Shown: piece by piece, positions 1-64,000 of the stretch
Position numbering within the stretch: position 1 is the stretch's first letter
Layout: each line of letters starts with the position of its first letter
Source: a virus
DNA length: 64,000 nucleotides
Virus record (IMG/VR): IMGVR_UViG_3300009082_000017
Span: 32,001-96,000 of that record
Strand: one strand, 5' to 3'
The notes under the pieces: generated by a model
What the model saw: only the letters and a program-made list of their open reading frames with translations
The model's database searches: none
What the model was told of the DNA's origin: nothing
Program-made: the position numbers and the translations under genes

Positions 1-968
1 GATAAGTTAAATTGATCTCTAAGAACAGCACTTTTTGCATCTTTATTAAGTGTCCCTACTTCTCCCATGATAAGCTTAACTGCTTCTGCTAAATAATTGT
101 TCTTTTGTAAATTACGAATTGTGGGTTGCAATGCTAAATCTGGGAACATGCCGCTAAAATATTGCGTTCTGAAATTCTTTTCGGGTTGCATTTTAAATGC
201 CCACCCACCATCTTCTGGGCTTATATCTCCCCAATAAGCATAAACGTTTTGATCTCTTGTATCTACACTTCGCATGGGGATATAGTCTATAATTTTACTA
301 CCTTCACCAAATAAATTCTGAAATCCCGTTTTGAATGATGGCGCAAAACCATCTATTGGGACACCACCTTGAAGAAAGAAAGTATAATCAAAACTAAAAA
401 GTGTTCCATAATCCCATTTTCCAGTAATCATACACCTATCCGAAGGGAGTTGTTGGAGAAGCCAGCGATCCCCCTCGTTTCTGAATGAGCAGAAGAAAAC
501 TTCTTCACGAAGCATTTGTTTCAATGCGGTAGAAAATTCTTTCTTATGGTCGAACTTATAGAAAAAGTCCTTTAACACTTTTAAATCTTTTTTATATGCA
601 GGACTTTTAAATTCATTGATATCATCCATATTCATTACAGCATAAGTCCAATCCCAAGAAGGAAGATTAGACATATAATCTATAATTCTTCTATATGTCG
701 TAGATGTAACTTCAAGATTTTCAGAAATTGACAAAAGTTCCCGTTCGCTATCTTTGGGATTTGCAAGTGCTTTTTCTGCTTTTTCTTGAGTTATGTCTGA
801 AGAAGAAAGAAGGGACATATCTTTAAGGCGCTGATTGATGAGCATAGGCGAATAAGTTCCTGGATAAAGTCCACCTAAAGATTGTGCAAATTCTAGAGCA
901 GTCCAAACTTGATCTTCTGAAATTAAATCTGGATCAGTTTGAGTAGTCATTTTTTTTGTTTTAGGCAA
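1..968 (-). CDS. Putative portal protein (5' part; runs off window start)
   Basis: Reading frame from TTG at 968 (SD AAAGGAGG), MPKTKKMTTQTDPDLISEDQVW...; I translated only the first ~100 codons. Directly downstream of the terminase, where SPbeta-like phages place the portal. Confidence 0.6.
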   Translation of the reverse strand, partial: MPKTKKMTTQTDPDLISEDQVWTALEFAQSLGGLYPGTYSPMLINQRLKDMSLLSSSDITQEKAEKALANPKDSERELLSISENLEVTSTTYRRIIDYMSNLPSWDWTYAVMNMDDINEFKSPAYKKDLKVLKDFFYKFDHKKEFSTALKQMLREEVFFCSFRNEGDRWLLQQLPSDRCMITGKWDYGTLFSFDYTFFLQGGVPIDGFAPSFKTGFQNLFGEGSKIIDYIPMRSVDTRDQNVYAYWGDISPEDGGWAFKMQPEKNFRTQYFSGMFPDLALQPTIRNLQKNNYLAEAVKLIMGEVGTLNKDAKSAVLRDQFNL

Positions 969-994
969 TTAATTTTACCTCCTTTCTTTGGAGA

Positions 995-2830
995 TTAATA
1001 CATTTGAAATAAGCCCGATATAATATCCCAATCATTACTTGTATCCTCTTCTTTTAATAAAGCTGTATCAAACTCTTGTGAAATAAAAAAATTAACATAA
1101 CTGAGCGCACTATAACGGTCTTTGTTACATCCAGCTTTTTCAACCAATTTCACTTTACCACTAACCAATGCTAAGTCTAAGTTAATGCATTCTGAAATCG
1201 TAAGCCCTGTCTGGACATATGGATTTAAATAAAAGGCATAAATTGATGAATCAGCAGGATTACTTAAAAATTCTTTATTTTTAGATTTAATCAAAAATTC
1301 TTCAGCATCACCATCTAGAATTAAGAATTTCCATAATTTTTTCTGCAAAGAAGATCTAAATAGATTTGCGATTTGGCTATTTAAATCTTGGCTAGCTGAC
1401 ATGGGAAAAATTACAGGCAAAGCATTAATCCCTCTTGCTCTACGCCTAAGCTCTTCTCTAACATCATCTTTGACAGATAAGAAATTTTCATCTACAACTG
1501 TAAAAGGAGGATATGTTTCTCCTCTTTCTTCATCCATGGTATTCTCACTCAAGGAATCAAAAATACTGATACCTGCATTCTGAAGATCTAAACAAACATA
1601 ATCTGCTTCAAAATCGTGATAAAGTTCCTTTATTCTTTTAGCTTGAACCCCAGTATGCTCGCCTTTATGACTTTCCATATAAGAACAATGACGTTCATAC
1701 CCTTCCCCCTTTATGGGAATAAGTCTTATGCACGCCATAATAGAATTATCATTTTTCTTATTTGCTCGCATAGCAACATCACAAGTAATAAATCTAATTT
1801 CACCTTCCACTTTTTCAATGGCATAAGGATTTTTTTTAGCATTAAAATTATCATCTCTTTGAGGATAAAAAGCTTGTTTAAGATTCCTTTTAAATAAAGA
1901 TGACGCAAAAAAACTTTTTCCACTACTGCCAGATGGTATGTTGAGATATTCAAGTTGAAACCCTATCTCATCCATATCGCCTGTTTCATTTTTTATCATA
2001 TCTTCTGTTTTTATTCCATGAAATAATGTGATAAAATAATCAAGCGCTAGAAAATTAGCAGTTTCATCTCCATTTACCATTCTTCTTATACATGACTTTA
2101 CATAAGTATACCAATATTCTGCCGTATACCACGCCGAAGTAATATAAGATATTCTACCATCTTCTATTAAATCTTTATCTGATCCATATTCTGGTTTCAA
2201 CCTATAGGGTGGGGTTCTAACTTCAAGAAAAGGTTTTATTACTTTTTCAAGTATTTCTCTTGGAACCAATCTCGCCTCTTCTATGACGATATAGTGACAT
2301 CTATTCCCTCTTGCCGAATCGGAACTAGGAACAACTTTAATAGTACTACCGCAATGAAAAATACATTCATATGTATTAGAATTTGTTGTTATGTGATCAA
2401 TTTCTCTGGCAACATTAGGATATCTACTTTGCAATTCTTTCATTTTTTCAGAAAGAAGAATTCCTCCTTGAGCGAGTGTTTTTGAACACACAATAATCTT
2501 AATCCCAGGATATAAAACGCATAAAGTAAGTGTCCACACAGCAATAATCCATGTTTTTGCGGCAGCACGACTAGCCACTATATAAGCCAAATTACTTCTT
2601 TGCAATATCCATATCATTAATATTTGATAAGGATGCAAATGAATACCAAAGTAATCCTGGATCAACCTTACTGGGTTGCGACGAAACATAGTTATCCATC
2701 GTTTCAATCTATCTTTTCTTTCACCTTCTAATGTTGAGCTTCTAGTCATAGATTTTGGACGTAAAAATTCATTTTGTGAAGATAAGCTTTTAAGCTCTTT
2801 GTTTTTATATGGGCGAGGAGACGTTGACAT
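995..2830 (-). CDS. Terminase large subunit
   Basis: Walker A-like ASRAAAKT, Walker B-like ARGNRCHYIVIEEA, motif III ITSA, C-terminal nuclease acidic residues (TCDVA, CLDLQN, KDRYSAL). ATG at 2830 has SD GAGGA; the track start is GTG 2842. Confidence 0.9.
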   Translation of the reverse strand: MSTSPRPYKNKELKSLSSQNEFLRPKSMTRSSTLEGERKDRLKRWITMFRRNPVRLIQDYFGIHLHPYQILMIWILQRSNLAYIVASRAAAKTWIIAVWTLTLCVLYPGIKIIVCSKTLAQGGILLSEKMKELQSRYPNVAREIDHITTNSNTYECIFHCGSTIKVVPSSDSARGNRCHYIVIEEARLVPREILEKVIKPFLEVRTPPYRLKPEYGSDKDLIEDGRISYITSAWYTAEYWYTYVKSCIRRMVNGDETANFLALDYFITLFHGIKTEDMIKNETGDMDEIGFQLEYLNIPSGSSGKSFFASSLFKRNLKQAFYPQRDDNFNAKKNPYAIEKVEGEIRFITCDVAMRANKKNDNSIMACIRLIPIKGEGYERHCSYMESHKGEHTGVQAKRIKELYHDFEADYVCLDLQNAGISIFDSLSENTMDEERGETYPPFTVVDENFLSVKDDVREELRRRARGINALPVIFPMSASQDLNSQIANLFRSSLQKKLWKFLILDGDAEEFLIKSKNKEFLSNPADSSIYAFYLNPYVQTGLTISECINLDLALVSGKVKLVEKAGCNKDRYSALSYVNFFISQEFDTALLKEEDTSNDWDIISGLFQMY

Positions 2831-2831
2831 T

Positions 2832-3797
2832 TTATTCCTCACTCACGTCCACAACATCATCAACATCGTCTTCTGTATCCACATTAAAATCTCTACTTTG
2901 CGTAATAAAATTTTTAAGAGGACGAGTAACATATTTTTTAAAATAAAAATCAATATTATCAAAATCCTTGAACAAATCTTTATCTTTGCCAGAATAATAT
3001 TCGGCGGGTTCATTTTCTTCTATTATTTTTATAAAAGACGAAAAAGTATCTTGAGCCTTGCCGGAATTAGCAGTAGCAGCTTTTGCAGGGTCTACACTCG
3101 CAGTTCTCATAAGTTCTTGTAGTCGCTTTACCGCCGAAGCATCTCCATTACCTTTACCCATTCTGCTTTTTCTAATATCTAATTCAGCAAAGCATATCTG
3201 ACGAAGCAAAGATTCTTCTGTAGCCGTATCACACTTATGAGTTTTTTTGTATCTCGCCAATTCTGACTCTAGAAACTCATAGTCTTCAAAAACTAAATCC
3301 GGCCCCCAAAAGTCTTTTAAATATTTATTAAAATCAACATCTTCAGTTAACGTTTCATTAGAAGATGACACTTGAACATTATTTCCAGAGCTATGAAAAG
3401 TTAAATTTGTATCATCGCTCAGATTAGATAGAGTAGACAATTTGCTTTTATATATTCCAAAACTTTGAACGTCTTGTTTCCCTTCGTTCTGAAAGTTGAT
3501 AATTTGTTTTTTTGCAGCTTCAACGGCATTTGTCATGTATGCAATATTCAATATTCTACAAGTTCGCAATAATGCTTTTTCTATACTATGCTCCATATTA
3601 TAAGAATTAGTATATATTTCAGCGCAATGTTCTTTACACACGGATAATAATCCAGACCTATCTAATTCTAAATCTGGCGAAGAATAAAAATCTTTCGCTG
3701 GTCTCATTTTCATACAAATTCTACAATAATTTTCTTTTGCATCTAAATCTTTAACTTTCTTAACCAAAACCTTTTTCTTAGTCACGCTTGTTGCCAT
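2832..3797 (-). CDS. Putative terminase small subunit / Zn-finger protein (SPbeta YonG-like position)
   Basis: N-terminal CRIC...CKEHC; immediately upstream of the large terminase; ATG 3797 with SD AAGGAG. Confidence 0.5.
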   Translation of the reverse strand: MATSVTKKKVLVKKVKDLDAKENYCRICMKMRPAKDFYSSPDLELDRSGLLSVCKEHCAEIYTNSYNMEHSIEKALLRTCRILNIAYMTNAVEAAKKQIINFQNEGKQDVQSFGIYKSKLSTLSNLSDDTNLTFHSSGNNVQVSSSNETLTEDVDFNKYLKDFWGPDLVFEDYEFLESELARYKKTHKCDTATEESLLRQICFAELDIRKSRMGKGNGDASAVKRLQELMRTASVDPAKAATANSGKAQDTFSSFIKIIEENEPAEYYSGKDKDLFKDFDNIDFYFKKYVTRPLKNFITQSRDFNVDTEDDVDDVVDVSEE

Positions 3798-3896
3798 CTT
3801 ATTTATTATTCTCCTTAAAAGATATAATTGTATGGGCAACGCGCCCAACCTGATTGTTTATTTATTTTTTTGCATTTCACTACATTTGTTACAAGG

Positions 3897-3969
3897 AGCC
3901 GATGAAAAGTTTCGAACTCTCCACATATCCCCTACAAAGGGATCGCTCTACCAACTGAGCTACACCAGC
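3897..3969 (-). tRNA. tRNA-Thr(UGU)
   Basis: Cloverleaf: GCTGGTG/CATCGGC acceptor, GCTC/GAGC D arm, ATCCC-TTTGTAG-GGGAT anticodon arm, TTCGAAA T loop; no encoded CCA. Confidence 0.85.
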
Positions 3970-4075
3970 CAAATTTGTTATCCAACCCCATAAAATTGCG
4001 ATTTCATGGTATTAATACTATAATATTATAGTAGGCACAATGCGTAGTCACGGCTACTATATCCAAACATATTAC

Positions 4076-5872
4076 CTATTCATATATTAAAGTACATTTA
4101 GCACCATTGTTAACAACAGTTAATCCATTACTAAATGGGGCGTTAAATTCCATTTCTCCGACTACTTTACTGGCATCTATTACAGCTATCTGTGTTCCTG
4201 TTGCCGAAACACTATCATAGATTGTAAATGTACCGGTGTTATCCAAATTTATAACTTTTTGTAAAGTCCCTGCACTATACTTGAGAACAGTTGTAGCGTT
4301 TGTACCAGAATAAAAATATTGTGGAAGGGTAGTAAGTTCACCAAGCCTTAATATGGTTAAGACTTTTATCAAAATTGAATTATCAGTAGTATTTCCACCA
4401 CTATTAATATTTTCAACTCTTGCTTGTAAATCCAATGTCTGAGGTGATTGTAATCCACTTACATCTGTAATTGTATGTAATAAAATATCATTTACAAAAT
4501 ACTTTGCTGAAACCTCAGAAATATTAATAACTATTCTTTTCATTAAAGTATCTATAGCAACTTCTTTACCAAAATTCCCATTAAAACTTCCAGAAGTTAC
4601 AATTGTATCAACGCCCGCTCTTCTATATCCAACTCCAAATGTAGTCCCATCAACTTGGAAAAAATACCCATTATTGTCATCGTATGCACCTGCACGTCTG
4701 ATATTGTTAGCTTGTGGCGCTGTTACAAGTCTAGCGACGCATCTAAACTGATTAGCTGCACCTGTAACTTTTCTTGCCTTTCGAACACTTGTAACTTTTA
4801 TAGTTGAATTAGCTGTTGTTCCAGTAGATACAGTTAATTCCCCTGCTTGGGAAGCACTACCAGTGCCAGTTGCAACAGCAGTCCAAAAATTAGTATCCAA
4901 TGTTGATCCACTAAAAGCTGTCCCGACTAATCTCACTGGGGTTATTGTTTTTAAAGACCCTAATGGATCAACTTCAACACGTGCACCTGTTTCTAAATCT
5001 TCAATTCCAGAAGATACACTAAGCCTTCCATATGAATTCAACGACCTAGGCAAAGGATCTGCAATTGGGCAAAGATAACTTGCTAATCTAAAATATGTTG
5101 TGTCAGTTGTTCCTGTTAATATAACTCTAACTCTCCAATAACCAGTAATTGCCTGTACGGTATTCCCCATTGCACCTTTTGAATAATAATAAGCAAAAGA
5201 ATCAGATATATCCCAATTTGTTCCATCGTCAGACTGTTCAATATAGACTGTAGCATTTTGATCTGTTTTCAAATTCCATTGAAGCCCAACAATTCCTAGA
5301 GTTGAAGTTGGAGAACCTGTAAATGTATATGAATTTGTAGAATCTAAATTTGTAGTACTGCTATTATTTGTATCTGCATGTACTGCTTGGATAGCTGCAA
5401 CACCTAAATATTTTTGACCATCCGCATCGGTATGTGATTCTATTGCGCAACCGGAAGTATCATATATTACAGAATCAATAGATGTTGGGAAATTTGTTAT
5501 ACTTCCACTATATGTCGTAGGAAAATTCAAAATATTCATACTCCCACTAATAGGATTAGCATCATGTACAGCCAAAGCAACATCAGTCCCAACAATAGAT
5601 GTACCTGCTACAATTTTAGCACGAGCATCAGTTGTTGTATCTTTAAGTGCAACAGCGTCTATACTAATAGAAGATCCACAAATAGTAGAATTCATATTAA
5701 TTTGGAATGGGGATACTGTTAAATCTTTATTTATAATTAACCAACTATTTGTATCAGTTAAATAGATTGTTTTACCAATATTTGCCGCTCCACTTATTTT
5801 ACTTCCAGATATATCTGTAGACAATGCCAAGTATGCAGGCATAGTATTTGAGTTTATAAATGTTACAGTCAT
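4076..5872 (-). CDS. Ser/Thr/Gly-rich putative virion structural protein (598 aa)
   Basis: Long ORF with SD AAGGAGG; beta-rich T/S/G composition; lies in the morphogenesis-side operon. Confidence 0.55.
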   Translation of the reverse strand: MTVTFINSNTMPAYLALSTDISGSKISGAANIGKTIYLTDTNSWLIINKDLTVSPFQINMNSTICGSSISIDAVALKDTTTDARAKIVAGTSIVGTDVALAVHDANPISGSMNILNFPTTYSGSITNFPTSIDSVIYDTSGCAIESHTDADGQKYLGVAAIQAVHADTNNSSTTNLDSTNSYTFTGSPTSTLGIVGLQWNLKTDQNATVYIEQSDDGTNWDISDSFAYYYSKGAMGNTVQAITGYWRVRVILTGTTDTTYFRLASYLCPIADPLPRSLNSYGRLSVSSGIEDLETGARVEVDPLGSLKTITPVRLVGTAFSGSTLDTNFWTAVATGTGSASQAGELTVSTGTTANSTIKVTSVRKARKVTGAANQFRCVARLVTAPQANNIRRAGAYDDNNGYFFQVDGTTFGVGYRRAGVDTIVTSGSFNGNFGKEVAIDTLMKRIVINISEVSAKYFVNDILLHTITDVSGLQSPQTLDLQARVENINSGGNTTDNSILIKVLTILRLGELTTLPQYFYSGTNATTVLKYSAGTLQKVINLDNTGTFTIYDSVSATGTQIAVIDASKVVGEMEFNAPFSNGLTVVNNGAKCTLIYE

Positions 5873-5935
5873 AGATCCTCCTTTTTAATTTTTTATTTGT
5901 TTATAATGAATCTATGATGATGATTTTATATAATA

Positions 5936-5967
5936 TAAAAAACTATCATCAATCCGATGATAGTTTT
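5936..5967. terminator. Intrinsic terminator-like hairpin
   Basis: AAAACTATCATC-aatcc-GATGATAGTTTT with A/T tracts; downstream of tRNA-Pro on the minus strand. Confidence 0.65.
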
Positions 5968-6033
5968 CTGCGTTACATAAATATTTGATTATTATATTTC
6001 CATGAAATGTGTGTTTTATTGGAGATTTATCAG

Positions 6034-6107
6034 TAGCGCAAGCGCGATTTGAACGCGCAACCTCAGACTCCCAAAGTCTGACTTCTGCCAAATTGAATTA
6101 CTGCGCT
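6034..6107 (-). tRNA. tRNA-Pro(UGG)
   Basis: AGCGCAG/TTGCGCT acceptor, CAGAC-TTTGGGA-GTCTG anticodon arm, GCGCG-TTCAAAT-CGCGC T arm. Confidence 0.8.
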
Positions 6108-6111
6108 ATAT

Positions 6112-6400
6112 CATTACCCCTCTCACCTTTAACTAGTAAGTAAGAGGGGTCTTACCGCTTAGTTTTGGCTTTCGGACTAACCCTGAGCATTTCTAAGCAT
6201 AGTGATTTTACAACAGTATTTGGTGAGATCTGTAACTCATATTACACTAATTTTTTCGTTGTCTGCCAACTAGGATAGTTCCGTATCTATCCAAATCTGG
6301 GTTTTTCTGTTGTCCCATCAACGACGCAAGCCATTAAGTCTTGCTGACGCTCCGTAGAGCTTTTCAGATTGATAAGGTGTTAGCGCACCGTTGTTTGTTG
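6112..6400 (-). ncRNA. Candidate structured ncRNA co-transcribed with tRNA-Pro
   Basis: No convincing ORF; higher GC than its flanks; between a promoter (6411-6439) and the tRNA; several hairpins (GCTC-TACG-GAGC, GCAAG/CTTGC, GGATAG/CTATCC, 11-bp ACCCCTCTTAC/GTGAGAGGGGT). Confidence 0.4.
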
Positions 6401-6410
6401 TTACTCTATA

Positions 6411-6439
6411 TTTATATCATAGATATTAATATTTGTCAA
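6411..6439 (-). promoter_or_regulatory. sigma70/sigmaA promoter
   Basis: TTGACA-17-TATAAA with extended TG. Confidence 0.7.
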
Positions 6440-6483
6440 GGGTTAAACCACATGAAATATCCGTTTTATTGGGATATTTGTTA

Positions 6484-6993
6484 TTATTTATGTGTATCTT
6501 TACCTATTTTTACCACAACCCAATGTTTCCCCAATTTTAAAAGTTGATCTTTCATAATCTTAAAACCACATTTTTTACAAACAAGCCAATCCCATCCATC
6601 TTCAGCAATACGAAAGACTTCTTCACATTCAGGGCATTTTACTAACATAACGTCTTCGTCTGCCATATTTTTTGCTTTATCAAAAGGATCTTCAACTGAA
6701 GGCCAATTCGCAATAAATATATTTTCAACTTGTTTAATTCCGATAATTTCATAATCTATTTCTTCTTCGGGAACACCTTCAAAAAAGACTTCTGTAATTA
6801 AATCAATTGCCTCGTCCTGAACATCAAAAAAGTTATTACCACCCAAATGAATAGTCCTAGAAACATGTTGATGCAGATCATTAATATCAACATCATCTGG
6901 TAATCCATATTCTTCAAGCATGTCTTCTGGAATTTCTACTTTTTCTTTAATTGAAAACTCTATCTCATATAAATACAATTTATTTATCTCCAC
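6484..6993 (-). CDS. Acidic hypothetical protein with C-terminal Zn ribbon
   Basis: CPEC...CKKC; follows phoH. Confidence 0.7.
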   Translation of the reverse strand: MEINKLYLYEIEFSIKEKVEIPEDMLEEYGLPDDVDINDLHQHVSRTIHLGGNNFFDVQDEAIDLITEVFFEGVPEEEIDYEIIGIKQVENIFIANWPSVEDPFDKAKNMADEDVMLVKCPECEEVFRIAEDGWDWLVCKKCGFKIMKDQLLKLGKHWVVVKIGKDTHK

Positions 6994-6999
6994 CTAAAT

Positions 7000-7830
7000 T
7001 TATTGTAATAAAGCAGCTAATGCGGCAGTTTCAGATCTTTCGGTTTTAATTAGGTGGACACAGCCAAATAATCTATTTCCAAATAATCTAGTATTTAGTC
7101 TTTCTAATCCTGAATTCTTTTCAAATACGACTTTATCTGTTTGATTAGTGTCACCTAAAAACATAATAATAGAATTTTTTCCTACTCGCGAGACCAGAAG
7201 CGCCATATGTTCTGAGGTTAAATTTTCTGATTCATCTACCATAATAATAGTGTTATCAAAACTTCTACCGCGAGCAAAGCCTAGATGCAAAAGTTCAATT
7301 TTGCCATCGTCTATCAATCTCATTAATTCAATTGAACTTCCTAATAAATCTGCGGCAGGCATAGCATAAGGGAGGAGTTTTTCGTTCGCTCCTTGAGGGA
7401 GCGCCCCTAGTGGAACAGAATCCTTTACTTCTACGTTATTTCTTATTAGTACAAGTTTATGATAAGGCGATTTCCCCTTTTCTCCTTTGTCTATTGCATC
7501 TAATGCGTATGTAAAAGCACTATAATTTTTACCGGCTCCTACTACCCCTGTAATTTCCTTGACCGTAATAGTTTCATCTTGCAACAAATCAAAGAGTGCA
7601 AATTGCTCATCGTTGATGGGTTTTACTTTACCAAACCTATAGTTATCAATTGGTTTGAATTTAAGTGGAACAAGATTTTTCCCATCCCACTTTCTTTTTT
7701 CTATAATTTCACCTTCGTTATTTTTTATATATAGATATTGATTTATTTCCATATCTATATTATATCGTCCTTCATAAAACGCGGCAATCTGTTCGTCTTC
7801 CAATGTGATTGTTTTTATTCCGTTGTTCAG
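7000..7830 (-). CDS. phoH: PhoH-family ATPase
   Basis: GVVGAGKN, LGALPQG..EKLLPY, ARGRSFDNTIIMVDESENL, SRVGKNS, LGDTNQTD, TERS motifs. Likely CTG start at 7830 after SD GGAGGTG. Confidence 0.9.
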   Translation of the reverse strand: MNNGIKTITLEDEQIAAFYEGRYNIDMEINQYLYIKNNEGEIIEKRKWDGKNLVPLKFKPIDNYRFGKVKPINDEQFALFDLLQDETITVKEITGVVGAGKNYSAFTYALDAIDKGEKGKSPYHKLVLIRNNVEVKDSVPLGALPQGANEKLLPYAMPAADLLGSSIELMRLIDDGKIELLHLGFARGRSFDNTIIMVDESENLTSEHMALLVSRVGKNSIIMFLGDTNQTDKVVFEKNSGLERLNTRLFGNRLFGCVHLIKTERSETAALAALLQ

Positions 7831-7870
7831 AGAGACACCTCCAAGATGATTTATTTTATGTTACAAATTA

Positions 7871-8869
7871 TTACGAATTTACCAACAATGCTTTTTTCTT
7901 ATTTTTAGACAAAAGATTCTCTTTTGCTCTAGAAATACATTTACAATCTTGGCAACGAATCGAATCCCACATTCCCGCCTGAGTATAATAATGTCCCTCT
8001 TTCACGAGATTTGTAGATCCGCACACAGGACATTGTTCTGTTTCTAAAGTGTTATAGAGAGCAACATTAAAGTTTCTGACATAAGGACGAACCTTATAAA
8101 ACAACTCCTCCGTCGCGCCAATATCTCCAATATTATATTCTAACATTGTCTTTAATGATTCCTCATCACCCTGATCACATCCCTTCCAAAGAAGGAACCC
8201 AGAATTGTCAATTTTATTTCTTATACCAAGTTGATCATTTAGAAATTTCATCTTGTTACTGCTAAAACGGAAATTCTGTTTGGCTACAAGCAAAGTATCT
8301 ACAATTGTATATTTTAGAGGAGGTAGTCCATGACGAAGGAATTCTGTGTTGATATATTTTACGTCAAATTGCGAGTAATTATGTCCGATTACCACATCAG
8401 CTTTAGATAAAAATTCCCAAATAGATTTAGTAATTCTTAGTGTATCACGAGATTTCGCTTCTTTACTTGTAAGGATATCGGAGTACATTTCAGGTTCATT
8501 GAGGAACTTTCCTGCCCAGCCCAATAGACACCCATCAGATATAATTTGATCTAATCCAATATTTTGATCCCAAATTCCCCAATTATAAGAAACAATGGGC
8601 AATGTCTCAATGTCGCATACTGCAACTCTAGGACTTTGTTTTACTTCAATATTTATATTAGGATTTTCATTGTCAAAATTTACAATAATCCCTCGTTTTT
8701 TACACCATTTGCGAAATTTATCACGTAAATCTTCTCTATCTTTTACATCATAACCTTTGTCAGAAAACTTTTTGAATTTATTTTCCCAAAATGGTATTTT
8801 CCCTTGAGATTTTATTTTTGCTTCCAAACATTCATTAAAAACCTTATCGTCTAGTTTTTTAAGATTCAA
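7871..8869 (-). CDS. DEDD/RNase H-like 3'-5' exonuclease with C-terminal Zn ribbon
   Basis: CDIET, GHNYSQFD, VDTL, YNIGD motifs; CPVCGS...CQDC. Confidence 0.8.
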   Translation of the reverse strand: MNLKKLDDKVFNECLEAKIKSQGKIPFWENKFKKFSDKGYDVKDREDLRDKFRKWCKKRGIIVNFDNENPNINIEVKQSPRVAVCDIETLPIVSYNWGIWDQNIGLDQIISDGCLLGWAGKFLNEPEMYSDILTSKEAKSRDTLRITKSIWEFLSKADVVIGHNYSQFDVKYINTEFLRHGLPPLKYTIVDTLLVAKQNFRFSSNKMKFLNDQLGIRNKIDNSGFLLWKGCDQGDEESLKTMLEYNIGDIGATEELFYKVRPYVRNFNVALYNTLETEQCPVCGSTNLVKEGHYYTQAGMWDSIRCQDCKCISRAKENLLSKNKKKALLVNS

Positions 8870-8997
8870 GCTTAGTTCTCCTTATATAAGATTATAATCT
8901 AACTGGCGAGAGTTTTACCCGCTCCCTTAATAAAAATCAATAAAATTGAAATAAATTGGTGGGGACGCTTCTTAGTTCTCAACTAGATTATGTCAAT

Positions 8998-9049
8998 AGT
9001 CTATCATACTTTCCTATTTTTGTCAAGGGTAAATAGAAAACTCGTTCTA
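8998..9049 (-). promoter_or_regulatory. sigma70 promoter plus LexA-like box upstream of -35
   Basis: TTGACA-17-TAGACT (TG extended) at 8998-9026; TAGAAA-actc-GTTCTA at 9034-9049. Confidence 0.6.
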
Positions 9050-9092
9050 CCTAACCCAATAAAATTTCTCTTTCATGGTGTTGAATCATCAT

Positions 9093-9788
9093 CTAAATCA
9101 ATGCCATCTTTGCAGATATTGATGCTATCTGGGTTGCCGACAATTTCTTATTATATGCTACAATAGCCCTGATAATGCAAGTAGAAGTTTGCGTTACCTC
9201 AACAAATTCACCCTCCTCGTAAACATCTAAACCGCCAATAGCAAAGGCTGCTGGGGCGTTTGTAAATGTCGGAGTACTTATAAAGGGTTGTTTTATTTCT
9301 CCATCTAAATACATCCCCTCAGAATTCAGAGCAAAAACACCTGAAGCCGGAGGAGCCTCTTCCATAGAAACTGCCTCTGATACGAAAAAGGAAGAATAAC
9401 CTGAGCTTGTTGTTGTCAGCATGAGGAACTCCGTAATATCTTCTTCTTCCACAAGATACGTGTTCATGGCTCCGAACAAGACTTTGTCTCCTCCTGAAAA
9501 TAGTTCATAGGAAATAATCACGGTAGTATTATCATCTGGTGTTATATCTGCCAATAAGTGAGTTTCACCATTAAAAAACCAGCCCAGTGTCCCGTTAAAG
9601 CTAGGAGCAGCGGTAGTTGTTAGAATTTTGTCTCCAACTAACGAATTATATGATGTGGTCAAATCGACTGCGCCCTTCGCTAACCATGCTCCAAGAACAT
9701 CATCCTTCGATACTCCATTAGCCAGATACCACTCAGGAGGTTTCGAAGTTTCACTATTCATCAATAATAGCATATCTAAAATGTTCAT
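9093..9788 (-). CDS. Putative virion protein, possibly LamG/ConA-like beta-sandwich
   Basis: C-terminal IRAIVAYNKKLSATQI resembles the end of LamG-like domains; FAIGG motif. Confidence 0.5.
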   Translation of the reverse strand: MNILDMLLLMNSETSKPPEWYLANGVSKDDVLGAWLAKGAVDLTTSYNSLVGDKILTTTAAPSFNGTLGWFFNGETHLLADITPDDNTTVIISYELFSGGDKVLFGAMNTYLVEEEDITEFLMLTTTSSGYSSFFVSEAVSMEEAPPASGVFALNSEGMYLDGEIKQPFISTPTFTNAPAAFAIGGLDVYEEGEFVEVTQTSTCIIRAIVAYNKKLSATQIASISAKMALI

Positions 9789-9796
9789 AAAAATTC

Positions 9797-10147
9797 CTAT
9801 GTTGACCTAATCACAAAATCAAAGTCTTGAGCAACATCAGTTTGCAATACAGGAGATGCACTCGTTCCTTCTCTTGCTATTACATAATTCCATGGATAAA
9901 AATCTGTAGGTTTTAAAGAATATGCTCTGGCATAAGATCCTGTGGTTATACTAACTTCTGTGCTTGTACTATCATACAACGGATAATAAGTGTCCCCTTT
10001 GTCTGATACTAAAAAGGTAATAGACGTTGCCGTGAGATGGCTTCCAGAAATTTGCATACCCGAAAGCATCCATTGATTCAACATAAGAGATGCAGATTGT
10101 GATTGCCCAACAGCAAAAGTTTTTGTTACATGTGAAATAGCTGTCAT
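9797..10147 (-). CDS. Hypothetical, probably structural protein
   Basis: ORF with SD AAGGAGG; S/T-rich. Confidence 0.65.
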   Translation of the reverse strand: MTAISHVTKTFAVGQSQSASLMLNQWMLSGMQISGSHLTATSITFLVSDKGDTYYPLYDSTSTEVSITTGSYARAYSLKPTDFYPWNYVIAREGTSASPVLQTDVAQDFDFVIRST

Positions 10148-10205
10148 AATATCCTCCTTTTCTTGCTCATGATATTGTTATTGTTCAAATTTTTTTATCT
10201 TATTT

Positions 10206-10526
10206 CTATTCGCTTTCTTCTTCGTTATTACTATAACCCCTCTTTACAATACCCCTCAAATTAGAAGCTAACTTAAAACTAACACTTTCTGTTTCTGGAA
10301 TTAAAATTTTTGTTTTTGCCCCCTTGATTCCTGGGGTTGGTTTGTTCCCCTCATGTTCTGGGGTGGTGGAGTATTGGAGTTGACCAAATCCACGAATGGA
10401 CAAATCTACTCTTTTTTTTATAATATCGTGTAGTACTTCTATTAGTGAGTTTAGTATATCGTTACATCCCTCTTTTGTATACCCTGATTTTTCGGAGAGG
10501 GCGGTTATAAATTCTTCTTTTTGCAT
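10206..10526 (-). CDS. hup: HU/IHF-like DNA-binding protein (YonN-like position)
   Basis: MQKEEFITALSEKSG...LSIRGFGQL...GNKP...IPETESVSFKLASNLR. Confidence 0.85.
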   Translation of the reverse strand: MQKEEFITALSEKSGYTKEGCNDILNSLIEVLHDIIKKRVDLSIRGFGQLQYSTTPEHEGNKPTPGIKGAKTKILIPETESVSFKLASNLRGIVKRGYSNNEEESE

Positions 10527-10625
10527 TTTGGGTTCCTTTTATTGTTCCTTTTTTAGTTTTAGATATAATTGGTATATATTACCATTAAAGTAGAAAAGTA
10601 CCTTACTCTGTATAAGTATATCTTA

Positions 10626-11405
10626 TCAATGGTTTTCTTGCCAATATTTTTTAGAATTTTCCCTTATTGCGTCTTCTCTTTTTTCTTTATAGCATTCTTT
10701 ACAAAGATTATGCATTTTAGATTTTTCATCTTTTTCTAATGTTTTCTTACACTTCTCACAAAAAATTGGAAGGTATTCTGATAAAATATTTATATCATCT
10801 ATAATCATTTCGATATCAGAATCGTTATTTATAATACACACTTCCCATGTTCTAGTATTTATTTCTGTTGCCGAAATATAACCAGATTCAGCATCTAGGA
10901 AATGTTTCATAATTTTTATTCCATCATTTGTGACTCCTACTTTTGCAATTCTTGTTATCTCTCGCATAGTCTGATAACAATAATATTTTTGACTTTCTAC
11001 TTGTACCTTATTTTTTTTATATACTTTATTTTCTTTCGAATGTTTTGCAAGAACCAACATCACAAATAAAACTTTAGCATACTTATATGGAAGATTTCTA
11101 ATAATATCCATTTCTGCAACAGTTACAATAACGTCATTACAAGTTTTTAGATTATACTTCTCTGCTGACCTTAAAGCATATGCTATGGTTTCTCTATGGA
11201 TTACCTCATTAAAATTAGAACTATGTTCCTTGCAGAAATTAATTAATTCTTTTTTTAATTTTATGCCTGTAATACCAATAGAAAAATAATATTTTGCAAG
11301 TGTCGCTATTTCATATCTAGTTATCGTTCCAGACTCAAATCCATTCTTTAAAATATCCTGTGCTTTTGCCAATTCATCAAAGGTTATTTTTCGATGAGAT
11401 GCCAC
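10626..11405 (-). CDS. Hypothetical protein with C-terminal Zn finger, coupled to the RNAP gene
   Basis: Overlaps the RNAP stop; CEKC...CKEC. Confidence 0.7.
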   Translation of the reverse strand: MASHRKITFDELAKAQDILKNGFESGTITRYEIATLAKYYFSIGITGIKLKKELINFCKEHSSNFNEVIHRETIAYALRSAEKYNLKTCNDVIVTVAEMDIIRNLPYKYAKVLFVMLVLAKHSKENKVYKKNKVQVESQKYYCYQTMREITRIAKVGVTNDGIKIMKHFLDAESGYISATEINTRTWEVCIINNDSDIEMIIDDINILSEYLPIFCEKCKKTLEKDEKSKMHNLCKECYKEKREDAIRENSKKYWQENH

Positions 11406-14080
11406 AAATCAACCCTCACAATCTCATATTTTGATCCCATATAATCTATATATCCATCATTAGATTTTACAGGCATTATGAATTTTCTATTAGAATATTC
11501 TTTCAACACTTCAACCAAATCATCACCAAAAACATCCAATAAAAATGATGAACCAAATTCACTTCCCCAATAAACTATTTCGTCTGAAGAAGTTACAATA
11601 GAATCTGATTGTTCGCGTAACCACTTCATCATTTCTTGGAAACCAGATGAACTTGACTTATAGTTGATCTGCTGTTTGAATTGTCTGTACTTTTGATATA
11701 GGTTTTCAAGAACCACTTTATTCTTTTCTTTATATTCGATATTGTTATCTACTAAACTCTTAAAATCAAAAGATTTTAATTGATTATTCTTTTTTAGTTC
11801 TTTTACTTGTGATTCCATGTAGTGACAAATTTTATTCATAACACAATCAGAGTCTAGTAATGTACCAAAACGATAATAGTTACTAACAATTCGTGATTCT
11901 TCTTCATTTTTGTTTTCTTTATTTATGATATGGTTTAAGTCTCCATCGAATTTTGATTCACAATAATTATTATAAGTATCTAAGCGTTCTTTGTACTCTT
12001 TTTCATAATTTGGATATAAGTATCTAAAGAAATAAGGTCGTTTATCACAAATAGTACGATGATGTAATTCTTTTAAATGTAATTCTTCTGGTGTTTCGTC
12101 TCCGGTTATCTTTTCCCATTTTGTCCAATATTTAGGAACATCCATGGTTTGGATTCCTTTTGCACGATCTATTTCCATAGATTGAAGACAATTACAAATT
12201 TTTAGACGGTTTAAAATTTCGTTGTATTCTTCCGAGCCTTCTTCAAATTGAGATAGCATAGCAAAGAATTCTGTACCAAAATTAGTATAGAGACCTATCC
12301 GACCTTTGAAGGTTTTTATATCGTATTCCCATAGTTCGGATTCTACTATAATTTTCTTTTCTGCGGTTTTCCTATTATACATAGGAGGAAGAAAATCTTT
12401 TTCAGCATAAGCGCATTCCAAAAATTCTTTCTGATCTGTAGTCAATAAAATATCACCGTCGAAATCACAATTGCTCATCTTTAGAGCATCTATGCCATAA
12501 ATATTAAATACTATGCCCGTATCAAGATACTTGTACCAATACTTTAAATCTTCATTATTTTTTATATTTAATAAATTTGATTCCGAACGCCACGTCATAG
12601 GACTTCGTATTGCACAAACTTTAGAAATATTTTTTTCGTTCCAGAATTGGCAAAAGCTTTCTCCATCACTCAAAATACCTTTAGTTTGTAAACCTAGCGC
12701 CCATTCCGCTTGAGCAAAAGGGTCGCTGACGAGGAATTGGTAATTACCATTTAAAAGCAAAACTCCCAAATAACTTTCTTTTATTTTTTTATTTATTAAT
12801 CGTTGTATCTTATTTTGAATTTGTTTGTCATTAATAAGTTTAGGTTCTAATAATAAAGATTGAAGTAATGGATTGTCTAATTTGTTAAACCAATCTTCGC
12901 CAATTCTGCTTTTATCAATATCTCCCATAAGGAAAAGAGTTGTATAAATCCAATCATTTCCAGTTACATTATTAAACCAATCAACTGTTTTTTTACACAA
13001 TCCTTCGACTTGTTCTTTTGTTTGTATATTTAGATTCTGTAAATATTGATAGGTGGAAAAACAGTGCCCCTTCTCGGAAGATGGCTTAATGCTACAGCGT
13101 GATATTCCAAACGAATAGTCTAACTCTTTACATTTTTCAATATATTCTTCTGTGCTTTTATAAGATTGATACATTTTAAATTGTGAGACAGAAATAATTG
13201 TGTCAATACTTTCAATAGGATATTGATTTCCGTAAACATCTTTAATTGTTTCAATATTATTTCTTCTTGCTAATTCGTGAAAGTCAAATGTAACTAACAA
13301 ACCCTTTAGAAAACCGTCTCTTATAATAAACTCTGATGGAGTATAGTCAAGTTGTAATTCCGCCCCCCACTGTTTTGATCTTTCGGGACTCACTAATCCC
13401 TGTCCATCAAACAAATTAAATTTTGTATTTTGTTTTTCAGGATATACTAAAGGATCTTTGCTTTTATTTCCATCATCATGTAAAAAGTCTACTTCAATTA
13501 TTTTTTCAATTTCACAATCTGGTATTACAACAAATTTTGGAACTGACACTCGAAGTGTAGAAGAACTAGCTAAAGCCAAATATGCAGAATATTTATTTGG
13601 GACTAATGGAATTGTTTCGTCTCTTCCGCAATTTAAAAATTTATGCAAATCAGAAAAAATTTCTTCCGTACAAAAAAGAACGGTGCTACGGCGTGCCATT
13701 CCCGCCCCAACTAAAAGACGAACATATTTTTTGCCATTAATCCAAATACCACCTTTGCCTATAATTGTTTTATAATGTCTGGAATCATCAAATTCTATAC
13801 TAATAATATCTTCTATATAAAGTAATTTATCTAATTGTTCATTAATAAAAGAATTTGACTTACGTTTTTTCTTTTTACGAATTAGATCATCAACTTCTGA
13901 TTGATTGTAAGTTATATTGCGTATTCGTTGAATTGCGCGTAATAATTCTGAATTTGATAAGCGAATTACTTCCCCATTTTGTCTTGCTTGGTCTAGAGTT
14001 AATTTTTCTATTTTATATCCGGTATCTCGAAGTCTGGATGAACTAAACTTGAGAACGAAGAAGCTCTGGATTTTCTTAAT
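11384..14080 (-). CDS. yonO: YonO-like single-subunit DNA-dependent RNA polymerase (about 898 aa)
   Basis: Catalytic motif MSNCDFDGD plus FDGQGL, RSPMT, SMEIDRAKG. The frame stays open 127 codons upstream of ATG 13699 to ATT 14080, preceded by SD GAGGTG. Lies one ORF away from HU, similar to SPbeta yonN-yonO. Confidence 0.85.
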   Translation of the reverse strand: MKKIQSFFVLKFSSSRLRDTGYKIEKLTLDQARQNGEVIRLSNSELLRAIQRIRNITYNQSEVDDLIRKKKKRKSNSFINEQLDKLLYIEDIISIEFDDSRHYKTIIGKGGIWINGKKYVRLLVGAGMARRSTVLFCTEEIFSDLHKFLNCGRDETIPLVPNKYSAYLALASSSTLRVSVPKFVVIPDCEIEKIIEVDFLHDDGNKSKDPLVYPEKQNTKFNLFDGQGLVSPERSKQWGAELQLDYTPSEFIIRDGFLKGLLVTFDFHELARRNNIETIKDVYGNQYPIESIDTIISVSQFKMYQSYKSTEEYIEKCKELDYSFGISRCSIKPSSEKGHCFSTYQYLQNLNIQTKEQVEGLCKKTVDWFNNVTGNDWIYTTLFLMGDIDKSRIGEDWFNKLDNPLLQSLLLEPKLINDKQIQNKIQRLINKKIKESYLGVLLLNGNYQFLVSDPFAQAEWALGLQTKGILSDGESFCQFWNEKNISKVCAIRSPMTWRSESNLLNIKNNEDLKYWYKYLDTGIVFNIYGIDALKMSNCDFDGDILLTTDQKEFLECAYAEKDFLPPMYNRKTAEKKIIVESELWEYDIKTFKGRIGLYTNFGTEFFAMLSQFEEGSEEYNEILNRLKICNCLQSMEIDRAKGIQTMDVPKYWTKWEKITGDETPEELHLKELHHRTICDKRPYFFRYLYPNYEKEYKERLDTYNNYCESKFDGDLNHIINKENKNEEESRIVSNYYRFGTLLDSDCVMNKICHYMESQVKELKKNNQLKSFDFKSLVDNNIEYKEKNKVVLENLYQKYRQFKQQINYKSSSSGFQEMMKWLREQSDSIVTSSDEIVYWGSEFGSSFLLDVFGDDLVEVLKEYSNRKFIMPVKSNDGYIDYMGSKYEIVRVDLWHLIEK

Positions 14081-14123
14081 AGCTCACCTCTCTGTATTGT
14101 ATTTTTTATTGATTTATTTTAAG

Positions 14124-14363
14124 TTATTGTAATTCGGAGTGTTTAAAATTTACGCTTCTTTGAATGAATTTTCTGTATGACATCTCAGCCCACGTAAATT
14201 CAAACTCATCATAATTACATTCTTCTAATTCACAATCCCAAAACTTACATTCCTGTTTCCCTTCACAACAATTACAATCTTCCAAATCACCCTCTTGACA
14301 AACTACATAATCTGTGTTACTATTACTCTCTAAATTGCTACTTACGCCATTATAATTTTCCAT
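14124..14363 (-). CDS. Small Cys/Glu-rich hypothetical protein
   Basis: Co-oriented ORF between the promoter and the RNAP gene; weak SD. Confidence 0.4.
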   Translation of the reverse strand: MENYNGVSSNLESNSNTDYVVCQEGDLEDCNCCEGKQECKFWDCELEECNYDEFEFTWAEMSYRKFIQRSVNFKHSELQ

Positions 14364-14645
14364 TAAATATTTTTCTTAGAAATAAATAAAACTATCTAAA
14401 ATATATCCTCCTTCCTTTCTATAATATATTACTTACGAATATTGTGACGGATTTGTTTTCTAAACCGATAAGGAATACCACCACTCATCGAACTGCGCCC
14501 AGTACGTTTACTACTATTGTTATTAGGATTATTGAACAAGATTGATGCGCCTATAAAAATTATTAAAGCTATTACCCACATAATTATTTACCTTATCCCT
14601 TTCTATATAGAAATATAACAAAAGAATTACTTTGTTATTTCTATA

Positions 14646-14756
14646 AGTCTATCACACTTTTGCGTTTTTGTCAAGGGTTAAATAGAACCAATTTTCTATG
14701 TTCAATAAACTGTAATGTCTGTAGACCTTGACAAATTCTTAAAAGTGTGTTATACT
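14646..14756. promoter_or_regulatory. Divergent sigma70 promoters with a LexA-like box between them
   Basis: Minus: TTGACA-17-TAGACT (14646-14674). Plus: TTGACA-17-TATACT (14728-14756). TAGAAC-caat-TTTCTA at 14683-14698. Confidence 0.7.
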
Positions 14757-14893
14757 ACTCTTACAAAAACTGGACTAGATTATGTCTATGGGTGCATCTA
14801 TGGATATAATGACAAACTGGTGTTGTCTCCGCGCCAAGTCCAGTATTTTATTCTTGGAGATGATTTATTATTTAAGTAAAGGAGAAAATAATT

Positions 14894-15103
14894 ATGTATT
14901 ATATTGGTGAAGTATTGTTTGAAGATTTAAATTGGAAAGGAAAGCCTATGGTTGAGTTGTGGAATGATACGTGTTATTCTTCTGAAGTTGATGCAAAGAA
15001 AGCATTAGAAAGAATAAAAGAAGAAACAAATCGTTTAACTCTTCAAATTGTTAATGATAAAAAATATGATGTTTATACCTGTTATCCATGGCTAAAAGAA
15101 TAA
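14894..15103 (+). CDS. Hypothetical protein
   Basis: SD AAAGGAG. Confidence 0.7.
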   Translation: MYYIGEVLFEDLNWKGKPMVELWNDTCYSSEVDAKKALERIKEETNRLTLQIVNDKKYDVYTCYPWLKE

Positions 15104-15106
15104 TTC

Positions 15107-16594
15107 ATGACACGACAATATATATCAGATATAATAAATCAAGAAGAAATCTCTAGGTGGTCTCCCAAGGATAGAATATTAATAGACGCTCAAACTGGCT
15201 TTGGTAAATCTCAATTTGTTAAGAACGAATTATATAATTATTGTAAAAAGAATGATAAAAAAATATTACTTCTTTCAAATCGTAATGCTCTAAGAAGTCA
15301 GAATAATGAGGAATTAAAAGAAAATAAATTAGATGTTATTGCTTTAAAAAACTATCAAAATATTGAAGCCATGGTATTGTCAGGATCAGAAATCGCATCT
15401 TTATTTGAACCTTATGATTTTATAATTTTTGACGAATGCCATTATATAACATCTGATAGTAACTTCAGTAATACAACCGACATTCTTTTGTCTCAACTTA
15501 AGAATCCTTTATCAGATAAAATATATATCTTTTTAAGTGCTACGACAGATGCTATTCTAACATATGAAGATACTTTTGATTTTACATATATCATTCCAAA
15601 AGATTATTCCTATATTGAAAATTTATATTTTTATTCTAAAGCAGAAACCCTCAATAATATTTTAGAAAAAATTCCTTATGAAGAGAAAGTTATATATTTT
15701 GGGACAGCCTTAGAATCTTTAGAACTTAGTTTATTGTTTAATGATTCTGCATTCATGTGTTCTGAAAATAATAGAGAATTCTATAGAAAATCATCCAAAA
15801 CTGTAAGTCAAGATATTGGAGAAAATTCATATTTTAAACCAAGAATGTTATTTACAACAAAAGTTATTGACAATGGTGTCAATATTATAGATGCTCAGTT
15901 AAAACATATAATTATTGATTTGTTTGATCCTATAGATGTCATCCAATGCTTGGGGAGAAAGCGTGTCACTGGTGTTAATGATAAAATTAATCTATATATA
16001 AAAAATTATCATGGCGGAGAAATTTATCCAAGGATACAAAGAATAGATGATAAATTAAAACAAGTACAAGAATTGGAAGATTTGGGCAAAGAAGAATTCC
16101 AAAAGAAATATGCTAGATCTGCATTTGATTCTGTTATTAGAAATAACTTTGAAATCAATGAAGCCAAAATGATTTACTATAAATATATTCGATCTATTTC
16201 TTTAGATATGATTTCTAATAAAGATACTGATGGATACAAAAGATTTATATCTAAGAAATTAGAGATTGATTTTGATAATATAAAAATAGCAGAAGAGTAT
16301 TATGAGAAAGAATGTTTGTCTGATATTCTAGAACAATATATAGGTAAGAGAATTTATAAGGGAGAAATTCAAGAAGCATTTAAAGAGAAATTCTTTAATA
16401 AATTATTTGATCCAAAAAGAAGATTGGACTATAGAAGTAGAGGATATAATACTATGAATAATATTTTACAAGATGATAATCTTCCTTATTATATTACCAC
16501 TATTTTAGATAGAGAGGCACATAGTCAACACAAAGGAAAGAAATATTGGATTGTAAATAAATCTATTCCTCCAATAGAGGTAATGGAAGAATAA
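15107..16594 (+). CDS. SF2 (DExH) helicase-like protein
   Basis: AQTGFGKS, DECH, SAT, TKVIDNGVN, QCLGRKR. Confidence 0.85.
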   Translation: MTRQYISDIINQEEISRWSPKDRILIDAQTGFGKSQFVKNELYNYCKKNDKKILLLSNRNALRSQNNEELKENKLDVIALKNYQNIEAMVLSGSEIASLFEPYDFIIFDECHYITSDSNFSNTTDILLSQLKNPLSDKIYIFLSATTDAILTYEDTFDFTYIIPKDYSYIENLYFYSKAETLNNILEKIPYEEKVIYFGTALESLELSLLFNDSAFMCSENNREFYRKSSKTVSQDIGENSYFKPRMLFTTKVIDNGVNIIDAQLKHIIIDLFDPIDVIQCLGRKRVTGVNDKINLYIKNYHGGEIYPRIQRIDDKLKQVQELEDLGKEEFQKKYARSAFDSVIRNNFEINEAKMIYYKYIRSISLDMISNKDTDGYKRFISKKLEIDFDNIKIAEEYYEKECLSDILEQYIGKRIYKGEIQEAFKEKFFNKLFDPKRRLDYRSRGYNTMNNILQDDNLPYYITTILDREAHSQHKGKKYWIVNKSIPPIEVMEE

Positions 16595-16801
16595 ATAATT
16601 ATTAGTAGAAATAATACAATTTTTAAAAGTCTGCCATGATAACAAGTGTACACACTAATTAACTGGTTCTCCCATATTTTTATAAATATGTCATTAAATT
16701 ACGTAAAAGCTCTATATAAGGAAATACGGAAAAACATGACAAATTTAAAAGACTATCCCTATTAAATCACCATAGTTTCCTAACGGAAACGCTTACCACT
16801 T

Positions 16802-16887
16802 AATTAAAACGAATGGCGAAAAACCTGCCATTCGTTTTAATTTTAAAATAAAAAACGACAAAGAGCAAGAGCGTCGTTTTTTATTTT
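16802..16887. terminator. Two tandem perfect hairpins (16 and 15 bp)
   Basis: 16802-16842 and 16845-16887, with T/A tails. Confidence 0.6.
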
Positions 16888-16979
16888 TAGTTAATATGTT
16901 ATTTTTTTATTTGTAGTAGTAGTAAGAGATGTAAGCCTATACCTATACATAGAATCTAATACTATATACTCTATCCTAA

Positions 16980-17850
16980 AGTTGTAAAATAGGGGTAGGG
17001 TATTTTTTATTTAAATTTATTTAATTTTATCATATTTTTATAGATATAGGGTCGAGAAATACACTAAATCTATTCGATACATGAGGTTATCGAGAAAAGT
17101 ATATGTAAGGTATTGGTATAGGGATAGGGATAGGAATAATATCGAAATCCTGAGAAATATGATGTCTGGTTAGGGATATTGTGGATATAGGGTTATGAGG
17201 ATAGGAGTGAGATATTTGTAGGGATTTATGATGGAATGGGAATAGGTATAGGGTAAGGGTGTGTGAGTGGAAGTGCTATCACGGTTATAGGACATGTGTT
17301 CTAGTCTGAATTTGTAAAGTACCCCCACCTTATTTATATTTTACATAGTGATTATAAGTAATAATCTATATGACAATAGCAGGATCCTGATTATCCTGGC
17401 GGATCTGTAATGAAATGAAGATTTTATAGGATAAATGTTCTATAATATAGGGTTAGGCTGATTTTACCGGATTCGAGTAACAAGCAACTTATAAGAGAAG
17501 TATTATACTATACAATGATACAATAATACAATGATACACTATAAACATTATACTAACACTATACATATAAATATATTATATTACACTGTATAGTATAAGA
17601 TAATAAACTAACACCATACCATACCATACCATACCAATCATACTATTATAACCCTAACACTATACTTATATACATTATACTGTATTATACATAGTATATC
17701 GTTATCCGATATATAAAACTAATCATATACTAATCTATATATTCTCAATCAATCAATCAATTAATCAATCTATTTATCTAATCCATTCCAGAAACTAATC
17801 TAATTACTAATCACTAATCACTATACACTAATCCTCAACTAAACTTAAAA
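16980..17850. repeat. Non-coding low-complexity region with a G-rich then C-rich top strand
   Basis: GGGATAGGGATAGG/TAGGGT motifs on the left; (ACCAT)4 at 17613-17636, (AATC)n at 17747-17770 and ATACAATG repeats on the right. Confidence 0.7.
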
Positions 17851-17851
17851 C

Positions 17852-17881
17852 AAAAAGACTAGATTTTACTCTAGTCTTTTT
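17852..17881. terminator. Bidirectional intrinsic terminator
   Basis: AAAAAGACTAGA-ttttac-TCTAGTCTTTTT. Confidence 0.7.
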
Positions 17882-17914
17882 ATACTCTATTCGATTGTCA
17901 ATTGAATTATTTTA

Positions 17915-18292
17915 TTATCTGGCTAATGAATGATCAATCATAATCAGATAATAACCTATTGCTTCCAATGAGTAAAATTTATTAGCTTTGTAATTTTGAT
18001 TATCCAAAAAACCTATTAATTCGGATGTAGAGACTGACAATACCGGATTATTCTCATTTTGAGAATAGCGATAATACAATTCTTTTTCTTTAATTGTAAT
18101 CTGGAATTCCAGTCTATAACCTTTATTTTCAATTGTAAAATTGAAATAATTATACTCTTCATGATATTCGATATTAGAATACCAGTCAATACCAATTTTT
18201 TTAGCAAGTTTAATTGCTTTGGCTTTGGCTAAAATTGCATTATCTGAAAATTGATTATTCTCAAATTTTGAATCCAATAAGTTAATTTTCAT
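17915..18292 (-). CDS. Hypothetical protein
   Basis: SD AGAGGA; followed by a terminator. Confidence 0.7.
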   Translation of the reverse strand: MKINLLDSKFENNQFSDNAILAKAKAIKLAKKIGIDWYSNIEYHEEYNYFNFTIENKGYRLEFQITIKEKELYYRYSQNENNPVLSVSTSELIGFLDNQNYKANKFYSLEAIGYYLIMIDHSLAR

Positions 18293-18412
18293 TTTTTCCT
18301 CTTTTTTGAATGATTGATTAATTACTTTATTAAGTCTATTATAAGCAATTAAAATATAAAAGTCAATCCTTTTAACCTTAAAAAATCTAATATTTTAAGA
18401 ATTCTAATTTAA

Positions 18413-18453
18413 ATAAAAAATAGTCCAGTATAAAAATACTAGACTATTTTTAT
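18413..18453. terminator. Terminator-like hairpin
   Basis: AAAAATAGTCcAGTAT/ATACTaGACTATTTTT. Confidence 0.55.
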
Positions 18454-18474
18454 CCGTGTAATTATTATTTATTT

Positions 18475-18765
18475 TTATTCCAACTTTACAACCTGACACC
18501 GACAAAATACTGCGGATGTAGTGGTATATTTCTTTACAACATCCTGACCGGTATTATCATCATGTTTAACACTACTTCCGATCACTGGAATTTTAATACC
18601 ACGCTCGCCTTTTTTAACTATATATCCTTGCGATTTCCAACGGTTAAAAGTATATACATCCTGATAAGGAATACATCCGCATGGTAACGCATTCGCAACG
18701 GTTAAGGCATTGTATATTGAGAATCTGTTAAATTGTGTAGCTTGTTCTGAAGTCATGGTTGTCAT
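18475..18765 (-). CDS. ardC: ArdC N-terminal-like ssDNA-binding (anti-restriction) protein
   Basis: FSIYN...TFNRWKSQGYIVKKGERGIKI...AVFCRCQV matches the ArdC-N/DUF1738 pattern; no metalloprotease domain. Confidence 0.65.
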   Translation of the reverse strand: MTTMTSEQATQFNRFSIYNALTVANALPCGCIPYQDVYTFNRWKSQGYIVKKGERGIKIPVIGSSVKHDDNTGQDVVKKYTTTSAVFCRCQVVKLE

Positions 18766-18782
18766 TTTATTTTATCCTTTTT

Positions 18783-18980
18783 TTAAATAATATTACTACA
18801 ATAATTCAAATTTGATTGATTAATTTGGCCCTCGTAATAATTCGCATCATGCAATACAGTATGAGTTTTTCTATATTCTAATTCTTGAAAATACTTATTA
18901 ATCTTGTTTTTTCGTTCTAATTCTCTTTTTTCATTTTCTTGTTCCCACTTCTGAGCAACTGTTAATTTTTTGTTTTTCAT
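18783..18980 (-). CDS. Hypothetical protein
   Basis: SD AAGGA. Confidence 0.6.
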   Translation of the reverse strand: MKNKKLTVAQKWEQENEKRELERKNKINKYFQELEYRKTHTVLHDANYYEGQINQSNLNYCSNII

Positions 18981-19512
18981 GATATTTATCCTTTTTTATA
19001 TTGAATTGTAAAATCATTCTACCATATAAAAAACAAAATACAATACCTTAAACCTTAAAAAATCCATTTTAAAACATTTTTTAAGAATTCTAATATAATA
19101 ATAAATTTGATCATTTCTAGCCTTATATAGTAGAATAACCCATAAATACAATACACCCAATTTAAGGCATCCAGAAGCCATTTTTAGCGATTTTATTATT
19201 GCAAGGTATAAAATACCATAAATGATATATAAAACGATTACAGGCATTCCCACGAACCGATTTAAGGTTGTTCTATAATTCGTTAAGATAATGTTCTATG
19301 TTTTGACTATAAAATGTATCATTTTAGAACCTAATCTTAACAAAAGTTGAATATAATTTTGGTATTAGAATTAAAAAATAAGATTGATTTTAAAATAAAA
19401 TTTTAAGGTTGTTCTATAAGATTTTTTAAGGTTGTTCTATTGTATGTTCTATTTTGTTTTGATACAATGATTACAGATTAGAAAATAATTCAAATTTCAA
19501 GAAAGGTTAAAA

Positions 19513-19725
19513 ATGACTAAAAAAGATTACATCCAATTTGCAAAAATTTTAAAAAATGCTAGAGAACATACAAATACACAACCATTTTTTAACGATGCTG
19601 CAAAAATTAGTGCAAATATGATCATTAATAAAATTCAATCTGATTTAATGGAAGTCTTAAAAAAAGATAATCCGACATTCAATAAAACAAGATTTATTAA
19701 TGCTTGCTATCCTGATAATAAATAG
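19513..19725 (+). CDS. Small phage early protein
   Basis: MTKKDY...DNPTFNKTRFINAC resembles a recurrent phage family; SD AAAGG. Confidence 0.75.
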   Translation: MTKKDYIQFAKILKNAREHTNTQPFFNDAAKISANMIINKIQSDLMEVLKKDNPTFNKTRFINACYPDNK

Positions 19726-20183
19726 ATTATACTCTTATCATATAACCGGATTATATAACAGAATCCGGTTATAACATAAGGTTATAATAAGGTAACCGGT
19801 ATATAATGGAGTATAACAGAATGAAAAAAATCATTAACAAAAAATGGATGATGGATACCAGACAAGTTAAAAAATTTAACCTGAAAGTCGCACGAAAAAA
19901 CAAGGCTGCACGTATTGAATTTTTAACACGGTTGGATGTATAATCATGTCAACAAAATTTAAAAAATGGTTTTTTGGCTGGCACTATGCGCCTGAATTAC
20001 TACAATCATTAATAGGAATTAATAACAGGCTAGTCGGTTTTAATGTAATCTGGCATGAAAACGGATATCACTTCCGACTAATCAACTAATTTTATTTTGA
20101 CTCTTGTAATTCAGTTAACAGCATGGTACAATTGAATTACAAGCGCGGAAGTAAAATTAAAAAATTAAAAAGGATGGTTTAAA

Positions 20184-20471
20184 ATGGAAGAAAAACGCGC
20201 AGTATTAGTTTATCAGGCAGGAATTGCAAACGTTTTTGAAGTTGAATGTTTCAATATGTGCAATTTTGGAAGAAACGCAAAAAGAATTTTGCAAAGTGAT
20301 TTTAACACGTGCGAATCATTCGCAAATGGTTTAAAATATGCCGGATTTAAAATCACTTCTGCCGGTTGCAATATGGCCGGCAATATCATTAACAGCGAAT
20401 GGAATACGAATCTAGAATCACTGCCCTTTAATGATAAATTTCATCCTGTTTATAATGGAATACTTCATTAA
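20184..20471 (+). CDS. Hypothetical protein
   Basis: SD; early array. Confidence 0.7.
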   Translation: MEEKRAVLVYQAGIANVFEVECFNMCNFGRNAKRILQSDFNTCESFANGLKYAGFKITSAGCNMAGNIINSEWNTNLESLPFNDKFHPVYNGILH

Positions 20472-20587
20472 TTTTATCCTGATCATGCCGGTTTAATAAT
20501 AGTATAGACCGGCAAAATGAGTATAAAATTAAAAAATTCGGTTATAATACTTAACAGAAAACAAAATTTGAATAACAGGATTAAAAA

Positions 20588-20833
20588 ATGGAAGACTTAA
20601 AACATGGAACTGGAATTAAAAATAAAAAATCAGGTTCAATAGCATGTATATGTGAATCTTTTAAACATAATGGAGAAAACACCAATTGGTTAATAGTAAC
20701 ATGCTATCATATTTTATTCACTGGTAAAAATAGATACCAATATATAAACCATGATGATATAATTAAAAAATGGAATATCTTAACCCCTCAAGAATTCGAT
20801 CAAGAATTTAAAAAAATTCATAACCTGGAGTAA
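20588..20833 (+). CDS. Hypothetical protein
   Basis: SD; early array. Confidence 0.65.
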   Translation: MEDLKHGTGIKNKKSGSIACICESFKHNGENTNWLIVTCYHILFTGKNRYQYINHDDIIKKWNILTPQEFDQEFKKIHNLE

Positions 20834-20836
20834 AAA

Positions 20837-21079
20837 ATGATATTACAATTAATTAATTCAAAAAATCGAATAGTTTACACTGCCAAAAAATCAGAAGACA
20901 ATACATATATTAATATCGAACATGAGTCAGGCGGGGGAATTGCTTATAAACCAGAAGACCTATACTTAACAGCGGCGTGTTGTCTTAATGATAATCCATC
21001 ATGCAAAATAACAGGTACATACGCAAACCAATTTAAAGAATATTGCAAGGGGTTAACATGGTTGCAAATAAAAATCTAG
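20837..21079 (+). CDS. Hypothetical protein
   Basis: SD GGAG. Confidence 0.65.
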   Translation: MILQLINSKNRIVYTAKKSEDNTYINIEHESGGGIAYKPEDLYLTAACCLNDNPSCKITGTYANQFKEYCKGLTWLQIKI

Positions 21080-21279
21080 AGTATAGAATAACCCATAAAA
21101 CAGGTTCGTGCCGGTCTGGTATAGACTTAACGGGATATATAACGCACGTGGTAATTAATAACAATTCATTATGTGGTAATAACCCTAACAAAAAATCATC
21201 TTGGTCTGAATATGATGATCAAATAATAACATGCAAAAAATGTATAACAATTCTAGAATCACTTAACAGACAATCATAA
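21058..21279 (+). CDS. Hypothetical Zn-binding protein
   Basis: H...LCG...TCKKC; start moved to ATG 21058. Confidence 0.6.
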   Translation: MVANKNLEYRITHKTGSCRSGIDLTGYITHVVINNNSLCGNNPNKKSSWSEYDDQIITCKKCITILESLNRQS

Positions 21280-21303
21280 ATAGATACCAATTGGAGACTA
21301 AAA

Positions 21304-21543
21304 ATGTATTATTTTGGAACACTTAAAAACGACAAATTGACAGAAGTATTTTACTCTAAAACAAAGCCAACACAATTAACGCATGGTAACATATATAAAT
21401 ATCTAACAGGCGGATATAAAACAAAGTCAGAAGCCATACAGCAAGCTAATTATACAAGTTATTGCAAGGTTGTATTTTTTGATCGTAGAAAAAAAGAAAA
21501 TATAACTAATCATAATTTATGTATGATAACAGGTATAATCTAA
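21304..21543 (+). CDS. Hypothetical protein
   Basis: SD GGAG. Confidence 0.65.
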   Translation: MYYFGTLKNDKLTEVFYSKTKPTQLTHGNIYKYLTGGYKTKSEAIQQANYTSYCKVVFFDRRKKENITNHNLCMITGII

Positions 21544-21758
21544 TGGAACATCAGACCATAACAGAACCGATTAAACCATTTTTAACCAATAATAACACCA
21601 TGTATTTTAAACATCCGGTAACGCATGAAATATACACCATGCAAGCGGATAATACCAGTGCATACGATATTATAACAGGTATGCCATTATCAGGCCGTTG
21701 GTTATGTTCTGAATCTCAATTTAATCAATATAAGAGTATTTTTATAACAGAACCTTAA
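21543..21758 (+). CDS. Hypothetical protein
   Basis: TAATG stop/start overlap. Confidence 0.5.
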   Translation: MEHQTITEPIKPFLTNNNTMYFKHPVTHEIYTMQADNTSAYDIITGMPLSGRWLCSESQFNQYKSIFITEP

Positions 21759-21764
21759 AAATAC

Positions 21765-21793
21765 TTGACAAGTCTTAACAAACGTGCTAAAAT
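21765..21793 (+). promoter_or_regulatory. sigma70 promoter
   Basis: TTGACA-17-TAAAAT, TG extended. Confidence 0.75.
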
Positions 21794-21835
21794 CATTAAC
21801 AGATAACACAATATAGATAACAGGGAGCGCTTAAA

Positions 21836-22126
21836 ATGGAACTAAACAAACTGAACGGGATATCATTCGACAATACCAATAGAGTTAAAATCATTGCTGA
21901 TATAATGGATATTCGCGGCAAGTGGGATAAAATCCCATCAGGCAAAGAAAAACAAGCCTTTAAAACCGGCGATAAAATTGAGAGTCTGAATACTGATGTA
22001 TTTAAGACCGGCACAATCTCAATCATTAAAGAATGCGAAAATAATAACGGTTATTTTCGATATTTGGCTGGTGGTGTTTGGCATAGACAAAAAGATATAA
22101 AATTATCCTTAACAGTGGGAGCTTAA
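21836..22126 (+). CDS. Hypothetical protein
   Basis: SD GGGAG. Confidence 0.7.
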   Translation: MELNKLNGISFDNTNRVKIIADIMDIRGKWDKIPSGKEKQAFKTGDKIESLNTDVFKTGTISIIKECENNNGYFRYLAGGVWHRQKDIKLSLTVGA

Positions 22127-22129
22127 CAG

Positions 22130-22417
22130 ATGATCACTTATAAATCACTTGAAAATCAATATGGTTTAAAAATAAACAAAAAATTTAAACTCATGTTAGG
22201 GGATAAAATTAATGATAATTATTGTCAGACTATGCTTAACAAAGCATTAAAAGGTAATTTAACTAATGCTGATAATAAGGATATATTTTCTAAAGGGCAG
22301 CAATCATCTAAAGAATACCCTGGATTATATTATCTTTGTTTTATTTTTATCAATCCTATAACATACTTACAATCTATTGATAAAATGGCAAAAAATATTG
22401 GAAGGGGTATAAAATAA
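22130..22417 (+). CDS. Hypothetical protein
   Basis: SD GGGAG. Confidence 0.6.
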   Translation: MITYKSLENQYGLKINKKFKLMLGDKINDNYCQTMLNKALKGNLTNADNKDIFSKGQQSSKEYPGLYYLCFIFINPITYLQSIDKMAKNIGRGIK

Positions 22418-22809
22418 TGATAATACCAATTGACAAGCTAGAATCAATTCCCGACCATGCAAGCCGTGACTTTAACAGACAATACGCGCATTATAACACT
22501 TCGGATGATAACAGTACTAATCCAATATGTGAGTATACAAAATTCCCCTCAATACAGGATATTTTTAAAGCCGTTGCAACTCAATCAGAACCGCCCGAAA
22601 CAGAGGTTATATATTCTGTTTACTATTGTGATTGTAACAGCGATAACGCTATACTTCCGGTTATTGGTGGAGCTTGTGAAGTCTCAATCAATCCAGAACC
22701 TTATTATAACGAATTAACAAAACAAAATGATATATATTGTGCATTTTTAAAATTTAATGAATTTGAAACAGCATATAATTACAGCGTCAATAATTCAAAA
22801 CAATTATAA
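22417..22809 (+). CDS. Hypothetical protein
   Basis: Stop/start overlap. Confidence 0.65.
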   Translation: MIIPIDKLESIPDHASRDFNRQYAHYNTSDDNSTNPICEYTKFPSIQDIFKAVATQSEPPETEVIYSVYYCDCNSDNAILPVIGGACEVSINPEPYYNELTKQNDIYCAFLKFNEFETAYNYSVNNSKQL

Positions 22810-22822
22810 AAAAGGTCAAACC

Positions 22823-23113
22823 ATGAATAACTATACTAAAGATTTTATCAGGTCTAAAATTACAACTGAAAAAAACTGGACGTATAAGGCTATTCTAGCA
22901 TTGTATAAATTGCAAACATCATCCGAAAAACTCGATCACGAAACTAAAGAAAAAAATAACGCTGGTTTTAATGGAATAGACGCAAAATTTTTAACCTCAC
23001 TTGCTATTTTTATTCAAAAAAATAAATTCCTAACAGATAAGCAATTAAAATCCGCTCAAAAAATTATTGGTAAGTATGCCGGACAACTAACGAAAATTGC
23101 AAACCAAAATTAA
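22823..23113 (+). CDS. Phage hypothetical protein
   Basis: LQT.SE...NNAGFNGIDAKFLTS...KYAGQL resembles a recurrent phage family; start moved to ATG 22823. Confidence 0.7.
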   Translation: MNNYTKDFIRSKITTEKNWTYKAILALYKLQTSSEKLDHETKEKNNAGFNGIDAKFLTSLAIFIQKNKFLTDKQLKSAQKIIGKYAGQLTKIANQN

Positions 23114-23263
23114 AAAATATATCCTAATAAAATACTCATTTCATCAACGATTAATTTAAGGAAGTGTTCTATAAACTCTAATGTAATGTTCTACTATTAA
23201 TCAAATTTTATGGTATGATTAACTTAATCAAGTAATTAATCAGACATTCAAAAAGGAGAAAAA

Positions 23264-23464
23264 ATGAAAACCGTAAAACAAATTCTTGAGTCTGGCGTCT
23301 GGATTAAAAGTAATAATTTTTCACTTTGGGCTGGCGATGATGGTTATTATTGGGTCACTGATGACCGTATGAACGATGATGATCAACTGGAATACCCTGT
23401 ATATGTTGGGAAAAGCCTTAAAAAAGCATTGGCTGATTTTTACAAAGCCATTGAAGAGTCATAA
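23264..23464 (+). CDS. Hypothetical protein
   Basis: SD AAGGAG; bounded by sites 23126 and 23484. Confidence 0.7.
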   Translation: MKTVKQILESGVWIKSNNFSLWAGDDGYYWVTDDRMNDDDQLEYPVYVGKSLKKALADFYKAIEES

Positions 23465-23469
23465 CATTA

Positions 23470-23518
23470 TAGAACATCTGTTCAATGAAATCTATCTTTC
23501 ATTAGAACTTTTGTTCTA
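23470..23518. promoter_or_regulatory. Two LexA-type boxes (GAAC-N4-GTTC) flanking a palindromic site
   Basis: TAGAAC-atct-GTTC at 23470-23483; TAGAAC-tttt-GTTCTA at 23503-23518. Confidence 0.6.
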
Positions 23519-23785
23519 GAAAGGAAATTCTAAAATGCTATACTTTAAAACTTTTAATTGCAAAACTTATGCCGGATATTTGGAAGGTTCAAAACTTCTC
23601 AAATTAGGCTGGACGATTAAAGAGTATAACGGCGATTTTGTCACTATGCAAGGATCAAAACTTCCCTAATACTCTAATCTAATGTTCTACAAACTCTTAA
23701 CTTATGTTCTAGTATTAATAATCAAGTCGTGGTATACTTAACTTAATCAAGAAAACAAACCACTAGACAAACAGGAGAAAATAAA

Positions 23786-24181
23786 ATGACTGAAAATGAG
23801 AACGAATACGAAAAACAAGCTAATGATTTTTTGAGCAAATACCAGATCAAATTTTCAATTGATTGTAGTAATACAAAAAATGCTAGATGGGAGCCATCAG
23901 GCGAACACTTTATTGTACAATTAACAAAAAAGAACCCAAGAAAACAAATAACATTTGATTTTTGGGGTTCTGTTAACGATATGGAAAATCAAATTACTCC
24001 GAACGCTTATGATGTTTTGGCTTGCATTTCTGGCGATTGTAGCTTTACAGATAAAGAAGACGTTATAAGTGAATTTGGTTATGAATTTTATGATGACGCA
24101 GAACGTATAGCGTCATTTGGTAGAAAACTTAATAAATTTTTTACTGAACAAGAAATTGAAGACTTATCAGAAATTAGATAG
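23786..24181 (+). CDS. Hypothetical protein
   Basis: SD AGGAG. Confidence 0.75.
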   Translation: MTENENEYEKQANDFLSKYQIKFSIDCSNTKNARWEPSGEHFIVQLTKKNPRKQITFDFWGSVNDMENQITPNAYDVLACISGDCSFTDKEDVISEFGYEFYDDAERIASFGRKLNKFFTEQEIEDLSEIR

Positions 24182-24274
24182 ATTTTACTCTTATAAATGG
24201 CATATTATAAAGGATAGTATGCTAAAATAAGAATAAAATCATAATCAAACCATATAACAGGAAAGAGGCTAACA

Positions 24275-24796
24275 ATGCTAGAAAAAAGAAAATCACACGC
24301 TTTTAACAAAGATGTTTACCTCATCGGACAAGATGAGGAAGGGATTAACTATTGGTTAGAGGCTCCAGTATGGGATTGTGGCTGGTATTGGGGTTTTGGT
24401 TATATTGAAACTTACCAAAACAACGCAACACCAAACAGGGCAAGAGATATTGATAGCCATCAACATTTTAACGGTTTTGTTGGTCAAATGTTTGAATACA
24501 ATTTTGATAAAAAATGCGAAGTCAAAAAAGAATATATTCATACTCTTAATGACAAAGGATCACGCTTAACAGCAACGGTTTTAACAGACTCGGAAGCGTG
24601 GGAATTATCAGACCTCATGCAACGATTTTATACTATGCGTAAAATGGCAGACATTTTACATCAGGGAACTGATCATCTAACATCTAATACAAAACATAAA
24701 ACATTAAACCCTGAAATGAGAAAATGGATTAATGAAGAAGAATTACCGGCACTTTTTAAACGTGTTCTTGAAATTCTCTCACCACTAACAAAATAG
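24275..24796 (+). CDS. Phage hypothetical protein
   Basis: WDCGWYWGFGY motif; SD GAGG. Confidence 0.75.
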   Translation: MLEKRKSHAFNKDVYLIGQDEEGINYWLEAPVWDCGWYWGFGYIETYQNNATPNRARDIDSHQHFNGFVGQMFEYNFDKKCEVKKEYIHTLNDKGSRLTATVLTDSEAWELSDLMQRFYTMRKMADILHQGTDHLTSNTKHKTLNPEMRKWINEEELPALFKRVLEILSPLTK

Positions 24797-24881
24797 ATTT
24801 TATCCTGACCATATAAGACAAGTTTAATCACTTGTCTTATAGAATGAGTATAAAATTTAAATAACAGAAAAGAGGTTAACA

Positions 24882-25187
24882 ATGACCAACAATAAACCGA
24901 CAATTTACGATATAAAATATAGAACACAAGAAAAACAACCATTCTTTTTTGATCGCAAAACTTTAAAATTTTTTCATCAAACCATGAAAGATTTTAAAGT
25001 GAAAAAATCCCCCTTTGGTAGAATTTTTATTCAATGCCCTATCAGAAATGAAAAAAGAAATATCATAGGATATACTTTCAAAGAGTTTATAAATAACAAC
25101 GAACTAATAACGGTCAGGGATGATAATAACAATATTTTTGATGACAGAATGTTAATATCAATGGCTTGTTATATCCAATCTCATTAA
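24882..25187 (+). CDS. Hypothetical protein
   Basis: SD GAGG. Confidence 0.7.
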   Translation: MTNNKPTIYDIKYRTQEKQPFFFDRKTLKFFHQTMKDFKVKKSPFGRIFIQCPIRNEKRNIIGYTFKEFINNNELITVRDDNNNIFDDRMLISMACYIQSH

Positions 25188-25497
25188 AAAGGAGTAATTC
25201 ATCATGGACGTTATAATCTTCGGGTTCATCCTCTTTAGTTCGTTGCTGGCAGTTGCCGGATTGTATAAACTGATAACCGGAAAGGATTTAAAATAACATG
25301 CAAACCTATACACAATATTTTTACTCAAACGGTGACATTGAACAAAAAGAAGGAATTAATTTAAAACTTCCATGCGCCCCATCATCTATTTTATTGGTGG
25401 TAGAATATAACAGCGGTTCGATTGTGAATTGCTACAATCCTAATGACCTTTAACAGCCGGTCAAATATCAGTCAGACAATGAAAGGATTAAAAGATC

Positions 25498-25719
25498 ATG
25501 GACGAACAAAAATTAATTGCAGACTATAAAAGAACTGATGCAAAAATGGACAAACTACGCAAACAATGCGAATATTTTATGGTTTTAGCCAATGAAGCAT
25601 TAAAAAATAATAATCCTGAATTGGCATATAGTATTATATACCGATGCCCTGACCATGTTACAAATTGCTTTATAGTTGATGCTGTAAAACAATACAAAAA
25701 GAAAAATAATATTGAATAG
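25498..25719 (+). CDS. Hypothetical protein
   Basis: SD AAGGA. Confidence 0.65.
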   Translation: MDEQKLIADYKRTDAKMDKLRKQCEYFMVLANEALKNNNPELAYSIIYRCPDHVTNCFIVDAVKQYKKKNNIE

Positions 25720-25785
25720 AACACTTGTCCCATGAAATAACCTTTTCATTAGAACACATTTTCTATAACAGAAGGGATAAAACAA

Positions 25786-26103
25786 ATGAAAAAATTAATT
25801 ATCATCATTACAATAATCATTGTTCTAATAAGCACTTTCACTTTCATTAAATATCATGGCGCTCTGGATGGTTCCGATCCTGACATTAAATACAATTTAG
25901 ATCATACCTTTGGCTTACATTCTGAAGAACGGGCATTAAGAGTATACTCCAATTGGATGACCGGAACAGGGGTTATATATTGGCAACTAAACGAATCATT
26001 GTCTAATGATTATAATGATATTTGGGATTATTATATGATTAGATTGATTAACTGGGATATTCAATTTGAACATACTACCCAAGAAACAATAAAACAGGAC
26101 TAA
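25786..26103 (+). CDS. Hypothetical protein with N-terminal TM/signal
   Basis: MKKLIIIITIIIVLISTF. Confidence 0.7.
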   Translation: MKKLIIIITIIIVLISTFTFIKYHGALDGSDPDIKYNLDHTFGLHSEERALRVYSNWMTGTGVIYWQLNESLSNDYNDIWDYYMIRLINWDIQFEHTTQETIKQD

Positions 26104-26107
26104 CAAA

Positions 26108-26302
26108 ATGAATAACTGGACACTTCTCTATACCTCTCCAAATTATCAATACTATAAGCACAACACAACCGGCAGACTAGCCACTACAACCAATAATAAA
26201 CCGCCTACCGTTGATGACGGTACATACTACAACCTTTTACCCTTTGCTGTATCAAATTGTGAATCAACCGAAACCTTAAAAGATATTCGTAGAATCTTTT
26301 AA
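26108..26302 (+). CDS. Hypothetical protein
   Basis: SD AGGA. Confidence 0.6.
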   Translation: MNNWTLLYTSPNYQYYKHNTTGRLATTTNNKPPTVDDGTYYNLLPFAVSNCESTETLKDIRRIF

Positions 26303-26760
26303 GGTTTTGTTCTATTTTGTTCTATTGTAATTTTTTGAACTATCGTTTATAATGGTATTGTAATCAAAAACAGATAACGAAAGGGATTAAAAATGTGGCA
26401 AACAAAATACTTCAAAACACAAGAACAGGCGCAAAATTGGATGGATAAAAATTATCATAAATACCAAATGGAATTAATTTTCATCAACAAAAAAACTGAA
26501 AAATCAAATGGTTACGGTGTGGAATACAAACCGCTAATAAAAATCTACTAAATAGGAGATTAAAAATGTATATTGCTCACGTTCTTTCTAATGGTGGTAT
26601 AATCAAAGAATTTATTTTCACCCCTGAAGAATATCACTTTAACACTATCAAAACCATGATTCTTCAAACCATAACAACCGGACAAATTTGGTTAACAGTG
26701 AATGATCAAAATGACGTTGAAATTTTCGATGGTTTAATTAGATAAAAGAAAGGATTAAAA

Positions 26761-27123
26761 ATGTCAAACGGAAACTACGCAAATTTTGAAATTCTACCAA
26801 ACGGAAATTTAAAAATATCATTAATCCCTGAAGGGAAAATTGAATTAACAGAAATTCAAGAACAATACAAAGAACAATGGTCAGATGAAATAATGTTCCG
26901 TGAAATTATAGAACATCAATTATGTAACGGCTGGACATGGGTACAGCCGGAAGATATTGGAGCATTAACAGAAGCCCCTATCTTGTCAGACGATGTAGTT
27001 TATAACGATGATGGTATTGTTGAATTTATTGATAATGTCTGGTGGTATCCTAATTATATGGTAGAATCATTAACAGAAAAATTACAAGAAAATGGATACC
27101 TTATTTTCACAAAAGTAGAATAA
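26761..27123 (+). CDS. Hypothetical protein (paralog of 42472-42846)
   Basis: LCNGWTWVQPEDIGALTEAPILS. Confidence 0.75.
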   Translation: MSNGNYANFEILPNGNLKISLIPEGKIELTEIQEQYKEQWSDEIMFREIIEHQLCNGWTWVQPEDIGALTEAPILSDDVVYNDDGIVEFIDNVWWYPNYMVESLTEKLQENGYLIFTKVE

Positions 27124-27160
27124 CATTGTAACCAATTCAAATACTGAAAGGATAAATAAA

Positions 27161-27667
27161 ATGAAGCACATAATTTATGACAACTACGAAGATTTTGATA
27201 CAATGGATAACACCAAACAACAAATAGCCGAACATCAAGAAATTCCTATTGAAGAAGTAACAGAACAAATGGTCTATGATGAATGGGGAGAACAACTTGA
27301 TTTTTGGTTTTCAGACGAACAAGAAAACCTTAATAAACAATTAGACGGGAACATTATCGCTATTGCAGACTTAGGATTATGGAACGGCAGATTTTCAGGC
27401 TATAAAATTATTGGAGACAATCTGAATGAAATAATGAGTTTTGGCAACCATGATTATATTAAAATTTATAGTGATGGTTATAATATCCGTAAAGAATCAT
27501 CACACCATGACGGTACTAATCATATCCTTTTTAGAATGGTCAGAAATGATAGAAACATTGATTATTTTACCGATATGATTTATAACAAAAAACCTATAAC
27601 AAAAAATATGTTGAATTACTATACAAAAAGCATTGAAAAAAATGTTAGAAATATTTACGGCTGGTAA
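27161..27667 (+). CDS. Phage hypothetical protein
   Basis: IADLGLWNGR...HHDGTN; SD. Confidence 0.75.
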   Translation: MKHIIYDNYEDFDTMDNTKQQIAEHQEIPIEEVTEQMVYDEWGEQLDFWFSDEQENLNKQLDGNIIAIADLGLWNGRFSGYKIIGDNLNEIMSFGNHDYIKIYSDGYNIRKESSHHDGTNHILFRMVRNDRNIDYFTDMIYNKKPITKNMLNYYTKSIEKNVRNIYGW

Positions 27668-27708
27668 ATAAAAACATTATCCCTATAACACGAAAGGAAT
27701 TAACAATC

Positions 27709-27897
27709 ATGGCTAAACTAATCCATACAACGGCTCCAGACGATGACCCCGCAGGATGTTTATATTGTGGTGAACCATTTTTCAAAGGTGATAAAATCGT
27801 ATTAGATGAATCCCTGGACTCCGTTTTTTGTTCTGAACATTGTGATCAAGAATATCGAAAATTTTACCCCGAACAGAATGAGAGTAATCCACTATGA
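27709..27897 (+). CDS. Small Zn-finger protein
   Basis: CLYCG...FCSEHC. Confidence 0.65.
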   Translation: MAKLIHTTAPDDDPAGCLYCGEPFFKGDKIVLDESLDSVFCSEHCDQEYRKFYPEQNESNPL

Positions 27898-28109
27898 GAC
27901 TAAACCCTCACATTCGTGGTTACTTACTCCAATTGGTCAAACCATCCAACAACACTAAACAGATACAACTTGCTAGATGGGCATTGAGAATTATAGAACG
28001 CGGTTATATATCTGAATTTCAACTCAAAGAACTTGAAAATATGGGGTATAAATATCCTAGTCTTAACAGAAAATTGGCACTTGACACATCCCTTAACAGT
28101 GTAGTATAA
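27894..28109 (+). CDS. Hypothetical protein
   Basis: ATGA overlap. Confidence 0.55.
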   Translation: MRLNPHIRGYLLQLVKPSNNTKQIQLARWALRIIERGYISEFQLKELENMGYKYPSLNRKLALDTSLNSVV

Positions 28110-28110
28110 T
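28081..28110 (+). promoter_or_regulatory. sigma70 promoter
   Basis: TTGACA-18-TATAAT. Confidence 0.65.
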
Positions 28111-28132
28111 CAAATCAGAAAGGATACCTAAA

Positions 28133-28522
28133 ATGACAACTGCTAACTTAACCAACAAAAAACTAAAACTAAAATTGCAAACAACAACTATTATTCTTAT
28201 TGCTGGTCAAATTGGTGACTGGCTCACTACCGCATGGTTTTTATCTTTAGGTGGTTCTGAAGGCAATCCTATCCCCTACCAATACGGATGGATGACGTTT
28301 ATATTACTACAAACCGTCTTTACAGCCTTGTTTGCAATACTAATGGAAACAGTATCAGAAAATCATTTCAATTATTACCAGAATCTTTTTAACAAATATC
28401 CAATTATCAAAACAGTAATCCAATACACAAAATGGTTTATCGCTTTATATTGGTGCTATCCGGCAATTCACAATATTTTTTGGATGATTATTGAATATTA
28501 TAATATCCACATTACAATATAG
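28133..28522 (+). CDS. Membrane protein (DUF5658-like)
   Basis: DWLTT...GGSEGNP motif plus hydrophobic segments. Confidence 0.6.
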   Translation: MTTANLTNKKLKLKLQTTTIILIAGQIGDWLTTAWFLSLGGSEGNPIPYQYGWMTFILLQTVFTALFAILMETVSENHFNYYQNLFNKYPIIKTVIQYTKWFIALYWCYPAIHNIFWMIIEYYNIHITI

Positions 28523-28810
28523 GAGACTTAACGCATGACACTATATCAATGGCTCAAAGATCAAGGCATCAAACCTCAATCATTATTAAACAAACGTATC
28601 AATTTGCTTCGATATACCGAAGACCAAAAATGACCTCAACAAACCGGTTACAATTATGATAATATGGGAAAAGTAAAAACAATTGATAAGTGGAAAATAA
28701 CCTTTGAAAACGGTGGTTCATGGTATGCCGGTGAACAAATAAATAGCGATTATACCGCCGACTTATGGAAAATTGAAATACTATCATAATTAGCGAAAGG
28801 ATAAAATAAA

Positions 28811-29053
28811 ATGACTCAAACAATTGTTGGTGGTTTTGGTAACAATAAACCCGAAGGACTTCCCGAAGGGTATGAAAGTATGACTCCCGAAGTATTTGTG
28901 ATCGAATATACAAAAAAGAATAGTATTGTTCTTCCACCAAAAGAAAAAAGAGAATACTCATACACCTATAAAAAGAGAATGGTATTATTACACACTGGGT
29001 TAACAGATAATGATTATTATACGGCAATCGGCGCAAAACAATCAAACGTATAA
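28811..29053 (+). CDS. Hypothetical protein
   Basis: SD AAGGA. Confidence 0.65.
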   Translation: MTQTIVGGFGNNKPEGLPEGYESMTPEVFVIEYTKKNSIVLPPKEKREYSYTYKKRMVLLHTGLTDNDYYTAIGAKQSNV

Positions 29054-29120
29054 CAGAACAAACTTTCTAATGAAATAATCCTTTCATGGAACATATTTTC
29101 TAAAAAACAGGAGGCTTAAA

Positions 29121-29297
29121 ATGGAATACGGAATTTTTGTAATTTATGAAAACGGTCAAACAATCCGCTATGAACCTGATTTTTCTTTTGACTCGCCAGA
29201 AGACGCTAAAGAATGTATGAGATGTTGGCGCATTACTGGAGAACACAAACTCCCTATTGGCGGACTCTATTTCACGGCATTACCTATCTGGAAGTAA
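29121..29297 (+). CDS. Hypothetical protein (58 aa, not in track)
   Basis: SD AGGAGG; MEYGIFVIYENG...LPIWK. Confidence 0.6.
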   Translation: MEYGIFVIYENGQTIRYEPDFSFDSPEDAKECMRCWRITGEHKLPIGGLYFTALPIWK

Positions 29298-29317
29298 TTA
29301 AAACTAGGAGGTTTAAA

Positions 29318-29560
29318 ATGTGGAAGTCAAACATCTTTATACCCGAACTTGGTCAGAAAATTAAATACCGTGATCAAAACTGTATTACTCATGTTGGAGT
29401 ATTCCATGCCGATACCGATTCTTGGCAGGTTCATGATATTATAGGCGGTATTACAACCTCATGGCATAACGTAATTGAATGGCAAGGTTTTGAGCCAGCT
29501 TTAACGGACATGTGGTATAGCAATTGGTTACTGGCAAGTATTGAGTCTGAATTAGCATAG
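29318..29560 (+). CDS. Hypothetical protein
   Basis: SD AGGAGG before ATG 29318. Confidence 0.65.
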   Translation: MWKSNIFIPELGQKIKYRDQNCITHVGVFHADTDSWQVHDIIGGITTSWHNVIEWQGFEPALTDMWYSNWLLASIESELA

Positions 29561-29573
29561 AAAGGATGATACA

Positions 29574-29756
29574 ATGAAAATAAGTAAAAATGCTAAGATA
29601 TGGTTGAGTTATATTGATAAAAATGGATTTATGCCCTTAAATGCAGATATTCCAGAAATGAATTGTGAAGACCGTCTTAAAGCATTTAAGGAACTATTGA
29701 ATAAGAAAATAATAGTCAAAAGGGATTGTGCCGGAGTAGCTTATGAAAGAGCATAG
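29574..29756 (+). CDS. Hypothetical protein
   Basis: SD AAGGA. Confidence 0.6.
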   Translation: MKISKNAKIWLSYIDKNGFMPLNADIPEMNCEDRLKAFKELLNKKIIVKRDCAGVAYERA

Positions 29757-30007
29757 AACATCTGTTCCATGAAAGAGTGGTTTCATGGTGAATCAACATT
29801 AAATATTGACACTTGGTTGCAAACCCTCACCACATACCCTATTTAAGGCACTCCAGAGCCTCATGGCGCGATTTATACATCAAATTGGACAAATATACAC
29901 TATAACTATTTAAATCGTTTGTAGGGCTTCCTGTGGGATAAAGTTTATGATGATAATAAAGTTGAACATTAGAAAACTTAAAAAATCTAACCAATATCCA
30001 AAAACAC

Positions 30008-30037
30008 TTGACTTTTGAATATACTTGACTGTATAAT
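30008..30037 (+). promoter_or_regulatory. sigma70 promoter
   Basis: TTGACT-18-TATAAT. Confidence 0.65.
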
Positions 30038-30080
30038 GGTTATGTAATCAAAAACAGTTTACAAAAAAGGAGAAAATAAA

Positions 30081-30305
30081 ATGGCTGAACATAACGAACA
30101 CCGTGTAATCGAATTATTGGAAACCGAACAACTATTAAACAGAATAGATAATGTTTATGATCGTCTTGTTGATGAGACAGAAAATCCAGAAACTTATCAT
30201 AACAAAATTAAAACAGAAAAACTTCACGCGTTATTGGATATTTTGGAATACATCAAAAACAATGTGGATAATCCTTTGGATGAGATTTTCTGGAAAGAGT
30301 CATAG
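30081..30305 (+). CDS. Hypothetical protein
   Basis: SD AAGGAG. Confidence 0.7.
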   Translation: MAEHNEHRVIELLETEQLLNRIDNVYDRLVDETENPETYHNKIKTEKLHALLDILEYIKNNVDNPLDEIFWKES

Positions 30306-30541
30306 AACACTTACACCATGAAATGTCAATTTTATTAGAACAGAAAGGATAAAAATGATAACACGAATCGAACAAACAGCAAAATTATTTTATGATAGTT
30401 ATGGATATGAAAAATCAACAGCAATTATTAATCAAATTGCATTTGTATATCGTGACAATAAAGAGGAAGCAAAATTCTGGTATGATGTTTTTACAGAACT
30501 AACAAAATTGAGAAACTAGATTAACAGAAAAGGAGATATAA

Positions 30542-30919
30542 ATGACCGATTACAAAGTTGATGACATAATTTCATATACGGTGCAAACAGACCCAATAAC
30601 CTACACCTCAAAGATCACAAATATTAGACTTGGTAATGGATATACAGAATACCTAGTATCTAATTATTGTGGAATGAAAGTAGACGGAGTTGTATTTGAT
30701 TTTCAAATAACAAAACCCTCAAAAAAACGATATAACACAATGTCTAATATCGGTCATGCCAAATATGTAGTGAATTATTGTGGTGGTATCAAAAAGCATA
30801 GTGACGGTAGCGACTTCTTTGATATTGCAATTTTCAAGAACAAAAAGAAATTAAATGATTTTCTTCTTGAATTAGTCAATGATGGATATATTCAAGCAAA
30901 AATGGGTATTTATTCTTAA
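30542..30919 (+). CDS. Hypothetical protein
   Basis: SD AAGGAG; NIG.AKYVVNY..G.KKH.DGSDFFDI. Confidence 0.7.
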   Translation: MTDYKVDDIISYTVQTDPITYTSKITNIRLGNGYTEYLVSNYCGMKVDGVVFDFQITKPSKKRYNTMSNIGHAKYVVNYCGGIKKHSDGSDFFDIAIFKNKKKLNDFLLELVNDGYIQAKMGIYS

Positions 30920-31091
30920 CAGAAGGGTATAAACAGATGAGAATAGGTAAAAACGTTATACTAATAGGTTTTTCTAAGCAATTCCGATTTTATAAAACCG
31001 GATTTAGCATGACTGGATTATACTCTTATAGAACAATCATAAGAATCGGATTTATTCAAATTGATATTTTCAAAGATTAGAAAGGATAACC

Positions 31092-31328
31092 ATGAAAAAA
31101 TCATACGAATTTTGGCTCCTACCCTATAACGAATTTCACCAAACGCCTGAACAACCCTATTCAGGTATAACAGGAACACTTAACACGGTCAAGAATTGGT
31201 GCGAGGAGTTATTCTGGACTAACCATAACGCAACCGCTATTCAATATAAATCGGTTGGTGGTAGAATTACTCATACAATGGAACGTGGGGACTTGCCTAG
31301 TTTTTATAAACCTGGACAAAAGGTTTAA
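31092..31328 (+). CDS. Hypothetical protein
   Basis: SD AAGGA. Confidence 0.65.
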   Translation: MKKSYEFWLLPYNEFHQTPEQPYSGITGTLNTVKNWCEELFWTNHNATAIQYKSVGGRITHTMERGDLPSFYKPGQKV

Positions 31329-31331
31329 TTT

Positions 31332-31565
31332 ATGAAACTACTTCGCAGGCTTGAATGCTTAAAATATCAACTCCACTACACCCTATCAAAACATAAAACT
31401 TATATTTGTGACGAATGTAAACAATCACATATAACAGCAAGTGACAGGATTATCCTCAACGAAAAATTATGTATCTTTGTTGGTGGTGAATGTGGAAGAA
31501 AAGTAATCCAACAAGCAAAAGAAATTTTGAGAAATGGTGTAATTGATCAATTGACAAAGATGTAA
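31332..31565 (+). CDS. Hypothetical protein
   Basis: CDEC...C; ends at site 31570. Confidence 0.6.
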   Translation: MKLLRRLECLKYQLHYTLSKHKTYICDECKQSHITASDRIILNEKLCIFVGGECGRKVIQQAKEILRNGVIDQLTKM

Positions 31566-31632
31566 TCCCCATGAAACTTTTCTTTCATGGTGTAGATAGA
31601 ACAGAAATTCTATAACAGACAATAACAGGAGG

Positions 31633-31854
31633 ATGACTATGAATAAACAAAAATTTACAATCGAATTTGACGAACATCCAGGCGGTCTTTGGGCTAGAAT
31701 CAATGGTAAACGATATCTTATATGCCAAACTAGCGGTGAATTTGTTGCAGATAACGGTTGTGCTATTAGTGATTTTTATTGGGAAGACCCTAGTAAAAAT
31801 CCAGAAATTGTAAAAGATATTTTTCAGGCCATCGCTAATAAATTTGGTGCTTGA
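31633..31854 (+). CDS. Hypothetical protein
   Basis: SD AGGAGG (start may be 31639). Confidence 0.65.
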   Translation: MTMNKQKFTIEFDEHPGGLWARINGKRYLICQTSGEFVADNGCAISDFYWEDPSKNPEIVKDIFQAIANKFGA

Positions 31855-31879
31855 CATTACTTAACAGTCGTGCTATTAT
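31851..31879 (+). promoter_or_regulatory. sigma70 promoter
   Basis: TTGACA-17-TATTAT, TG extended. Confidence 0.65.
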
Positions 31880-31902
31880 GAATAACGAAAGGAGATATAA
31901 AA

Positions 31903-32280
31903 ATGAATAAAGAATATCACTTGGTCTTATATGCAAAAGGCTGGTATCAAAAATCAGATAATAAAATCAATGACCTAAAGGTTATTTGTGGCAATATTGC
32001 AAGTTATGATGCGGAATATGTATCAGAAAAAGATATTGTTTATTGGTTGCAGGATTGCACAAAAACATGGTTTGCTAAAAATCCTCAACGTTTTTATGAT
32101 CTTATTGAATCATGGAGAAAAGGCGAAAACATTATTGACTCATTCCTTTCATTCATTAGAATTATGCCTGTTGATGCCTTTGAATTTGAAATTGGTAATC
32201 CTGATGAAAATATTCTACCATTACATAAGCACACAATGATTGATTCTAATATGAAAGTCGTTGAACAAAAATCAGTTTAA
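31903..32280 (+). CDS. Hypothetical protein
   Basis: SD AAGGAG. Confidence 0.7.
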   Translation: MNKEYHLVLYAKGWYQKSDNKINDLKVICGNIASYDAEYVSEKDIVYWLQDCTKTWFAKNPQRFYDLIESWRKGENIIDSFLSFIRIMPVDAFEFEIGNPDENILPLHKHTMIDSNMKVVEQKSV

Positions 32281-32301
32281 TGAATAAGAAAGGATAACCC
32301 T

Positions 32302-32526
32302 ATGAATAACAAAACCGAACAAGAACAATTTCTCAAAGATTTAACCCAAAACATTCTGGATGATATTCTTGGTCACTTATCAGATGGCGATATCCCCGAA
32401 AATTGGGATGGTATTGAACTCCGGTGGTTGTTGGCTGAAAAGTTTGCAGACTCCGCTAGTCTTGGAGACAAGGCAACAAAACGTTGGAAGGATTATAAAA
32501 ATTGGATGTTAATTAATAACCTATAA
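32302..32526 (+). CDS. Hypothetical protein
   Basis: IPENWDGIELR; SD. Confidence 0.7.
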   Translation: MNNKTEQEQFLKDLTQNILDDILGHLSDGDIPENWDGIELRWLLAEKFADSASLGDKATKRWKDYKNWMLINNL

Positions 32527-32543
32527 CAGAAAGGACTAATAAT

Positions 32544-32747
32544 ATGAAGGTTGAACTTTGGCAAACAACAGATGAAGACGGTCATTATGAAACCGAAGCA
32601 GTCTATACTAACGTTGAATCTTTTACCGTTGAAGTAGGTACAACAGAAAAATATTTTAGTCTTCACATAACAGAAAAAGATGGAGCGATACGGACTTGTG
32701 GAAATTTTAATGTGGAGTGGCAAAAAGTTGTAGTATCACCAGATTGA
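32544..32747 (+). CDS. Hypothetical protein
   Basis: SD AAGGA. Confidence 0.65.
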   Translation: MKVELWQTTDEDGHYETEAVYTNVESFTVEVGTTEKYFSLHITEKDGAIRTCGNFNVEWQKVVVSPD

Positions 32748-32815
32748 CCACACCAATAAAACATCTATTTCATGGCACTTAACAGATAATCATATTTAAA
32801 TAAAAGGAGAAAATA

Positions 32816-33439
32816 ATGCACACACATGCAGAGATTTACTTGGAAAGCAACGAAAATTGGCAAGAACAGGTCGAAGATATTTTGTCACAGTATGATGCAA
32901 ATTTAGAAATTCAAGAAGAAAAAGATGAAGATGGCAACCTTTATTGGTGCAACCCTAACGGAATTTTTGATTGGTATGAAATTGGTGGTAGATGGACTGG
33001 ATCACATGGCAATTATAATCCTGAAGAAGATATTAGGAATTATGAGAAGTGTAGACTTTGTGATGGTACAGGATTACGCAATGATGAAATTGGACTAAAA
33101 CACAGACAAGAAAATCCTGATTACAAATGTAACGGATGCTATCATTATAACAGAGATACCGGAGTGGATGAGCCAGGATTCTTTGGTGTCGGAATGGCCT
33201 TGAAGTGGCCTACTGATTGGTTCAATCATGAAAGTAATATTATTCCGATTGAAGAAATTGACGAAAAATTAGATTGTGGCACTATCTTTTTCAATGGTGA
33301 TTATTGGGAAAATGAAGAATGGGATTATGACAATAAAAAATTCAAACCAAACAAAGATTTTAACGGAAACGTAAAAGAATTTTTAACTAAAAATAATATT
33401 ACTACCGGCTTTTTGGTAACAGTTGATTATCACTGGTAG
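32816..33439 (+). CDS. Phage protein with inserted CxxCxGxG Zn finger
   Basis: NPNGIFDWYEIGGRW, CRLCDGTG, CNGC, LVTVDYH; bounded by sites 32755 and 33445. Confidence 0.75.
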   Translation: MHTHAEIYLESNENWQEQVEDILSQYDANLEIQEEKDEDGNLYWCNPNGIFDWYEIGGRWTGSHGNYNPEEDIRNYEKCRLCDGTGLRNDEIGLKHRQENPDYKCNGCYHYNRDTGVDEPGFFGVGMALKWPTDWFNHESNIIPIEEIDEKLDCGTIFFNGDYWENEEWDYDNKKFKPNKDFNGNVKEFLTKNNITTGFLVTVDYHW

Positions 33440-33492
33440 TACCCCATGAAATTTCCATTTCATTAGACTATATAACAGAAGGAGACAAATAG

Positions 33493-34047
33493 ATGAGCGA
33501 AGAAATGATTTTACGAAAAGAAATGTGTGGTTCACACCTTATTCAAAGAATTGAAAAGCCTTATGGTGTTCCTAGTGATATTGACTTTTCTAACACTATA
33601 TCAGTTGATGGGTTATCAACGGAAGCAAAAACAATATTAAAAACTATTTATCGTTTTGATTATATGGGATCGGCAGAATTTGAATTTGGTGCAATCCCAA
33701 CCGCTTTTAGATTTATGGCAAAACAAGCGCACGCTAAGAACCTTGTTGCTGGAAGTGTAGGAAATGTTTATTATATTACTCCTAAACCTTATGAGCAAGA
33801 AGTAAAGGTACGCATTGAAAGACTGAGACAAGATGAATATAGTTTTAGATTAAAAGAATGGTGTGGACTAAAAGACGCTTTACTTCCAACAAAAGAATCT
33901 TTTGGCAGTAAGTCTATTGGATGGTTTGAAATTGATAATGGTTTTATGTTTTTCGTTGATAAAGAAATGTTTGAAAATAGTTGTAATTTATTTGGGATTA
34001 AAGTAAAACAATTACCCCATGAAACAGCAATTTCATTGATTTTTTAA
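33493..34047 (+). CDS. Phage hypothetical protein
   Basis: FDYMGSAEFEFGAIP; reads through site 34018. Confidence 0.75.
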   Translation: MSEEMILRKEMCGSHLIQRIEKPYGVPSDIDFSNTISVDGLSTEAKTILKTIYRFDYMGSAEFEFGAIPTAFRFMAKQAHAKNLVAGSVGNVYYITPKPYEQEVKVRIERLRQDEYSFRLKEWCGLKDALLPTKESFGSKSIGWFEIDNGFMFFVDKEMFENSCNLFGIKVKQLPHETAISLIF

Positions 34048-34294
34048 AAGGAGATTACAATGGAAGAAAAAGGCGATTGGTCACAAACTGATATAACCAA
34101 AGTCACAGATGATACATTAGACTTATGGAAAAGAATGCTAGATAAAGCCAGAGGCGACGATCCAGATTGTAAATTTGGTCTAATTCCTTTTAGTAGATAT
34201 GAAGTTTATCAAGAATTATTACGCAGAATTTAAAACTCCCTATTGACTTTAATAAAATGTCGTGCAATAATATATATTAGAAAGGAAAATAAAA

Positions 34295-34549
34295 ATGAGA
34301 ATCAATAAGCACACAGAAAAATTAAAAGCTGGTGATAAAATTACTACTGATTTTTTTGAGGGTGAAGAAAGTGTAGTAAGAACAATTATTTGGATTGAAG
34401 ATAATGCAAGGATGGGATCAGGCAGAGAAGTATTTTTCGATGGAGGTAATGAATGTCCTTGTTGTCATAGACTTCTTGGAACACCATTATCTGAACATGT
34501 AAGAGTCGGTGGCATTGATGCGGCTTGGGCTATTGCCATGAAACAATGA
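34295..34549 (+). CDS. Hypothetical protein
   Basis: SD; stop lies inside site 34537. Confidence 0.65.
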   Translation: MRINKHTEKLKAGDKITTDFFEGEESVVRTIIWIEDNARMGSGREVFFDGGNECPCCHRLLGTPLSEHVRVGGIDAAWAIAMKQ

Positions 34550-34571
34550 TTTCATTGAAAGGAAATGAATT

Positions 34572-34781
34572 ATGGCACTACGAATAAGACAAAATGGTAG
34601 AATCTTTTGTGCCGCTATTTGTCCAGCAGAGGATGGTGATACATATATCAATGACGATCTACACTATGAGATGTCAGTTATACACCGTGTAATCGTTACA
34701 GAGCCATCAGAAAGACATTTACTTCATGGTGAATGGTGGTGGGCAAATAATGTTCCAAAAGGGATTGTGATTGAACATTAG
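34572..34781 (+). CDS. Hypothetical protein
   Basis: SD AAGGA. Confidence 0.65.
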   Translation: MALRIRQNGRIFCAAICPAEDGDTYINDDLHYEMSVIHRVIVTEPSERHLLHGEWWWANNVPKGIVIEH

Positions 34782-34816
34782 AATTGGATTAGAATTCTTA
34801 AATTAACTGAAAATGC

Positions 34817-34845
34817 TTGACTTTTCAATTTTATAACTGTATAAT
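34817..34845 (+). promoter_or_regulatory. sigma70 promoter
   Basis: TTGACT-17-TATAAT. Confidence 0.7.
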
Positions 34846-35058
34846 ATTACTATAACGAATAAAGAAAAGGAGATAATATTATGAAACAAACTTTAGTAAA
34901 TGTTACAGTAAGACTCGTGATCAATCATGATACTGATCTTGATGAAATTATTGACAATATGGATTATGACTTTTCAAATAAATTTATCACTGGGGCGGAA
35001 ATTGTAGATACTGAAATTTTAGACTATGAAGTTATTAATCCAGAAGAAGAGGAATAAC

Positions 35059-35295
35059 ATGAAAAAATATAGTAAAAAAGACACTATTATTATTACAGTG
35101 GATCAGGGATTAATTACAGAATTATTTTATGCCCCCAAAAGCATTAAGAATGTATTACAAATTGATTATAATGAAATTATGGAAAATCCAGAGGCTTATT
35201 GCCCCTCTTGCGAAGAAAGAGTAAAATGGACTGACGATTTGATTTGTCCTAATTGTGGATTTGATGCGATGGAACTTGAAAACAACTTAAAGTAA
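35059..35295 (+). CDS. Zn-ribbon protein
   Basis: CPSC...CPNC; start moved to ATG 35059. Confidence 0.65.
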   Translation: MKKYSKKDTIIITVDQGLITELFYAPKSIKNVLQIDYNEIMENPEAYCPSCEERVKWTDDLICPNCGFDAMELENNLK

Positions 35296-35343
35296 CAACC
35301 ACATGAAATACAATTTTCATGGCAATGAAAGGACATAAATAAA

Positions 35344-35544
35344 ATGAGAAGAAGATTGCCCAAAAACACTAAAATTGTTATTAGAAAAACTCAAATTAGG
35401 AGTTCTCAATTATGTCACAAATGTAATTCTAATATTGAAAAATTAAGCGAAGTGATCCTAGTCAGTAATGGTCGTGGTCAAAATAGAAAGTATTATCATC
35501 TTAAGTGTGCAGAATTAGAAGGGATTAAAAATGACAGAGAATGA
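35344..35544 (+). CDS. Small Zn-finger protein
   Basis: CHKC...YHLKC. Confidence 0.6.
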   Translation: MRRRLPKNTKIVIRKTQIRSSQLCHKCNSNIEKLSEVILVSNGRGQNRKYYHLKCAELEGIKNDRE

Positions 35545-35717
35545 AGAAGATAAATTAATGGTGGTATTAGAACATTTTTTATCGTTGCATGAAGCCGATG
35601 AAATTTACAATGCAATATTTGATATAACAGTTGACGAAAAACAGTTGAGTGCGATTCTGGATAGTTATAAAGAACCATGAAATTCTACTTTCATTGGAAA
35701 ACAAAAAGGAGATAATA

Positions 35718-35933
35718 ATGGAACTAAAAATTAACGCTGATAGATGGAATAATCGTGATATGGAAAGCGTAACTGGAATTTATATTCGTGCTATGACCCC
35801 TGACGGAAAATGGGATAACGCCGATCTTGCTCAACTTGATAGGGATTCTATTATTGAGTGGACTAAAACCAGAGAAAATGGCGCATTGAACACTTTACTA
35901 ATTTTGCTCGGATACGATCAAGTAACAAACTAA
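35718..35933 (+). CDS. Hypothetical protein
   Basis: SD AAGGAG; bounded by sites 35676 and 35937. Confidence 0.7.
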   Translation: MELKINADRWNNRDMESVTGIYIRAMTPDGKWDNADLAQLDRDSIIEWTKTRENGALNTLLILLGYDQVTN

Positions 35934-35971
35934 ACCCATGAAATGTAACTTTCATTAGAAAGGAGAATAAA

Positions 35972-36187
35972 ATGAAATTTTTAAACAAATACGAAATAGA
36001 ACACGCTGGCAATTACATTTATTGGAGACCAGATTGGATAAAAGGAAGTCCAGTTTATGTTACTGGTCATCAAGCGAATTTTGATGTGCATTTTGACAAA
36101 AATACTTATCCTACTTTATTAAGAGATGTTCCTGAAGATGCAATATTTATGAGATTACATTCTTCTAATGTTTTCCCTGAACTATAA
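35972..36187 (+). CDS. Hypothetical protein
   Basis: SD AAGGAG. Confidence 0.7.
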   Translation: MKFLNKYEIEHAGNYIYWRPDWIKGSPVYVTGHQANFDVHFDKNTYPTLLRDVPEDAIFMRLHSSNVFPEL

Positions 36188-36205
36188 CAGAAAGGACACT
36201 CAACA

Positions 36206-36430
36206 ATGACCTGCAAACAAAAGAATCTACTCGAACACTACTTTTATCAAATACTCACTCGTCAAGGTATTGCTCCAAAGTTTTCTTTTATCCATAGCAA
36301 ATATAAAGACGATGGTTCAGAACTTATTCAAACCATTGTAACAAAAGATAATAAACCTGTGGCAGTATTTGATAGGGTTTATATTGACTCAAAAGGTTAT
36401 GTGCTTAATTATGAAATGATGTTGGCTTAA
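36206..36430 (+). CDS. Hypothetical protein
   Basis: SD AAGGA. Confidence 0.65.
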   Translation: MTCKQKNLLEHYFYQILTRQGIAPKFSFIHSKYKDDGSELIQTIVTKDNKPVAVFDRVYIDSKGYVLNYEMMLA

Positions 36431-36447
36431 CAGAAAGGACTATAACA

Positions 36448-36816
36448 ATGAAACTCAACATTAACCCTAAAACTAACCCTGATCTCTTAGGTGAAACCCT
36501 ACGTGATGAATTTTTCAAACAAGAACTCAAACATACTAGATATGGTGATTACCGTCAATTAGGGTGCTATGATACATTTGAACTCAAAGACGATGTAACA
36601 CCACTGCCTGACGAGTTGCTAGACGAAGGATATCCTGAAGATGGTTCGTACCATGTATTCAAGAAAGTGGTGAATGGTCAAGAAATTATTATGAAATATT
36701 TTTGGGATGGAGATGGTGAATTGGAGTTTTTCTTCAAAGGTGGTATGATTAGTAATGATGATTGCAAAAAGACTTATGGCTGGACGTTTTATGATGAAAA
36801 GCCGATTGAGTATTAA
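36448..36816 (+). CDS. Hypothetical protein
   Basis: SD AAGGA. Confidence 0.7.
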   Translation: MKLNINPKTNPDLLGETLRDEFFKQELKHTRYGDYRQLGCYDTFELKDDVTPLPDELLDEGYPEDGSYHVFKKVVNGQEIIMKYFWDGDGELEFFFKGGMISNDDCKKTYGWTFYDEKPIEY

Positions 36817-37036
36817 CAGAAAGGGAAAAATAAAATGAGATGTAAACATCCAACCAAAGAAATTTTTAGTAGATGGGTAGATATGAATGGGCGTTCAATC
36901 AACTTCAGCGCCGGTATAGGAGAAGTCAAGAAAGAATATACTTGCCTAGCTTGTGGTAAAGTCGTAAGAAAGCCCAAATCAGAATAACAGTCAACGAAAT
37001 ACCACTTTCATGTGGTTAACAGAAAAGGAGAATAGA

Positions 37037-37192
37037 ATGACAACTTATACAGTTTCGTTTGTAAAAGATGCTTATGTAACAGTAGAAGCAGATAGTGTGG
37101 AAGAGGCGGAAGAATTGGCAACGAAAGAAGTCAATGATCGTGGAGTTGATTGTGAAAGTAAATGGCAATTAGATGAAGTTATTGATGAGTAA
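37037..37192 (+). CDS. Small acidic protein
   Basis: VEADSVEEAEELA motif; bounded by sites 36993 and 37198. Confidence 0.65.
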   Translation: MTTYTVSFVKDAYVTVEADSVEEAEELATKEVNDRGVDCESKWQLDEVIDE

Positions 37193-37219
37193 CACTCAAT
37201 AAAATTTATATTTCATGGT

Positions 37220-37324
37220 GAAGTAAACCCAAACATCTATTATAAATAGATCAGGGTCTAGAGATTGCGATTTACAATCAGTTTGAATAAATTCAAACAA
37301 AGGAGTGAAATTGCTCCAATAAAT
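37220..37324 (+). ncRNA. Orphan omegaRNA-like scaffold, paralogous to the tnpB 3' end
   Basis: Three blocks align with 38493-38607, with compensatory base-pair changes in two hairpins. Confidence 0.6.
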
Positions 37325-37363
37325 TATATCATTCATGGGAAAAATAAAAAGAAAGGAGGTCAA

Positions 37364-38575
37364 TTGATTGTTAATCGCATTGAAAAACATTGCATTAAAA
37401 GGAACACTCCATTATGGAAAGTTATAGATCAAAAATGTTGGGAAGCCAAAAGTTTATATAATTGTGCTAATTATATTATCACACAAGAATTTAAATCTAC
37501 TGGAAAGTGGATTAGATATTATAGTCTTGACAATATGATGCAAAGTACTTTACAATACAAACGATTAGGTTCTCAGGCTGCGCAGAACACATTGGTTTTA
37601 CTTGATAGAGACTGGCGTTCATTTTTTAAAGGAATCAAACAATGGTCTAAAAAGAAAGGAGAAGGATTTTTTGGTAAACCAGAAATGCCTTTCTATAAAA
37701 AGAAAAATGGTAGAAGTGTTTTAATGATAAAAAATATTCAATGTAGAATAGAAGGGAATAAACTTATTTTTTCTTGGCTACCATTAAGAAAATTTAGTGG
37801 TATTCCCACAAAAGCAACAGGAAAATTAATGCAAGTGCGTTTTGTTCCAAAAGGATCATGTTATTATATGGAGATAGTTTATCAAATAAACATTCCTGAC
37901 CAAAAGAAATTTAATAATCGCATTGCAGGAATAGATTTAGGCGTTAATAATTTTGCCACTATTGTAAACAATATCGGTCTTAGACCAATTTTTGTTAAGG
38001 GTAATATTATTAAATCTATGAATCAGTATTATAATAAAGAACGTGCTGAAATATCTAGATCAACTGGAATGGTCTGGAATAATAGAATGAGGAGATTAAC
38101 AGATAAACATTTGAAAAAATTAGATACTTACACCCATACAGTTAGCAAAAGAATTATAGAATATTGTTTAGAAAATAATATAGATACACTTATTGTTGGG
38201 CTTACTAAAGAATGGAAGGATGGAATTAATCTAGGACACGTTAATAATCAAAATTTTGTATGTATTCCTTATGATAAATTTATTCTTCAGTTACAATATA
38301 AATGTGAAAACATTGGAATAAGATTTATTATGAATGAAGAAAACTTTACATCTGGTACAAGTTTTCTTGATAATGAATTACCTATTGAGGAAAACTATAA
38401 TATTAAGCGTAGGATTAAAAGAGGTTTATTTAAATCTAACAATGGCGCAGTTATTAATTCCGATGTTAATGGTGCATATCAAATTGTTAAGAAAGTATAC
38501 CCAAACGCTTTTACAGAAATGTTTAGCAGAGGGATTAGAGGGTGTGATTTACACCCAATTAAGCTAGTAATCTAG
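37364..38575 (+). CDS. tnpB: TnpB RNA-guided endonuclease (IS200/IS605-IS607 superfamily), no tnpA nearby
   Basis: N-terminal AKSLYNCANY, RuvC-I GIDLGVNN, LIVG (G at the usual RuvC-II E) with downstream EENFTS, RuvC-III INSDVNGAYQI. SD AAAGGAGG before TTG 37364 or ATT 37367. Confidence 0.9.
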   Translation: MIVNRIEKHCIKRNTPLWKVIDQKCWEAKSLYNCANYIITQEFKSTGKWIRYYSLDNMMQSTLQYKRLGSQAAQNTLVLLDRDWRSFFKGIKQWSKKKGEGFFGKPEMPFYKKKNGRSVLMIKNIQCRIEGNKLIFSWLPLRKFSGIPTKATGKLMQVRFVPKGSCYYMEIVYQINIPDQKKFNNRIAGIDLGVNNFATIVNNIGLRPIFVKGNIIKSMNQYYNKERAEISRSTGMVWNNRMRRLTDKHLKKLDTYTHTVSKRIIEYCLENNIDTLIVGLTKEWKDGINLGHVNNQNFVCIPYDKFILQLQYKCENIGIRFIMNEENFTSGTSFLDNELPIEENYNIKRRIKRGLFKSNNGAVINSDVNGAYQIVKKVYPNAFTEMFSRGIRGCDLHPIKLVI

Positions 38576-38607
38576 ATAATAAAGAAGTGATTTTTTGCTT
38601 CGTAAAT
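38493..38607 (+). ncRNA. Predicted omegaRNA scaffold overlapping the tnpB 3' end
   Basis: Usual position for TnpB omegaRNA; hairpins GGGTGT/ACACCC, CTAG/CTAG, GAAG/CTTC. The 5' limit given is only the start of the homology block. Confidence 0.55.
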
Positions 38608-38664
38608 TCTTCGTTTTATGAAAAATAATAAAAAGGAAATAATTATGAAAGCTATATTAACCTT

Positions 38665-39072
38665 ATGAATGACCTTACAAGATATGTAAACATAAACGAT
38701 ACCTATATCCATTGCGCCAAATACCTATCCCCACAAACAACCCTGGTATGGTTATGTTTGAATACCTATTGGTTCAATAAGAAGGATAAGGGTGAACGCA
38801 TCAATGATTATGTCAAACCGTCTATAAACAGCATTGTAGCCGGTACTGGGCTATCTAAAAACACTATCAGGAAGTGTATCAAAGAATTAAATATATTAGG
38901 GTTTATCTCTAAAATTGAAAAAATATATGATAAAGAGACTGGAATGAATAGATCAAATCTTTATTATATGGACGAAAACCCTGAAAACCTTATTGAAAAC
39001 ATGGTAAAATTGAAGGAATTTAGAAGTGTAAAACGGTCAAAAGATACAATAAGTGAGGATGGATTTGACTAA
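38665..39072 (+). CDS. Winged-HTH protein (HTH_36/replication-initiator-like N-terminus)
   Basis: PSINSIVAGTGLSKNTIRKCIKELNILGFI...NRSNLYY. Confidence 0.75.
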   Translation: MNDLTRYVNINDTYIHCAKYLSPQTTLVWLCLNTYWFNKKDKGERINDYVKPSINSIVAGTGLSKNTIRKCIKELNILGFISKIEKIYDKETGMNRSNLYYMDENPENLIENMVKLKEFRSVKRSKDTISEDGFD

Positions 39073-39082
39073 AAAATCTTGT

Positions 39083-39142
39083 CTAAACTCACTATTTGAC
39101 CCACCTAGTTCAAATAGTGAGTTTAGGTAGTTCAAATAGTGA
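39083..39142. repeat. 17-bp inverted repeat plus 15-bp direct repeat (iteron-like)
   Basis: CTAAACTCACTATTTGA/TCAAATAGTGAGTTTAG; TAGTTCAAATAGTGA at 39106 and 39128. Confidence 0.75.
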
Positions 39143-39232
39143 AGGAGGGGTGGTTCACGGTTTGAACCCGAATAATTACTAAGTATTAATAACTACTAAG
39201 TAGTTAAATAAATACTAATAAATAATCAATCA

Positions 39233-39271
39233 AAATCAAAAAGGCAAAAACCAAGAGCGCCTTTTTGATTT
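39233..39271. terminator. 13-bp hairpin
   Basis: AAATCAAAAAGGC-aaaaaccaagagc-GCCTTTTTGATTT. Confidence 0.55.
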
Positions 39272-39440
39272 ATGAACACAAATTTTTAATGCTTTTAATT
39301 TAAAGGAGTAAACAGTTTACAACCATGAAACTATTGTTTCATTGAAAATAATTTTAGATTAATTTAAGGTAATGTTCTATTGTAATTAAAAAATTAGGAC
39401 TGTATACTATTAGTATAAATAAATAAGAAAGGAATAAAAA

Positions 39441-40022
39441 ATGATAACTCATGAAAAATATGGTCAATGTACACAGTCCTTTAATCCTTGGCGTGACGCT
39501 ATTGAAAGAAAAGATTTTCTAAATAGATCATGCGGAGAATCAAAAATTACAGACAATGAAGATGGGTCTTATACGGTTGTAAGTGATAGTTACTGGAGTA
39601 CCTTTACTTATTTGCCTAATAACTGGGAGGAACCTTTACAATTTATTGATCCTCAGATTTTTCCATGTATTCAAAAATGTTCAATCCAAATAACAAAATG
39701 GCCTTGGGATGAAGTTGAAGATTACTTCCCACCAAAATTTTATAACAGAAATTTTTACACCGTTTCTATAAAATTATATGATGGTTATGATGAAAAAGGC
39801 AATCCTGAAAATTTGTCTGAATTTGACAATTATTTCTATCCAGAGTATATTTCTAATTTTGATATGTCTGTTTACAAAGAATTTGGATTTTGTACCGACA
39901 AAGACGATCATGATTTTGGAACTTTCAATAAACAATTTGCTATAAAATTAGCAAAGTATGTAAAAACAGAATTAGAAAAATCAGGATTTATTGTTTTTAA
40001 AACCGAACTTCATGAAGCTTAA
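39441..40022 (+). CDS. Hypothetical protein
   Basis: SD; bounded by sites 39324 and 40029. Confidence 0.75.
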   Translation: MITHEKYGQCTQSFNPWRDAIERKDFLNRSCGESKITDNEDGSYTVVSDSYWSTFTYLPNNWEEPLQFIDPQIFPCIQKCSIQITKWPWDEVEDYFPPKFYNRNFYTVSIKLYDGYDEKGNPENLSEFDNYFYPEYISNFDMSVYKEFGFCTDKDDHDFGTFNKQFAIKLAKYVKTELEKSGFIVFKTELHEA

Positions 40023-40069
40023 TTCACCCATGAAAGTTCTATTTCATGGTGTTATAAGAAAGGATTAAA

Positions 40070-40324
40070 ATGAAAATCTTAAAAATTCAAGATATTACAC
40101 CCTTTCGTGGTAAAGAACCTAATGATATGGATTTATTAAATTGTTTGGTAGAATATAACGATGGAGTTACTGGAAATTCATATATGTATCGTGCTAAATA
40201 CGATAAACTTATTTTTCAAGCAGACCTAATTAAAAAATATAATATCACGGAATATGAATTAAATGTGTTTACAGATTTGATCAGAGATGAAATTGATACT
40301 GAACATTTTTATAATGAAACTTAA
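40070..40324 (+). CDS. Hypothetical protein
   Basis: SD AAGGA. Confidence 0.7.
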   Translation: MKILKIQDITPFRGKEPNDMDLLNCLVEYNDGVTGNSYMYRAKYDKLIFQADLIKKYNITEYELNVFTDLIRDEIDTEHFYNET

Positions 40325-40339
40325 AGAATAGGAGAAAAA

Positions 40340-40741
40340 ATGAAAGGTAAAATTACTATTTCAAAAACTTATGGCAATTATGACAATCCAAGGCCAGTTC
40401 GTATTACTATTACAGACACAGATGCCAATATTGATTTTGCTGAAATTAATTTAAGTCTGGAAGAAATTGCCGAAGCATTACTTGGATTGGCTCATGTGGA
40501 ATGTGAAATAACAACACATGATTTAAAAAACGTTGGAAAAACAAGGGAAATGGATACATTAATTGTAAAGTTCCCTGAAGAAATTAACTATCCTACCAAA
40601 CAAGATGCTCATGACTTTGCAATTCAACAAATGCCTGAAACTTGGGAATTACGAGACAGTTTTACTTCGCAAAAATCTTTCTTTGAAGAAAATGGTAAAA
40701 AATATGCAAGAGCCAATATTATAAGATGGGTAGAAAAATAG
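40340..40741 (+). CDS. Hypothetical protein
   Basis: SD AGGAG. Confidence 0.75.
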   Translation: MKGKITISKTYGNYDNPRPVRITITDTDANIDFAEINLSLEEIAEALLGLAHVECEITTHDLKNVGKTREMDTLIVKFPEEINYPTKQDAHDFAIQQMPETWELRDSFTSQKSFFEENGKKYARANIIRWVEK

Positions 40742-40783
40742 TACCCATGAATTTACCGTTTCATTAGAAAAGGAGAAAAAGAT

Positions 40784-40981
40784 ATGTATAATAAAAATGC
40801 AGAAACAAAAATAAGCGATCATGTTCCTATGTTAATGCTTGCATCTTTTTTAAGTCCACTCGTTCTTGGAATAGCAACAGGAATGATTATAAATGACTTT
40901 AGTGCAGGTGGAGGATTAGGAGTATTTATTATGATTGGTTTATGGGTTTTATGTTTTCTATCAATGGCATTTGATTTTTAA
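40784..40981 (+). CDS. Small 2-TM membrane protein
   Basis: Two hydrophobic helices; SD. Confidence 0.65.
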   Translation: MYNKNAETKISDHVPMLMLASFLSPLVLGIATGMIINDFSAGGGLGVFIMIGLWVLCFLSMAFDF

Positions 40982-40997
40982 TAAAGAGGTTGAAAAA

Positions 40998-41198
40998 ATG
41001 AGCAAATATGAATATTTAATAGGGGAAACTGTGTCTTGGAAGGAACATATTGATACAGGTGGAGGCACATATAATTATTGCGAAGGAAAAGTTTTAAACG
41101 TAATTGGTAAAAATGTATTTTTTGAATCAGATGTTAAGTGGATTCCTTATATGCACGAATTAAAAATTATTGAAAAGACGACACAAATAACCCCATGA
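40998..41198 (+). CDS. Hypothetical protein
   Basis: SD GAGG; stop TGA supplied by site 41194. Confidence 0.65.
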   Translation: MSKYEYLIGETVSWKEHIDTGGGTYNYCEGKVLNVIGKNVFFESDVKWIPYMHELKIIEKTTQITP

Positions 41199-41302
41199 AA
41201 TTGCTCTTTTATTGAAAACATTAGAATTCTTAAAATTTCTAAAAAAACTATTGTAATTGTGTTTTTCTCGTGGTATACTATTGCTAGAAAAGGAGATGAA
41301 AT

Positions 41303-41518
41303 ATGACAGATAAAATTAAAACATTAAAATTGTGGTCAAGTGAGTCATATAGTGTAGAATGGCATGAAAACACTATTGATATGGGTGATTATAACCCCGA
41401 AGAACAAGTAAATGTTTTATTGGGGCTAATATATAATCAATTACCAGGAGATGTTTTTGAGGCATTAGCAAAAAGATTGGGCATTACAGAGGAACGTTTA
41501 GCAGATGTTTGTCCATAA
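41303..41518 (+). CDS. Hypothetical protein
   Basis: SD AAGGAG. Confidence 0.7.
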   Translation: MTDKIKTLKLWSSESYSVEWHENTIDMGDYNPEEQVNVLLGLIYNQLPGDVFEALAKRLGITEERLADVCP

Positions 41519-41585
41519 TTCCCATGAAATAAGGTTTTTCATTGGGTAGTAAATAAAATTTTAAATATACAAAGAAGGAGATAAA

Positions 41586-41864
41586 ATGGAAAAAAGTTAC
41601 GGTTCGGGTTATAATTGGGTTGTCACGGATAATGGGAAAGTCGCTCGTTTCGCAGTAGGCGATCATTATGCTGGTGGTTTGTGGGATTTACAAAAAGAAG
41701 GAACACAAGACTCTTTAGAGAATAAAAGTACTCGTGCGTATCTTTTTGAAGCAATTTATAGTATTTCGCCTAGAGAGTATTTTGAATTAAAAGAAGATGT
41801 TGGAAAAGATTTTATAGAACTATTAGAAAAACAAATATCAAATGATTTAAAAAATGAAAAATAA
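41586..41864 (+). CDS. Hypothetical protein
   Basis: SD AAGGAG; site-bounded. Confidence 0.7.
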   Translation: MEKSYGSGYNWVVTDNGKVARFAVGDHYAGGLWDLQKEGTQDSLENKSTRAYLFEAIYSISPREYFELKEDVGKDFIELLEKQISNDLKNEK

Positions 41865-42120
41865 TCCCCATGAAATGAGACATTCATGGGAATAAAGAAA
41901 GGATAATGAAATGGACAAAAAAGAATTGAAAGAATATTTACGCAATAACTTAGGCGTGACAGTTTTTATCAATGATGGCGATCTTCAAGTGGATATTACT
42001 TTAGAGGATGAAGTTATTGCCAGCGCAGGAACTTGTATGCCGTTTGAAAATGCTCGTTATGATGATTATGGTAATCGAATTTAACCCCATAAAACAACGC
42101 TTTCATGTGGAAAGGATAAA

Positions 42121-42372
42121 ATGAAAATAAAAGGAAAGCAAATAGTTGAAGTAGAAATTACTGAAAGAGAATTGGCTTATGCTCTTATGGACATAGTGCG
42201 TAAAAAATTGAAACTTGATAATAGTTTTGATGATGCCGGTTGTGATTGGGTTACCGATAAAGACAAAACATATATTGGAAATAATAAATGGTTAATATCA
42301 AATAATCCTGAAATAGCAAGCATGATCAACACAGTAAATTTATTGATCTATAATCAAACTTTGGGAATATAA
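42121..42372 (+). CDS. Hypothetical protein
   Basis: SD AAGGA. Confidence 0.7.
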   Translation: MKIKGKQIVEVEITERELAYALMDIVRKKLKLDNSFDDAGCDWVTDKDKTYIGNNKWLISNNPEIASMINTVNLLIYNQTLGI

Positions 42373-42400
42373 TATCCAACCTTAAAAAATCTCAAAACGC

Positions 42401-42429
42401 TTGACTTTCGTATTTTATCGTGCTATACT
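42401..42429 (+). promoter_or_regulatory. sigma70 promoter
   Basis: TTGACT-17-TATACT, TG extended. Confidence 0.7.
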
Positions 42430-42471
42430 ATATACAAGGAATTAAATAAAGCACGTAAAAAGGAGATAATA

Positions 42472-42846
42472 ATGAAAGAAACTGGTGAATATGTAACTTT
42501 CAGTCTTGACAATGATAAGGATTTAGTTATTTCTTTAAATAAAAATATCACTAAAAAATCAAGAAAAGAATTTTTAGATGATACAAAAGATTATCATAGT
42601 GACCAAAGATTTATGGAACTTATTGAAGACTTTTTGTGTAACGGTTGGGATTGGGTTAATGCGGAAGATATTGGAGCTTTAACAGAAGCGCCTTTGTTGA
42701 CCAACGATATTGAAATTGACGATCAAGGTAATGTAATAAAAGTTGGTATAATTTATAAATATGAAATGTATCAGGTTTATGATCCTGTGGAAGAAATTTT
42801 TAGTGAAGGAAAGATTATTTTAACAAAACATGAACCAGAGAATTAA
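42472..42846 (+). CDS. Hypothetical protein (paralog of 26761-27123)
   Basis: LCNGWDWVNAEDIGALTEAPLLT. Confidence 0.75.
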   Translation: MKETGEYVTFSLDNDKDLVISLNKNITKKSRKEFLDDTKDYHSDQRFMELIEDFLCNGWDWVNAEDIGALTEAPLLTNDIEIDDQGNVIKVGIIYKYEMYQVYDPVEEIFSEGKIILTKHEPEN

Positions 42847-42891
42847 TTCCTAATAAAACGTTCATTTCATGTAGTAGAAAGGTAGGATAAA

Positions 42892-43074
42892 ATGGAACTA
42901 ATCAAATCTAGATTAAATTTTGCTATAACACTAGAAGAATTAAAAGTTCTAGTAAAATTATTGGGCAGTATGAGTAGATCAGATGCCACCAAATTAGGTC
43001 TGACTCATGAAGAAGATGACTTAATTCTAAATATTTTTAGAAAGATTGATGAAATACTTATAAAAACACGATGA
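42892..43074 (+). CDS. Hypothetical protein
   Basis: Site-bounded; stop lies in site 43070. Confidence 0.65.
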   Translation: MELIKSRLNFAITLEELKVLVKLLGSMSRSDATKLGLTHEEDDLILNIFRKIDEILIKTR

Positions 43075-43107
43075 AATCACTATTTTATTAGAATAAAAGG
43101 AGAAAAT

Positions 43108-43299
43108 ATGTTAATTTTTATGGTTTCTGTAAATATTGTTGTTGGATTTGCAATTTTATTAGCATTTTATGGTATGATGAAGGCATGGATTGACACTGAC
43201 AATACGTTAGGATTGGTAATATTGAAAATCATTGGGTCAGTTTGTTGCCTTGCAATAATTCCTTGTTACATTAGTTTATGGTTGGCTACACCGCTATAA
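43108..43299 (+). CDS. Small 2-TM membrane protein
   Basis: Hydrophobic; site-bounded. Confidence 0.65.
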   Translation: MLIFMVSVNIVVGFAILLAFYGMMKAWIDTDNTLGLVILKIIGSVCCLAIIPCYISLWLATPL

Positions 43300-43334
43300 A
43301 ATTTCCATGAAATTCGCATTTCGTTGAGAATTTT

Positions 43335-43410
43335 GCCCTTGTAGCTCAGTTGGATTAAGAGCAATTCTCTTCTAAAGAATAGGTCGCGTGTTCGAGCCAC
43401 GCCAAGGGCG
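43335..43410 (+). tRNA. tRNA-Arg(UCU)
   Basis: GCCCTTG/CAAGGGC acceptor, ATTCT-CTTCTAA-AGAAT anticodon arm, GCGTG-TTCGAGC-CACGC T arm. Confidence 0.9.
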
Positions 43411-43443
43411 CTAGGTAAAATTATTGAAAGGAGATATAACACA

Positions 43444-43731
43444 ATGCCATTAACAGATGCCGAAGTAATCAAACTAATACCAAAAAAGGCTTTCCTAGAA
43501 TACGAAGAAGCAAAGAAATCAAAGAAGGTAAACTTCTACGACTACAACGCAATGAGGCAATACGCAAAACAAAATAACCTACTACGATTATATAAATTGG
43601 ATTGGAGCGACTACATGGATATGGTCGCAGGTTACAAAGTGCTGATGTACCATTACGGATTGGAATTATGGTTCGATAATAGGTGTGATGAGAAACCTAA
43701 AAAATCAAGAAAGGTGGTAGAAAATGTCTAA
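43444..43731 (+). CDS. Hypothetical protein
   Basis: SD AAGGAG. Confidence 0.7.
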   Translation: MPLTDAEVIKLIPKKAFLEYEEAKKSKKVNFYDYNAMRQYAKQNNLLRLYKLDWSDYMDMVAGYKVLMYHYGLELWFDNRCDEKPKKSRKVVENV

Positions 43732-44325
43732 ATCTCAAAAAGTTGTAATTGTAATAATTGTTGTTATGGCTGTTATTGGAGCGGGAGTTATTGGTTTGTC
43801 TTATGGTAGATCATTAAATCAACAAACCGTGACTCATGTAGAACAAGTTTTTGCAGACGTAAATGGTGATGGAACTCTTGACCTTATCTTAAAAGGTGAT
43901 GTTATTATTAACACTGGACAATCAAATTTAGCAACCAGCCAGTTGAGCAACAATTAATTGAACCGGTTTCTAGTAACATAGAACAATCACAAGAAAACGT
44001 TTCAACTGGCACAAAAATATTAGTGAGAATATCGCACTATACGCCTTGGGTTGGTGGAATTAATTGTTTCAATTTTGTAAATGGTGAATGTGTTAGCAAA
44101 ATGTCAAATGGAGAACGATGGCAGGATTGGATGAATAAGGCTATTGCTTGCCCTCCAGAAATACCATTTGAATCAAAAATAATTGTTGATAATATAGAAT
44201 GGATATGTAAGGATCGTGGTGGAGCTATAACGTATGATGGATACGCTTATTGGATAGACCAATTGACAGCAAGTCCACAATATAGTTATGGTCAAGTAGT
44301 TGAAGCGATATTAATAGAACCATGA
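43724..44325 (+). CDS. Membrane-anchored 3D-domain-like (peptidoglycan-active) protein, probably made by -1 frameshift joining 43724-43957 and 44023-44325
   Basis: N-terminal TM; slippery A-AAT-TTA at 43924-43930; -1 frame open from 43912 to 44325; IACP...ICKDRGGAI...WIDQL 3D-like motif. Confidence 0.55.
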
Positions 44326-44346
44326 TAAATAAAAAAGGAGATTAAT

Positions 44347-44529
44347 ATGAAAATTACAGAATTGATCGAGAAGTTAGAACAAATTGCCGTTGATAATGGT
44401 GATATGGAAGTAGTATTACCACAGTCTTGTACCGATGAAATTACTTTGGAAGAAAGAGCATGGAACGCAGATATTAGTGAAGTAGAAACTTCTGGTACTG
44501 GTGCTGATAAAGTAACATTAATCTATTAA
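44347..44529 (+). CDS. Hypothetical protein
   Basis: MKITELIEKLEQ...GDMEV; SD. Confidence 0.7.
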   Translation: MKITELIEKLEQIAVDNGDMEVVLPQSCTDEITLEERAWNADISEVETSGTGADKVTLIY

Positions 44530-44549
44530 ATCAAAAGGAGAATATAAAA

Positions 44550-44807
44550 ATGAAAAACTTAAAACTCACACAGGATTCACAACGTAAGTGGAACGTCATT
44601 AACACAATCACTGGTTTGGTTGTGACTGGTCACTTCACCAATAAGTCTCTTGCTCTGGACGCTATGAAGAATTATAAAGAAGATGTTGTAACAGCAACCA
44701 AAAAGTCGATCACGATGTCACGCAAAGACCAGATCCGTCATGCTCGTGCAAAGGCACAGGGTATTAGTTATGCTGACTATGTTGCAAAATATGTGGTTGG
44801 AGGGTAA
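44550..44807 (+). CDS. Hypothetical protein
   Basis: SD AAGGAG. Confidence 0.7.
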   Translation: MKNLKLTQDSQRKWNVINTITGLVVTGHFTNKSLALDAMKNYKEDVVTATKKSITMSRKDQIRHARAKAQGISYADYVAKYVVGG

Positions 44808-44808
44808 G

Positions 44809-44979
44809 ATGAAAATCAATTGGAAAGCGATTTTTGGGCGTTTACTAATTTTGGTAGTTTTAGGGACTTTAACCTTTTTGTCATTTTCCCTTGGATGGGA
44901 TCTTTATGCCAAAGCATTAAGTACAGTTTTTACGGCGATTTTCCTTATTGCCATTGGCTTTGAACTGATGTTTTCATGA
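44809..44979 (+). CDS. Small 2-TM membrane protein
   Basis: SD GGAGGG; stop lies in site 44975. Confidence 0.6.
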   Translation: MKINWKAIFGRLLILVVLGTLTFLSFSLGWDLYAKALSTVFTAIFLIAIGFELMFS

Positions 44980-45340
44980 AATTAGTATTTCGTGGGATTG
45001 GGCAAATTAAAATTTACATTATAGGAGATTAAATGCTATTTTTCTGGATTGTGATATTGATTTTGTTTGCGGGTTGTAAGTAATTGGGTATTGACAGTTT
45101 GAAATAAATATGATAGTATTAGTAAAGAAAAGGAGATTTAAATGGATATAAATATTCAAAAAAGTATTTTGCTTGGATTGTTTGGAATGGCATATGCTAT
45201 AAGAAGTTTGCGCCTATATATGTATACTAAATCAAAATGGGATTTATTGGGAATTTTATTTGGGGTTATAAGTATTGTATACAGTTTTACCCCATGAAAC
45301 CTGAATTTCATTGGGTTGTATAACAGAAAAGGAGAATAAA

Positions 45341-45772
45341 ATGGAAGTTGTGATTAATAAATGTTTTGGTGGATTTAGTTTATCTCCAAAAGGAATGATT
45401 GAGTATTACGGGAGAAAAGGGAAAAAAGTTTATTTTTATAAACAGACGGAATATCGTTTCAATACCGGCAAAGACCATTATGTAAAAGTTGATGAAAATA
45501 CGAACGATGGACTTTTTATCAATAGTGTCTTTGAAGACCTTGGAGATTCATTTGATAATTGGCCTGAAAACCACAATGATTTGTGGGCAGATTCAAGACC
45601 TGATCAAAGAGATGATCCTGATTTGGTAGCTACTGTGAAAAGTTTAGGTGAAAAAGCTAATGGTGCTTGCGCGTCTTTAGAGATTGTAGAAATACCTAAT
45701 GGTGTTAATTATGAAATTGATGAATATGACGGAATGGAATCAATTCATGAGTCCCATAGAAGTTGGGGATAA
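45341..45772 (+). CDS. Phage hypothetical protein
   Basis: VVINKCFGGFSLS...RDDPDLV...EYDGMESIHE; SD AAGGAG. Confidence 0.8.
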   Translation: MEVVINKCFGGFSLSPKGMIEYYGRKGKKVYFYKQTEYRFNTGKDHYVKVDENTNDGLFINSVFEDLGDSFDNWPENHNDLWADSRPDQRDDPDLVATVKSLGEKANGACASLEIVEIPNGVNYEIDEYDGMESIHESHRSWG

Positions 45773-45774
45773 TT

Positions 45775-46263
45775 ATGAATTTACAAGATTTTTTTAGTAA
45801 AACAAATAAAGTTATTGATCTTGAAAATTCACATTATCGTTTTCAAGAAATTAGACCTAGAATAATTTGTCGGGATGGTGTTTCATTATCTGTTCAAGGA
45901 AGCGAAACACATTATTGCCAACCGCGCATTAATGATTATGCCAATTATTATGAAGTAGAAGTTGGATATCCATCAATAAGACCACCTGAAACATGGAAAC
46001 AATATTTTGATGGTGAATGGCAACAAGTAGGAATTATTGGATGGATTAAAAGAGTTTGGAAAGAAAGGTCTAACATTTTCTATTCCTTGAAAAATTTGAA
46101 GGGATTAGGCAAGTGGAAGATTAAAGATATTCTTTCTTTGGAAGATAATGCAACAAGGAGTGTTTATGGTTATATTCTTAGTAGTTTAGTTGAAGATTTT
46201 ATTAATACTCATGGTGGAATAGATGAAGAAGAAACTTTTAAAAAATCTACCATGAAAGAGTAG
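45775..46263 (+). CDS. Phage hypothetical protein
   Basis: CRDGVSLSVQ...HYCQPR...VEVGYPS...HGG. Confidence 0.75.
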   Translation: MNLQDFFSKTNKVIDLENSHYRFQEIRPRIICRDGVSLSVQGSETHYCQPRINDYANYYEVEVGYPSIRPPETWKQYFDGEWQQVGIIGWIKRVWKERSNIFYSLKNLKGLGKWKIKDILSLEDNATRSVYGYILSSLVEDFINTHGGIDEEETFKKSTMKE

Positions 46264-46291
46264 ATTCATGTGGTTGGTGGAAAGGACAGTT

Positions 46292-46510
46292 ATGAAAAAA
46301 TTTATATCAACACAGGGCGACTTAACAGTCGAATTAAGTCAGAACACAATCTTTATTGAAGGCACATATATTTTCAATGGTGATATTCATAACCTTCGTG
46401 TTTGGTTGGATGGTGTGGACAGCTTACTTAACAGTAATAGAAATATAGATGCCGATGAAGATATGTGGTTGCCTGAAGATATTTATGGTACTTCGGATAA
46501 TGTGGAATAA
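46292..46510 (+). CDS. Hypothetical protein
   Basis: SD; site-bounded. Confidence 0.65.
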   Translation: MKKFISTQGDLTVELSQNTIFIEGTYIFNGDIHNLRVWLDGVDSLLNSNRNIDADEDMWLPEDIYGTSDNVE

Positions 46511-46533
46511 TAACCCAATGAAACGAGGATTTT

Positions 46534-46917
46534 ATGGGAATGTTTGATAGTGTTGGTTTAGAATGTAATTTGCCAGAAAATATTGAACCATATAGAAAAG
46601 GTTGGTGGCAGACAAAAAGCCTTGGTAGACATATGGATCAATATTATATTGACAATGATCATATTTATAAAGAATTGTGTCATTATGAAGATGTCCCAGA
46701 GCAAGAAAGAACATTCTATGGAGAACCGGAGTGGGATAAAGATGATTTTTATAAATTAATAGGATCACAAAAACGAATAGTAGATAAAACTGTTGTGGTT
46801 GACTATACTGGCGAAATAGAATGCCATGCATATGTTGAAGAAAAACAATTAATGGTTCGATTATTATTTACTTTTGTAAACGGAAATTTATTGAAAAAAG
46901 AAGTTTTGACACCATAA
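46534..46917 (+). CDS. Phage hypothetical protein
   Basis: MGMFD...WQTKSL...F.NGNL; start in site 46517, stop in site 46913. Confidence 0.75.
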   Translation: MGMFDSVGLECNLPENIEPYRKGWWQTKSLGRHMDQYYIDNDHIYKELCHYEDVPEQERTFYGEPEWDKDDFYKLIGSQKRIVDKTVVVDYTGEIECHAYVEEKQLMVRLLFTFVNGNLLKKEVLTP

Positions 46918-46940
46918 AATAATGGTTTCATGGAGAAAAA

Positions 46941-47180
46941 ATGAAAACAAAAATGTATGAAGTATTTTTTGAAATTATTGGAAAGCATTTAGATGCTCAT
47001 AAATTTCTGAACGCTAATGAAGATTGGCTTCTAGAAATGTATAAGGATTTGTCTAATAATATTCCCAATTCTACAATCAAAGATATTAAACGACTTGACC
47101 TATATAACATGGGTCACATTGACTATCATCATAAATTCGCTCTGCATTGTGATGAATTATATCAGAAAAACACCCCATAA
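46941..47180 (+). CDS. Hypothetical protein
   Basis: GHIDYHHKFALHC; stop lies in site 47176. Confidence 0.7.
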   Translation: MKTKMYEVFFEIIGKHLDAHKFLNANEDWLLEMYKDLSNNIPNSTIKDIKRLDLYNMGHIDYHHKFALHCDELYQKNTP

Positions 47181-47250
47181 ATTATGTATTTCATGGGAAA
47201 TTACTTGACTTTTTGCAATAAATATGATAATATTATAAAAAAGGAGCATT

Positions 47251-48024
47251 ATGAAAATATTCGCAATAGATAATGGAGCAAATTTAAAACTAACCACATT
47301 CCCAGACGGACAACCTCATATCCAGGTTATTGATTTTGATCCTCCAGATGAGGCTATGGTAGTTTGTTCAATCACATCACCATCAAAACTTTTGCAATTA
47401 TTAGAATTGTCAAATGCATTACAATACCTAAAAACAAAAAGAACTTGTTTGAGTATTCCATATCTTATGTGCGCAAGATCAGATAGGCATATGTTGGAAG
47501 GTGATAGTTTTGATTTGGAAGTAATGGCGATATTAATTAATCTTTGCGATTTTGAAGAAGTTTTGTTATGTGATGTTCATTCTGAAGTTGCAACAAAACT
47601 AATCAAAAACTCTAAAAATATTGTTCCTAACTTATTAGAAAAATATGATAAAGAAAACCCTTTATATATTTGCCCAGACAAGGGAGCAATTAACAGAGTC
47701 CCAAAAGATGTAGAAGTGATTTATTGCGAAAAGTCTAGGGATTTATCAACAGGAAAAATTACACTCAAAGTAAATACTCCAGAAAAAGCGTGGGGTAGAA
47801 ATTGTATTATTGTTGATGACATTTGCGATGGAGGAGGAACATTTATTGCAATAGCCGAACAAATTAATCCAAATCATTTAACGCTTGCTGTGACCCATGG
47901 AATTTTTTCAAAAGGGTTAGACATATTATTTGAATATTTTGATGAAATTATTACTACCAATAGTTATGCCTGTTTTGACTTACAAGAAAAATATAAAAAT
48001 TTAAAAATGATCAGGGTATCATAA
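47251..48024 (+). CDS. prs: PRPP-synthetase-like protein (candidate ADPR-PP synthetase, Adps)
   Basis: FPDGQ, PYLMCARSDR, DVHS, PDKGA, KSRDLSTGKI, IVDDICDGGGTF, VTHGIFS. Confidence 0.85.
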   Translation: MKIFAIDNGANLKLTTFPDGQPHIQVIDFDPPDEAMVVCSITSPSKLLQLLELSNALQYLKTKRTCLSIPYLMCARSDRHMLEGDSFDLEVMAILINLCDFEEVLLCDVHSEVATKLIKNSKNIVPNLLEKYDKENPLYICPDKGAINRVPKDVEVIYCEKSRDLSTGKITLKVNTPEKAWGRNCIIVDDICDGGGTFIAIAEQINPNHLTLAVTHGIFSKGLDILFEYFDEIITTNSYACFDLQEKYKNLKMIRVS

Positions 48025-48049
48025 TAAAAAAGAAAAGGAGAAATATAAT

Positions 48050-49510
48050 ATGAAAGAAATTAATCCATTTTTACTTACCGACTTCTATAAGGTTGGACAT
48101 GTGTTTCAATATCCAAAAGGAACTACCCTTGTTTATTCAAATATGACACCAAGGCAATCACGCTTAAAAGGTGTTGATAAGATGGTGGTTTTTGGTATTC
48201 AGTGGTTTATTAAACGATACTTATTAGAATATTTTAATGAGAATTTCTTCAATCGTCCGAAAGAAGAAGTTATGGCTGAATACAAACGTATGATTTTTTA
48301 TACATTGGGTGGTGATTTGCCATCCTATGAACATATTGCTAAAATCCATGATTTAGGATTTTTGCCAATCGAAATTAAAGCATTACCAGAAGGATCAACA
48401 GTCTCTATGCGTATTCCTTTTCTTACGATTGTAAATACTAAACCAGAATTTTATTGGTTAACTAATTTTATTGAATCTTTGATTTCTTCTGTTATTTGGC
48501 AACCCTGTACAAGTGCCACTATTGCTTACGAATATCGTAAGATTTTGAATAAGTATGGCACAATTACAGGAATGTCTCCAGATACAGTTCAATGGCAAGG
48601 ACATGATTTCTCATTTCGTGGAATGAGCAGTCCTGAAAGTGCTGCGACTAGTGGTATGGCTCATTTGCTTTCCTTTACTGGAACCGATGGTATCCCTGCT
48701 ATTGCAAGACTTGAACAGTACTATAATGCAAATGTTGAAAAAGAACTTGTAGGTGCTAGTATTTCTGCTACGGAGCATTCTGTAATGAGTGCCGGTGGAT
48801 TTGAAAATCAATTCGATACATACAAACGATTGATTACGGAAATCTATCCAAATGGTATGCTTGCTATTGTTAGTGACACCTGGAATCTTTGGGATGTATT
48901 AACTGATTTTATGCCAAGGCTTAAGAATGACATTATGTCTCGTGATGGTAAAATTGTTATTCGTCCTGATAGTGGAGATCCTGTTTTAATTATTTGTGGA
49001 AATCCTGCTGGAAAAACTGAAGAAGAGCGTAAAGGTGTTGTTGAGCTTCTTTGGGAAGTGTTTGGTGGAACTCTTACTTCTACCGGCTATAAACTGCTTG
49101 ATTCTCATATTGGAACCATTTATGGCGATAGTATTACACGAGAACGTTGTGAAGAAATTTGCTCACGTTTAGAGAAAAAAGGTTTTGCTTCTCAGGCGGT
49201 TTTAGGAATTGGTAGTTATACTTACCAATACAATACTCGTGATACTTTTGGAACAGCAATGAAGTCAACTTATGTTGAAATTAAAAATATTGGTATGGCA
49301 ATTTTTAAACATCCTGTTACAGACGATGGAACCAAGTTTTCTGCAACTGGTTTGTTAGAAGTTGTAAAAGATGGTAATAGAGAATTTGTGTTGAAAGAAA
49401 ATGTAACTTGGGATGAAGAAAAACAAGGCGAATTAAAAACTGTATTTTTGGATGGAAAGTTGACAAAAGATTTTACTCTGGCAGAAATTAGAAATAATCT
49501 TTGGGGTTAG
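48050..49510 (+). CDS. nadV: Nicotinamide phosphoribosyltransferase-like protein (candidate Namat)
   Basis: LLTDFYKVGH, HDFSFRG, ATEHSVM, IVSDT, IRPDSGDP, IYGDSIT, TRDTFG. Confidence 0.9.
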   Translation: MKEINPFLLTDFYKVGHVFQYPKGTTLVYSNMTPRQSRLKGVDKMVVFGIQWFIKRYLLEYFNENFFNRPKEEVMAEYKRMIFYTLGGDLPSYEHIAKIHDLGFLPIEIKALPEGSTVSMRIPFLTIVNTKPEFYWLTNFIESLISSVIWQPCTSATIAYEYRKILNKYGTITGMSPDTVQWQGHDFSFRGMSSPESAATSGMAHLLSFTGTDGIPAIARLEQYYNANVEKELVGASISATEHSVMSAGGFENQFDTYKRLITEIYPNGMLAIVSDTWNLWDVLTDFMPRLKNDIMSRDGKIVIRPDSGDPVLIICGNPAGKTEEERKGVVELLWEVFGGTLTSTGYKLLDSHIGTIYGDSITRERCEEICSRLEKKGFASQAVLGIGSYTYQYNTRDTFGTAMKSTYVEIKNIGMAIFKHPVTDDGTKFSATGLLEVVKDGNREFVLKENVTWDEEKQGELKTVFLDGKLTKDFTLAEIRNNLWG

Positions 49511-49516
49511 GGCACA

Positions 49517-50032
49517 TTGAAAAGATATATTGTATATCTTAAGAAAGTATTGACGCATAAATGGTTTGTGTTTTTGGCTTGTCTAAATTTAGGAGTACCG
49601 TTTTATTTAGCGGTACTCCATGACATTTCAAAATTTAGTTCAGTTGAATTTGTTCCTTACGCAAAATATTTTTATAATAAAAAAGGAGAGTCTAATCAAA
49701 TTAGAAATGCTCATGGATCATACGATCCTGCAAAGCAAGCTGACAGTTTTAGATACGCTTGGTTACACCATCAAAATCATAACAAACATCATTTTGGATA
49801 TTGGTGTATAATTGGGAATGATAGTGTCATAAGCCCGATGCAGATTCCAGATATTTATGTGAGAGAAATGATTGCTGATTGGATTGGAGCAGGGAAGGCG
49901 TATTCTAGTAAATCTACTCCGCAAGAATGGTATGATAAAGAAAAAGGTAATTTGATATTACATGAAAAAACCAGGATTCGAATTGAAGAGTTATTAGGAG
50001 AATTAGATGGAACTACCACAAGAATATTATGA
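49517..50032 (+). CDS. DUF5662-like HD-related protein
   Basis: HKWFV...HDISKF...AWLHHQNHNKHH...EMIADW. Confidence 0.7.
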   Translation: MKRYIVYLKKVLTHKWFVFLACLNLGVPFYLAVLHDISKFSSVEFVPYAKYFYNKKGESNQIRNAHGSYDPAKQADSFRYAWLHHQNHNKHHFGYWCIIGNDSVISPMQIPDIYVREMIADWIGAGKAYSSKSTPQEWYDKEKGNLILHEKTRIRIEELLGELDGTTTRIL

Positions 50033-50249
50033 TTTCTGTCATCAATTTAAAACAGGTGTAAAATTTAGAATCAACCGATGGAATGTTCAAAATGGCGAAC
50101 GCTTGTTGCATGTCTTAGATAATTATGACGAAGATCATATTGCTATCAAATTCTTTGGCAAACATAAACAATATTGGCATTATGATTTTATGGATGGTTA
50201 TTTGTTATGGGAATGTGATAAAGCTGGTTGGTTAGAGTTTGTTAAATAA
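50007..50249 (+). CDS. Hypothetical protein
   Basis: SD AGGAG. Confidence 0.7.
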   Translation: MELPQEYYDFCHQFKTGVKFRINRWNVQNGERLLHVLDNYDEDHIAIKFFGKHKQYWHYDFMDGYLLWECDKAGWLEFVK

Positions 50250-50257
50250 AGGAGAAA

Positions 50258-50791
50258 ATGGCAAAGAAAAAAGAATTTAATGAATATGTGATCGAAGGTG
50301 ACACAACTAAAATAAAAGTTAGTTATAAACAACTTACATTGTGGACAATTATTGACACCGAAGATTTACAGAAATTAATCAGTTTAGGTTATCATTGGTA
50401 TGCAAGATATAGAAAATATTTAAATAATTATTACATCCAATGCAATACTTATTTTGATGGAATACATAAAAATGTTTTATTGCACCAATTTGTTTTAAAT
50501 TATTTTGACCCATATGGTATAGATCATATTGATAACAATAGTCTGAATAATACAAAAAATAATTTAAGAATAAGCGATCATAGACAAAATCATAGGAACA
50601 GGAAGTCACGAAATAGTAATAATAAAACAGGGTATCGGAATGTTTCTTTTTCGCATGATAAATATATTGTCACATTACAAGTTGATGGAAAACAGAAAAC
50701 GTTAGGAACTTTTGACGATGTAGACGAAGCAGGCAGGTTCGCGGAAGAGATGAGATTGAAATATTACGGTGATTGGGCAGGGAAGAATTAG
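50258..50791 (+). CDS. HNH endonuclease with AP2-like domain
   Basis: LHQFV...IDHIDNNSLNNTKNNLR...NNKTGYRNV...LGTFDDVDEA. Confidence 0.85.
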   Translation: MAKKKEFNEYVIEGDTTKIKVSYKQLTLWTIIDTEDLQKLISLGYHWYARYRKYLNNYYIQCNTYFDGIHKNVLLHQFVLNYFDPYGIDHIDNNSLNNTKNNLRISDHRQNHRNRKSRNSNNKTGYRNVSFSHDKYIVTLQVDGKQKTLGTFDDVDEAGRFAEEMRLKYYGDWAGKN

Positions 50792-50876
50792 TTTCAATGA
50801 ATGGAACATTTCATGTGAAATTGGCACTTGACAAAAATCAAGAATAGGTGTATAAATATAGAAAGGAGAAAATATT

Positions 50877-51503
50877 ATGTATGCGAGAATAACATTCAAT
50901 AATGGACAACAATTTACATTAAAGAGAATTCAAGAAATTGAAAAAACTATTGCAGACCAATTAGATAAATCGCAAATGTGCAAAGATCCAGAAGGACGAA
51001 TTACCTCTTATAATACATGGAGGTATTCTGATGATCCCGAAAGCGAAGAAGTAAAATCTGGTAAGAAAAAGTTAGTAACTTTTGTTGATTTATATGAGAT
51101 TGGTTCTTCAAAAGAATATATCGTTGATTTAGATTTATTTTTATCAAAACATCCAGAATTAAAAGTGGGATTACGTGGAACTCCTCCAAATGCAACACAG
51201 GATTATTCTTCTTTGATTCAACAAATTATTGGTATTCAAGATAAATTTGAAAATGCTTTAAAAATGTTTGATCAACAAATTGAGTTTAATCAAAAATGTG
51301 ATGTACATGTTGTCAACTTAGGACTATTAAATATTAATCAATTGGGTTATGCTGTTGATTATTGTACAGAGCAATTGCAAGAAATTGTTAATCAAGGTTG
51401 GAGAATTATTGCTTGCTGTGTTCAACCAGATGGACGTAGACCAGATTATATTCTTGGTCGATATGTCGCTGAAGGTAAAGATTTTGAGTGTGTTAAGTTT
51501 TAA
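50877..51503 (+). CDS. Hypothetical protein
   Basis: SD; CTEQLQ...GWRIIACCVQPDGRRPDYILGR. Confidence 0.75.
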   Translation: MYARITFNNGQQFTLKRIQEIEKTIADQLDKSQMCKDPEGRITSYNTWRYSDDPESEEVKSGKKKLVTFVDLYEIGSSKEYIVDLDLFLSKHPELKVGLRGTPPNATQDYSSLIQQIIGIQDKFENALKMFDQQIEFNQKCDVHVVNLGLLNINQLGYAVDYCTEQLQEIVNQGWRIIACCVQPDGRRPDYILGRYVAEGKDFECVKF

Positions 51504-51550
51504 TCCCCATGAAAAACTTATTTCATGTGGTATAAAAGAGAGGATAATGA

Positions 51551-51955
51551 ATGGATGGTTATATAGATCATGTAGCAATTTATGCAAAGCAATTAAATGA
51601 TGAATGGCAAAAAGAATTACAATCAAATTTCAAATTAGAATTAGAAAAGGAGATTTATAAAAAAATGGAATACACACCGATTTTTAGTACTTTATATAGT
51701 TATGGGACATCTACACAACAATTTAAGAAATCAGATTTGGTTCCAACAAAGATTATTTACAATGACAAAACCACTGTTTGCTATTTTAAAGATGGTAGTA
51801 AAGAAATGGTTCATTGCGCTGAAGATGAACAATTTGTAAAAGAAGTTGGTGTGATGAGTTGTATTATGAAGAAGTTATTTGATAGCAGGAATGATTTCAA
51901 ACGGCTAGTCAATTCTGGTTATGTACAACCTCAAAAGGTTGAAAAGAAAGACTAA
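51551..51955 (+). CDS. Phage hypothetical protein (related to 63650-63898)
   Basis: KIIYNDKTTVCYFKDGSK...C...F.KEVG...CIMKK. Confidence 0.7.
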   Translation: MDGYIDHVAIYAKQLNDEWQKELQSNFKLELEKEIYKKMEYTPIFSTLYSYGTSTQQFKKSDLVPTKIIYNDKTTVCYFKDGSKEMVHCAEDEQFVKEVGVMSCIMKKLFDSRNDFKRLVNSGYVQPQKVEKKD

Positions 51956-52013
51956 CTACCACATGAAATCTGGCTTTCATGGTGTAGTATAAATATAATA
52001 AAAGGAGAATGAA

Positions 52014-52487
52014 ATGATTGTAGTAGTTGGATTTGTAACACTTATTGGTACAATTGCTTTGTCTTGTGCGGCGTTTGAAGGCTGGAATAAAAAATGGTTA
52101 GGAATATTATCTTTAGTAGTGGGAGTATTGCTCATTGCGGGAGAAATTACTTTAGGAGTTATTTCTTGTGATACATATTCGGAAAATAATATTCCCTTAT
52201 ATGCCGGATATAATAATTCAGAAATTAATGCGCACTTCTTTTTGGGGTCTGGATCAATTAATGACACCGACATGGTATATTTCTGGATAGACCAAAATGG
52301 AGTAAAATCAAAGCATGAAGCAAGAATGAGTGACAGTGTATTTATTGAAGATGGTAAAAATACTTTGGTTTTAAAAGAGACTGATTGTAAAGATAATCTG
52401 CATTGGTTATTTATTTGTGACGAAACATTTGAGTATGAATTTCATGTTCCAGAAAATTCAATTGTTCAAATGTATCAATATCATTAA
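52014..52487 (+). CDS. Membrane protein
   Basis: Two N-terminal TMs; FFLGSGSIN; site-bounded. Confidence 0.7.
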   Translation: MIVVVGFVTLIGTIALSCAAFEGWNKKWLGILSLVVGVLLIAGEITLGVISCDTYSENNIPLYAGYNNSEINAHFFLGSGSINDTDMVYFWIDQNGVKSKHEARMSDSVFIEDGKNTLVLKETDCKDNLHWLFICDETFEYEFHVPENSIVQMYQYH

Positions 52488-52531
52488 CTCCATGAAACTG
52501 CGCTTTCATGGGAAGATCAGAAAGGATTGAT

Positions 52532-52702
52532 ATGAAATCTACAAAAGATATTTCTCAAAAGTTAAAAGAAGCTGAATTGCTTCTTGAAAAATTTAATTTA
52601 GAATATATGGACAAATATGATTATGGCGACCCAGAATGTGGCGAAGAAGAAGTGTCGCTAAAGAAGGAAATAGAAATTTTAAAATGGGTTCTTGGTAAGT
52701 AA
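52532..52702 (+). CDS. Hypothetical protein
   Basis: EIEILKWVLG; site-bounded. Confidence 0.65.
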   Translation: MKSTKDISQKLKEAELLLEKFNLEYMDKYDYGDPECGEEEVSLKKEIEILKWVLGK

Positions 52703-52727
52703 TACGGGGTAATGAAAGGACGATTTC

Positions 52728-52919
52728 ATGGGAAAACAAGCAGTAATTTATTTCAAAAATGGAACTAAAGATTGGGTTGATCCGATTGACGATGAATCTA
52801 GAGATATATTTTATGGAGATTCTGTTATAATTGTTACCAATGGAGCGAATAATAAATATGTTTATGATAAGTTGTCAGTTGAAAAGATTGAATTTATTGA
52901 ATTGGATAATATAGAATGA
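52728..52919 (+). CDS. Hypothetical protein
   Basis: SD and ATG both supplied by site 52711. Confidence 0.65.
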   Translation: MGKQAVIYFKNGTKDWVDPIDDESRDIFYGDSVIIVTNGANNKYVYDKLSVEKIEFIELDNIE

Positions 52920-53128
52920 CAAAAATGATTTGTACTTGTAAAGAATTTACTGAAAATATGTCGAAATTAAATGACTCGACAATGTATGCGTTCCTTCATG
53001 GACATCAACTTGGAGCAGGGTTTGTATATTTTAGATTTTGTCCATGGTGTAGCAAAAAATTATTTGATGACGATATTAATACTTGGTCTGGTTCTGGCGA
53101 AGATAAACAAGGTGAACTAAATTATTAA
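52916..53128 (+). CDS. Small Cys-rich protein
   Basis: CTC...FCPWCSKKL. Confidence 0.65.
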   Translation: MTKMICTCKEFTENMSKLNDSTMYAFLHGHQLGAGFVYFRFCPWCSKKLFDDDINTWSGSGEDKQGELNY

Positions 53129-53145
53129 TTGAGAAAGGAATAAAA

Positions 53146-53376
53146 ATGGTACAAAATTCAAATTTGGGATTAAAGATTGATGGTCTCGAAGGTTGCCCTT
53201 GGTGTGGCAGTCATGTTTTGAAACATTATGAGAACAATCAATTTAAGGCATTACAATGTCAATATTGTTTAGCTATTGGAGGAATATTGCCACATATTCA
53301 TTTTGCAGATAGTGAATATTTAGATTCCAGTAGGTGGCAATTAGTATATTCAAGATGGAATAAAAGATTACAATAA
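53146..53376 (+). CDS. Lar-like restriction alleviation Zn-ribbon protein
   Basis: CPWCGS...CQYC...WNKR. Confidence 0.5.
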   Translation: MVQNSNLGLKIDGLEGCPWCGSHVLKHYENNQFKALQCQYCLAIGGILPHIHFADSEYLDSSRWQLVYSRWNKRLQ

Positions 53377-53409
53377 AATAACAATTTCGTGGGAACAATA
53401 GGTGATAAA

Positions 53410-53823
53410 ATGTTTGACAAATGGTATGTGCAATATTGTTTTAATAATATATTAAAAGAAGCTGGAGATCCTCCATTAAGACTTGTATCAAGAAAATTTT
53501 TTGAAGAACAAGTTGGTAAGGGATTTAAGGGATCTTTTGGTATGGCATCAAATTCTATTAATGTTATTTGGATTAATAAAAATCATCCCGATACACTAGA
53601 ATTACAAGATACTATTTGGCATGAAATCCTTCATTGTTTATTCCCAAGAACGGCCGAATGGTGGATAGAGCTTTCTGCAAAAAGATTATCAAAAAATATA
53701 TTTAGTGACTATGGGTTCCATGCAGAAAAATTAAATAAATGCTTAGAAGATGTTCCATCTCGAACACAATTATTAAAAATGGTAAAAGCAACGTCTGATG
53801 CAATGAATGGTTGTGTAAAATAA
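53410..53823 (+). CDS. HExxH metallopeptidase-like protein
   Basis: IWIN...DTIWHEILH. Confidence 0.6.
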   Translation: MFDKWYVQYCFNNILKEAGDPPLRLVSRKFFEEQVGKGFKGSFGMASNSINVIWINKNHPDTLELQDTIWHEILHCLFPRTAEWWIELSAKRLSKNIFSDYGFHAEKLNKCLEDVPSRTQLLKMVKATSDAMNGCVK

Positions 53824-53870
53824 TACCTAATGAAATGTAGGTTTCATGGTAATAAGAAAGGAGAAGTTCT

Positions 53871-54164
53871 ATGCCAGATAACGAATCATTAAAATATTCT
53901 GGTCTTTCAAATACAGATATAAATATGATGATTGCCAAGTTGTTAAAACTAGATTTTACTAGATTTAATGATGTTGATAATCCAGACTCATGTGGCGATT
54001 GGGCGTATACTGGGTCAATTTTAGACGAAGTTATGTCTAAACATCCTATTGAAATTCATAATGTAGAAGCAGGATTTTTAATTTATGTGGATTGTTGCAG
54101 AGAGTTTTCAGGGGAAGATTTAAAAAGATTGTTATGTGAAGTGTGGTTGTCAGATTATGATTAA
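53871..54164 (+). CDS. Hypothetical protein
   Basis: SD AAGGAG. Confidence 0.7.
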   Translation: MPDNESLKYSGLSNTDINMMIAKLLKLDFTRFNDVDNPDSCGDWAYTGSILDEVMSKHPIEIHNVEAGFLIYVDCCREFSGEDLKRLLCEVWLSDYD

Positions 54165-54240
54165 TGAGATTTATATTCCATCTTGACAAATTCTTATAAC
54201 TATGATAAACTTGTATTATCTTAGTTATAAGGAGGCATTA

Positions 54241-54597
54241 ATGAGGATGTGGCAATTACCAACGAATTTGCTTTGCAGAAATCATTTGCTTGGGGAGCAT
54301 TCAGAATTGCATAAGCATAAACATAATTTTGAAAAACATCATAGTATTTCTGGGCGTATCAGCCCAATTGTACTGATAGAGCCAGAAAACATGCAGAAAC
54401 GACATGATGAACTGGCACAAGAAATGCTTCGTAGAGGATACAACCATCAAAGTCCATATGAACAACCAGATTTATCATATTTGCCAGATAATGAACGATA
54501 TGCAAAAGTTGACATGGATTATAATATTAGGGATTTAATGGATAGGTGTGTTGAGTGTAGGAAAAGGATTGAGAAATATTATGAAAATTTGGCGTAA
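54241..54597 (+). CDS. denV: Pyrimidine-dimer DNA glycosylase (T4 endonuclease V family)
   Basis: MRMW...LCRNHLLGEHSELH...RHDELAQEMLRRGYNH; SD AAGGAGG; promoter TTGACA at 54184. Confidence 0.75.
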   Translation: MRMWQLPTNLLCRNHLLGEHSELHKHKHNFEKHHSISGRISPIVLIEPENMQKRHDELAQEMLRRGYNHQSPYEQPDLSYLPDNERYAKVDMDYNIRDLMDRCVECRKRIEKYYENLA

Positions 54598-54757
54598 AGA
54601 TAAAAGAGTACGATGTTTAAACTGTTATCATGAGTTTTGGATGGATGCGAAATTGCCTAAAAAAATGTCGTGGTGTCCTCGTTGCAACAGCTTAAATATT
54701 GAGTTCGCCAAAGAATATGGCAAACAAGTAATTGAGTTAAGAGAATATGGAGTCTAA
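54581..54757 (+). CDS. Small Zn-ribbon protein
   Basis: CLNC...CPRC. Confidence 0.55.
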   Translation: MKIWRKDKRVRCLNCYHEFWMDAKLPKKMSWCPRCNSLNIEFAKEYGKQVIELREYGV

Positions 54758-54796
54758 TAAAATGGGGATTTCATGGAATTTTAGAAGGAGTAAGTA

Positions 54797-55582
54797 TTGA
54801 AACTATATTATAAAGACGAATATTGCACTTTACTTCAAGGTGATTGTCTTGAAGGCATGCAGAAAATGGCAGAAAAGGGTTTGAAATTTGATGCAATCAT
54901 AACAGACCTTCCCTATGGAACTACTGCTTGTAAATGGGATACAATTATTCCTTTTGATAAAATGTGGGAATGTTTGAATAATTTAAGAAAAGATAATTCA
55001 CCAATTATTTTGTTTGGAAGCGAGCCATTTAGTAGCTTGTTGAGATGTAGTAATCTGAAGGAATTCAAGTATGATTGGATTTGGAGGAAAAATACAGGGA
55101 CAGGGTTTGCAACGGCAAAATATCAACCATTAAAATATCATGAAATTATATCAATATTTTCAATTGGCAAAATAAAATATAACCCCATCCCAACTGAAAG
55201 ATTTAGCGAAGCAAGTAAAAGGGTATGTAAAAATCCAGTAAGAGGTGGCGGGAAAACAACAAGCAACCATGTTCCAATGAATATTGTGAAAGTCCAATAT
55301 GATAGCGAAACAAAAACGCCAGAAAGCGTTTTAGAATTTAAAAGTGTTCCTAATGCTGGAGGAAATAAATTGCATCCAACGCAGAAACCAATTGAACTAT
55401 TAGAGTATCTTATAAAAACATATACAAATGAAGGTGATATAATTTTAGATTTTACTTGTGGATCTGGAACTACTTTATTAGCAAGTAAAAAATTAAATCG
55501 TAAATGTTATGGTGTTGAATTAGAAAAGAAATATTGTGAAGTTACCAAAAATAGATTAATTGAGTTAGATAATACCCCATGA
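54797..55582 (+). CDS. DNA N6-adenine/N4-cytosine methyltransferase (beta class)
   Basis: GDCLE, TDLPYG, HPTQKP, LDFTCGSGTT; bounded by sites 54756 and 55578. Confidence 0.9.
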   Translation: MKLYYKDEYCTLLQGDCLEGMQKMAEKGLKFDAIITDLPYGTTACKWDTIIPFDKMWECLNNLRKDNSPIILFGSEPFSSLLRCSNLKEFKYDWIWRKNTGTGFATAKYQPLKYHEIISIFSIGKIKYNPIPTERFSEASKRVCKNPVRGGGKTTSNHVPMNIVKVQYDSETKTPESVLEFKSVPNAGGNKLHPTQKPIELLEYLIKTYTNEGDIILDFTCGSGTTLLASKKLNRKCYGVELEKKYCEVTKNRLIELDNTP

Positions 55583-55617
55583 AACTGTTGTTTCATTGAA
55601 AATTTAAAGGAGAGAAA

Positions 55618-55854
55618 ATGAAATACTACAAATATGATTACGGTGCGATTGGCGCTTATTGCTTTGGATTTTCAAATTTGATTGAATCTGATTCTCTTGG
55701 AAATGCAATAAATGAAATTACAAAGAAATCAGAGAGGTTATTTAATCATTATGAGTATGGTGGTTTTGGTGAAGCATCTAGATTCGAAATTAATGAAATT
55801 TCTGAAAGATTATATAACGAGTTGTCAGAAGGAAATAAAAGATTTACCCAATGA
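55618..55854 (+). CDS. Hypothetical protein
   Basis: Site-bounded; stop lies in site 55850. Confidence 0.7.
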   Translation: MKYYKYDYGAIGAYCFGFSNLIESDSLGNAINEITKKSERLFNHYEYGGFGEASRFEINEISERLYNELSEGNKRFTQ

Positions 55855-55887
55855 AATGTCCAATTCATGTGGTAGAAAGGTTTAGGC

Positions 55888-56421
55888 ATGCCAAGACCAA
55901 TAGAATTTAATGATTATATAACTGAAGGTAATATTACAATAATAAAATTGAATCATAAACCAAACATTCTTTGGGCAATTATAGATACGGAAGATTTGCC
56001 AAAATTAATTGATTTAGAGTATAGATGGTGCGCCAGATATAGAAAATATTTAGATGATTATTATGTTCAATGCAACACATATTTTGGCGGAGTTCATAAA
56101 ACTTTTACATTACATCAGTTTGTTTTAAATTATTTTGAAAAATCAGGAATAGATCACATTAATGGTGATACATTAGATAATAGAAAATCAAATTTGAGAA
56201 TTAGTGATAAAAGGCAAAATCATCAAAATAGGAAATCAAAAAACGCAAACAATAAAACAGGATACAGAAATGTATGCTTTATAAAAGGCAAATATGTTGT
56301 AACATTGCAAATAGATGGAAAGCAAAAAACTTTAGGTAGATTTGATGATGTTGATAAAGCGGGTGCTTTTGCCGAAGAAATGAGACAAGATCACTATAAA
56401 GATTGGGCTGGTAATAATTAA
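55888..56421 (+). CDS. HNH endonuclease with AP2-like domain (paralog of 50258-50791)
   Basis: IDHINGDTLDNRKSNLR...NNKTGYRNV. Confidence 0.85.
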   Translation: MPRPIEFNDYITEGNITIIKLNHKPNILWAIIDTEDLPKLIDLEYRWCARYRKYLDDYYVQCNTYFGGVHKTFTLHQFVLNYFEKSGIDHINGDTLDNRKSNLRISDKRQNHQNRKSKNANNKTGYRNVCFIKGKYVVTLQIDGKQKTLGRFDDVDKAGAFAEEMRQDHYKDWAGNN

Positions 56422-56440
56422 TTAAAAAAGGAGAATCCAA

Positions 56441-57580
56441 ATGAACCAAACCCTATACCAAAAAGATTCAAGTGATAGAATTCGTTCCTGGCAAATTGAG
56501 GTTATTCAACATTCTGATTCTAGCGATATTGTTATTAGCACAGGATTATTAGATGGTGCTAAAGTAAAAACTGTAACTCAAATTACAGAAGGAAAGAATA
56601 TTGGTAAGTCCAATGGCACAGATCATTATTCTCAGGCCATATTAGAAGCCAATAGTAAAATTGAATCACAACTTAAAAAGGGATATGTTAAGGATTTTGA
56701 TAATATCCAGAGTAAAGATGTTTTGGGGAGTGGTGTGCTTGCGCCGATGCTTGCCCACAAACATCATCCTACTGGTGCGCAAAAGAGTAGTAAAACTTTA
56801 GCACAGATGGGTATTTTGGGGAAGAAGATATTCTGCCAGCCGAAGCTAGATGGGAATAGATGCCTAATTAAAGTTGAAAATGGTGTAGCGACTATGTACA
56901 CGAGAAGCGGCGATGTTATGCCGGTGCAGCTTAAAAATATTTTAGATGATGTTCTTAAGGGTCGTACTCAAGTAGAATCTTTTATTTTAGATGGCGAATT
57001 GTTTTCAAACAAATTTTCTTTCAATAAATTAAATGGATTGATCAAACGTCAAACGGTATCAAAAGAGGATATTGAAGAACGAAAAAACATCAAGTATCAT
57101 TTGTATGACGTTATGACAGATGAAGGTTATGAAAAGCGTTATGACTTTATTAAAAACTTCGCCTCTGATAATATCGAAGTAATCCCTAATTTTGAGATTA
57201 TTGCAACAGATGAAAATATTCAAAAATATCTTGAACAATTCCTTGCCGCAGGGAACGAAGGGTTGATGATCCGGCAACTTGGAATGCCTTACGATCATAA
57301 ACGTAGTTGGCAATTGGTTAAGGTTAAGGTGTTTGAAGATGAAGAGTTTGAATTAATTGGGTTCGAGGAAGATAAGAGAAAAGGCTTTGTTGGAGCGTTT
57401 GTTATGTTGAATAAAGATGGAAATACTTTTAATGCTGGAGCTTCAGGACAGGGTGAGCAGGAACGAACTTATATGTGGAGCCATCCAGAAGAATTTATTG
57501 GTAAAATGGCGACAGTGTGTTATTTTGGCATGTCTGAGTACAATGTGCCCCGATTCCCCAAATTCAAAGGGCCAAAGTAA
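56441..57580 (+). CDS. lig: ATP-dependent DNA ligase
   Basis: PMLA, QPKLDGNRC, LDGELF, EGLMIR, KRSWQLVKVK, VPRFP. Confidence 0.9.
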   Translation: MNQTLYQKDSSDRIRSWQIEVIQHSDSSDIVISTGLLDGAKVKTVTQITEGKNIGKSNGTDHYSQAILEANSKIESQLKKGYVKDFDNIQSKDVLGSGVLAPMLAHKHHPTGAQKSSKTLAQMGILGKKIFCQPKLDGNRCLIKVENGVATMYTRSGDVMPVQLKNILDDVLKGRTQVESFILDGELFSNKFSFNKLNGLIKRQTVSKEDIEERKNIKYHLYDVMTDEGYEKRYDFIKNFASDNIEVIPNFEIIATDENIQKYLEQFLAAGNEGLMIRQLGMPYDHKRSWQLVKVKVFEDEEFELIGFEEDKRKGFVGAFVMLNKDGNTFNAGASGQGEQERTYMWSHPEEFIGKMATVCYFGMSEYNVPRFPKFKGPK

Positions 57581-57623
57581 ATCCCAATGAATCGTTGATT
57601 TTGTTGGCTAAAAAAGGAGTAAA

Positions 57624-58001
57624 ATGGCAAAAAGACTTGCAGAATTTCAAAAATATAAATTCATCAATCCAGATCCAACCCTACGAAACAATCTTATGGC
57701 TTTTGGGTTTGAAATTGGTGACGGTTGGATTCCTATCATGCGAGAACTGTGTGAGAAAATTCAAGCAGAAATTGATTCTGATCCTGAAGCTTATAAGGAC
57801 TTAGAATTTACACAAGTGAAAGAAAAATGGGGTGGGTTAAGGGTATATTTAACTTATTATTATCCTAAGATTGAAGAATTGGTGGATGATGCTGAAGCGA
57901 AGTCTTTTGAAACTTGTGAAATTTGTGGTAAACCAGGGGAATTAAGAGACAGAGGTTGGATGTCAACTTTATGTAATGAGTGTAACGAAAAGGAGAAATA
58001 A
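57624..58001 (+). CDS. Phage hypothetical protein with C-terminal Zn ribbon
   Basis: GDGW...QVKEKWGGLR...CEICGKPG...TLC. Confidence 0.8.
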   Translation: MAKRLAEFQKYKFINPDPTLRNNLMAFGFEIGDGWIPIMRELCEKIQAEIDSDPEAYKDLEFTQVKEKWGGLRVYLTYYYPKIEELVDDAEAKSFETCEICGKPGELRDRGWMSTLCNECNEKEK

Positions 58002-58002
58002 T

Positions 58003-58218
58003 ATGAAAGGCAAATTCAGGAAAGACCATGACGATCACAACTATTTTATTCCAGAAATCTCTCTAGAAGCTTTTGACGATTATCAGACTAGGCTTGGATT
58101 ACTTGATTTTTATGGAGATGAGTGGGAGGCTTTGAATGATGAGTTTTTAGAAAGATTTGAGAAACTTGTTTTGAAGTACCCGCCCAATCATTATTTAATT
58201 GAAATGTCATTACCATGA
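58003..58218 (+). CDS. Hypothetical protein
   Basis: SD AAGGAG; stop lies in site 58214. Confidence 0.65.
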   Translation: MKGKFRKDHDDHNYFIPEISLEAFDDYQTRLGLLDFYGDEWEALNDEFLERFEKLVLKYPPNHYLIEMSLP

Positions 58219-58255
58219 AATGCCAGTTTTATTAGAATGACGGAAAGGATAAATT

Positions 58256-58696
58256 ATGTGTAGACCAGAACCAGAAAGGACACCTATGGCTGTTTATGAA
58301 AGACCAGAACCAACTACACTACCTCCAACATCAAGACCAACTATTCATAATGAGAATTGTTGTTCACATTGCGGAAGTGGAATTGATGCAGAAGACAAAA
58401 ATTGTACAAGATGTGGTGCCCCAAATGAAAATTATATGCAAAATAATATCAAAAAACAAACATATAATAAGGTTGTATGGATGGATGAATGTTTATATTT
58501 TGATTCAAATGGGTTTACACGGCTTAGTCATAAGGCGAAAAATGGAATTGTTGGAATTGTAGACAAAAGTAATGAAAATTCTTATACATATTACAGAATG
58601 GATACATATATGCCTCATGAAACCTATGACATTATTGGTTGTAGTGATTTGAAAAATAAAACAGTTTTAGTAAGTTACAACCCCATGAATGTGTAA
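58256..58696 (+). CDS. Zn-ribbon protein
   Basis: CSHCG...CTRCGAP; site-bounded. Confidence 0.65.
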   Translation: MCRPEPERTPMAVYERPEPTTLPPTSRPTIHNENCCSHCGSGIDAEDKNCTRCGAPNENYMQNNIKKQTYNKVVWMDECLYFDSNGFTRLSHKAKNGIVGIVDKSNENSYTYYRMDTYMPHETYDIIGCSDLKNKTVLVSYNPMNV

Positions 58697-58733
58697 TTTT
58701 ATGGAAAAGAAATGGTGGATAAATATTAAAAAG

Positions 58734-58922
58734 ATGAATAATGATATAAATGTATTGCCCGTTGGTGATATAAAATCGCATATCGAAGATGCAACTTGCC
58801 CCTGCAATCCGAGAATTGAAGTTATAAGGGCTAATTTATTAATTGTTCATCATGCTTGGGATAATAGAGAATTATTTGAGGAAATTGATGCTGCTATAAA
58901 AGATGGTAGTTTAATGAAATAG
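58734..58922 (+). CDS. Hypothetical protein
   Basis: VLPVGD...H...CPCNP...VHHAWDNRE; start uncertain. Confidence 0.6.
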   Translation: MNNDINVLPVGDIKSHIEDATCPCNPRIEVIRANLLIVHHAWDNRELFEEIDAAIKDGSLMK

Positions 58923-59241
58923 TGCTTTCATGGATAAAATTAAGGAGAAATAATGGATTATAAAAAGGTTTACGGGCACGTTGATAAGTTTGGTGATTTT
59001 TATGAGGATAAAGAAGAGGCATCAGATGAACCGGATTTGATTATTAATTTTGACGAATATTTTCGATGGTTTTATGTTATGAAAATTGTCAAATTTTTCA
59101 AGAAACTATTACACATAAAATGAGCAATTCATGGAGTACAAATGAATAGTAAAAATAAAAACATACAGACAATAATTTGGATTCTAGGAATCATATTATT
59201 CCTTATAATTACTTTTGGAGAAAGTTTTAGGTGGTGGTAAA

Positions 59242-59451
59242 GTGACAAAAGAAAAGAAAATTTTACATAATCGTGCTCAATGCAAAAAATGCAACGATAT
59301 TATTGAATCAAAAACTGTTCATAATTTTGTTTCTTGTAAATGTGGTGAAATTTTTATTGATGGTGGTTTAGAATATTGCCATTGGGGAGCTAATGATTTG
59401 GATAATATTATTGATATGTGTGAATATGAAAGCGAAGAATCTAATGGGTAA
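59242..59451 (+). CDS. Phage Zn-binding protein
   Basis: NRAQCKKCNDIIES...CKCG..FIDGG. Confidence 0.7.
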   Translation: MTKEKKILHNRAQCKKCNDIIESKTVHNFVSCKCGEIFIDGGLEYCHWGANDLDNIIDMCEYESEESNG

Positions 59452-59824
59452 ACTTGGAATACAATTAGTTTTTAAGCCAACATCCGAAGATTATGAAGAT
59501 GATGAATTTTATCGTTTTGATAATTTAAATTGGGGACTATCTGATTACAGTTTCTTTGGAAACGATACTTCTGCTGGAGACTGGTATATAGAATCTATTG
59601 GATTTTCAGATTTATATGAAGGTTATTTAAAAGAAGTTATTGATCCTATTGCTATAGAAAGAATAAGAGAATATTCGCAAAATACAAATTATGATAGACT
59701 CTATGATAAGAAAATACAGATTCCAATTCTTGTTGATGCTTGGTGGGAAGAAGAAATTGATTGGGAGTCAGGTGTAGATGAAGGCTCATATGAATTTCAG
59801 TTTGATAGAATTTTAGATATATAA
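59444..59824 (+). CDS. Acidic hypothetical protein
   Basis: Overlaps the upstream stop. Confidence 0.65.
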   Translation: MGKLGIQLVFKPTSEDYEDDEFYRFDNLNWGLSDYSFFGNDTSAGDWYIESIGFSDLYEGYLKEVIDPIAIERIREYSQNTNYDRLYDKKIQIPILVDAWWEEEIDWESGVDEGSYEFQFDRILDI

Positions 59825-59829
59825 TTAGT

Positions 59830-60075
59830 ATGGAAGGAATGAAAATGTATAAAGATATTTGTACAATAGCGACAGTATTATTGCGAGATGGAACTTTCTT
59901 ACGGGCAGTAATATTTGATGATAATAATCCCAAAGAAAGATCAATCCAAGACGAAGCGATAATTCGTCAAAAGTTTACTGAAGATAAATTAATAGCATTT
60001 CAAACCGCAAATATCAATGGTCATTTCCATCCTATTAATGTTTTGTGGTATGATATTATTTTTGAAGAGTTTTAA
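59830..60075 (+). CDS. Hypothetical protein
   Basis: Ends just before site 60079; start may be 59845. Confidence 0.6.
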   Translation: MEGMKMYKDICTIATVLLRDGTFLRAVIFDDNNPKERSIQDEAIIRQKFTEDKLIAFQTANINGHFHPINVLWYDIIFEEF

Positions 60076-60095
60076 CCCCATAAAAGGAGAATTTC

Positions 60096-60371
60096 ATGGA
60101 TTACAGAGATGAGATACAAGAATTTTTAAAAGAGTTTGAAAAAGAATTTAAATTAAATTTACAACAACTAAATTGGGTAGACCAAAGACTAGAGGAAGTA
60201 TATAGTTTTGGTTTAGACGATGGTCAAAATTCTAGATCTGAAAAAGATTATGACGAAGGCTATAGTGACGCTAAAGATTATTTTACAAACGAAGATAGAG
60301 AAGATGAATTTTATGACGATGGATATAAAAAAGGATATGAAGAAGCAAAAAGGGATTATGGGATCGAATGA
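60096..60371 (+). CDS. Acidic hypothetical protein (YDEGY-type repeats)
   Basis: SD AAAGGAG and ATG both inside site 60079. Confidence 0.7.
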   Translation: MDYRDEIQEFLKEFEKEFKLNLQQLNWVDQRLEEVYSFGLDDGQNSRSEKDYDEGYSDAKDYFTNEDREDEFYDDGYKKGYEEAKRDYGIE

Positions 60372-61345
60372 AAATTAACACTGAAGAATATTATGATTAT
60401 GACGATCTTGTTATTAAACCGAAACCATCATCTATCCCATCAAGGGATGATGTTGATATTTCTGTTAATGTGCTAGATAGATTCACATTAAAATTTCCAG
60501 TTTTTGCAAGCCCAATGAGGGCAATTGTAAACGCTGATTTTTGTAAATTGTTTGCTGATTTAGGAGGTTGTGGAATCCTTCATCGTTTCTATGACACAAA
60601 AGACGAATGGTATCTAGAAGCAGAAAAAATATCTGAAGCAAAAATATTTGGTTTGTCTATTGGCATGAATGATTATGCAGTTGCCATGGATTTTCTTAAA
60701 TTTAATCCTCATGTGATTTTATTAGATGTCGCAAATGGCTACACCGACTCTGTTATTAATTTTTGTAAAAGTTTGCGAAAGTTAATTGATAAGGAAAGTC
60801 CTAGTACGTTATTAATGGCTGGCAATATTGCAAGTTATGAAGGAGCCGAAAATCTTTATAAAGCAGGTGTTGATATGGTTCGCTGCGGAATTGGGGGTGG
60901 CGGTCTTTGCTCAACTAGGAATAAAACTGGTGTGGCGGTTCCTCAACTTTCAGCAGTTATGGATTCATCTAAATCTGATGTGTTTATTGTAAATGATGGT
61001 GGAATTAGAAATGCTGGTGATGCAACAAAAGCATTTATAGCAGGAGCAGATGCAATTATGTGTGGCAGTATCCTTGCACAAACTTATGAAAGTCCAGCCG
61101 AGAATACCATTTTCGGTATGGCCTCAAGAAAGTTACAGGATTTGCGTCACACACAAGTAAAATCTGTTGAAGGAATTGAAAAGTTTATTGAAAAGAAAAT
61201 GTCTCTAAAAGATTTTGTGGAAGAATTTTCTTGGGATATGCGATCTACTGGAACAATGATTAATGCTAGAAGTCTTCAAGAAATGCGAAATAATGGCGAA
61301 TTTCTTAAGGTTGGCAAAGGTACATTGAGTCTTGACAAGAATTAG
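60368..61345 (+). CDS. guaC: GMP reductase / IMP dehydrogenase family (no CBS domains)
   Basis: YDYDDL..KP, LLDVANG, AGNI, GIGGGGLCSTR..TGVAVPQ, DGGIRNAGD, GMAS, VEG. Confidence 0.8.
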   Translation: MKINTEEYYDYDDLVIKPKPSSIPSRDDVDISVNVLDRFTLKFPVFASPMRAIVNADFCKLFADLGGCGILHRFYDTKDEWYLEAEKISEAKIFGLSIGMNDYAVAMDFLKFNPHVILLDVANGYTDSVINFCKSLRKLIDKESPSTLLMAGNIASYEGAENLYKAGVDMVRCGIGGGGLCSTRNKTGVAVPQLSAVMDSSKSDVFIVNDGGIRNAGDATKAFIAGADAIMCGSILAQTYESPAENTIFGMASRKLQDLRHTQVKSVEGIEKFIEKKMSLKDFVEEFSWDMRSTGTMINARSLQEMRNNGEFLKVGKGTLSLDKN

Positions 61346-61393
61346 TTTATGTGATATAGTTATGGTATAAAATAAATAAACCAAGGAGATAAT

Positions 61394-62482
61394 ATGAGCA
61401 CATTGATTGTAGAAATTTGCGAAATTGAAAACGTCCAGAAGCATCCTAACGCTGACCGATTATCGGTAGCCCAAGTGAAGGGTTGGAACGTGATCATCGG
61501 ATTAGACCAATATAAAAATGGAGACCTCGTAACATTTATCCCTCCAGATTGCATCATACCTCCTAACCTTATTGAAGAACATAAGTTGGAATATTTACGT
61601 AGCGATGGTCGCACCAAAAGTGTTAAACTTCGTGGGTATTTGTCTCAAGGTCTTGTGTTAGATGTACCTAAAGGAAAATTCAAATTAGGAGATGATGTAT
61701 CTTCTGTTTTGGGTATTACAAAATGGCAACCTCCTGAACCAAAATATTCTGCACAAAATCAAACAAAGAAAACTTCTAAAAAGAAAATTAATCCTTTGTT
61801 TGATAAATATACTGATATTGAGAATATCAAACATTATAATGATGTTTTCAAAGATGGTGATATTGTTGCGATAACCGAAAAGATCCATGGCGCGAATTCA
61901 CGTTACGCCAATCTTGAAATTTCTATCAATAAAAACCAACCATTCTTTGATAGGATTGAATCATTTATTAAAAAATATATTTTAAAACATACTCATGAAT
62001 TTGTATATGGTTCACACAATGTTCAAATTACTTATCATTCAAACAGAAAGTCTTTCTATGGAGAAGATGTTTGGGGGAGTATTGCAAAGAAATATAATTT
62101 GGCAAATATTATTCCTCAAGATTATATTGTTTATGGTGAGGTGTATGGGCAAGGAATTCAAGATTTGACCTATGGGCTTTCTAGTGTTGATTTAGTAGTA
62201 TTTGATATTAAATATAAAAATCAATATTTAGATTGGGAAGTTGTAAAAGATTTATGCCAGCAATGGAATTTAAAGACTGTCCCACAATTATATGTAGGAG
62301 AATTTTCAAATGAAATCCTAAGACTGACTGATGGGAATTCTATGGTTTGCCCATATCAAATTCGTGAGGGAATTGTAATCAAGATGCTTCATGAAGAAAA
62401 TGATCCTATAATTGGGAGGAAAATTTTGAAGAGTGTTAGTGCTGATTATTTGACCCGTAAGGGAGCGACGGAATACCAATGA
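61394..62482 (+). CDS. RNA ligase, DRB0094/Rnl5-like
   Basis: N-terminal HPNADRL...LRGYLSQGL; TEKIHG, YGEVYG, FDI, REGIVIK, LKSVS; promoter TTGACA at 61332. Confidence 0.85.
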   Translation: MSTLIVEICEIENVQKHPNADRLSVAQVKGWNVIIGLDQYKNGDLVTFIPPDCIIPPNLIEEHKLEYLRSDGRTKSVKLRGYLSQGLVLDVPKGKFKLGDDVSSVLGITKWQPPEPKYSAQNQTKKTSKKKINPLFDKYTDIENIKHYNDVFKDGDIVAITEKIHGANSRYANLEISINKNQPFFDRIESFIKKYILKHTHEFVYGSHNVQITYHSNRKSFYGEDVWGSIAKKYNLANIIPQDYIVYGEVYGQGIQDLTYGLSSVDLVVFDIKYKNQYLDWEVVKDLCQQWNLKTVPQLYVGEFSNEILRLTDGNSMVCPYQIREGIVIKMLHEENDPIIGRKILKSVSADYLTRKGATEYQ

Positions 62483-63312
62483 AAAAAGTTATTCTCACTA
62501 AGGGACTCCAAGGTTGCGGGAAAACAACTTGGGCAAAACAGATGCAAGCAGATTTTCCTAATCAGTATAAGCGCGTCAATAAGGACGATCTTAGACTCAT
62601 GCTTGATAATTCTATTTGGAGCAAAGGAAATGAAAAGTTTGTTTTAAAACTTCGTGATCATATTATTTTACAAGCATTAGAAGATGGAAAGCATGTGATT
62701 GTGGACGACACTAATTTAAATGTCGTCCACGAAAACCATATCAAAGAATTAGTAAAGGGTTTGGCAGAAGTAGAAATAAAAGACTTCACGGACATTGATA
62801 TTGAAACTTGTATCAAAAATGATACTAAACGTGCTAATCCTGTTGGAGAAAAGATTATTCGTCAAACCTATAAACAATGGTTGTATAAAGAACCGGTTAA
62901 GCCAGAATATATAAACGATGCTCCAGATGTGATTATTTGTGACATGGATGGTACACTATCATTATTCGGTGATAAGAATCCATACGAAAGAGATTTTGAA
63001 AATGATATATTAAATAATGTTATTTATGATATTATCAAAAATAAAAACTTACTTTTCGTTTCTGGACGTAAAAATAAATATAGAAATAAAACATTAGAAT
63101 TTTTGCAAAACAATAATATTAAATTTATTTCTTTGTTTATGCGAGGCGATGAGGATGATAGAAAAGATTCTATTGTCAAAAAAGAAATTTACGAGAAATA
63201 TATCTTAGGGAAATATAATGTTCAATTTGTTTTAGATGATCGAACACAGGTTGTAAAATTATGGCGTTCTTTAGGACTGACATGTCTACAAGTAGCAGAT
63301 GGTGATTTTTAA
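62479..63312 (+). CDS. pseT: Polynucleotide 5'-kinase/3'-phosphatase (T4 PseT-like)
   Basis: GLQGCGKTT, RVNKDDLR, DDTN, CDMDGTL, SGR, LDDR, GDF. Confidence 0.9.
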   Translation: MKKVILTKGLQGCGKTTWAKQMQADFPNQYKRVNKDDLRLMLDNSIWSKGNEKFVLKLRDHIILQALEDGKHVIVDDTNLNVVHENHIKELVKGLAEVEIKDFTDIDIETCIKNDTKRANPVGEKIIRQTYKQWLYKEPVKPEYINDAPDVIICDMDGTLSLFGDKNPYERDFENDILNNVIYDIIKNKNLLFVSGRKNKYRNKTLEFLQNNNIKFISLFMRGDEDDRKDSIVKKEIYEKYILGKYNVQFVLDDRTQVVKLWRSLGLTCLQVADGDF

Positions 63313-63384
63313 CCCCATGAAATAACCCTTTTATTGGGATTTTTCAATCAATTATTAGTAAAAAGGAGAGAAAATGGACGCAAA

Positions 63385-63639
63385 ATGATGTTGGATTTAG
63401 GAAAAGAAAACGGACTACAAACTATGCGCGAATGTTATGAATCTGTTATGACAGACTATAAAAAGTTTTTCTCAGATGAAAATTATTTGAATGAAGAAGC
63501 TACTTTTGAAAATGATATTGATAAATATGGTCTAGAATTGACTGACACTATTAAAGAAGCTTATGTTAAACTTGGTGTTGAAGAATCTGTTTGGAATGAA
63601 GTAGAAGATTCACAAAATAAAAATTTATTAGGATGTTAA
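63385..63639 (+). CDS. Hypothetical protein
   Basis: ATG 63385 overlaps the stop of a 4-codon ORF that carries the SD. Confidence 0.55.
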   Translation: MMLDLGKENGLQTMRECYESVMTDYKKFFSDENYLNEEATFENDIDKYGLELTDTIKEAYVKLGVEESVWNEVEDSQNKNLLGC

Positions 63640-63649
63640 AGGATAAAAT

Positions 63650-63898
63650 ATGACAAATAAAATCACCATCACCTCAATAACTATAACTCCTCCTAAAACT
63701 ATTGTTCGTTGGAGTGATAAAACACGCACAGAAGTAAACTGCGATACAGATCCTTTTGATGAAGAAAAAGGTGTATTGTTATGTATTTGTAAGAAATTTT
63801 TAGGGTCATATTCTGAAGTTATGAAGGCAGTGGATATGGGCAAGAATGATGTTAAGGAAAGTATTAAGAAGTTTAATGAGAGTAGGAAATTACTCTAA
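63650..63898 (+). CDS. Phage hypothetical protein (related to 51551-51955)
   Basis: TIVRWSDKTRTEVNC...FDEEKG...CICKK. Confidence 0.75.
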   Translation: MTNKITITSITITPPKTIVRWSDKTRTEVNCDTDPFDEEKGVLLCICKKFLGSYSEVMKAVDMGKNDVKESIKKFNESRKLL

Positions 63899-64000
63899 TG
63901 AAATCTCTGTTTCATGGAGTAAGGAAAATTATGGACTGGATATTTAAAAGATTAACTTGTTTCTTTAAAGGATGCAATAAAACATATTGGCACGAAAATG

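Follow-up and report, generated by a model that had tools for sequence, protein, structure and literature searches.

What are the short palindromes that recur between the genes of this phage, each with two inverted arms around a six-base centre? The degenerate pattern from which a sequence-only reading started matched 47 times exactly in the window (the whole 64-kb stretch analysed here) against 0.69 matches expected from shuffles, and a list combining the exact matches with copies at most two mismatches away from CATGAAA-N6-TTTCATG holds 50 sites (Table 1). The observation made by that reading therefore stands, but its count of 57 must include weaker copies. A scan of the complete 160-kb phage genome (G000), as that reading had proposed, yielded ~92 copies, 15 of them perfect, 43 with one and 34 with two mismatches, whereas Markov-2 simulations give 0, 0.2 and 2.9 copies, respectively. 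The mismatches are restricted to mirror positions 1, 4, 17 and 20. The centre is rigidly 6 bp long (90 copies, versus 0-3 for each other length from 2 to 11 bp), although the single copy with another length reported earlier was not found. The outer flanks prolong the symmetry, as had been noticed, with C on the left in 47-66 and G on the right in 39-58 of 90 copies. Arms around a 6-bp core are, as proposed, the layout of tyrosine-recombinase sites.

The two arms vary independently of each other. Pair 1-20 reads CG in 35 copies, AG in 25, CT in 24 and AT in 6, and pair 4-17 reads GC in 50, AC in 21, GT in 18 and AT in 1; across the G000 copies, compensated pairs are depleted relative to expectation, and no strand bias of G.U over A.C was detected. 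This lack of base-pair co-variation, stronger than originally claimed, suggests that each arm is recognised separately, as an independent half-site in duplex DNA; the site looks like the double-stranded target of a dimeric protein rather than an RNA hairpin.

Most copies start close to where the upstream stop codon ends, from 13 nt ahead of that point to 11 nt past it, in line with the earlier assignment to gene junctions; the stop is often a TAA right before ccc or a TGA within CATGAaa. This placement on the transcribed strand holds for both gene orientations, and where a long intergenic gap with a promoter follows, the site remains by the upstream stop. In the window, no copy separates Prs from NAMPT or RNA ligase from PNKP, so that these partners do share modules, as had been stated; outside the window, one copy lies within a tail gene (G000 8323).

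Table 1. Junction sites in the window (n = 50; strand given as.), with positions of the same core in G001 and G003, and the two recombinase genes outside the window.
Position	Core	G001	G003	Remarks
3989..4008	TTGCGA	101496		adjoins tRNA-Thr
6001..6020	TGTGTG			adjoins tRNA-Pro
6451..6470	TATCCG	103412
9058..9077	TTTCTC
23484..23503	TCTATC	117490		TAGAACA boxes either side
25731..25750	TAACCT	119052	39335
29069..29088	TAATCC	121534
29768..29787	GAGTGG	122083
30317..30336	TGTCAA	123234	43303
31570..31589	CTTTTC	124651
32755..32774	CATCTA	125657		in G001 downstream of homologous gene
33445..33464	TTTCCA	126392
34018..34037	CAGCAA	128556
34537..34556	CAATGA	129181
35302..35321	TACAAT
35676..35695	TTCTAC	130863
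35937..35956	TGTAAC
36993..37012	TACCAC	131744		left arm AACGAAA
37198..37217	TTTATA	132313		upstream of TnpB module
37318..37337	TATATC	132539		weaker site
39324..39343	CTATTG
40029..40048	GTTCTA	134594
40746..40765	TTACCG	135369	49456
41194..41213	TTGCTC		51414
41869..41888	TGAGAC	136838
42088..42107	CAACGC			CAATGC in G001 at 137270
42852..42871	CGTTCA	138495		homologous left flank
43306..43325	TTCGCA			right arm TTTCGTT; adjoins tRNA-Arg
44975..44994	TTAGTA	143066		right arm TTTCGTG; G001 copy at extreme contig end
45293..45312	CCTGAA			example cited by the sequence-only reading
46251..46270	GAGTAG
46517..46536	CGAGGA			right-arm ATG = start of next gene
46913..46932	TAATGG
47176..47195	TATGTA			start of Prs/NAMPT module, then promoter
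50796..50815	GGAACA			end of Prs/NAMPT module
51508..51527	AACTTA
51962..51981	TCTGGC
52491..52510	CTGCGC
52711..52730	GGACGA			right-arm ATG = start of next gene
53829..53848	TGTAGG
54756..54775	TGGGGA			start of single-gene DNA methylase module
55578..55597	CTGTTG			end of DNA methylase module
55850..55869	TGTCCA
58214..58233	TGCCAG
58684..58703	GTGTAA
58913..58932	TAGTGC
59114..59133	TGAGCA
60079..60098	GGAGAA			core = SD; right-arm ATG = start of next gene
63316..63335	TAACCC			end of GMP-reductase-like/RNA ligase/PNKP module
63897..63916	TCTCTG
G000 125647-126597				Xer-like enzyme, 316 aa
G000 15909-16943				YomM-like enzyme, 344 aa

All centres in G000 differ from one another, as had been claimed for the window. 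The sequence-only reading judged this not significant alone; once reverse-complement duplicates and palindromes are counted along with duplicates, the deficit is significant in G000 (0 versus 7.1 expected, P = 0.0006), in its relative G001 (1 versus 7.1, P = 0.005) and in G002, which has independent centres (0 versus 4.5, P = 0.007). Avoidance of duplicates and palindromes is a requirement of a recombination core, not of an operator or a hairpin loop. For 42 sites of G000, the identical centre is present in G001, with the order collinear throughout, and only 4 pairs of centres differ by one mismatch, which is the chance level. In these same-centre pairs, 46 of the 588 arm positions are different, about one per site, and arm positions 3 and 17 are no more similar than in random pairs of sites. 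To the left, flank identity between the two genomes is at the random value of 0.30 from the arm edge, and to the right this value is reached within ~30-50 nt. The centres recur, in the same order, in metagenome assemblies that are independent of each other, as many as five of them, and also in a contig whose recombinase has only 58% identity; the core CAGATA is identical although its orthologous non-coding flank has diverged (~65-70% identity by eye).

As judged from these comparisons, the centres are conserved, ordered labels common to the relatives, a point that the sequence-only reading missed. The sites mark positions where gene content differs among relatives, as that reading had anticipated: unrelated DNA (tblastx coverage 0.00) fills slots that have an identical pair of centres at their ends, including four successive slots at G000 130559-131656 and, across six assemblies, the slots GTGTTC>CGACTG, CCGGTA>GAACCA and TGCCCG>CGCAAG. 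Unique centres kept in order around unrelated genes indicate that the copies are most likely fixed, labelled crossover points, and labels shared between genomes suggest that sites with equal labels in different genomes exchange DNA, rather than that genes are shuffled within one.

We propose, with about even confidence, that the palindromes are heterospecific recombinase sites at which co-infecting relatives may exchange DNA between like labels. One phage-encoded protein would bind, as a dimer, the two common arms ccC[C/A]AT[G/A]AAA on double-stranded DNA and cleave at the 6-bp centre, which would serve as the address of the site. Strand exchange by tyrosine recombinases requires matching centres, so that recombination would occur only between sites with the same address; with every centre unique, nothing would recombine within one genome, and neither deletions nor inversions would arise. 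Cre-type recombination is inhibited by non-identical spacers, and spacer variants behave as orthogonal sites (PMC10850332). During co-infection, each site would cross over with its counterpart and the DNA between two sites would be exchanged in register, leaving genes uncut and gene order unchanged; the unit exchanged would be either a tRNA gene or one to a few genes equipped with an SD or promoter of their own.

The binding protein would most probably be one of two intact tyrosine recombinases, which were found in G000 outside the window, where the earlier reading had suggested looking, and are conserved in both G001 and G002. The Xer-like enzyme of 316 aa is the prime candidate, with the full R-K-HxxR-H-Y set and with XerA and XerD as its best solved relatives; the 344-aa YomM-like enzyme would be the second. 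The divergence of the Xer-like enzyme tracks the change of the arms: it is 76% identical in G001, which has the same arms, and 32% identical in G002, with arms CATAAAA/TTTTAAG.

Several observations count against labelled crossover. Only 9 of 88 ends of G000/G001 homology blocks lie within 30 nt of a site, compared with 6% for random positions and 26% for gene boundaries; the expectation that breakpoints between relatives coincide with the sites was thus not borne out beyond gene boundaries. The sites are not the sole breakpoints, and much of the mosaic originates elsewhere. A homologous gene occupies different slots in two genomes, its breakpoint falling within the 5' UTR ~25 nt downstream of the site, and homologous cassettes lie between different centres in other relatives as well. 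Moreover, the centres have diverged or decayed at some orthologous sites (G000 18499, 148162 and 30137), and the selective constancy of each centre is hard to explain because a mutated centre has no immediate cost.

Alternatively, the copies could be bound genome-wide by a regulatory or DNA-organising protein of the phage, for instance as operators, roadblocks or targets of an MrpR-like, recombinase-derived repressor, with a passive mosaic around them, a possibility that we consider less likely. Fixed spacing and independent half-sites suit any dimeric DNA binder, sigma-70-like promoters come after some sites, and many breakpoints fall away from the sites or 25 nt beside them. Crossovers would then fall at the sites through ordinary phage homologous recombination (Sak4 or RecT type), since the sites are the sole conserved 20-26 bp between unrelated genes; the relatives encode Sak4-like and PD-(D/E)XK/exonuclease-type homologous recombination genes, and such recombination could use identical sites of this length. 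There is also a precedent in the same wider phage group: SPBRE, a 15-bp motif that recurs between genes, in ~10 promoter regions of SPbeta, is the target of MrpR (YopR), which has a tyrosine-recombinase fold and is a pure repressor (PMC10516654), so that recombinase homology is no proof of recombination. However, MrpR lacks the catalytic residues that the enzymes here retain, in the Xer-like enzyme as a complete set, and the published element, AAAAAATATGTATA, common to 7 of the ~10 SPBRE promoter regions, differs in sequence from the dyad. Stoperators of Cluster A mycobacteriophages and SAS/ESAS of Cluster K likewise place tens of copies of a short motif in short intergenic gaps, but these are asymmetric or start-associated, regulatory and without a unique conserved centre (PMC3203893). 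A regulator leaves unexplained the absence of duplicated, reverse-duplicated and palindromic centres, as well as identical centres amid varying arms and adjacent orthologous non-coding DNA; the sites, moreover, track the upstream stop codon, not the downstream promoter or SD, and flank tRNA genes too.

Improbable, in our view, is that the copies act in RNA, as stem-loops that close cistrons and serve to terminate, process or stabilise the 3' ends of transcripts, a role like that of the PeSL stem-loops of T4 and the 'stem_loop' features of the SPbeta GenBank record, in which many gene-end stem-loops are annotated. Their position at or just past stop codons, on the transcribed strand whichever way the gene points, and a stem of up to 10-11 bp when the flanks are included, would fit this role. 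However, Watson-Crick pairs are fewer than column frequencies predict (41 versus 49.7 and 51 versus 58.3), few copies have double compensated changes (AT 6 and 1), A.C mismatches equal G.U in frequency, no T-run follows the sites, the loop is more conserved than the stem, the commonest G002 form (CATAAAA with TTTTAAG) has an A.A clash, and no Rfam family matches. PeSLs (promoter-early stem-loops) of T4-type phages combine a sigma-70 promoter with a terminator stem-loop and undergo homologous recombination between any copies, yielding mini-circles (PMC2839356, PMC4122927). Both are short conserved intergenic motifs among small accessory genes, where genes are inserted, deleted or replaced, but the motif here comes without promoter or base-pair conservation and has instead a rigid 6-bp, copy-specific centre, conserved in relatives, and a candidate recombinase. 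Small mobile elements spread in intergenic DNA, whether REP/MITE-like or IS200/IS605 TnpB-linked, are very improbable: the palindromes are many and dispersed and modules delimited by the sites contain TnpB genes both here (window 37265-38575) and in relatives, but a Y1 (HUH) transposase is absent, each unique centre keeps its map position from one relative to another, the opposite of recent copies, and variation is limited to four mirror positions.

Within known recombination systems, labelled crossover sites would resemble those of dif/XerCD and single-recombinase Xer systems in their inverted ~11-bp arms around a 6-bp central region and in a candidate enzyme nearest XerA/XerD, and pdif of Acinetobacter plasmids in bracketing gene modules. 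There is, however, one dif site per replicon, and pdif relies on host enzymes and on XerC and XerD arms that are distinct and alternate in orientation, whereas the phage has ~90 sites with symmetric arms of lineage-dependent sequence, centres that are position-specific labels, and a factor that would be phage-encoded and lineage-specific. Integrons share the arrays of small genes with a recombination-type site at each gene's 3' end, but attC sites are 57-141-nt imperfect repeats that are recombined as folded single strands and travel with the cassette, and IntI is characterised by an additional domain. Here we found neither IntI nor an attC-type folded site; the sites, 20-26 bp long, are palindromes of the duplex type and hold their positions while genes change, and the genes bring their own SD or promoter. 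The integron/pdif-like cassette system favoured by the sequence-only reading is accordingly not upheld. Integron attC arrays have been reported in phages (PMC9892861). There is also a likeness to engineered heterospecific lox/FRT sites and recombinase-mediated cassette exchange, in which common arms carry spacer variants, only identical spacers recombine and whatever lies between two different spacers is swapped in register (PMC10850332). That system is man-made, whereas here ~90 labels would act simultaneously, between co-infecting genomes. We know of no natural counterpart.

Dyad sites of the same kind are present in SPbeta, phi3T and SPbetaL1, with 34 copies of TAAAA-N6-TTTTA in SPBc2, which makes the system testable in Bacillus subtilis. 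In favour of the proposed exchange, the cultured relatives SPbeta and phi3T share a 3.2-kb block of 99.97% identity that has one dyad 1 nt from its start and another 2 nt from its end; the DNA on either side is unrelated or shows 91-93% identity.

The sites are dyads of the form CATGAAA-N6-TTTCATG, two arms around a 6-bp centre, of which an unbiased scan found 15 perfect copies, 43 with one mismatch and 34 with two, compared with 0, 0.2 and 2.9 in simulated sequence. The degenerate pattern (C/A)AT(G/A)AA(A/T)-N6-(T/A)TT(C/T)AT(G/T), for which the sequence-only reading had counted 57 copies in the window, matches there 47 times against 0.69 expected, and 90 times in the whole of G000, the 160,042-bp viral contig under study; the strong enrichment and the fixed spacer stand, and the count of 57 must include weaker copies. 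The spacer measures 6 bp in 90/90 copies, with other spacers of 2-11 bp giving 0-3 matches each. Mismatches fall almost all at mirror positions (C>A at 1, G>A at 4, C>T at 17, G>T at 20); 7 bases per arm are strongly and 3-4 weakly conserved, the flanks add CCC to the left arm and GG(G/A) to the right, and the first base of the spacer is almost never A, nor the last T. The most frequent variable arm position is the inner C of CATG (C>T or G>A), which, as a speculation, could reflect a methyl-cytosine hot spot. As the same reading had it, most sites lie at gene junctions, at or after a stop codon: in the direction of transcription, and for genes on both strands, they mostly start close to where the upstream stop codon ends, from 13 nt before that point to 11 nt past it, and they stay there even where a promoter separates the site from the next gene. 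All three tRNA genes of the window abut a site (table), so that single tRNA genes behave as modules too. The common arms of these dense gene-boundary sites suggest a single binding protein.

Coordinates of features named in the text, in window or G000 numbering
Feature	Coordinates	Strand	Length	Remark
tRNA-Thr-tgt	window 3895-3969	-		abuts site 3989
tRNA-Pro-tgg	window 6033-6107	-		abuts site 6001
Gene occupying different slots in G000 and G001	window 32816-33439			
Solo TnpB	window 37265-38575	+		two sites just upstream (37198, 37318)
tRNA-Arg-tct	window 43335-43411	+		abuts site 43306
HNH endonuclease gene	window 50258-50791	+		
N6/N4 DNA methylase	window 54797-55582	+		single-gene module bounded by two sites
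HNH endonuclease gene	window 55888-56421	+		
Two tape-measure ORFs (L027)	G000 10226-15845		779 aa, 370 aa	outside window
YomM-like enzyme	G000 15909-16943		344 aa	SPbeta YomM counterpart, 26% identity, 4e-18
Xer-like enzyme	G000 125647-126597		316 aa	best solved relatives XerA (4e-18), a second XerA, XerD

G000 comes from a freshwater sediment metagenome (window G+C ~32%) and is probably complete, because the sequences of its two ends adjoin in a relative; the window covers its bases 32001-96000. The structural genes occupy the minus strand up to ~44 kb, and the plus strand carries more than 200 mostly small genes. On its gene content, G000 is a distant SPbeta-like phage: 13 proteins match Bacillus phage SPBc2, including the terminase YonF (32% identity), YonG, the tape measure protein, the YomM recombinase, YorI, YorJ, YorK and YorL, and the matching genes are grouped as in SPBc2, in a tail/packaging cluster and a replication cluster. 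Megablast of 12 kb against GenBank phages gave no match, and relatives were therefore sought through the motif and through proteins. Scanning IMG/VR for the motif and searching it with the terminase located G001 (143 kb, terminase identity 96%, 76-88 sites), G002 (125 kb, 71%, about 50-60 sites of the variant form (C/A)(A/T)TAAAA-N6-TTTTA(A/T)G) and G003 (a 55.8-kb fragment, 65%, 18 sites). Five further independent relatives came from metagenome loci around homologues of the Xer-like recombinase; a metagenome scan with the recombinase alignment returned four short contigs only. Among Logan contigs, which included the source sample (run X1), a groundwater run (X2) gave many that matched partly; the joints listed had sides of ~21 nt, no more than the site, and no conclusion is drawn from them. 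G000 and G001 have core genes in common at 30-96% amino-acid identity, and few accessory genes. The G001 contig starts 3 nt before one site (L019, 4-23) and ends 5 nt after another (L026, record 143066-143085); its assembly may have broken at sites where the flanking cassettes were polymorphic in that sample.

The centres differ from one another to a degree that column frequencies do not predict. Among the G000 centres there are no duplicates, reverse-complement pairs or palindromes (0 events vs 7.1 expected by column shuffle, P=0.0006), and the same test yielded 1 event vs 7.1 in G001 (P=0.005) and 0 vs 4.5 in G002 (P=0.007), the centres of which are largely different from the others. Between recombination cores, identical direct copies lead to deletion and identical inverted copies to inversion, and a palindromic core loses direction; a recombination core would thus be expected to lack all three kinds, as the G000 centres do. 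Depletion of one-mismatch centre pairs within a genome was not significant.

Across genomes the centres are held in place. For 42 G000 sites, G001 has a site with an identical 6-bp centre (chance 2-5), and all of them follow the same order, compared with collinear chains of only ~10 when the G001 order is shuffled; one-mismatch pairs between the two genomes number only 4, the chance level. Up to window position 44994, beyond which the G001 contig ends, 21/29 sites are common to both. The arms of the shared pairs differ at 46/588 positions, and same-centre pairs resemble each other no more than random site pairs do at arm positions 3 and 17 (0.86 vs 0.87 and 0.73 vs 0.74). When orthology was judged from homologous flank, the centres were identical in 7 cases (flanks 79-89% identical) and different by at least 2 bases in 5, with one further site carrying a 1-bp centre deletion; no centre among these sites showed a single substitution. 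Two classes with nothing between them are what constraint and wholesale replacement, not drift, would leave. Beside CAGATA, the orthologous non-coding flank is ~65-70% identical by eye and the centre is unchanged. Five assemblies share GTGTTC and CCGGTA, four share GCAACA and CGACTG, and a contig with a recombinase only 58% identical has TAAGGA, GTTCAA and CAAGAG in the expected order. The 5 centres common to G000 and the distant G002, vs ~2.7 by chance, are not convincing.

Stretches between consecutive conserved centres frequently have nothing in common (tblastx coverage 0.00). At G000 130559-131656, four single-gene slots in a row bear no relation to their G001 counterparts, and unrelated genes likewise occupy the slots GTGTTC>CGACTG, CCGGTA>GAACCA and TGCCCG>CGCAAG, each bounded by the same two centres. 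For a given centre, left and right flanks vary from genome to genome as far as the arms, in numerous combinations. Mean G000-G001 identity is 0.94 within the site; on the left it drops to the random level (0.30) immediately at the arm, on the right within 30-50 nt.

Breakpoints between relatives, which on the sequence-only reading should fall at the sites, are not concentrated there: of the ends of G000-G001 blastn homology blocks in accessory regions, 9/88 lie within 30 nt of a site, compared with 6% of random positions and 26% of gene boundaries, so that there is no clustering over the gene-boundary expectation. One homologous gene (table) fills the CATCTA-TTTCCA slot in G000 and the GAACGA-CATCTA slot in G001, and the switch lies in a TAACAG-bearing UTR, ~25 nt downstream of the site; homologous genes in different slots are found in other relatives too, and drift or decay has affected some sites of the conserved structural region. 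The sites are thus conserved joints, but breaks and joins in these genomes also fall elsewhere. Several early genes carry a CTTAACAGA-type motif in the 5' UTR between the site and the SD (window 32775-32800 is one example), and one G000-G001 recombination switch point lies just past it.

We consider it evenly balanced whether the dyads are heterospecific recombinase sites acting as labelled crossover joints between co-infecting relatives. Core sites of tyrosine recombinases (lox/FRT/dif type) have inverted arms and a fixed 6-8 bp centre, as do the dyads, and are served by an enzyme with a complete catalytic set, for which G000 encodes a candidate. Identity of the spacer is a published determinant of recombination between two lox sites (PMC10850332). 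Binding, cleavage and exchange at the dyads we infer, and recombination between matching centres is indirectly suggested by the unique, asymmetric and conserved centres and by homology that ends at site edges. Some 90 orthogonal labelled sites would divide the genome into segments, as in the reassortment of segmented viruses, and each label would forbid rearrangement within a genome. In a variant of this scheme, a site-specific nuclease may cut in the centre and phage ligases re-ligate the ends, with matching overhangs enforcing order.

The window itself encodes no recombinase, as had been noted, and two Phage_integrase proteins lie outside it (table); the genome has no serine recombinase. In the Xer-like enzyme, R-K-HxxR-H-Y is invariant among the G000, G001 and G002 orthologues, and identity is 76% in G001, where the arms are the same, and 32% in G002, where they have changed. 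For the YomM-like enzyme, identity is ~48% in both genomes. Every contig found through the Xer-like enzyme has dyads, a co-occurrence that is not independent, the contigs being related phages. The gene of the YomM-like enzyme adjoins the tape measure gene, where 779-aa and 370-aa ORFs both match a single 1246-aa G001 tape measure protein and have an unrelated 431-aa ORF between them.

An unlikely though serious alternative is that the dyads bind a regulator and are passively exploited by homologous recombination. SPbeta itself has such a protein in MrpR, a catalytically dead recombinase-fold repressor that binds SPBRE, a 15-bp motif in promoter regions (PMC10516654). The seven MrpR-bound SPbeta promoter regions within reach have in common the motif AAAAAATATGTATA, which is unlike the dyad. 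When solved structures were searched by sequence, neither G000 recombinase matched MrpR (PDB 8A0A), blastp to YopR gave chance-level matches only, and the Xer-like enzyme has all catalytic residues; an MrpR/SPBRE-type operator was accordingly rejected.

That the dyads form an RNA stem-loop is improbable, for all their symmetry, because changes in one arm are not matched in the other. Pair 1-20 is CG in 35 copies, AG in 25, CT in 24 and AT in 6, and pair 4-17 is GC in 50, AC in 21, GT in 18 and AT in 1, with Watson-Crick pairs below the expectation from column frequencies in both (41 vs 49.7 and 51 vs 58.3). A.C (21) is as frequent as G.U (18), so that neither strand is favoured; no T-run follows the sites, and an Rfam search returned the three tRNAs only and no family for the sites. 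The commonest form in G002 pairs CATAAAA with TTTTAAG. These patterns support reading the site as two half-sites on duplex DNA, with about one weak half-site tolerated per site, and bear out the earlier view of a DNA site for a dimeric protein. In L088, an ENA scaffold from a more distant relative (recombinase 46% identical), most copies are A...T at the outer arm position (AATAAAA-N6-TTTCATT), both arms being altered together at the lineage level. A mobile repeat is scarcely credible: REP/RAYT and IS200/IS605-derived repeats are a hairpin family with a Y1 HUH transposase and mobile copies, whereas G000 has no Y1_Tnp and its copies are position-specific and orthologous among genomes.

The site array that prompted an integron- or pdif-like interpretation is confirmed and extended, and heterospecific labelled joints are the interpretation that we prefer. 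Integrons need an IntI-type integrase beside attI and an array of attC sites, which are imperfect repeats with extrahelical bases and variable length; the dyads, at 20-26 bp, have fixed geometry and no pairing constraint and stay put while genes change, and the Xer-like enzyme matches IntI4 only weakly (PDB, 3.5e-4). The attC sites reported in phages (PMC9892861) are a different kind of site. pdif modules have distinct XerC and XerD arms in alternating orientation and use host XerCD, whereas both dyad arms have the same consensus and variants, in a sequence that varies by phage lineage. The nearest published analogue of conserved intergenic gene-swap motifs is the PeSL of T4-type phages, a unit of sigma-70 early promoter and terminator stem-loop acting by homologous recombination (PMC2839356, PMC4122927); the dyad has neither a promoter nor a T-run after it, and no stem kept by co-variation. 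In the literature searched, we found no paper that presents these dyads as joints for recombination. Gene-swap motifs and lox spacer specificity are known; what is new is unique, position-specific centres kept across relatives with unrelated genes between them.

Comparable dyads are present in the SPbeta group. SPBc2 has 34 perfect TAAAA-N6-TTTTA dyads, other spacings giving 0-3, and over 16 kb SPbeta has 10 collinear centres in common with phi3T and 10 with SPbetaL1. Between SPbeta and phi3T, a block of 3.2 kb with 99.97% identity begins 1 nt from one dyad and stops 2 nt from a second, and the neighbouring blocks are 91-93% identical or unrelated; overall, 9/28 block ends lie within 6 nt of a dyad, vs ~0.8 expected at random. 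The centre-uniqueness test in SPbeta, which has low power, gave 0 events vs 1.6 expected. Since these dyads behave in the same way, the G000 motif is a lineage-specific form of a feature common to the phage group, and their presence in SPbeta, phi3T and SPbetaL1 makes the idea testable by ordinary Bacillus subtilis genetics. The broader proposal, that this lineage and the wider SPbeta-like group run a natural recombinase-mediated cassette exchange in which segments reassort between co-infecting relatives, is tentative and carries rather more doubt than belief. To our knowledge, the modular theory of phage evolution has long been without a mechanism for exchanging genes precisely at their borders. 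If the dyads are orthogonal recombination targets, they would constitute a natural system by which accessory genes are exchanged across the whole genome (among them methylases, nucleases, tRNAs and probably counter-defence genes), would explain turnover of the accessory genome without loss of gene order, and would offer genome engineering dozens of naturally orthogonal sites for one recombinase.

Several modules deserve mention for their content. A solo TnpB with OrfB_IS605 and Cas12f1-like TNB domains fills one module, with no tnpA in the G000 genome, and TnpB genes of relatives end right at a site (L085, stop at 1459 and site at 1467; L078, 20255 onward). Two HNH endonuclease genes and a methylase gene also form modules, and relatives have several methylase modules. 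TAGAACA-N4-TTC boxes (GAAC-N4-GTTC-like palindromes; window 23470-31610), which resemble a Bacillus LexA box, are enriched, at 32 vs 7.7 expected; in the early region they flank dyads on both sides (23470/23503, 25717/25750, 29054/29087, 29754) and are conserved beside the same sites in G001.

Follow-up and report, generated by a model that had tools for sequence, protein, structure and literature searches.

A gene-less omegaRNA scaffold upstream of a phage tnpB gene and its possible role as a second guide RNA

Just upstream of a tnpB gene in a phage genome lies a short stretch of DNA that resembles the omegaRNA scaffold encoded at the 3' end of that gene. The question raised by this locus is whether the stretch, here called the module, is maintained as an RNA that can give TnpB a second guide or is the residue of a gene that has been lost. 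The window, that is the whole stretch of 64,000 nucleotides that was analyzed, comprises bases 32001-96000 of a 160,042-bp IMG/VR phage record (32% G+C). The genes near the module are short, tightly packed and all located on the plus strand, which is also the strand of the module. It is flanked by an upstream 60-codon gene and by tnpB, and it fills the space between two palindromic junction sites. The features of the locus, in window coordinates, are as follows.

37199..37216: palindromic junction site 1 (6-6-6, core TTTATA), the left border of the module's slot
37221..37324, + strand: gene-less omegaRNA scaffold (module M), 104 bases; covariance-model match at 37221-37317
37319..37336: site 2 (core TATATC); its left arm ATAAAT lies in the scaffold, and its core and right arm start the predicted guide
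37325..37344, + strand: predicted guide of the module, probably 16-20 nt long by analogy with characterised TnpB guides
37364..38575, + strand: tnpB, 403 aa, TTG start, with GGAGG at 37355-37359
38493..38607, + strand: cognate omegaRNA scaffold, overlapping the 3' end of tnpB and ending in GTAAAT; covariance-model match at 38493-38601, 82.5 bits
38602-38619: site 3 (core TCTTCG), after tnpB
38608..38627, + strand: predicted guide of the cognate omegaRNA, from the core TCTTCG of site 3 onward

The likeness between the module and the scaffold is far beyond chance. The segments matched in a first-pass annotation of this DNA agree at 13 of 14 positions (37221-37234 against 38493-38506) and at 23 of 31 positions (37253-37283 against 38530-38560). 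Both paired replacements that it described are present, with GATTG/CAATC (37263-37267 / 37275-37279) in place of GGGTG/CACCC and GGAG/CTCC (37302-37305 / 37314-37317) in place of GAAG/CTTC. The extra hairpins that it attributed to the module were located at 37235-37251 and 37281-37298, and the position between two palindromic sites was as described. Only two matches of at least 13/14 to the 14-mer at 37221-37234 exist in the whole 160-kb genome when both strands are counted.

A covariance model was built from ten tnpB-linked copies of other phages, leaving out the module and this phage's own two copies. The model matched the module with 64.6 bits (E 3e-13) over model positions 1-105 of 105, a score higher than those of six true gene-linked copies that were likewise outside the training set. 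Exactly three places were found in the genome, namely the cognate scaffold, the module and the scaffold of a second tnpB gene (38.2 bits), while the next match in the window reached 14.9 bits (E 0.14). An Rfam search of 36500-39500 at permissive thresholds returned chance-level matches only and no omegaRNA family. The covariance-model match, the helix pairing and the module's own fold bear out the earlier reading of the module as a second omegaRNA scaffold, and we regard its homology and structure as near certain. It is a solo copy because it does not overlap the 3' end of an intact tnpB frame; there is no tnpB sequence upstream of it.

Two tnpB genes in the same genome could supply an effector. 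The adjacent TnpB matches the Pfam families OrfB_IS605 (PF01385) and Cas12f1-like TNB (PF07282), both above the cut-offs, and the NCBIfam model guided_TnpB (NF040570) with 156 bits (cut-off 100) over residues 11-377, as befits a full-length TnpB. Its N-terminal half, with the first RuvC aspartate in GIDLG, aligns with ISDra2 TnpB (E 4e-5); for the second and third residues of the RuvC site the assignment is from the motif only. The second gene (97399-98598 of the record, or with its scaffold to 98622; contig L010 1501-2724) is also intact and full-length and is 63% identical to the adjacent copy. It is found about 28 kb downstream, 1.4 kb past the end of the window, and is followed by its own scaffold and then by a site with the core TGATAC, for which no counterpart was found in G001, a 143-kb relative (IMGVR_UViG_3300029288_000086). 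The start of the adjacent tnpB was placed at 37364 because the homologues fetched with their DNA and the ribosome-binding site put it there. Public gene calls lengthen this gene to 430 or 436 aa by running through the module (37265-37363), where the frame is open by chance.

The scaffold family was represented by 24 tnpB-linked 3' ends, which include the two copies of this phage, that of an IMG/VR relative, those of homologue contigs and those from a metagenome scan with the helix-1 core as its pattern; the contigs encode TnpB homologues of 62-90% identity. One further copy of the IS607 type was collected from Geobacillus stearothermophilus, and the phage TnpB family is IS607-related. All copies have the same architecture, with an outer stem around a small hairpin, helices 1 to 3 and a terminal hexamer ATRAAT. 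Helix 1 carries a nearly invariant 7-base loop, and helices 2 and 3 vary in sequence between copies. In an alignment of 20 sequences, 87.8% of the cells were paired against about 44% in slid controls, and 23 of the 32 pairs were changed on both sides, values that 0 of 500 shuffles reached. Fitting the alignment to the model makes it lean towards pairing, and the slid controls and per-helix counts still favour structure. The claim that pairing is preserved by compensatory changes thus holds in the larger alignment. The corresponding elements of the module, all on the plus strand, are listed below.

37224-37230 / 37254-37260: outer stem, enclosing the hairpin 37235-37251
37263-37279: helix 1
37281-37298: helix 2
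37302-37317: helix 3
37319-37324: 3' tail ATAAAT; its bases 37320-37324 are able to pair with 37270-37274 in the loop of helix 1

Standard pairs occur at 28 of the 30 aligned model pairs of the module, within the range of 21 to 30 seen in gene-linked members. Its minimum-energy fold reproduces the family architecture with all helices (z -3.52; 0 of 200 shuffles were as stable). Between the module and its nearest relatives, 17-21 of 54-60 paired positions are different. When as many substitutions are placed at random in these relatives, about 15 pairs remain, and a value of 28 was reached in 0 of 20000 trials. This test is by itself blind to the timing of compensation. The module also retains the single-stranded motifs, namely TAGAG, the loop of helix 1, CAGTT and CAAAG. 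In comparison with the gene-linked copies, its unpaired columns show 62-76% identity and its paired columns 45-69%, and the conservation of the module tracks RNA pairing rather than codons.

Where the scaffold ends and the guide begins can be placed from the terminal hexamer. ATRAAT is an altered left arm of the junction palindrome that ends all 24 gene-linked copies as well as the module; other sites mostly have ATGAAA or ATAAAA as the left arm. The final five bases of the helix-1 loop and bases 2-6 of the tail are able to pair in 100 of 100 cells (20 copies) and at five of five positions in the module. A compensatory change of loop and tail was found in L020 (AUUCA with UGAAU), and the Geobacillus copy, inspected by eye, has both sides changed (UGUUA with UAACA). 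These sequences point to a putative pseudoknot between the scaffold tail and the helix-1 loop. The hexamer was therefore counted as scaffold, which puts the guide start at the 6-base core and agrees with the previously proposed start at 37325.

About 65 palindromic 6-6-6 sites (ATGAAA, a 6-base core, TTTCAT) occur at gene junctions throughout the genome, those of the window between 3990 and 63920, often with C-rich and G-rich flanks. This phage and G001 have 45 site cores in common. Their order is the same in both phages, although the intervening genes are often different, so that the cores act as conserved slot labels. Circle integration, in which each tnpB cassette would be bordered by two sites of the same core, was tried as an explanation and holds only in L129 (JGI 3300037067 contig Ga0378408_0008113) and not at the other loci. 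The phage has two tyrosine recombinase genes (PF00589), at 126034-126522 (+) and 15981-16529 (-) of the record with 76 and 55 bits, and these recombinases are candidates to act on the palindromic sites.

The module has not been constrained as a coding sequence for some time. Read in the tnpB frame it contains one stop and one frameshift, and a conserved Ala-Phe is replaced. The second pair of helix 1 is A-U in the module, which converts the proline of the ..LHP motif, invariant in 120 of 120 TnpB homologues, to serine. This compensatory pair must have arisen without coding constraint since it destroys an invariant residue. The inner hairpin has also been swapped for an unrelated perfect hairpin. 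Taken with the stop and the frameshift, these changes indicate that part of the compensation postdates the death of the gene, the evidence for this timing being one base pair and the replaced hairpin. The 5' end of the module lies within about 3 nt of the onset of synonymous-site constraint in tnpB genes. In 17 tnpB genes, 4- and 6-fold codons vary freely upstream of a Lys-Val (AAA GTA, 17/17), and from there onward several such codons are fixed (GTA 17/17, AGA 16/16 and TTA 16/16). Selection on the RNA has probably maintained the fold since the loss of the gene. The first-pass annotation had set selection on RNA structure against a decaying tnpB fragment; at least part of the compensation did follow the loss of the frame, but the origin of the module is indeed a 3' fragment of tnpB, and shorter scars of this kind are present in a relative.

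Among the 25 family members obtained from IMG/VR and metagenome pattern scans, with about 1 Mb searched by the model, the module is the only gene-less copy, and there is consequently no set of orthologous solo copies in which purifying selection could be seen. The closest tnpB orthologue, in L129 (at least 90% amino-acid and 84% nucleotide identity), lacks the module and has an ordinary gene upstream of the same-core site instead. Downstream of this tnpB (L129 3735-3796), two sites lie 26 nt apart, and the stretch between them resembles the last hairpin of an L022-type scaffold, which suggests that this helix-3-like remnant is a scar left by an older cassette. At window 40718-40764 a 133-codon gene ends in a GGGTA..TACCC hairpin that leads into a site whose left arm, ATGAAT, is rare and whose counterpart in G001 has ATGAAA; 40718-40747 is possibly another scaffold scar, although here the evidence is weak. 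Such scars show that relics do remain after cassette turnover. The junction of module, site and tnpB is present in a second sample, since a landfill metagenome of another study yielded a 307-nt contig that matches 37269-37575 at 94% identity. Among the sequencing runs listed as containing this DNA there is no RNA run, and the DNA run that matches best is probably the source sample. Scans of protein patterns for relatives of tnpB gave one locus in IMG/VR and none in species genomes. Megablast of 35500-40500 gave no match among GenBank phages, and a neighbour-gene scan gave no relative of the 135-aa neighbour gene in IMG/VR. An 80.7-kb contig of another JGI data set (JGI 3300027792 contig Ga0209287_10000038) is 100% identical to the window over 6.2 kb, from which we conclude that the phage was assembled more than once.

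The interpretation to which we give moderate credence is that the module is a stand-alone omegaRNA gene, kept for its RNA fold, that would provide TnpB with a second guide in trans. It competes with the possibility, which we hold to be real though rather unlikely, that the module is a non-functional relic of an older tnpB cassette whose frame was deleted by turnover at the junction sites, so that the fold records a functional past. A relic would be in keeping with the status of the module as the sole solo copy among 25, with the absence of a module from the nearest tnpB orthologue, and with the 26-nt remnant in L129 and the possible scar at 40718-40747. Most of the compensatory differences could also predate the detachment of the module from a working, unsampled tnpB lineage. 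Against this, the frame is long dead, with a stop, a frameshift and invariant residues lost, yet the module still has 28 of 30 pairs and every conserved loop, where random decay of equal extent leaves about 15 pairs. The 5' end coincides with the start of the RNA-constrained stretch and not with an arbitrary point of a 1.2-kb gene, and the A-U pair of helix 1 is incompatible with the invariant proline.

The position of the module before tnpB allows for other roles, each of them clearly less probable. A cis-acting regulator in the 5' leader of tnpB, in the form of a TnpB binding or processing site that feeds back on translation or messenger stability and is a decoy rather than a DNA-targeting guide, would suit an element that ends 40 nt before the tnpB start with its predicted guide stopping about 10 nt before the ribosome-binding site. 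Processing of its own messenger into omegaRNA has been reported for TnpB (PMC10278001). The 24 other tnpB genes in the family all lack such a leader element, which is thus not family-wide, and the junction of tail and site obeys the same rule as that of true guides; we therefore find a regulatory role improbable. It is very doubtful that the module is a transposon left end, similar to the tnpB 3' region in the way that the left and right ends recognised by TnpA usually resemble each other. IS200/IS605 and IS607 ends do have common subterminal sequences (Meers et al., PMC10055086), and the Geobacillus relative sits behind a gene whose end resembles, by eye, an IS607-type serine recombinase. This reading is contradicted by a likeness that is not confined to a short hairpin but extends, with the order preserved, over the entire scaffold of about 100 nt, and by the absence of an upstream copy in all other family members, several of whose tnpB genes start 4-10 nt after the previous gene. 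It is also contradicted by the lack of a TnpA, as neither the serine recombinase (PF00239) nor the Y1 transposase (PF01797) has a match in the 160-kb genome. Least probable of all, to the point of being ruled out, is that the module codes for protein, either as the N-terminal extension of TnpB in the calls of 430 and 436 aa or as an opposite-strand frame of 64 codons (37196-37390). The frame from a TTG at 37265 is open into tnpB, which would explain these calls, but the homologues begin at the aligned MI(V/I)NR position (MIVNR here) or within a few residues of it, behind ribosome-binding sites of their own. Neither extra frame has a Pfam match, and the conservation is led by pairing and not by codons.

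If the module is a stand-alone omegaRNA gene, it would descend from the 3' end of a tnpB cassette after the loss of the reading frame. It would most likely be transcribed into the tnpB messenger, because it lies on the same strand and a promoter and terminator scan found no terminator-like site between the two; promoter-like sites for a module-specific promoter were not above those in shuffles. The adjacent TnpB, or the second copy, may bind the module scaffold as it does its own and form a second ribonucleoprotein, with a predicted guide that starts at 37325 and consists of the core and right arm of site 2. The cognate omegaRNA would guide TnpB to site 3, and the two guides would thus address both borders of the tnpB slot. 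The targets would be the corresponding sites of related phages without the scaffold, which have the left arm ATGAAA, a candidate TAM, whereas the phage's own copies with ATRAAT would be spared. Cleavage followed by recombinational repair could then copy the module and tnpB into a rival genome, as in homing.

The relative G001 offers the empty counterparts of these sites. A covariance-model search found no tnpB-type scaffold in it, and the cores TTTATA, TATATC and TCTTCG follow one another in this order in both genomes, at the following positions of G001.

132314: counterpart of site 1 (core TTTATA), with a ribosome-binding site and gene directly after
132540: counterpart of site 2, left arm ATGAAA, same core TATATC
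133513: counterpart of site 3, ATGAAA with the same core TCTTCG

The position of the module is occupied in G001 by a 60-codon gene, and at both borders of the tnpB slot the left arm of the site is the ordinary ATGAAA. Of the first 12 positions of the module guide, 11 agree with its site in G001, as do 14 of 16 overall; for the cognate guide and its own site the counts are 11 of the first 12 and 13 of 16 overall. The ten cores that follow scaffolds have 13 scaffold-free counterparts at other places or in other phages, and arm position 6 is A in every one of them; an apparent exception with T at this position is the site after the helix-3 remnant in L129, a scar. From this comparison of occupied and empty sites we infer that ATGAAA is a candidate TAM and that ATRAAT may give self-protection. 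No exact copies of the two site-plus-guide sequences were found in IMG/VR. The module 20-mer guide had two matches in 185,579 species genomes, both without site context and about the number expected by chance, and the species genomes thus gave no evidence of a host target. The position of tnpB itself is taken in G001 by a 313-aa gene (L124 4419-5360; contig 132557-133498, between the cores TATATC and TCTTCG). By eye, and by analogy with the PF00145 genes next to the tnpB genes of L020 and L022, it reads like a C5 DNA methyltransferase. We put forward only tentatively, as the less probable outcome, that the two guides form a set that brackets the tnpB slot, such that TnpB would cut on both sides of the methyltransferase gene resident in G001 and repair would install the module together with tnpB.

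The first-pass annotation had called this arrangement a minimal two-guide array. Two scaffold units are indeed present, but the term overstates their relation, as they are about 70% alike and have tnpB between them. A CRISPR-like array was likewise considered and set aside: there are only two units of about 70% identity placed 1.27 kb apart, and not tandem near-identical repeats with fixed spacers.

Stand-alone omegaRNAs are already known, and the module is a phage variant of them rather than a new kind of element. They are reported to act in trans with compatible effectors and to add targets without duplication of the whole system (Altae-Tran et al. 2021, summarised in PMC10691335). The module is like those of OMEGA systems in having a scaffold with its own guide and an effector gene elsewhere in the genome. 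It differs in that they are known from bacteria while the module resides in a phage, directly upstream of the effector and on the same strand. It is also bounded by junction palindromes and not by transposon ends, occurs as one copy, and has a predicted function. PATE-like derivatives of IS200/IS605 elements, which lack genes and encode omegaRNAs (Meers et al., PMC10055086), resemble it as protein-less descendants of tnpB elements that keep the right-end RNA and need TnpB in trans. However, PATEs retain left and right ends and are moved by Y1 TnpA, whereas the module has no left end and the phage has neither type of TnpA.

In CboIStron, an IS607-family element of Clostridium botulinum, the scaffold end TCGG and the TAM TGGG are one position apart (bioRxiv 10.1101/2023.11.20.567912). 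The phage tail ATRAAT similarly resembles the ordinary arm ATGAAA and differs from it at the last position, and the TnpB clade has relatives with a serine recombinase (the Geobacillus copy). Unlike in CboIStron, the phage motif is A/T-rich and not G-rich, with no recombinase partner and no intron, and the TAM is a candidate one. The ISDra2 TnpB-omegaRNA complex (PDB 8exa, 8h1j) is comparable in that the scaffold overlaps the 3' end of tnpB with the guide directly after it; the protein sequences are distant, and the phage scaffold architecture derives from covariation and was not mapped to the solved RNA. The free-standing homing endonuclease genes of T-even phages (PMC13565253) are also nuclease genes wedged between conserved phage genes, and the phage tnpB would spread like them to co-infecting relatives by cleavage and repair. 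In contrast to them, recognition by the phage TnpB would be RNA-guided and directed at spacer-coded palindromic sites, with homing being a prediction here.

The argument that selection continued after the gene was lost is unusually clean for one locus, as it combines a dead frame, an intact fold, a meaningful 5' end and a pair that breaks the proline. The boundary between guide and scaffold is placed for the whole clade, which yields a concrete candidate for TAM and self-protection, ATGAAA against ATRAAT. The locus connects a TnpB that has no transposase with the conserved palindromic sites by which these phage genomes are divided into exchangeable cassettes, and it bears on the spread of TnpB in phages and on the possible beginnings of multi-guide systems. 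If the proposed function is true, this TnpB family would ride a genome-wide system of spacer-coded palindromic slots, and solo scaffolds would be a natural stage in the development of a transposon nuclease with one guide into a multi-guide system. In four other contigs of the family the tnpB gene begins 4-13 nt after the previous gene, with no site or left end between them (L014 2990-3003, L017 849-853, L019 482-489 and L021 2488-2501), and these genes behave as ordinary phage cassettes.

Follow-up and report, generated by a model that had tools for sequence, protein, structure and literature searches.

TnpB proteins are usually explained as helpers that prevent the loss of IS605 and IS607 transposons, and to our knowledge the guide of every characterized member comes from the stretch that immediately follows its RNA scaffold on the 3′ side. 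In ISDra2 and in the tnpB-only, IS1341-type members of the IS200/IS605 family, the flank provides the guide and TnpB acts as a homing nuclease on the element-free allele (PMC8612924; 10.1101/2023.03.14.532601). ISFba1, a characterized IS607 TnpB, has the canonical RuvC-II glutamate (E290), a RAGATH-18 RNA and the TAM AGGAG (PMC11061315). In the RIIr-5/Ser-5 clade, a glycine is found at this glutamate position and an alternative glutamate lies downstream (Altae-Tran et al., PNAS 2023, PMC10691335). The free-standing homing endonucleases SegF, SegB and Mob of T-even phages have been reviewed, and non-restorative homing between co-infecting phages is an already published concept (PMC13565253).

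Here, we analyze a tnpB gene, tnpB1, in a window of 64,000 nt (positions 32,001 to 96,000 of IMG/VR virus record IMGVR_UViG_3300009082_000017), part of a phage genome of ≈160 kb, the length of the whole record. Coordinates below are those of the window, and all listed features lie on the + strand. By analogy with the systems above, we think it on balance probable that tnpB1 and its omegaRNA descend from a TnpB element of the IS607 lineage, lack a transposase and now form an exchangeable phage module, which takes its guide from the junction at its right end, uses the canonical left arm of that junction as TAM, and homes on relatives without tnpB. A megablast search of GenBank phages with the region gave no match, and the clade of phage TnpBs was large, with relatives on more than 490 IMG/VR contigs. 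Clade counts refer to 62 non-redundant phage tnpB loci, and individual loci are given by L numbers.

The tnpB1 gene and its product

The tnpB1 gene (37364–38575) encodes 403 amino acids, with a TTG start at 37364 preceded by the ribosome-binding site (RBS) AAAGGAGG, and a TAG stop at 38573–38575. The reading frame is intact, and an identical copy was present in an independent run (L147, SRR5468431). The product matched the Pfam families OrfB_IS605 (PF01385, 1.2e-16) and Cas12f1-like_TNB (PF07282, 6.1e-7), both passing the curated cut-offs, and its profile matched TnpB and Cas12f structures. The TnpB of a Staphylococcus Twort-like phage (35% identical) was set aside as a comparator because its 3′ architecture differs.

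The position of the RuvC-II glutamate is taken by G279, which is nearly invariant among 50 homologues, and D191 (RuvC-I), E326 and D367 (RuvC-III) are invariant across the same 50. E326, the replacement glutamate, sits downstream in the motif EENFTS. The initial annotation had pointed out both the glycine and the downstream motif, and they agree with the published description of RIIr-5 (PMC10691335). Judged from the sequence, the RuvC catalytic triad is complete, with E326 in place of the canonical glutamate, and the tnpB1 protein is a predicted RNA-guided nuclease of the known Gly-for-Glu, RIIr-5-like clade with a rearranged RuvC-II. The C4 zinc finger is missing, with no cysteine between residues 326 and 367 (clade consensus YTSGTSFLDNELP...); its loss in some TnpB branches has been described (PMC10691335).

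The absence of tnpA, also noted initially, extends to the whole 160-kb record, where neither Y1_Tnp (PF01797) nor Resolvase (PF00239) had a match; the PF01797 controls were positive. A serine-recombinase TnpA (PF00239) was found in the distant relatives L062 and L165.

RNA scaffolds and the junction palindrome

The genome contains a repeated palindrome with the consensus CCATGAAA-N6-TTTCATGG, that is, a left arm, a 6-nt core and a right arm. The pattern AT[GA]AA-N-N6-N-TT[CT]AT occurs at 101 sites in the genome, compared with about 7 expected from shuffles. One canonical copy, CTCAATAAAA TTTATA TTTCATGGT (37196–37219), lies directly 3′ of the stop codon of the upstream gene (37190–37192) and forms the left boundary of a gene-less, omegaRNA-like scaffold, scaffold A (37221–37324). 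This scaffold was identified by nhmmer with the clade scaffold alignment (E = 6.5e-10). RNAfold gave it the same four-helix layout as scaffolds B and C described below (z = −3.1), and it shows compensatory changes (GATTG/CAATC versus GGGTG/CACCC). Its end consists of a hairpin GGAG..CTCC (37302–37317) and AATAAAT (37318–37324). The core TATATC and right arm ATTCATGGG that follow (37325–37339) are the predicted start of the scaffold A guide, going by the clade profile, and they double as the 5′ end of the tnpB1 module.

Scaffold B (38492–38607; nhmmer E = 3.7e-23) overlaps the final 28 codons of tnpB1. Its right end is a hairpin GAAG..CTTC (38584–38601) with the hexamer GTAAAT (38602–38607), followed by the core TCTTCG (38608–38613) and TTTTATG (38614–38620). 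Scaffold C belongs to tnpB2, a 64% identical gene just beyond the window end, and ends in GGGAT..ATCCC ATAAAT TGATAC TTTTATGAGG. The three copies have similar folds built from different stem sequences, and the similarity between A and B is lost immediately past TAAAT. These observations bear out the initial description of a last tnpB1 hairpin that leads straight into the left arm, and of an upstream scaffold that ends likewise and diverges after TAAAT. The further statement that tnpB fills one site-bounded module is correct for tnpB1 and does not extend to L004, L087, L088 and L100, where the upstream site is absent. The left boundary of the tnpB modules is generally imprecise and lies near the RBS, at which the similarity among relatives begins; in tnpB1, a subterminal hairpin is found at the right end only, the upstream side having the site and/or the RBS.

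In an alignment of 26 scaffold loci the core of the scaffold was conserved, and the helix GGGTG/CACCC had GC, GU, AU and UA variants. Single-sequence folds were used; RNAalifold on a MAFFT alignment, in which the variable hairpins are misaligned, gave no more than one helix. Rfam returned only tRNAs at the gathering threshold and only chance matches at E ≤ 10, with neither RAGATH-18 nor another omegaRNA family among them.

The predicted 20-nt guide of tnpB1 (38608–38627) comprises TCTTCG, the degenerate right arm TTTTATG and flank, its boundary being placed with the help of the clade profile and of relatives that are nearly identical. A seven-codon ORF remnant (ATGAAAGCTATATTAACC...; 38646–38669) separates the terminal site from a 135-aa HTH gene (38665–39072). 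It is similar to the beginning of the gene that follows a 75% identical tnpB in L087.

Homologous phage tnpB genes were found to end in the same motif, a hairpin and the hexamer ATRRAW, at the 62 clade loci, the hairpin ending 0–2 nt ahead of the hexamer in 50 of the 62. The position profile over these loci reads A-T-R-R-A-W at −6 to −1, has 0 bits at +2 to +5, and reads TTTYAT at +7 to +12. TTTYAT follows the scaffold end in ≈92% of loci (background 5–9%), and TTT alone is present at +7 to +9 in 57–60 of 62, compared with 5–9% for other ATRRAW hexamers. In tnpB1 and tnpB2 this arm is TTTTAT, departing from the TTTCAT usual in the genome. The right arm changes together with the terminal hexamer in such a way that dyad symmetry is kept (A-T 24, G-C 15, A-C 10, G-T 3; Fisher p = 3e-4 without correction for phylogeny), suggesting that the palindrome itself is under selection. 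The initial annotation had suggested that a T at the last arm position could prevent self-cleavage. As a general block this does not hold: T is found there at about 12 further sites in the genome, on one strand, including sites not associated with TnpB, and one class of the clade ends in ATAGAA instead.

Changed flanks and tnpB-free alleles in relatives

Four relatives that are ≈92% identical in nucleotide sequence through tnpB (L054, L059, L063 and L080) have four unrelated cores and flanks, and in the pair L089/L093, with near-identical tnpB genes, core and flank switch right after the hexamer. The point of divergence is not the same everywhere: among near-identical pairs, L010/L013 and L032/L041 remain similar up to the end of the right arm, and L032/L044 and L040/L066 diverge already before the last hairpin. 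The last hairpin has been swapped between copies that are 94–98% identical elsewhere.

Filled and empty alleles were found for the clade member L063. The filled allele has the order U-X-tnpB..ATAGAA/CGGCAG-TTTCATGG-D, and the empty alleles of L111, L113 and L139 have U..TTAAAA/CGGCAG-TTTCATGG-D, in which 1.8 kb is absent and the flanks are 92–99% identical. L112 (CTGAAA) and L116 (ATAAAA) are also tnpB-free and have different upstream modules. The predicted L063 guide matches the tnpB-free alleles perfectly, with identity over 30+ nt on the right side of the junction. The predicted target is intact in L111, L112, L113, L116 and L139, with TTAAAA, CTGAAA or ATAAAA replacing L063’s own ATAGAA. 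These alleles fit a TRAAA-like TAM and a self junction that would not be cleavable.

For tnpB1, the sole tnpB-free allele found was that of L148/L149, which shares TCTTCG as its core, preceded by a canonical left arm (CCATGAAA + TCTTCG + TTTCATTGG at the L148-type site) and matches the predicted guide at 9 contiguous and 12 of 20 overall positions. Here, a 66-aa ORF takes the place of the ORF remnant at 38646–38669; by exact-protein look-up, this ORF is confined to L148 and L149. Exact 18-mers of the predicted guides were also searched in IMG/VR, giving four chance matches in giant-virus contigs for tnpB1, none for tnpB2, and no exact target. Relatives with the empty allele, for which the initial annotation had proposed a search, were found with a perfect match for L063, and for tnpB1 itself only as a diverged candidate.

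One upstream gene retrieved a single IMG/VR relative, the mosaic L084; no IMG/VR relatives were found for the gene downstream of tnpB1, and exact-protein look-ups with the upstream 60-aa product and the gene downstream of tnpB2 gave no match. The gene downstream of the L005 tnpB returned only relatives of 46–52% identity and was uninformative. The core CTGTTG is shared by the TnpB-terminal site of L085 and the window site at 55573, with 14 of 20 positions matching; this was rejected as an allele pair because the flanks differ.

Proposed homing, rival explanations and known systems

In tnpB1 and its relatives, the terminal hexamer (GTAAAT in tnpB1) occupies the position of the palindrome’s left arm, with core and right arm directly after it and then the next module, and the tnpB-free alleles of relatives have the identical core, right arm and gene behind a canonical left arm. 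We propose that the omegaRNA would read through the junction, so that its guide, by analogy with the characterized TnpBs, would consist of core, right arm and the beginning of the adjoining module (TCTTCGTTTTATGAAAAATA in the case of tnpB1). The TAM would be the canonical left arm, approximately TRAAA, making TRAAA + TCTTCGTTTTATG... the predicted TnpB1 target. The element’s own terminal hexamer, one or two bases off the canonical arm, would spare the carrier; a one-base difference could suffice, because any single TAM change abolishes cleavage by ISFba1 TnpB (PMC11061315). The RNP would cleave any co-infecting relative that shares the downstream module and has no tnpB, and repair by recombination with the carrier genome would copy tnpB in, or the rival allele would simply be excluded. 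Recombination inside the short conserved arms would move the module to a new junction and thereby re-program its guide automatically, and scaffold A would supply the same nuclease with a second guide. The last hairpin and hexamer were also considered as the guide itself, and rejected, since they are self-complementary and the stem is conserved among near-identical copies.

The initial proposal that the palindromic site has replaced the IS ends is upheld in part: IS605 and IS607 ends are absent, and the left-arm-like hexamer end is seen in the three copies of this genome and at the 62 loci, whereas distant homologues keep IS607 ends. A much wider proposal, which seems to us possible but doubtful, is that a large phage TnpB clade gave up transposition and became an RNA-guided homing nuclease specialized on junction palindromes, with the left arm as TAM and the 6-nt core as guide seed. 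The arm-like end would then both restore the palindrome and block self-cleavage, junction recombination would re-program the guide, and the nuclease, with solo scaffolds as extra guides, would actively drive co-infecting phages to exchange modules.

The best alternative, which we nevertheless judge rather unlikely, is that tnpB is a passenger shuffled at palindromes by other means, such as arm recombination or a site-specific recombinase (e.g., the Xer-like enzyme of the phage), and that the nuclease adds little or nothing to its spread, serving inter-phage competition or being neutral. That the scaffold abuts the left arm would then follow from the fact that all modules end at this point. Indeed, TnpB-free modules of L112, L116 and L137 join at the identical left-arm/core boundary, which is thus a general module junction; the sharp boundary could therefore reflect general shuffling instead of a guide start, and divergence there is not itself proof of the scaffold/guide boundary. 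Homology blocks between this phage and L085 likewise start and stop at sites, the 28-nt site at 37196 is kept in L084 with the same core while both flanks are unrelated, and the imprecise left boundary of the tnpB module would also be expected of a passenger. However, other genes merely have their stop codon in or near the arm, and a conserved hairpin with a modified hexamer is fused to the core only in tnpB, in 62 of 62 clade loci and many phage groups. The invariant catalytic residues and the retention of a gene-less scaffold with compensatory changes also speak against a mere passenger, and a guide that reads the unique core of the neighboring module is exactly what a homing nuclease would need.

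It is improbable, in our view, that the terminal palindrome is instead an RNA-level signal for omegaRNA 3′-end formation, processing or stability, or a site, promoter or regulatory, that serves the following gene and has to be restored, with the guide elsewhere or absent and TnpB acting as a regulator. The hexamer/right-arm covariation that keeps the dyad symmetry and the swapping of the last hairpin among copies 94–98% identical would suit such a signal, but the catalytic triad is invariant, unlike that of nuclease-dead, TldR-type derivatives. Moreover, the RNA hairpin at the terminal site is predicted to be weak in tnpB1 and tnpB2, no U-tract terminator was predicted there, and the characterized TnpBs all take their guide from just 3′ of the scaffold. 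Least probable of all is an ordinary IS607/IS605-type IS moved in trans by the transposase of a host or another element, with the palindromes as tolerated insertion spots: more distant clade members are indeed complete IS607 elements, in which a MerR-Resolvase TnpA overlaps tnpB and the right end consists of GATRAAT, a long hairpin and ATAACCT(A), and a terminal hairpin with a short motif looks like a transposase-recognized end, but this genome has no transposase, the IS607 right-end extension and any defined left end are missing, and TTTYAT in ≈92% of flanks would be left unexplained by a transposase that reads the 5′ target alone.

If the homing explanation is correct, it would join two open questions, the role of TnpBs without TnpA and the exchange of modules at fixed points in mosaic phage genomes. 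What sets this case apart is a whole phage-borne TnpB branch with no transposase or transposon ends, whose scaffold is precisely and conservedly fused to a repeated phage junction motif, and for which natural tnpB-free target alleles exist. With the guide and TAM as predicted, it would be a natural case of “non-restorative” RNA-guided homing between viruses, and it would direct attention to compact nucleases whose TAM is A/T-rich.

Among described systems, the tnpB1 protein has the features of RIIr-5/Ser-5, in which we place it by comparing its residues with the published description: G279 replaces Glu, E326 lies 3 residues ahead of the YTS motif, and D191 and D367 are intact. It differs in lacking the C4 zinc finger (no cysteines in the TNB region), and a palindrome-fused right end is not mentioned in that description (PMC10691335). 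The IS607 tnpA–tnpB relatives (e.g., L062/L166) share ≈43–50% TnpB identity, the scaffold core including ...GGGTG..CACCC... and a GATRAAT near the RNA 3′ end. Three features absent from the tnpB1 element set them apart: a MerR-resolvase TnpA, a left end and, between GATRAAT and the flank, ≈50 nt by which the right end is extended (long hairpin and ATAACCT); the extension ending in ATAACCT (CC/GG core) was found in L047, L062, L151, L160 and L165–166 and is absent from tnpB1, tnpB2 and the closer phage relatives. ISFba1 differs from tnpB1 in its canonical RuvC-II Glu and in its RAGATH-18 RNA, which Rfam did not find here.

As in ISDra2 and the IS1341-type elements, the guide-RNA scaffold overlaps the 3′ end of the nuclease gene, and a flank-read guide is predicted for tnpB1. 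Unlike those elements, the tnpB1 locus has no left-end hairpin, its genome has no Y1 TnpA, the active site is rearranged, and mobility is apparently by inter-phage recombination rather than peel-and-paste. Like the PATE-like or solo omegaRNA cassettes (Meers et al. 2023), scaffold A is a gene-less copy near tnpB that could give a second guide; it differs in having no transposon ends, being bounded by junction palindromes as any module is. Finally, like SegF, SegB and Mob, TnpB1 is encoded amid conserved modules, has no discrete left boundary, and would cut co-infecting relatives that lack the gene, spreading itself and its neighbors by repair. In contrast to these proteins, recognition would be by RNA guide and TAM instead of by protein, at a junction palindrome that occurs repeatedly, with specificity coming from its unique 6-nt core.

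Scaffold ends and the junction palindrome

The window covers positions 32001–96000 of an IMG/VR virus record (160,042 bp, 32% G+C). Its tnpB1 gene runs on the plus strand from a TTG start at 37364, preceded by the RBS AAAGGAGG, to a TAG stop at 38573–38575, and its 403-aa product matches the Pfam families OrfB_IS605 and Cas12f1-like_TNB. The structured region at its 3′ end comprises the last 28 codons and 32 nt past the stop, including a terminal GAAG..CTTC hairpin (38584–38601) and the hexamer GTAAAT (38602–38607), followed by TCTTCG and TTTTATG. A gene-less scaffold copy of 104 nt (37221–37324), located between a canonical palindrome (37196–37219) and tnpB1, ends in GGAG..CTCC, AATAAAT, TATATC and ATTCATGGG. 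The paralogue tnpB2, just outside the window and 64% identical to tnpB1, ends in GGGAT..ATCCC, ATAAAT, TGATAC and TTTTATGAGG. A scaffold profile search of the genome returned exactly these three copies, which have one four-helix layout in common and differ in stem sequence. The observation in the initial annotation that the scaffold of a solo tnpB ends in the left arm of a palindrome was confirmed at all three. The same 6.4 kb, with tnpB1 present, was found at 100% identity in an independent run, SRR5468431.

Several neighbouring features were recorded. Directly 5′ of tnpB2 is an HNH endonuclease-like gene (locus L002:1143–1462, ~97040–97360 in the whole phage record), with C..C, DH, N and H motifs recognized by eye; if this call is true, a protein-guided and an RNA-guided nuclease stand side by side. 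A 135-aa gene 3′ of tnpB1 (38665–39072) has weak helix-turn-helix and RepA-N-like winged-helix matches and is followed by a 44-nt inverted repeat (39083–39126). Rfam identified three tRNA genes, at 3897–3969, 6034–6107 and 43335–43410.

Relatives of tnpB1 are encoded on >490 IMG/VR contigs. A profile of 62 non-redundant loci takes the last base of the terminal hexamer as position −1; in the few loci with several candidate hexamers, the one after the last hairpin was picked by eye. Positions −6 to −1 read A-T-R-R-A-W, in the classes ATGAAT, ATAAAT and ATAGAA. Across the 62 loci, +1 is never A, +2 to +5 carry zero information, +7 to +9 are TTT in 57–60, +10 is C or T, +11 is A in 50 and +12 is T in 44; as background, N6 plus TTT follows just 5–9% of other ATRRAW hexamers. 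In 50/62 loci, a hairpin with a folding energy of −3 kcal/mol or better ends 0–2 nt 5′ of the hexamer; the stem sequences are unrelated. The tnpB homologues of related phages, which the initial annotation had singled out for comparison, do end in the same motif, clade-wide. Our literature search found no paper describing this scaffold–palindrome fusion.

The −4 base of the hexamer covaries with the +10 base of the right arm (Fisher p = 3e-4, uncorrected for phylogeny), which speaks for selection acting on the palindrome as such. Both tnpB1 and tnpB2 have the A-T version of this dyad, which, going by the site list, is not found among the other palindromes of the genome. The A-T version fits the idea that the end of the element re-creates a working site for the gene that follows, and the guide would be able to drift from its ancestral targets.

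Module junctions and the limits of the mobile unit

The genome contains 101 AT[GA]AA-N-N6-N-TT[CT]AT sites, compared to ~7 expected. Their consensus is CCCCATGAAA-N6-TTTCATGGGG, and they are located at gene junctions (for example, 35932, 40024, 45288, 51503, 55573 and 63311), often with the stop codon of the upstream gene (TGA or TAA) inside the left arm and an RBS 3′ of the right arm. Because these palindromes delimit the blocks of homology, both relative to the syntenic loci L085 and L084 and within loci L110–L141, they are general module junctions; comparison with L085 and L084 shows that orthologous junctions keep their cores. At the molecular level, the palindromes may act as promoters, RNA hairpins or recombination sites. 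The site at 37196–37219 is 96% identical to L084:4167–4194 over 28 nt, including the core TTTATA, with unrelated genes on either side; the site has outlived the replacement of both flanks. The TnpB-terminal site of L085 (5218–5245; ATGGAT CTGTTG TTTTATGG) and a canonical site at 55567–55596 of the window (CCCCATGAAA CTGTTG TTTCATTG) agree in their 6-nt core. The two sites have different flanks, with matches at 14/20 guide positions; their common core may be accidental or the trace of an old relationship.

Four loci (L054, L059, L063 and L080) are ~92% identical at the nucleotide level through tnpB, yet have four unrelated cores and flanks, with TTTYA in all four flanks. The close relatives of tnpB1, L089 and L093, likewise have different cores and flanks. 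As exceptions, L010/L013, L016/L022 and L032/L041 have a common core and diverge past the right arm, and L032/L044 and L040/L066 diverge already 5′ of the last hairpin. The left boundary of the unit is not sharp: similarity among the four loci starts at the RBS, and no palindrome was found upstream of tnpB in L004, L087, L088 or L100. In one subclade (L028, L029, L030, L031, L038, L061, L067, L075 and L076), 2–3 direct repeats occur directly 5′ of the tnpB start. These repeats (36–38 nt, GTTTTAGAGCTATGTAATTTTAATTAGTAATAAACC; L029:2314–2482) are type II-A-like, with spacers of ~29–30 nt, and together form a miniature CRISPR-like array beside a tnpB whose 3′ scaffold is retained.

Filled and empty alleles

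A search with the gene that follows tnpB in L063 recovered 32 loci. Three of them (L111, L113 and L139) share the upstream gene U and downstream gene D with L063 at 92–99% identity and are without 1.8 kb of L063, consisting of a small gene X and tnpB. The empty junction reads AGTTAAAA followed by CGGCAG-TTTCATGG, and the filled junction in L063 reads CGATAGAA followed by the same CGGCAG-TTTCATGG. In L112 and L116, the core, arm and gene are again identical and follow other upstream modules, which end in CCTGAAA and GATAAAA, respectively. An empty allele of the kind that the initial annotation had proposed to seek for tnpB1 was found for L063, and natural, perfect matches of 30+ nt to the predicted L063 guide exist. 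They are preceded by TRAAA, in contrast to TAGAA in the carrier. From these alleles, the boundary between left arm and core also emerges as a general junction between modules of these phages.

The best-supported explanation, which we hold with moderate confidence, is a transposase-less TnpB/omegaRNA module with a neighbour-derived guide and a left-arm TAM. The guide would consist of the core, right arm and flank of the neighbouring module. Between co-infecting relatives, the TnpB module would work as a homing or exclusion nuclease, with the canonical left arm as TAM. The homing reading, put forward in the initial annotation, is partly supported: it is favored by the perfect L063 targets after TRAAA; on the other side, the boundary at which the guide would begin is the general module junction. 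The main rival, that tnpB is a mere passenger of a general junction-shuffling mechanism, is considered less likely.

For tnpB1 itself and for tnpB2, a search of IMG/VR with exact 18-mers from their predicted guides retrieved no empty allele. An identical 135-aa downstream protein is encoded on two short tnpB-free contigs, L148 and L149, in the layout CCATGAAA, TCTTCG, TTTCATTGG, RBS, a 66-aa ORF and then the 135-aa gene, which is 95.7% identical to that of the window from the ATG on. Their core is that of tnpB1 (estimated chance probability ~1e-3), but the predicted tnpB1 guide matches at only 9 contiguous and 12/20 total positions. In place of the 66-aa ORF, the window has a 7-codon remnant, like the gene start 3′ of the 75%-identical tnpB of L087. 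Because of the limited guide match and this L087-like remnant, L148 and L149 represent a diverged candidate target of tnpB1 and not proof.

Origin and nuclease type

No match to Y1_Tnp or Resolvase was found anywhere in the 160,042-bp record. More distant relatives, with 38–50% identity and from Bacillaceae, Clostridia and some viral contigs, belong to complete IS607 elements, in which a MerR-resolvase TnpA overlaps tnpB and the right end consists of GATRAAT, a long hairpin and ATAACCT(A), past which identical copies diverge. The ordinary IS607 ends that the initial annotation considered contrary to its proposal are thus present in distant relatives, but not in the phage branch. TnpA, the left end and the right-end extension have all disappeared from the phage branch, and its GATRAAT now adjoins the palindrome core.

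Alignment of 50 homologues shows invariant D191, E326 and D367, Gly (G279) at the canonical RuvC-II position and no zinc-finger cysteines, bearing out the Gly and downstream Glu previously noticed. In a PDB profile search, the canonical Glu of Cas12f/TnpB structures aligned with a Gly/Lys stretch of the tnpB1 product. The published RIIr-5 clade has Gly in place of this Glu, with compensation by an alternative Glu (PMC10691335). The tnpB1 product has the same arrangement, and its rearranged RuvC-II site also resembles that of Fanzors (PMC13565253); the rearranged active site is thus an already known feature.
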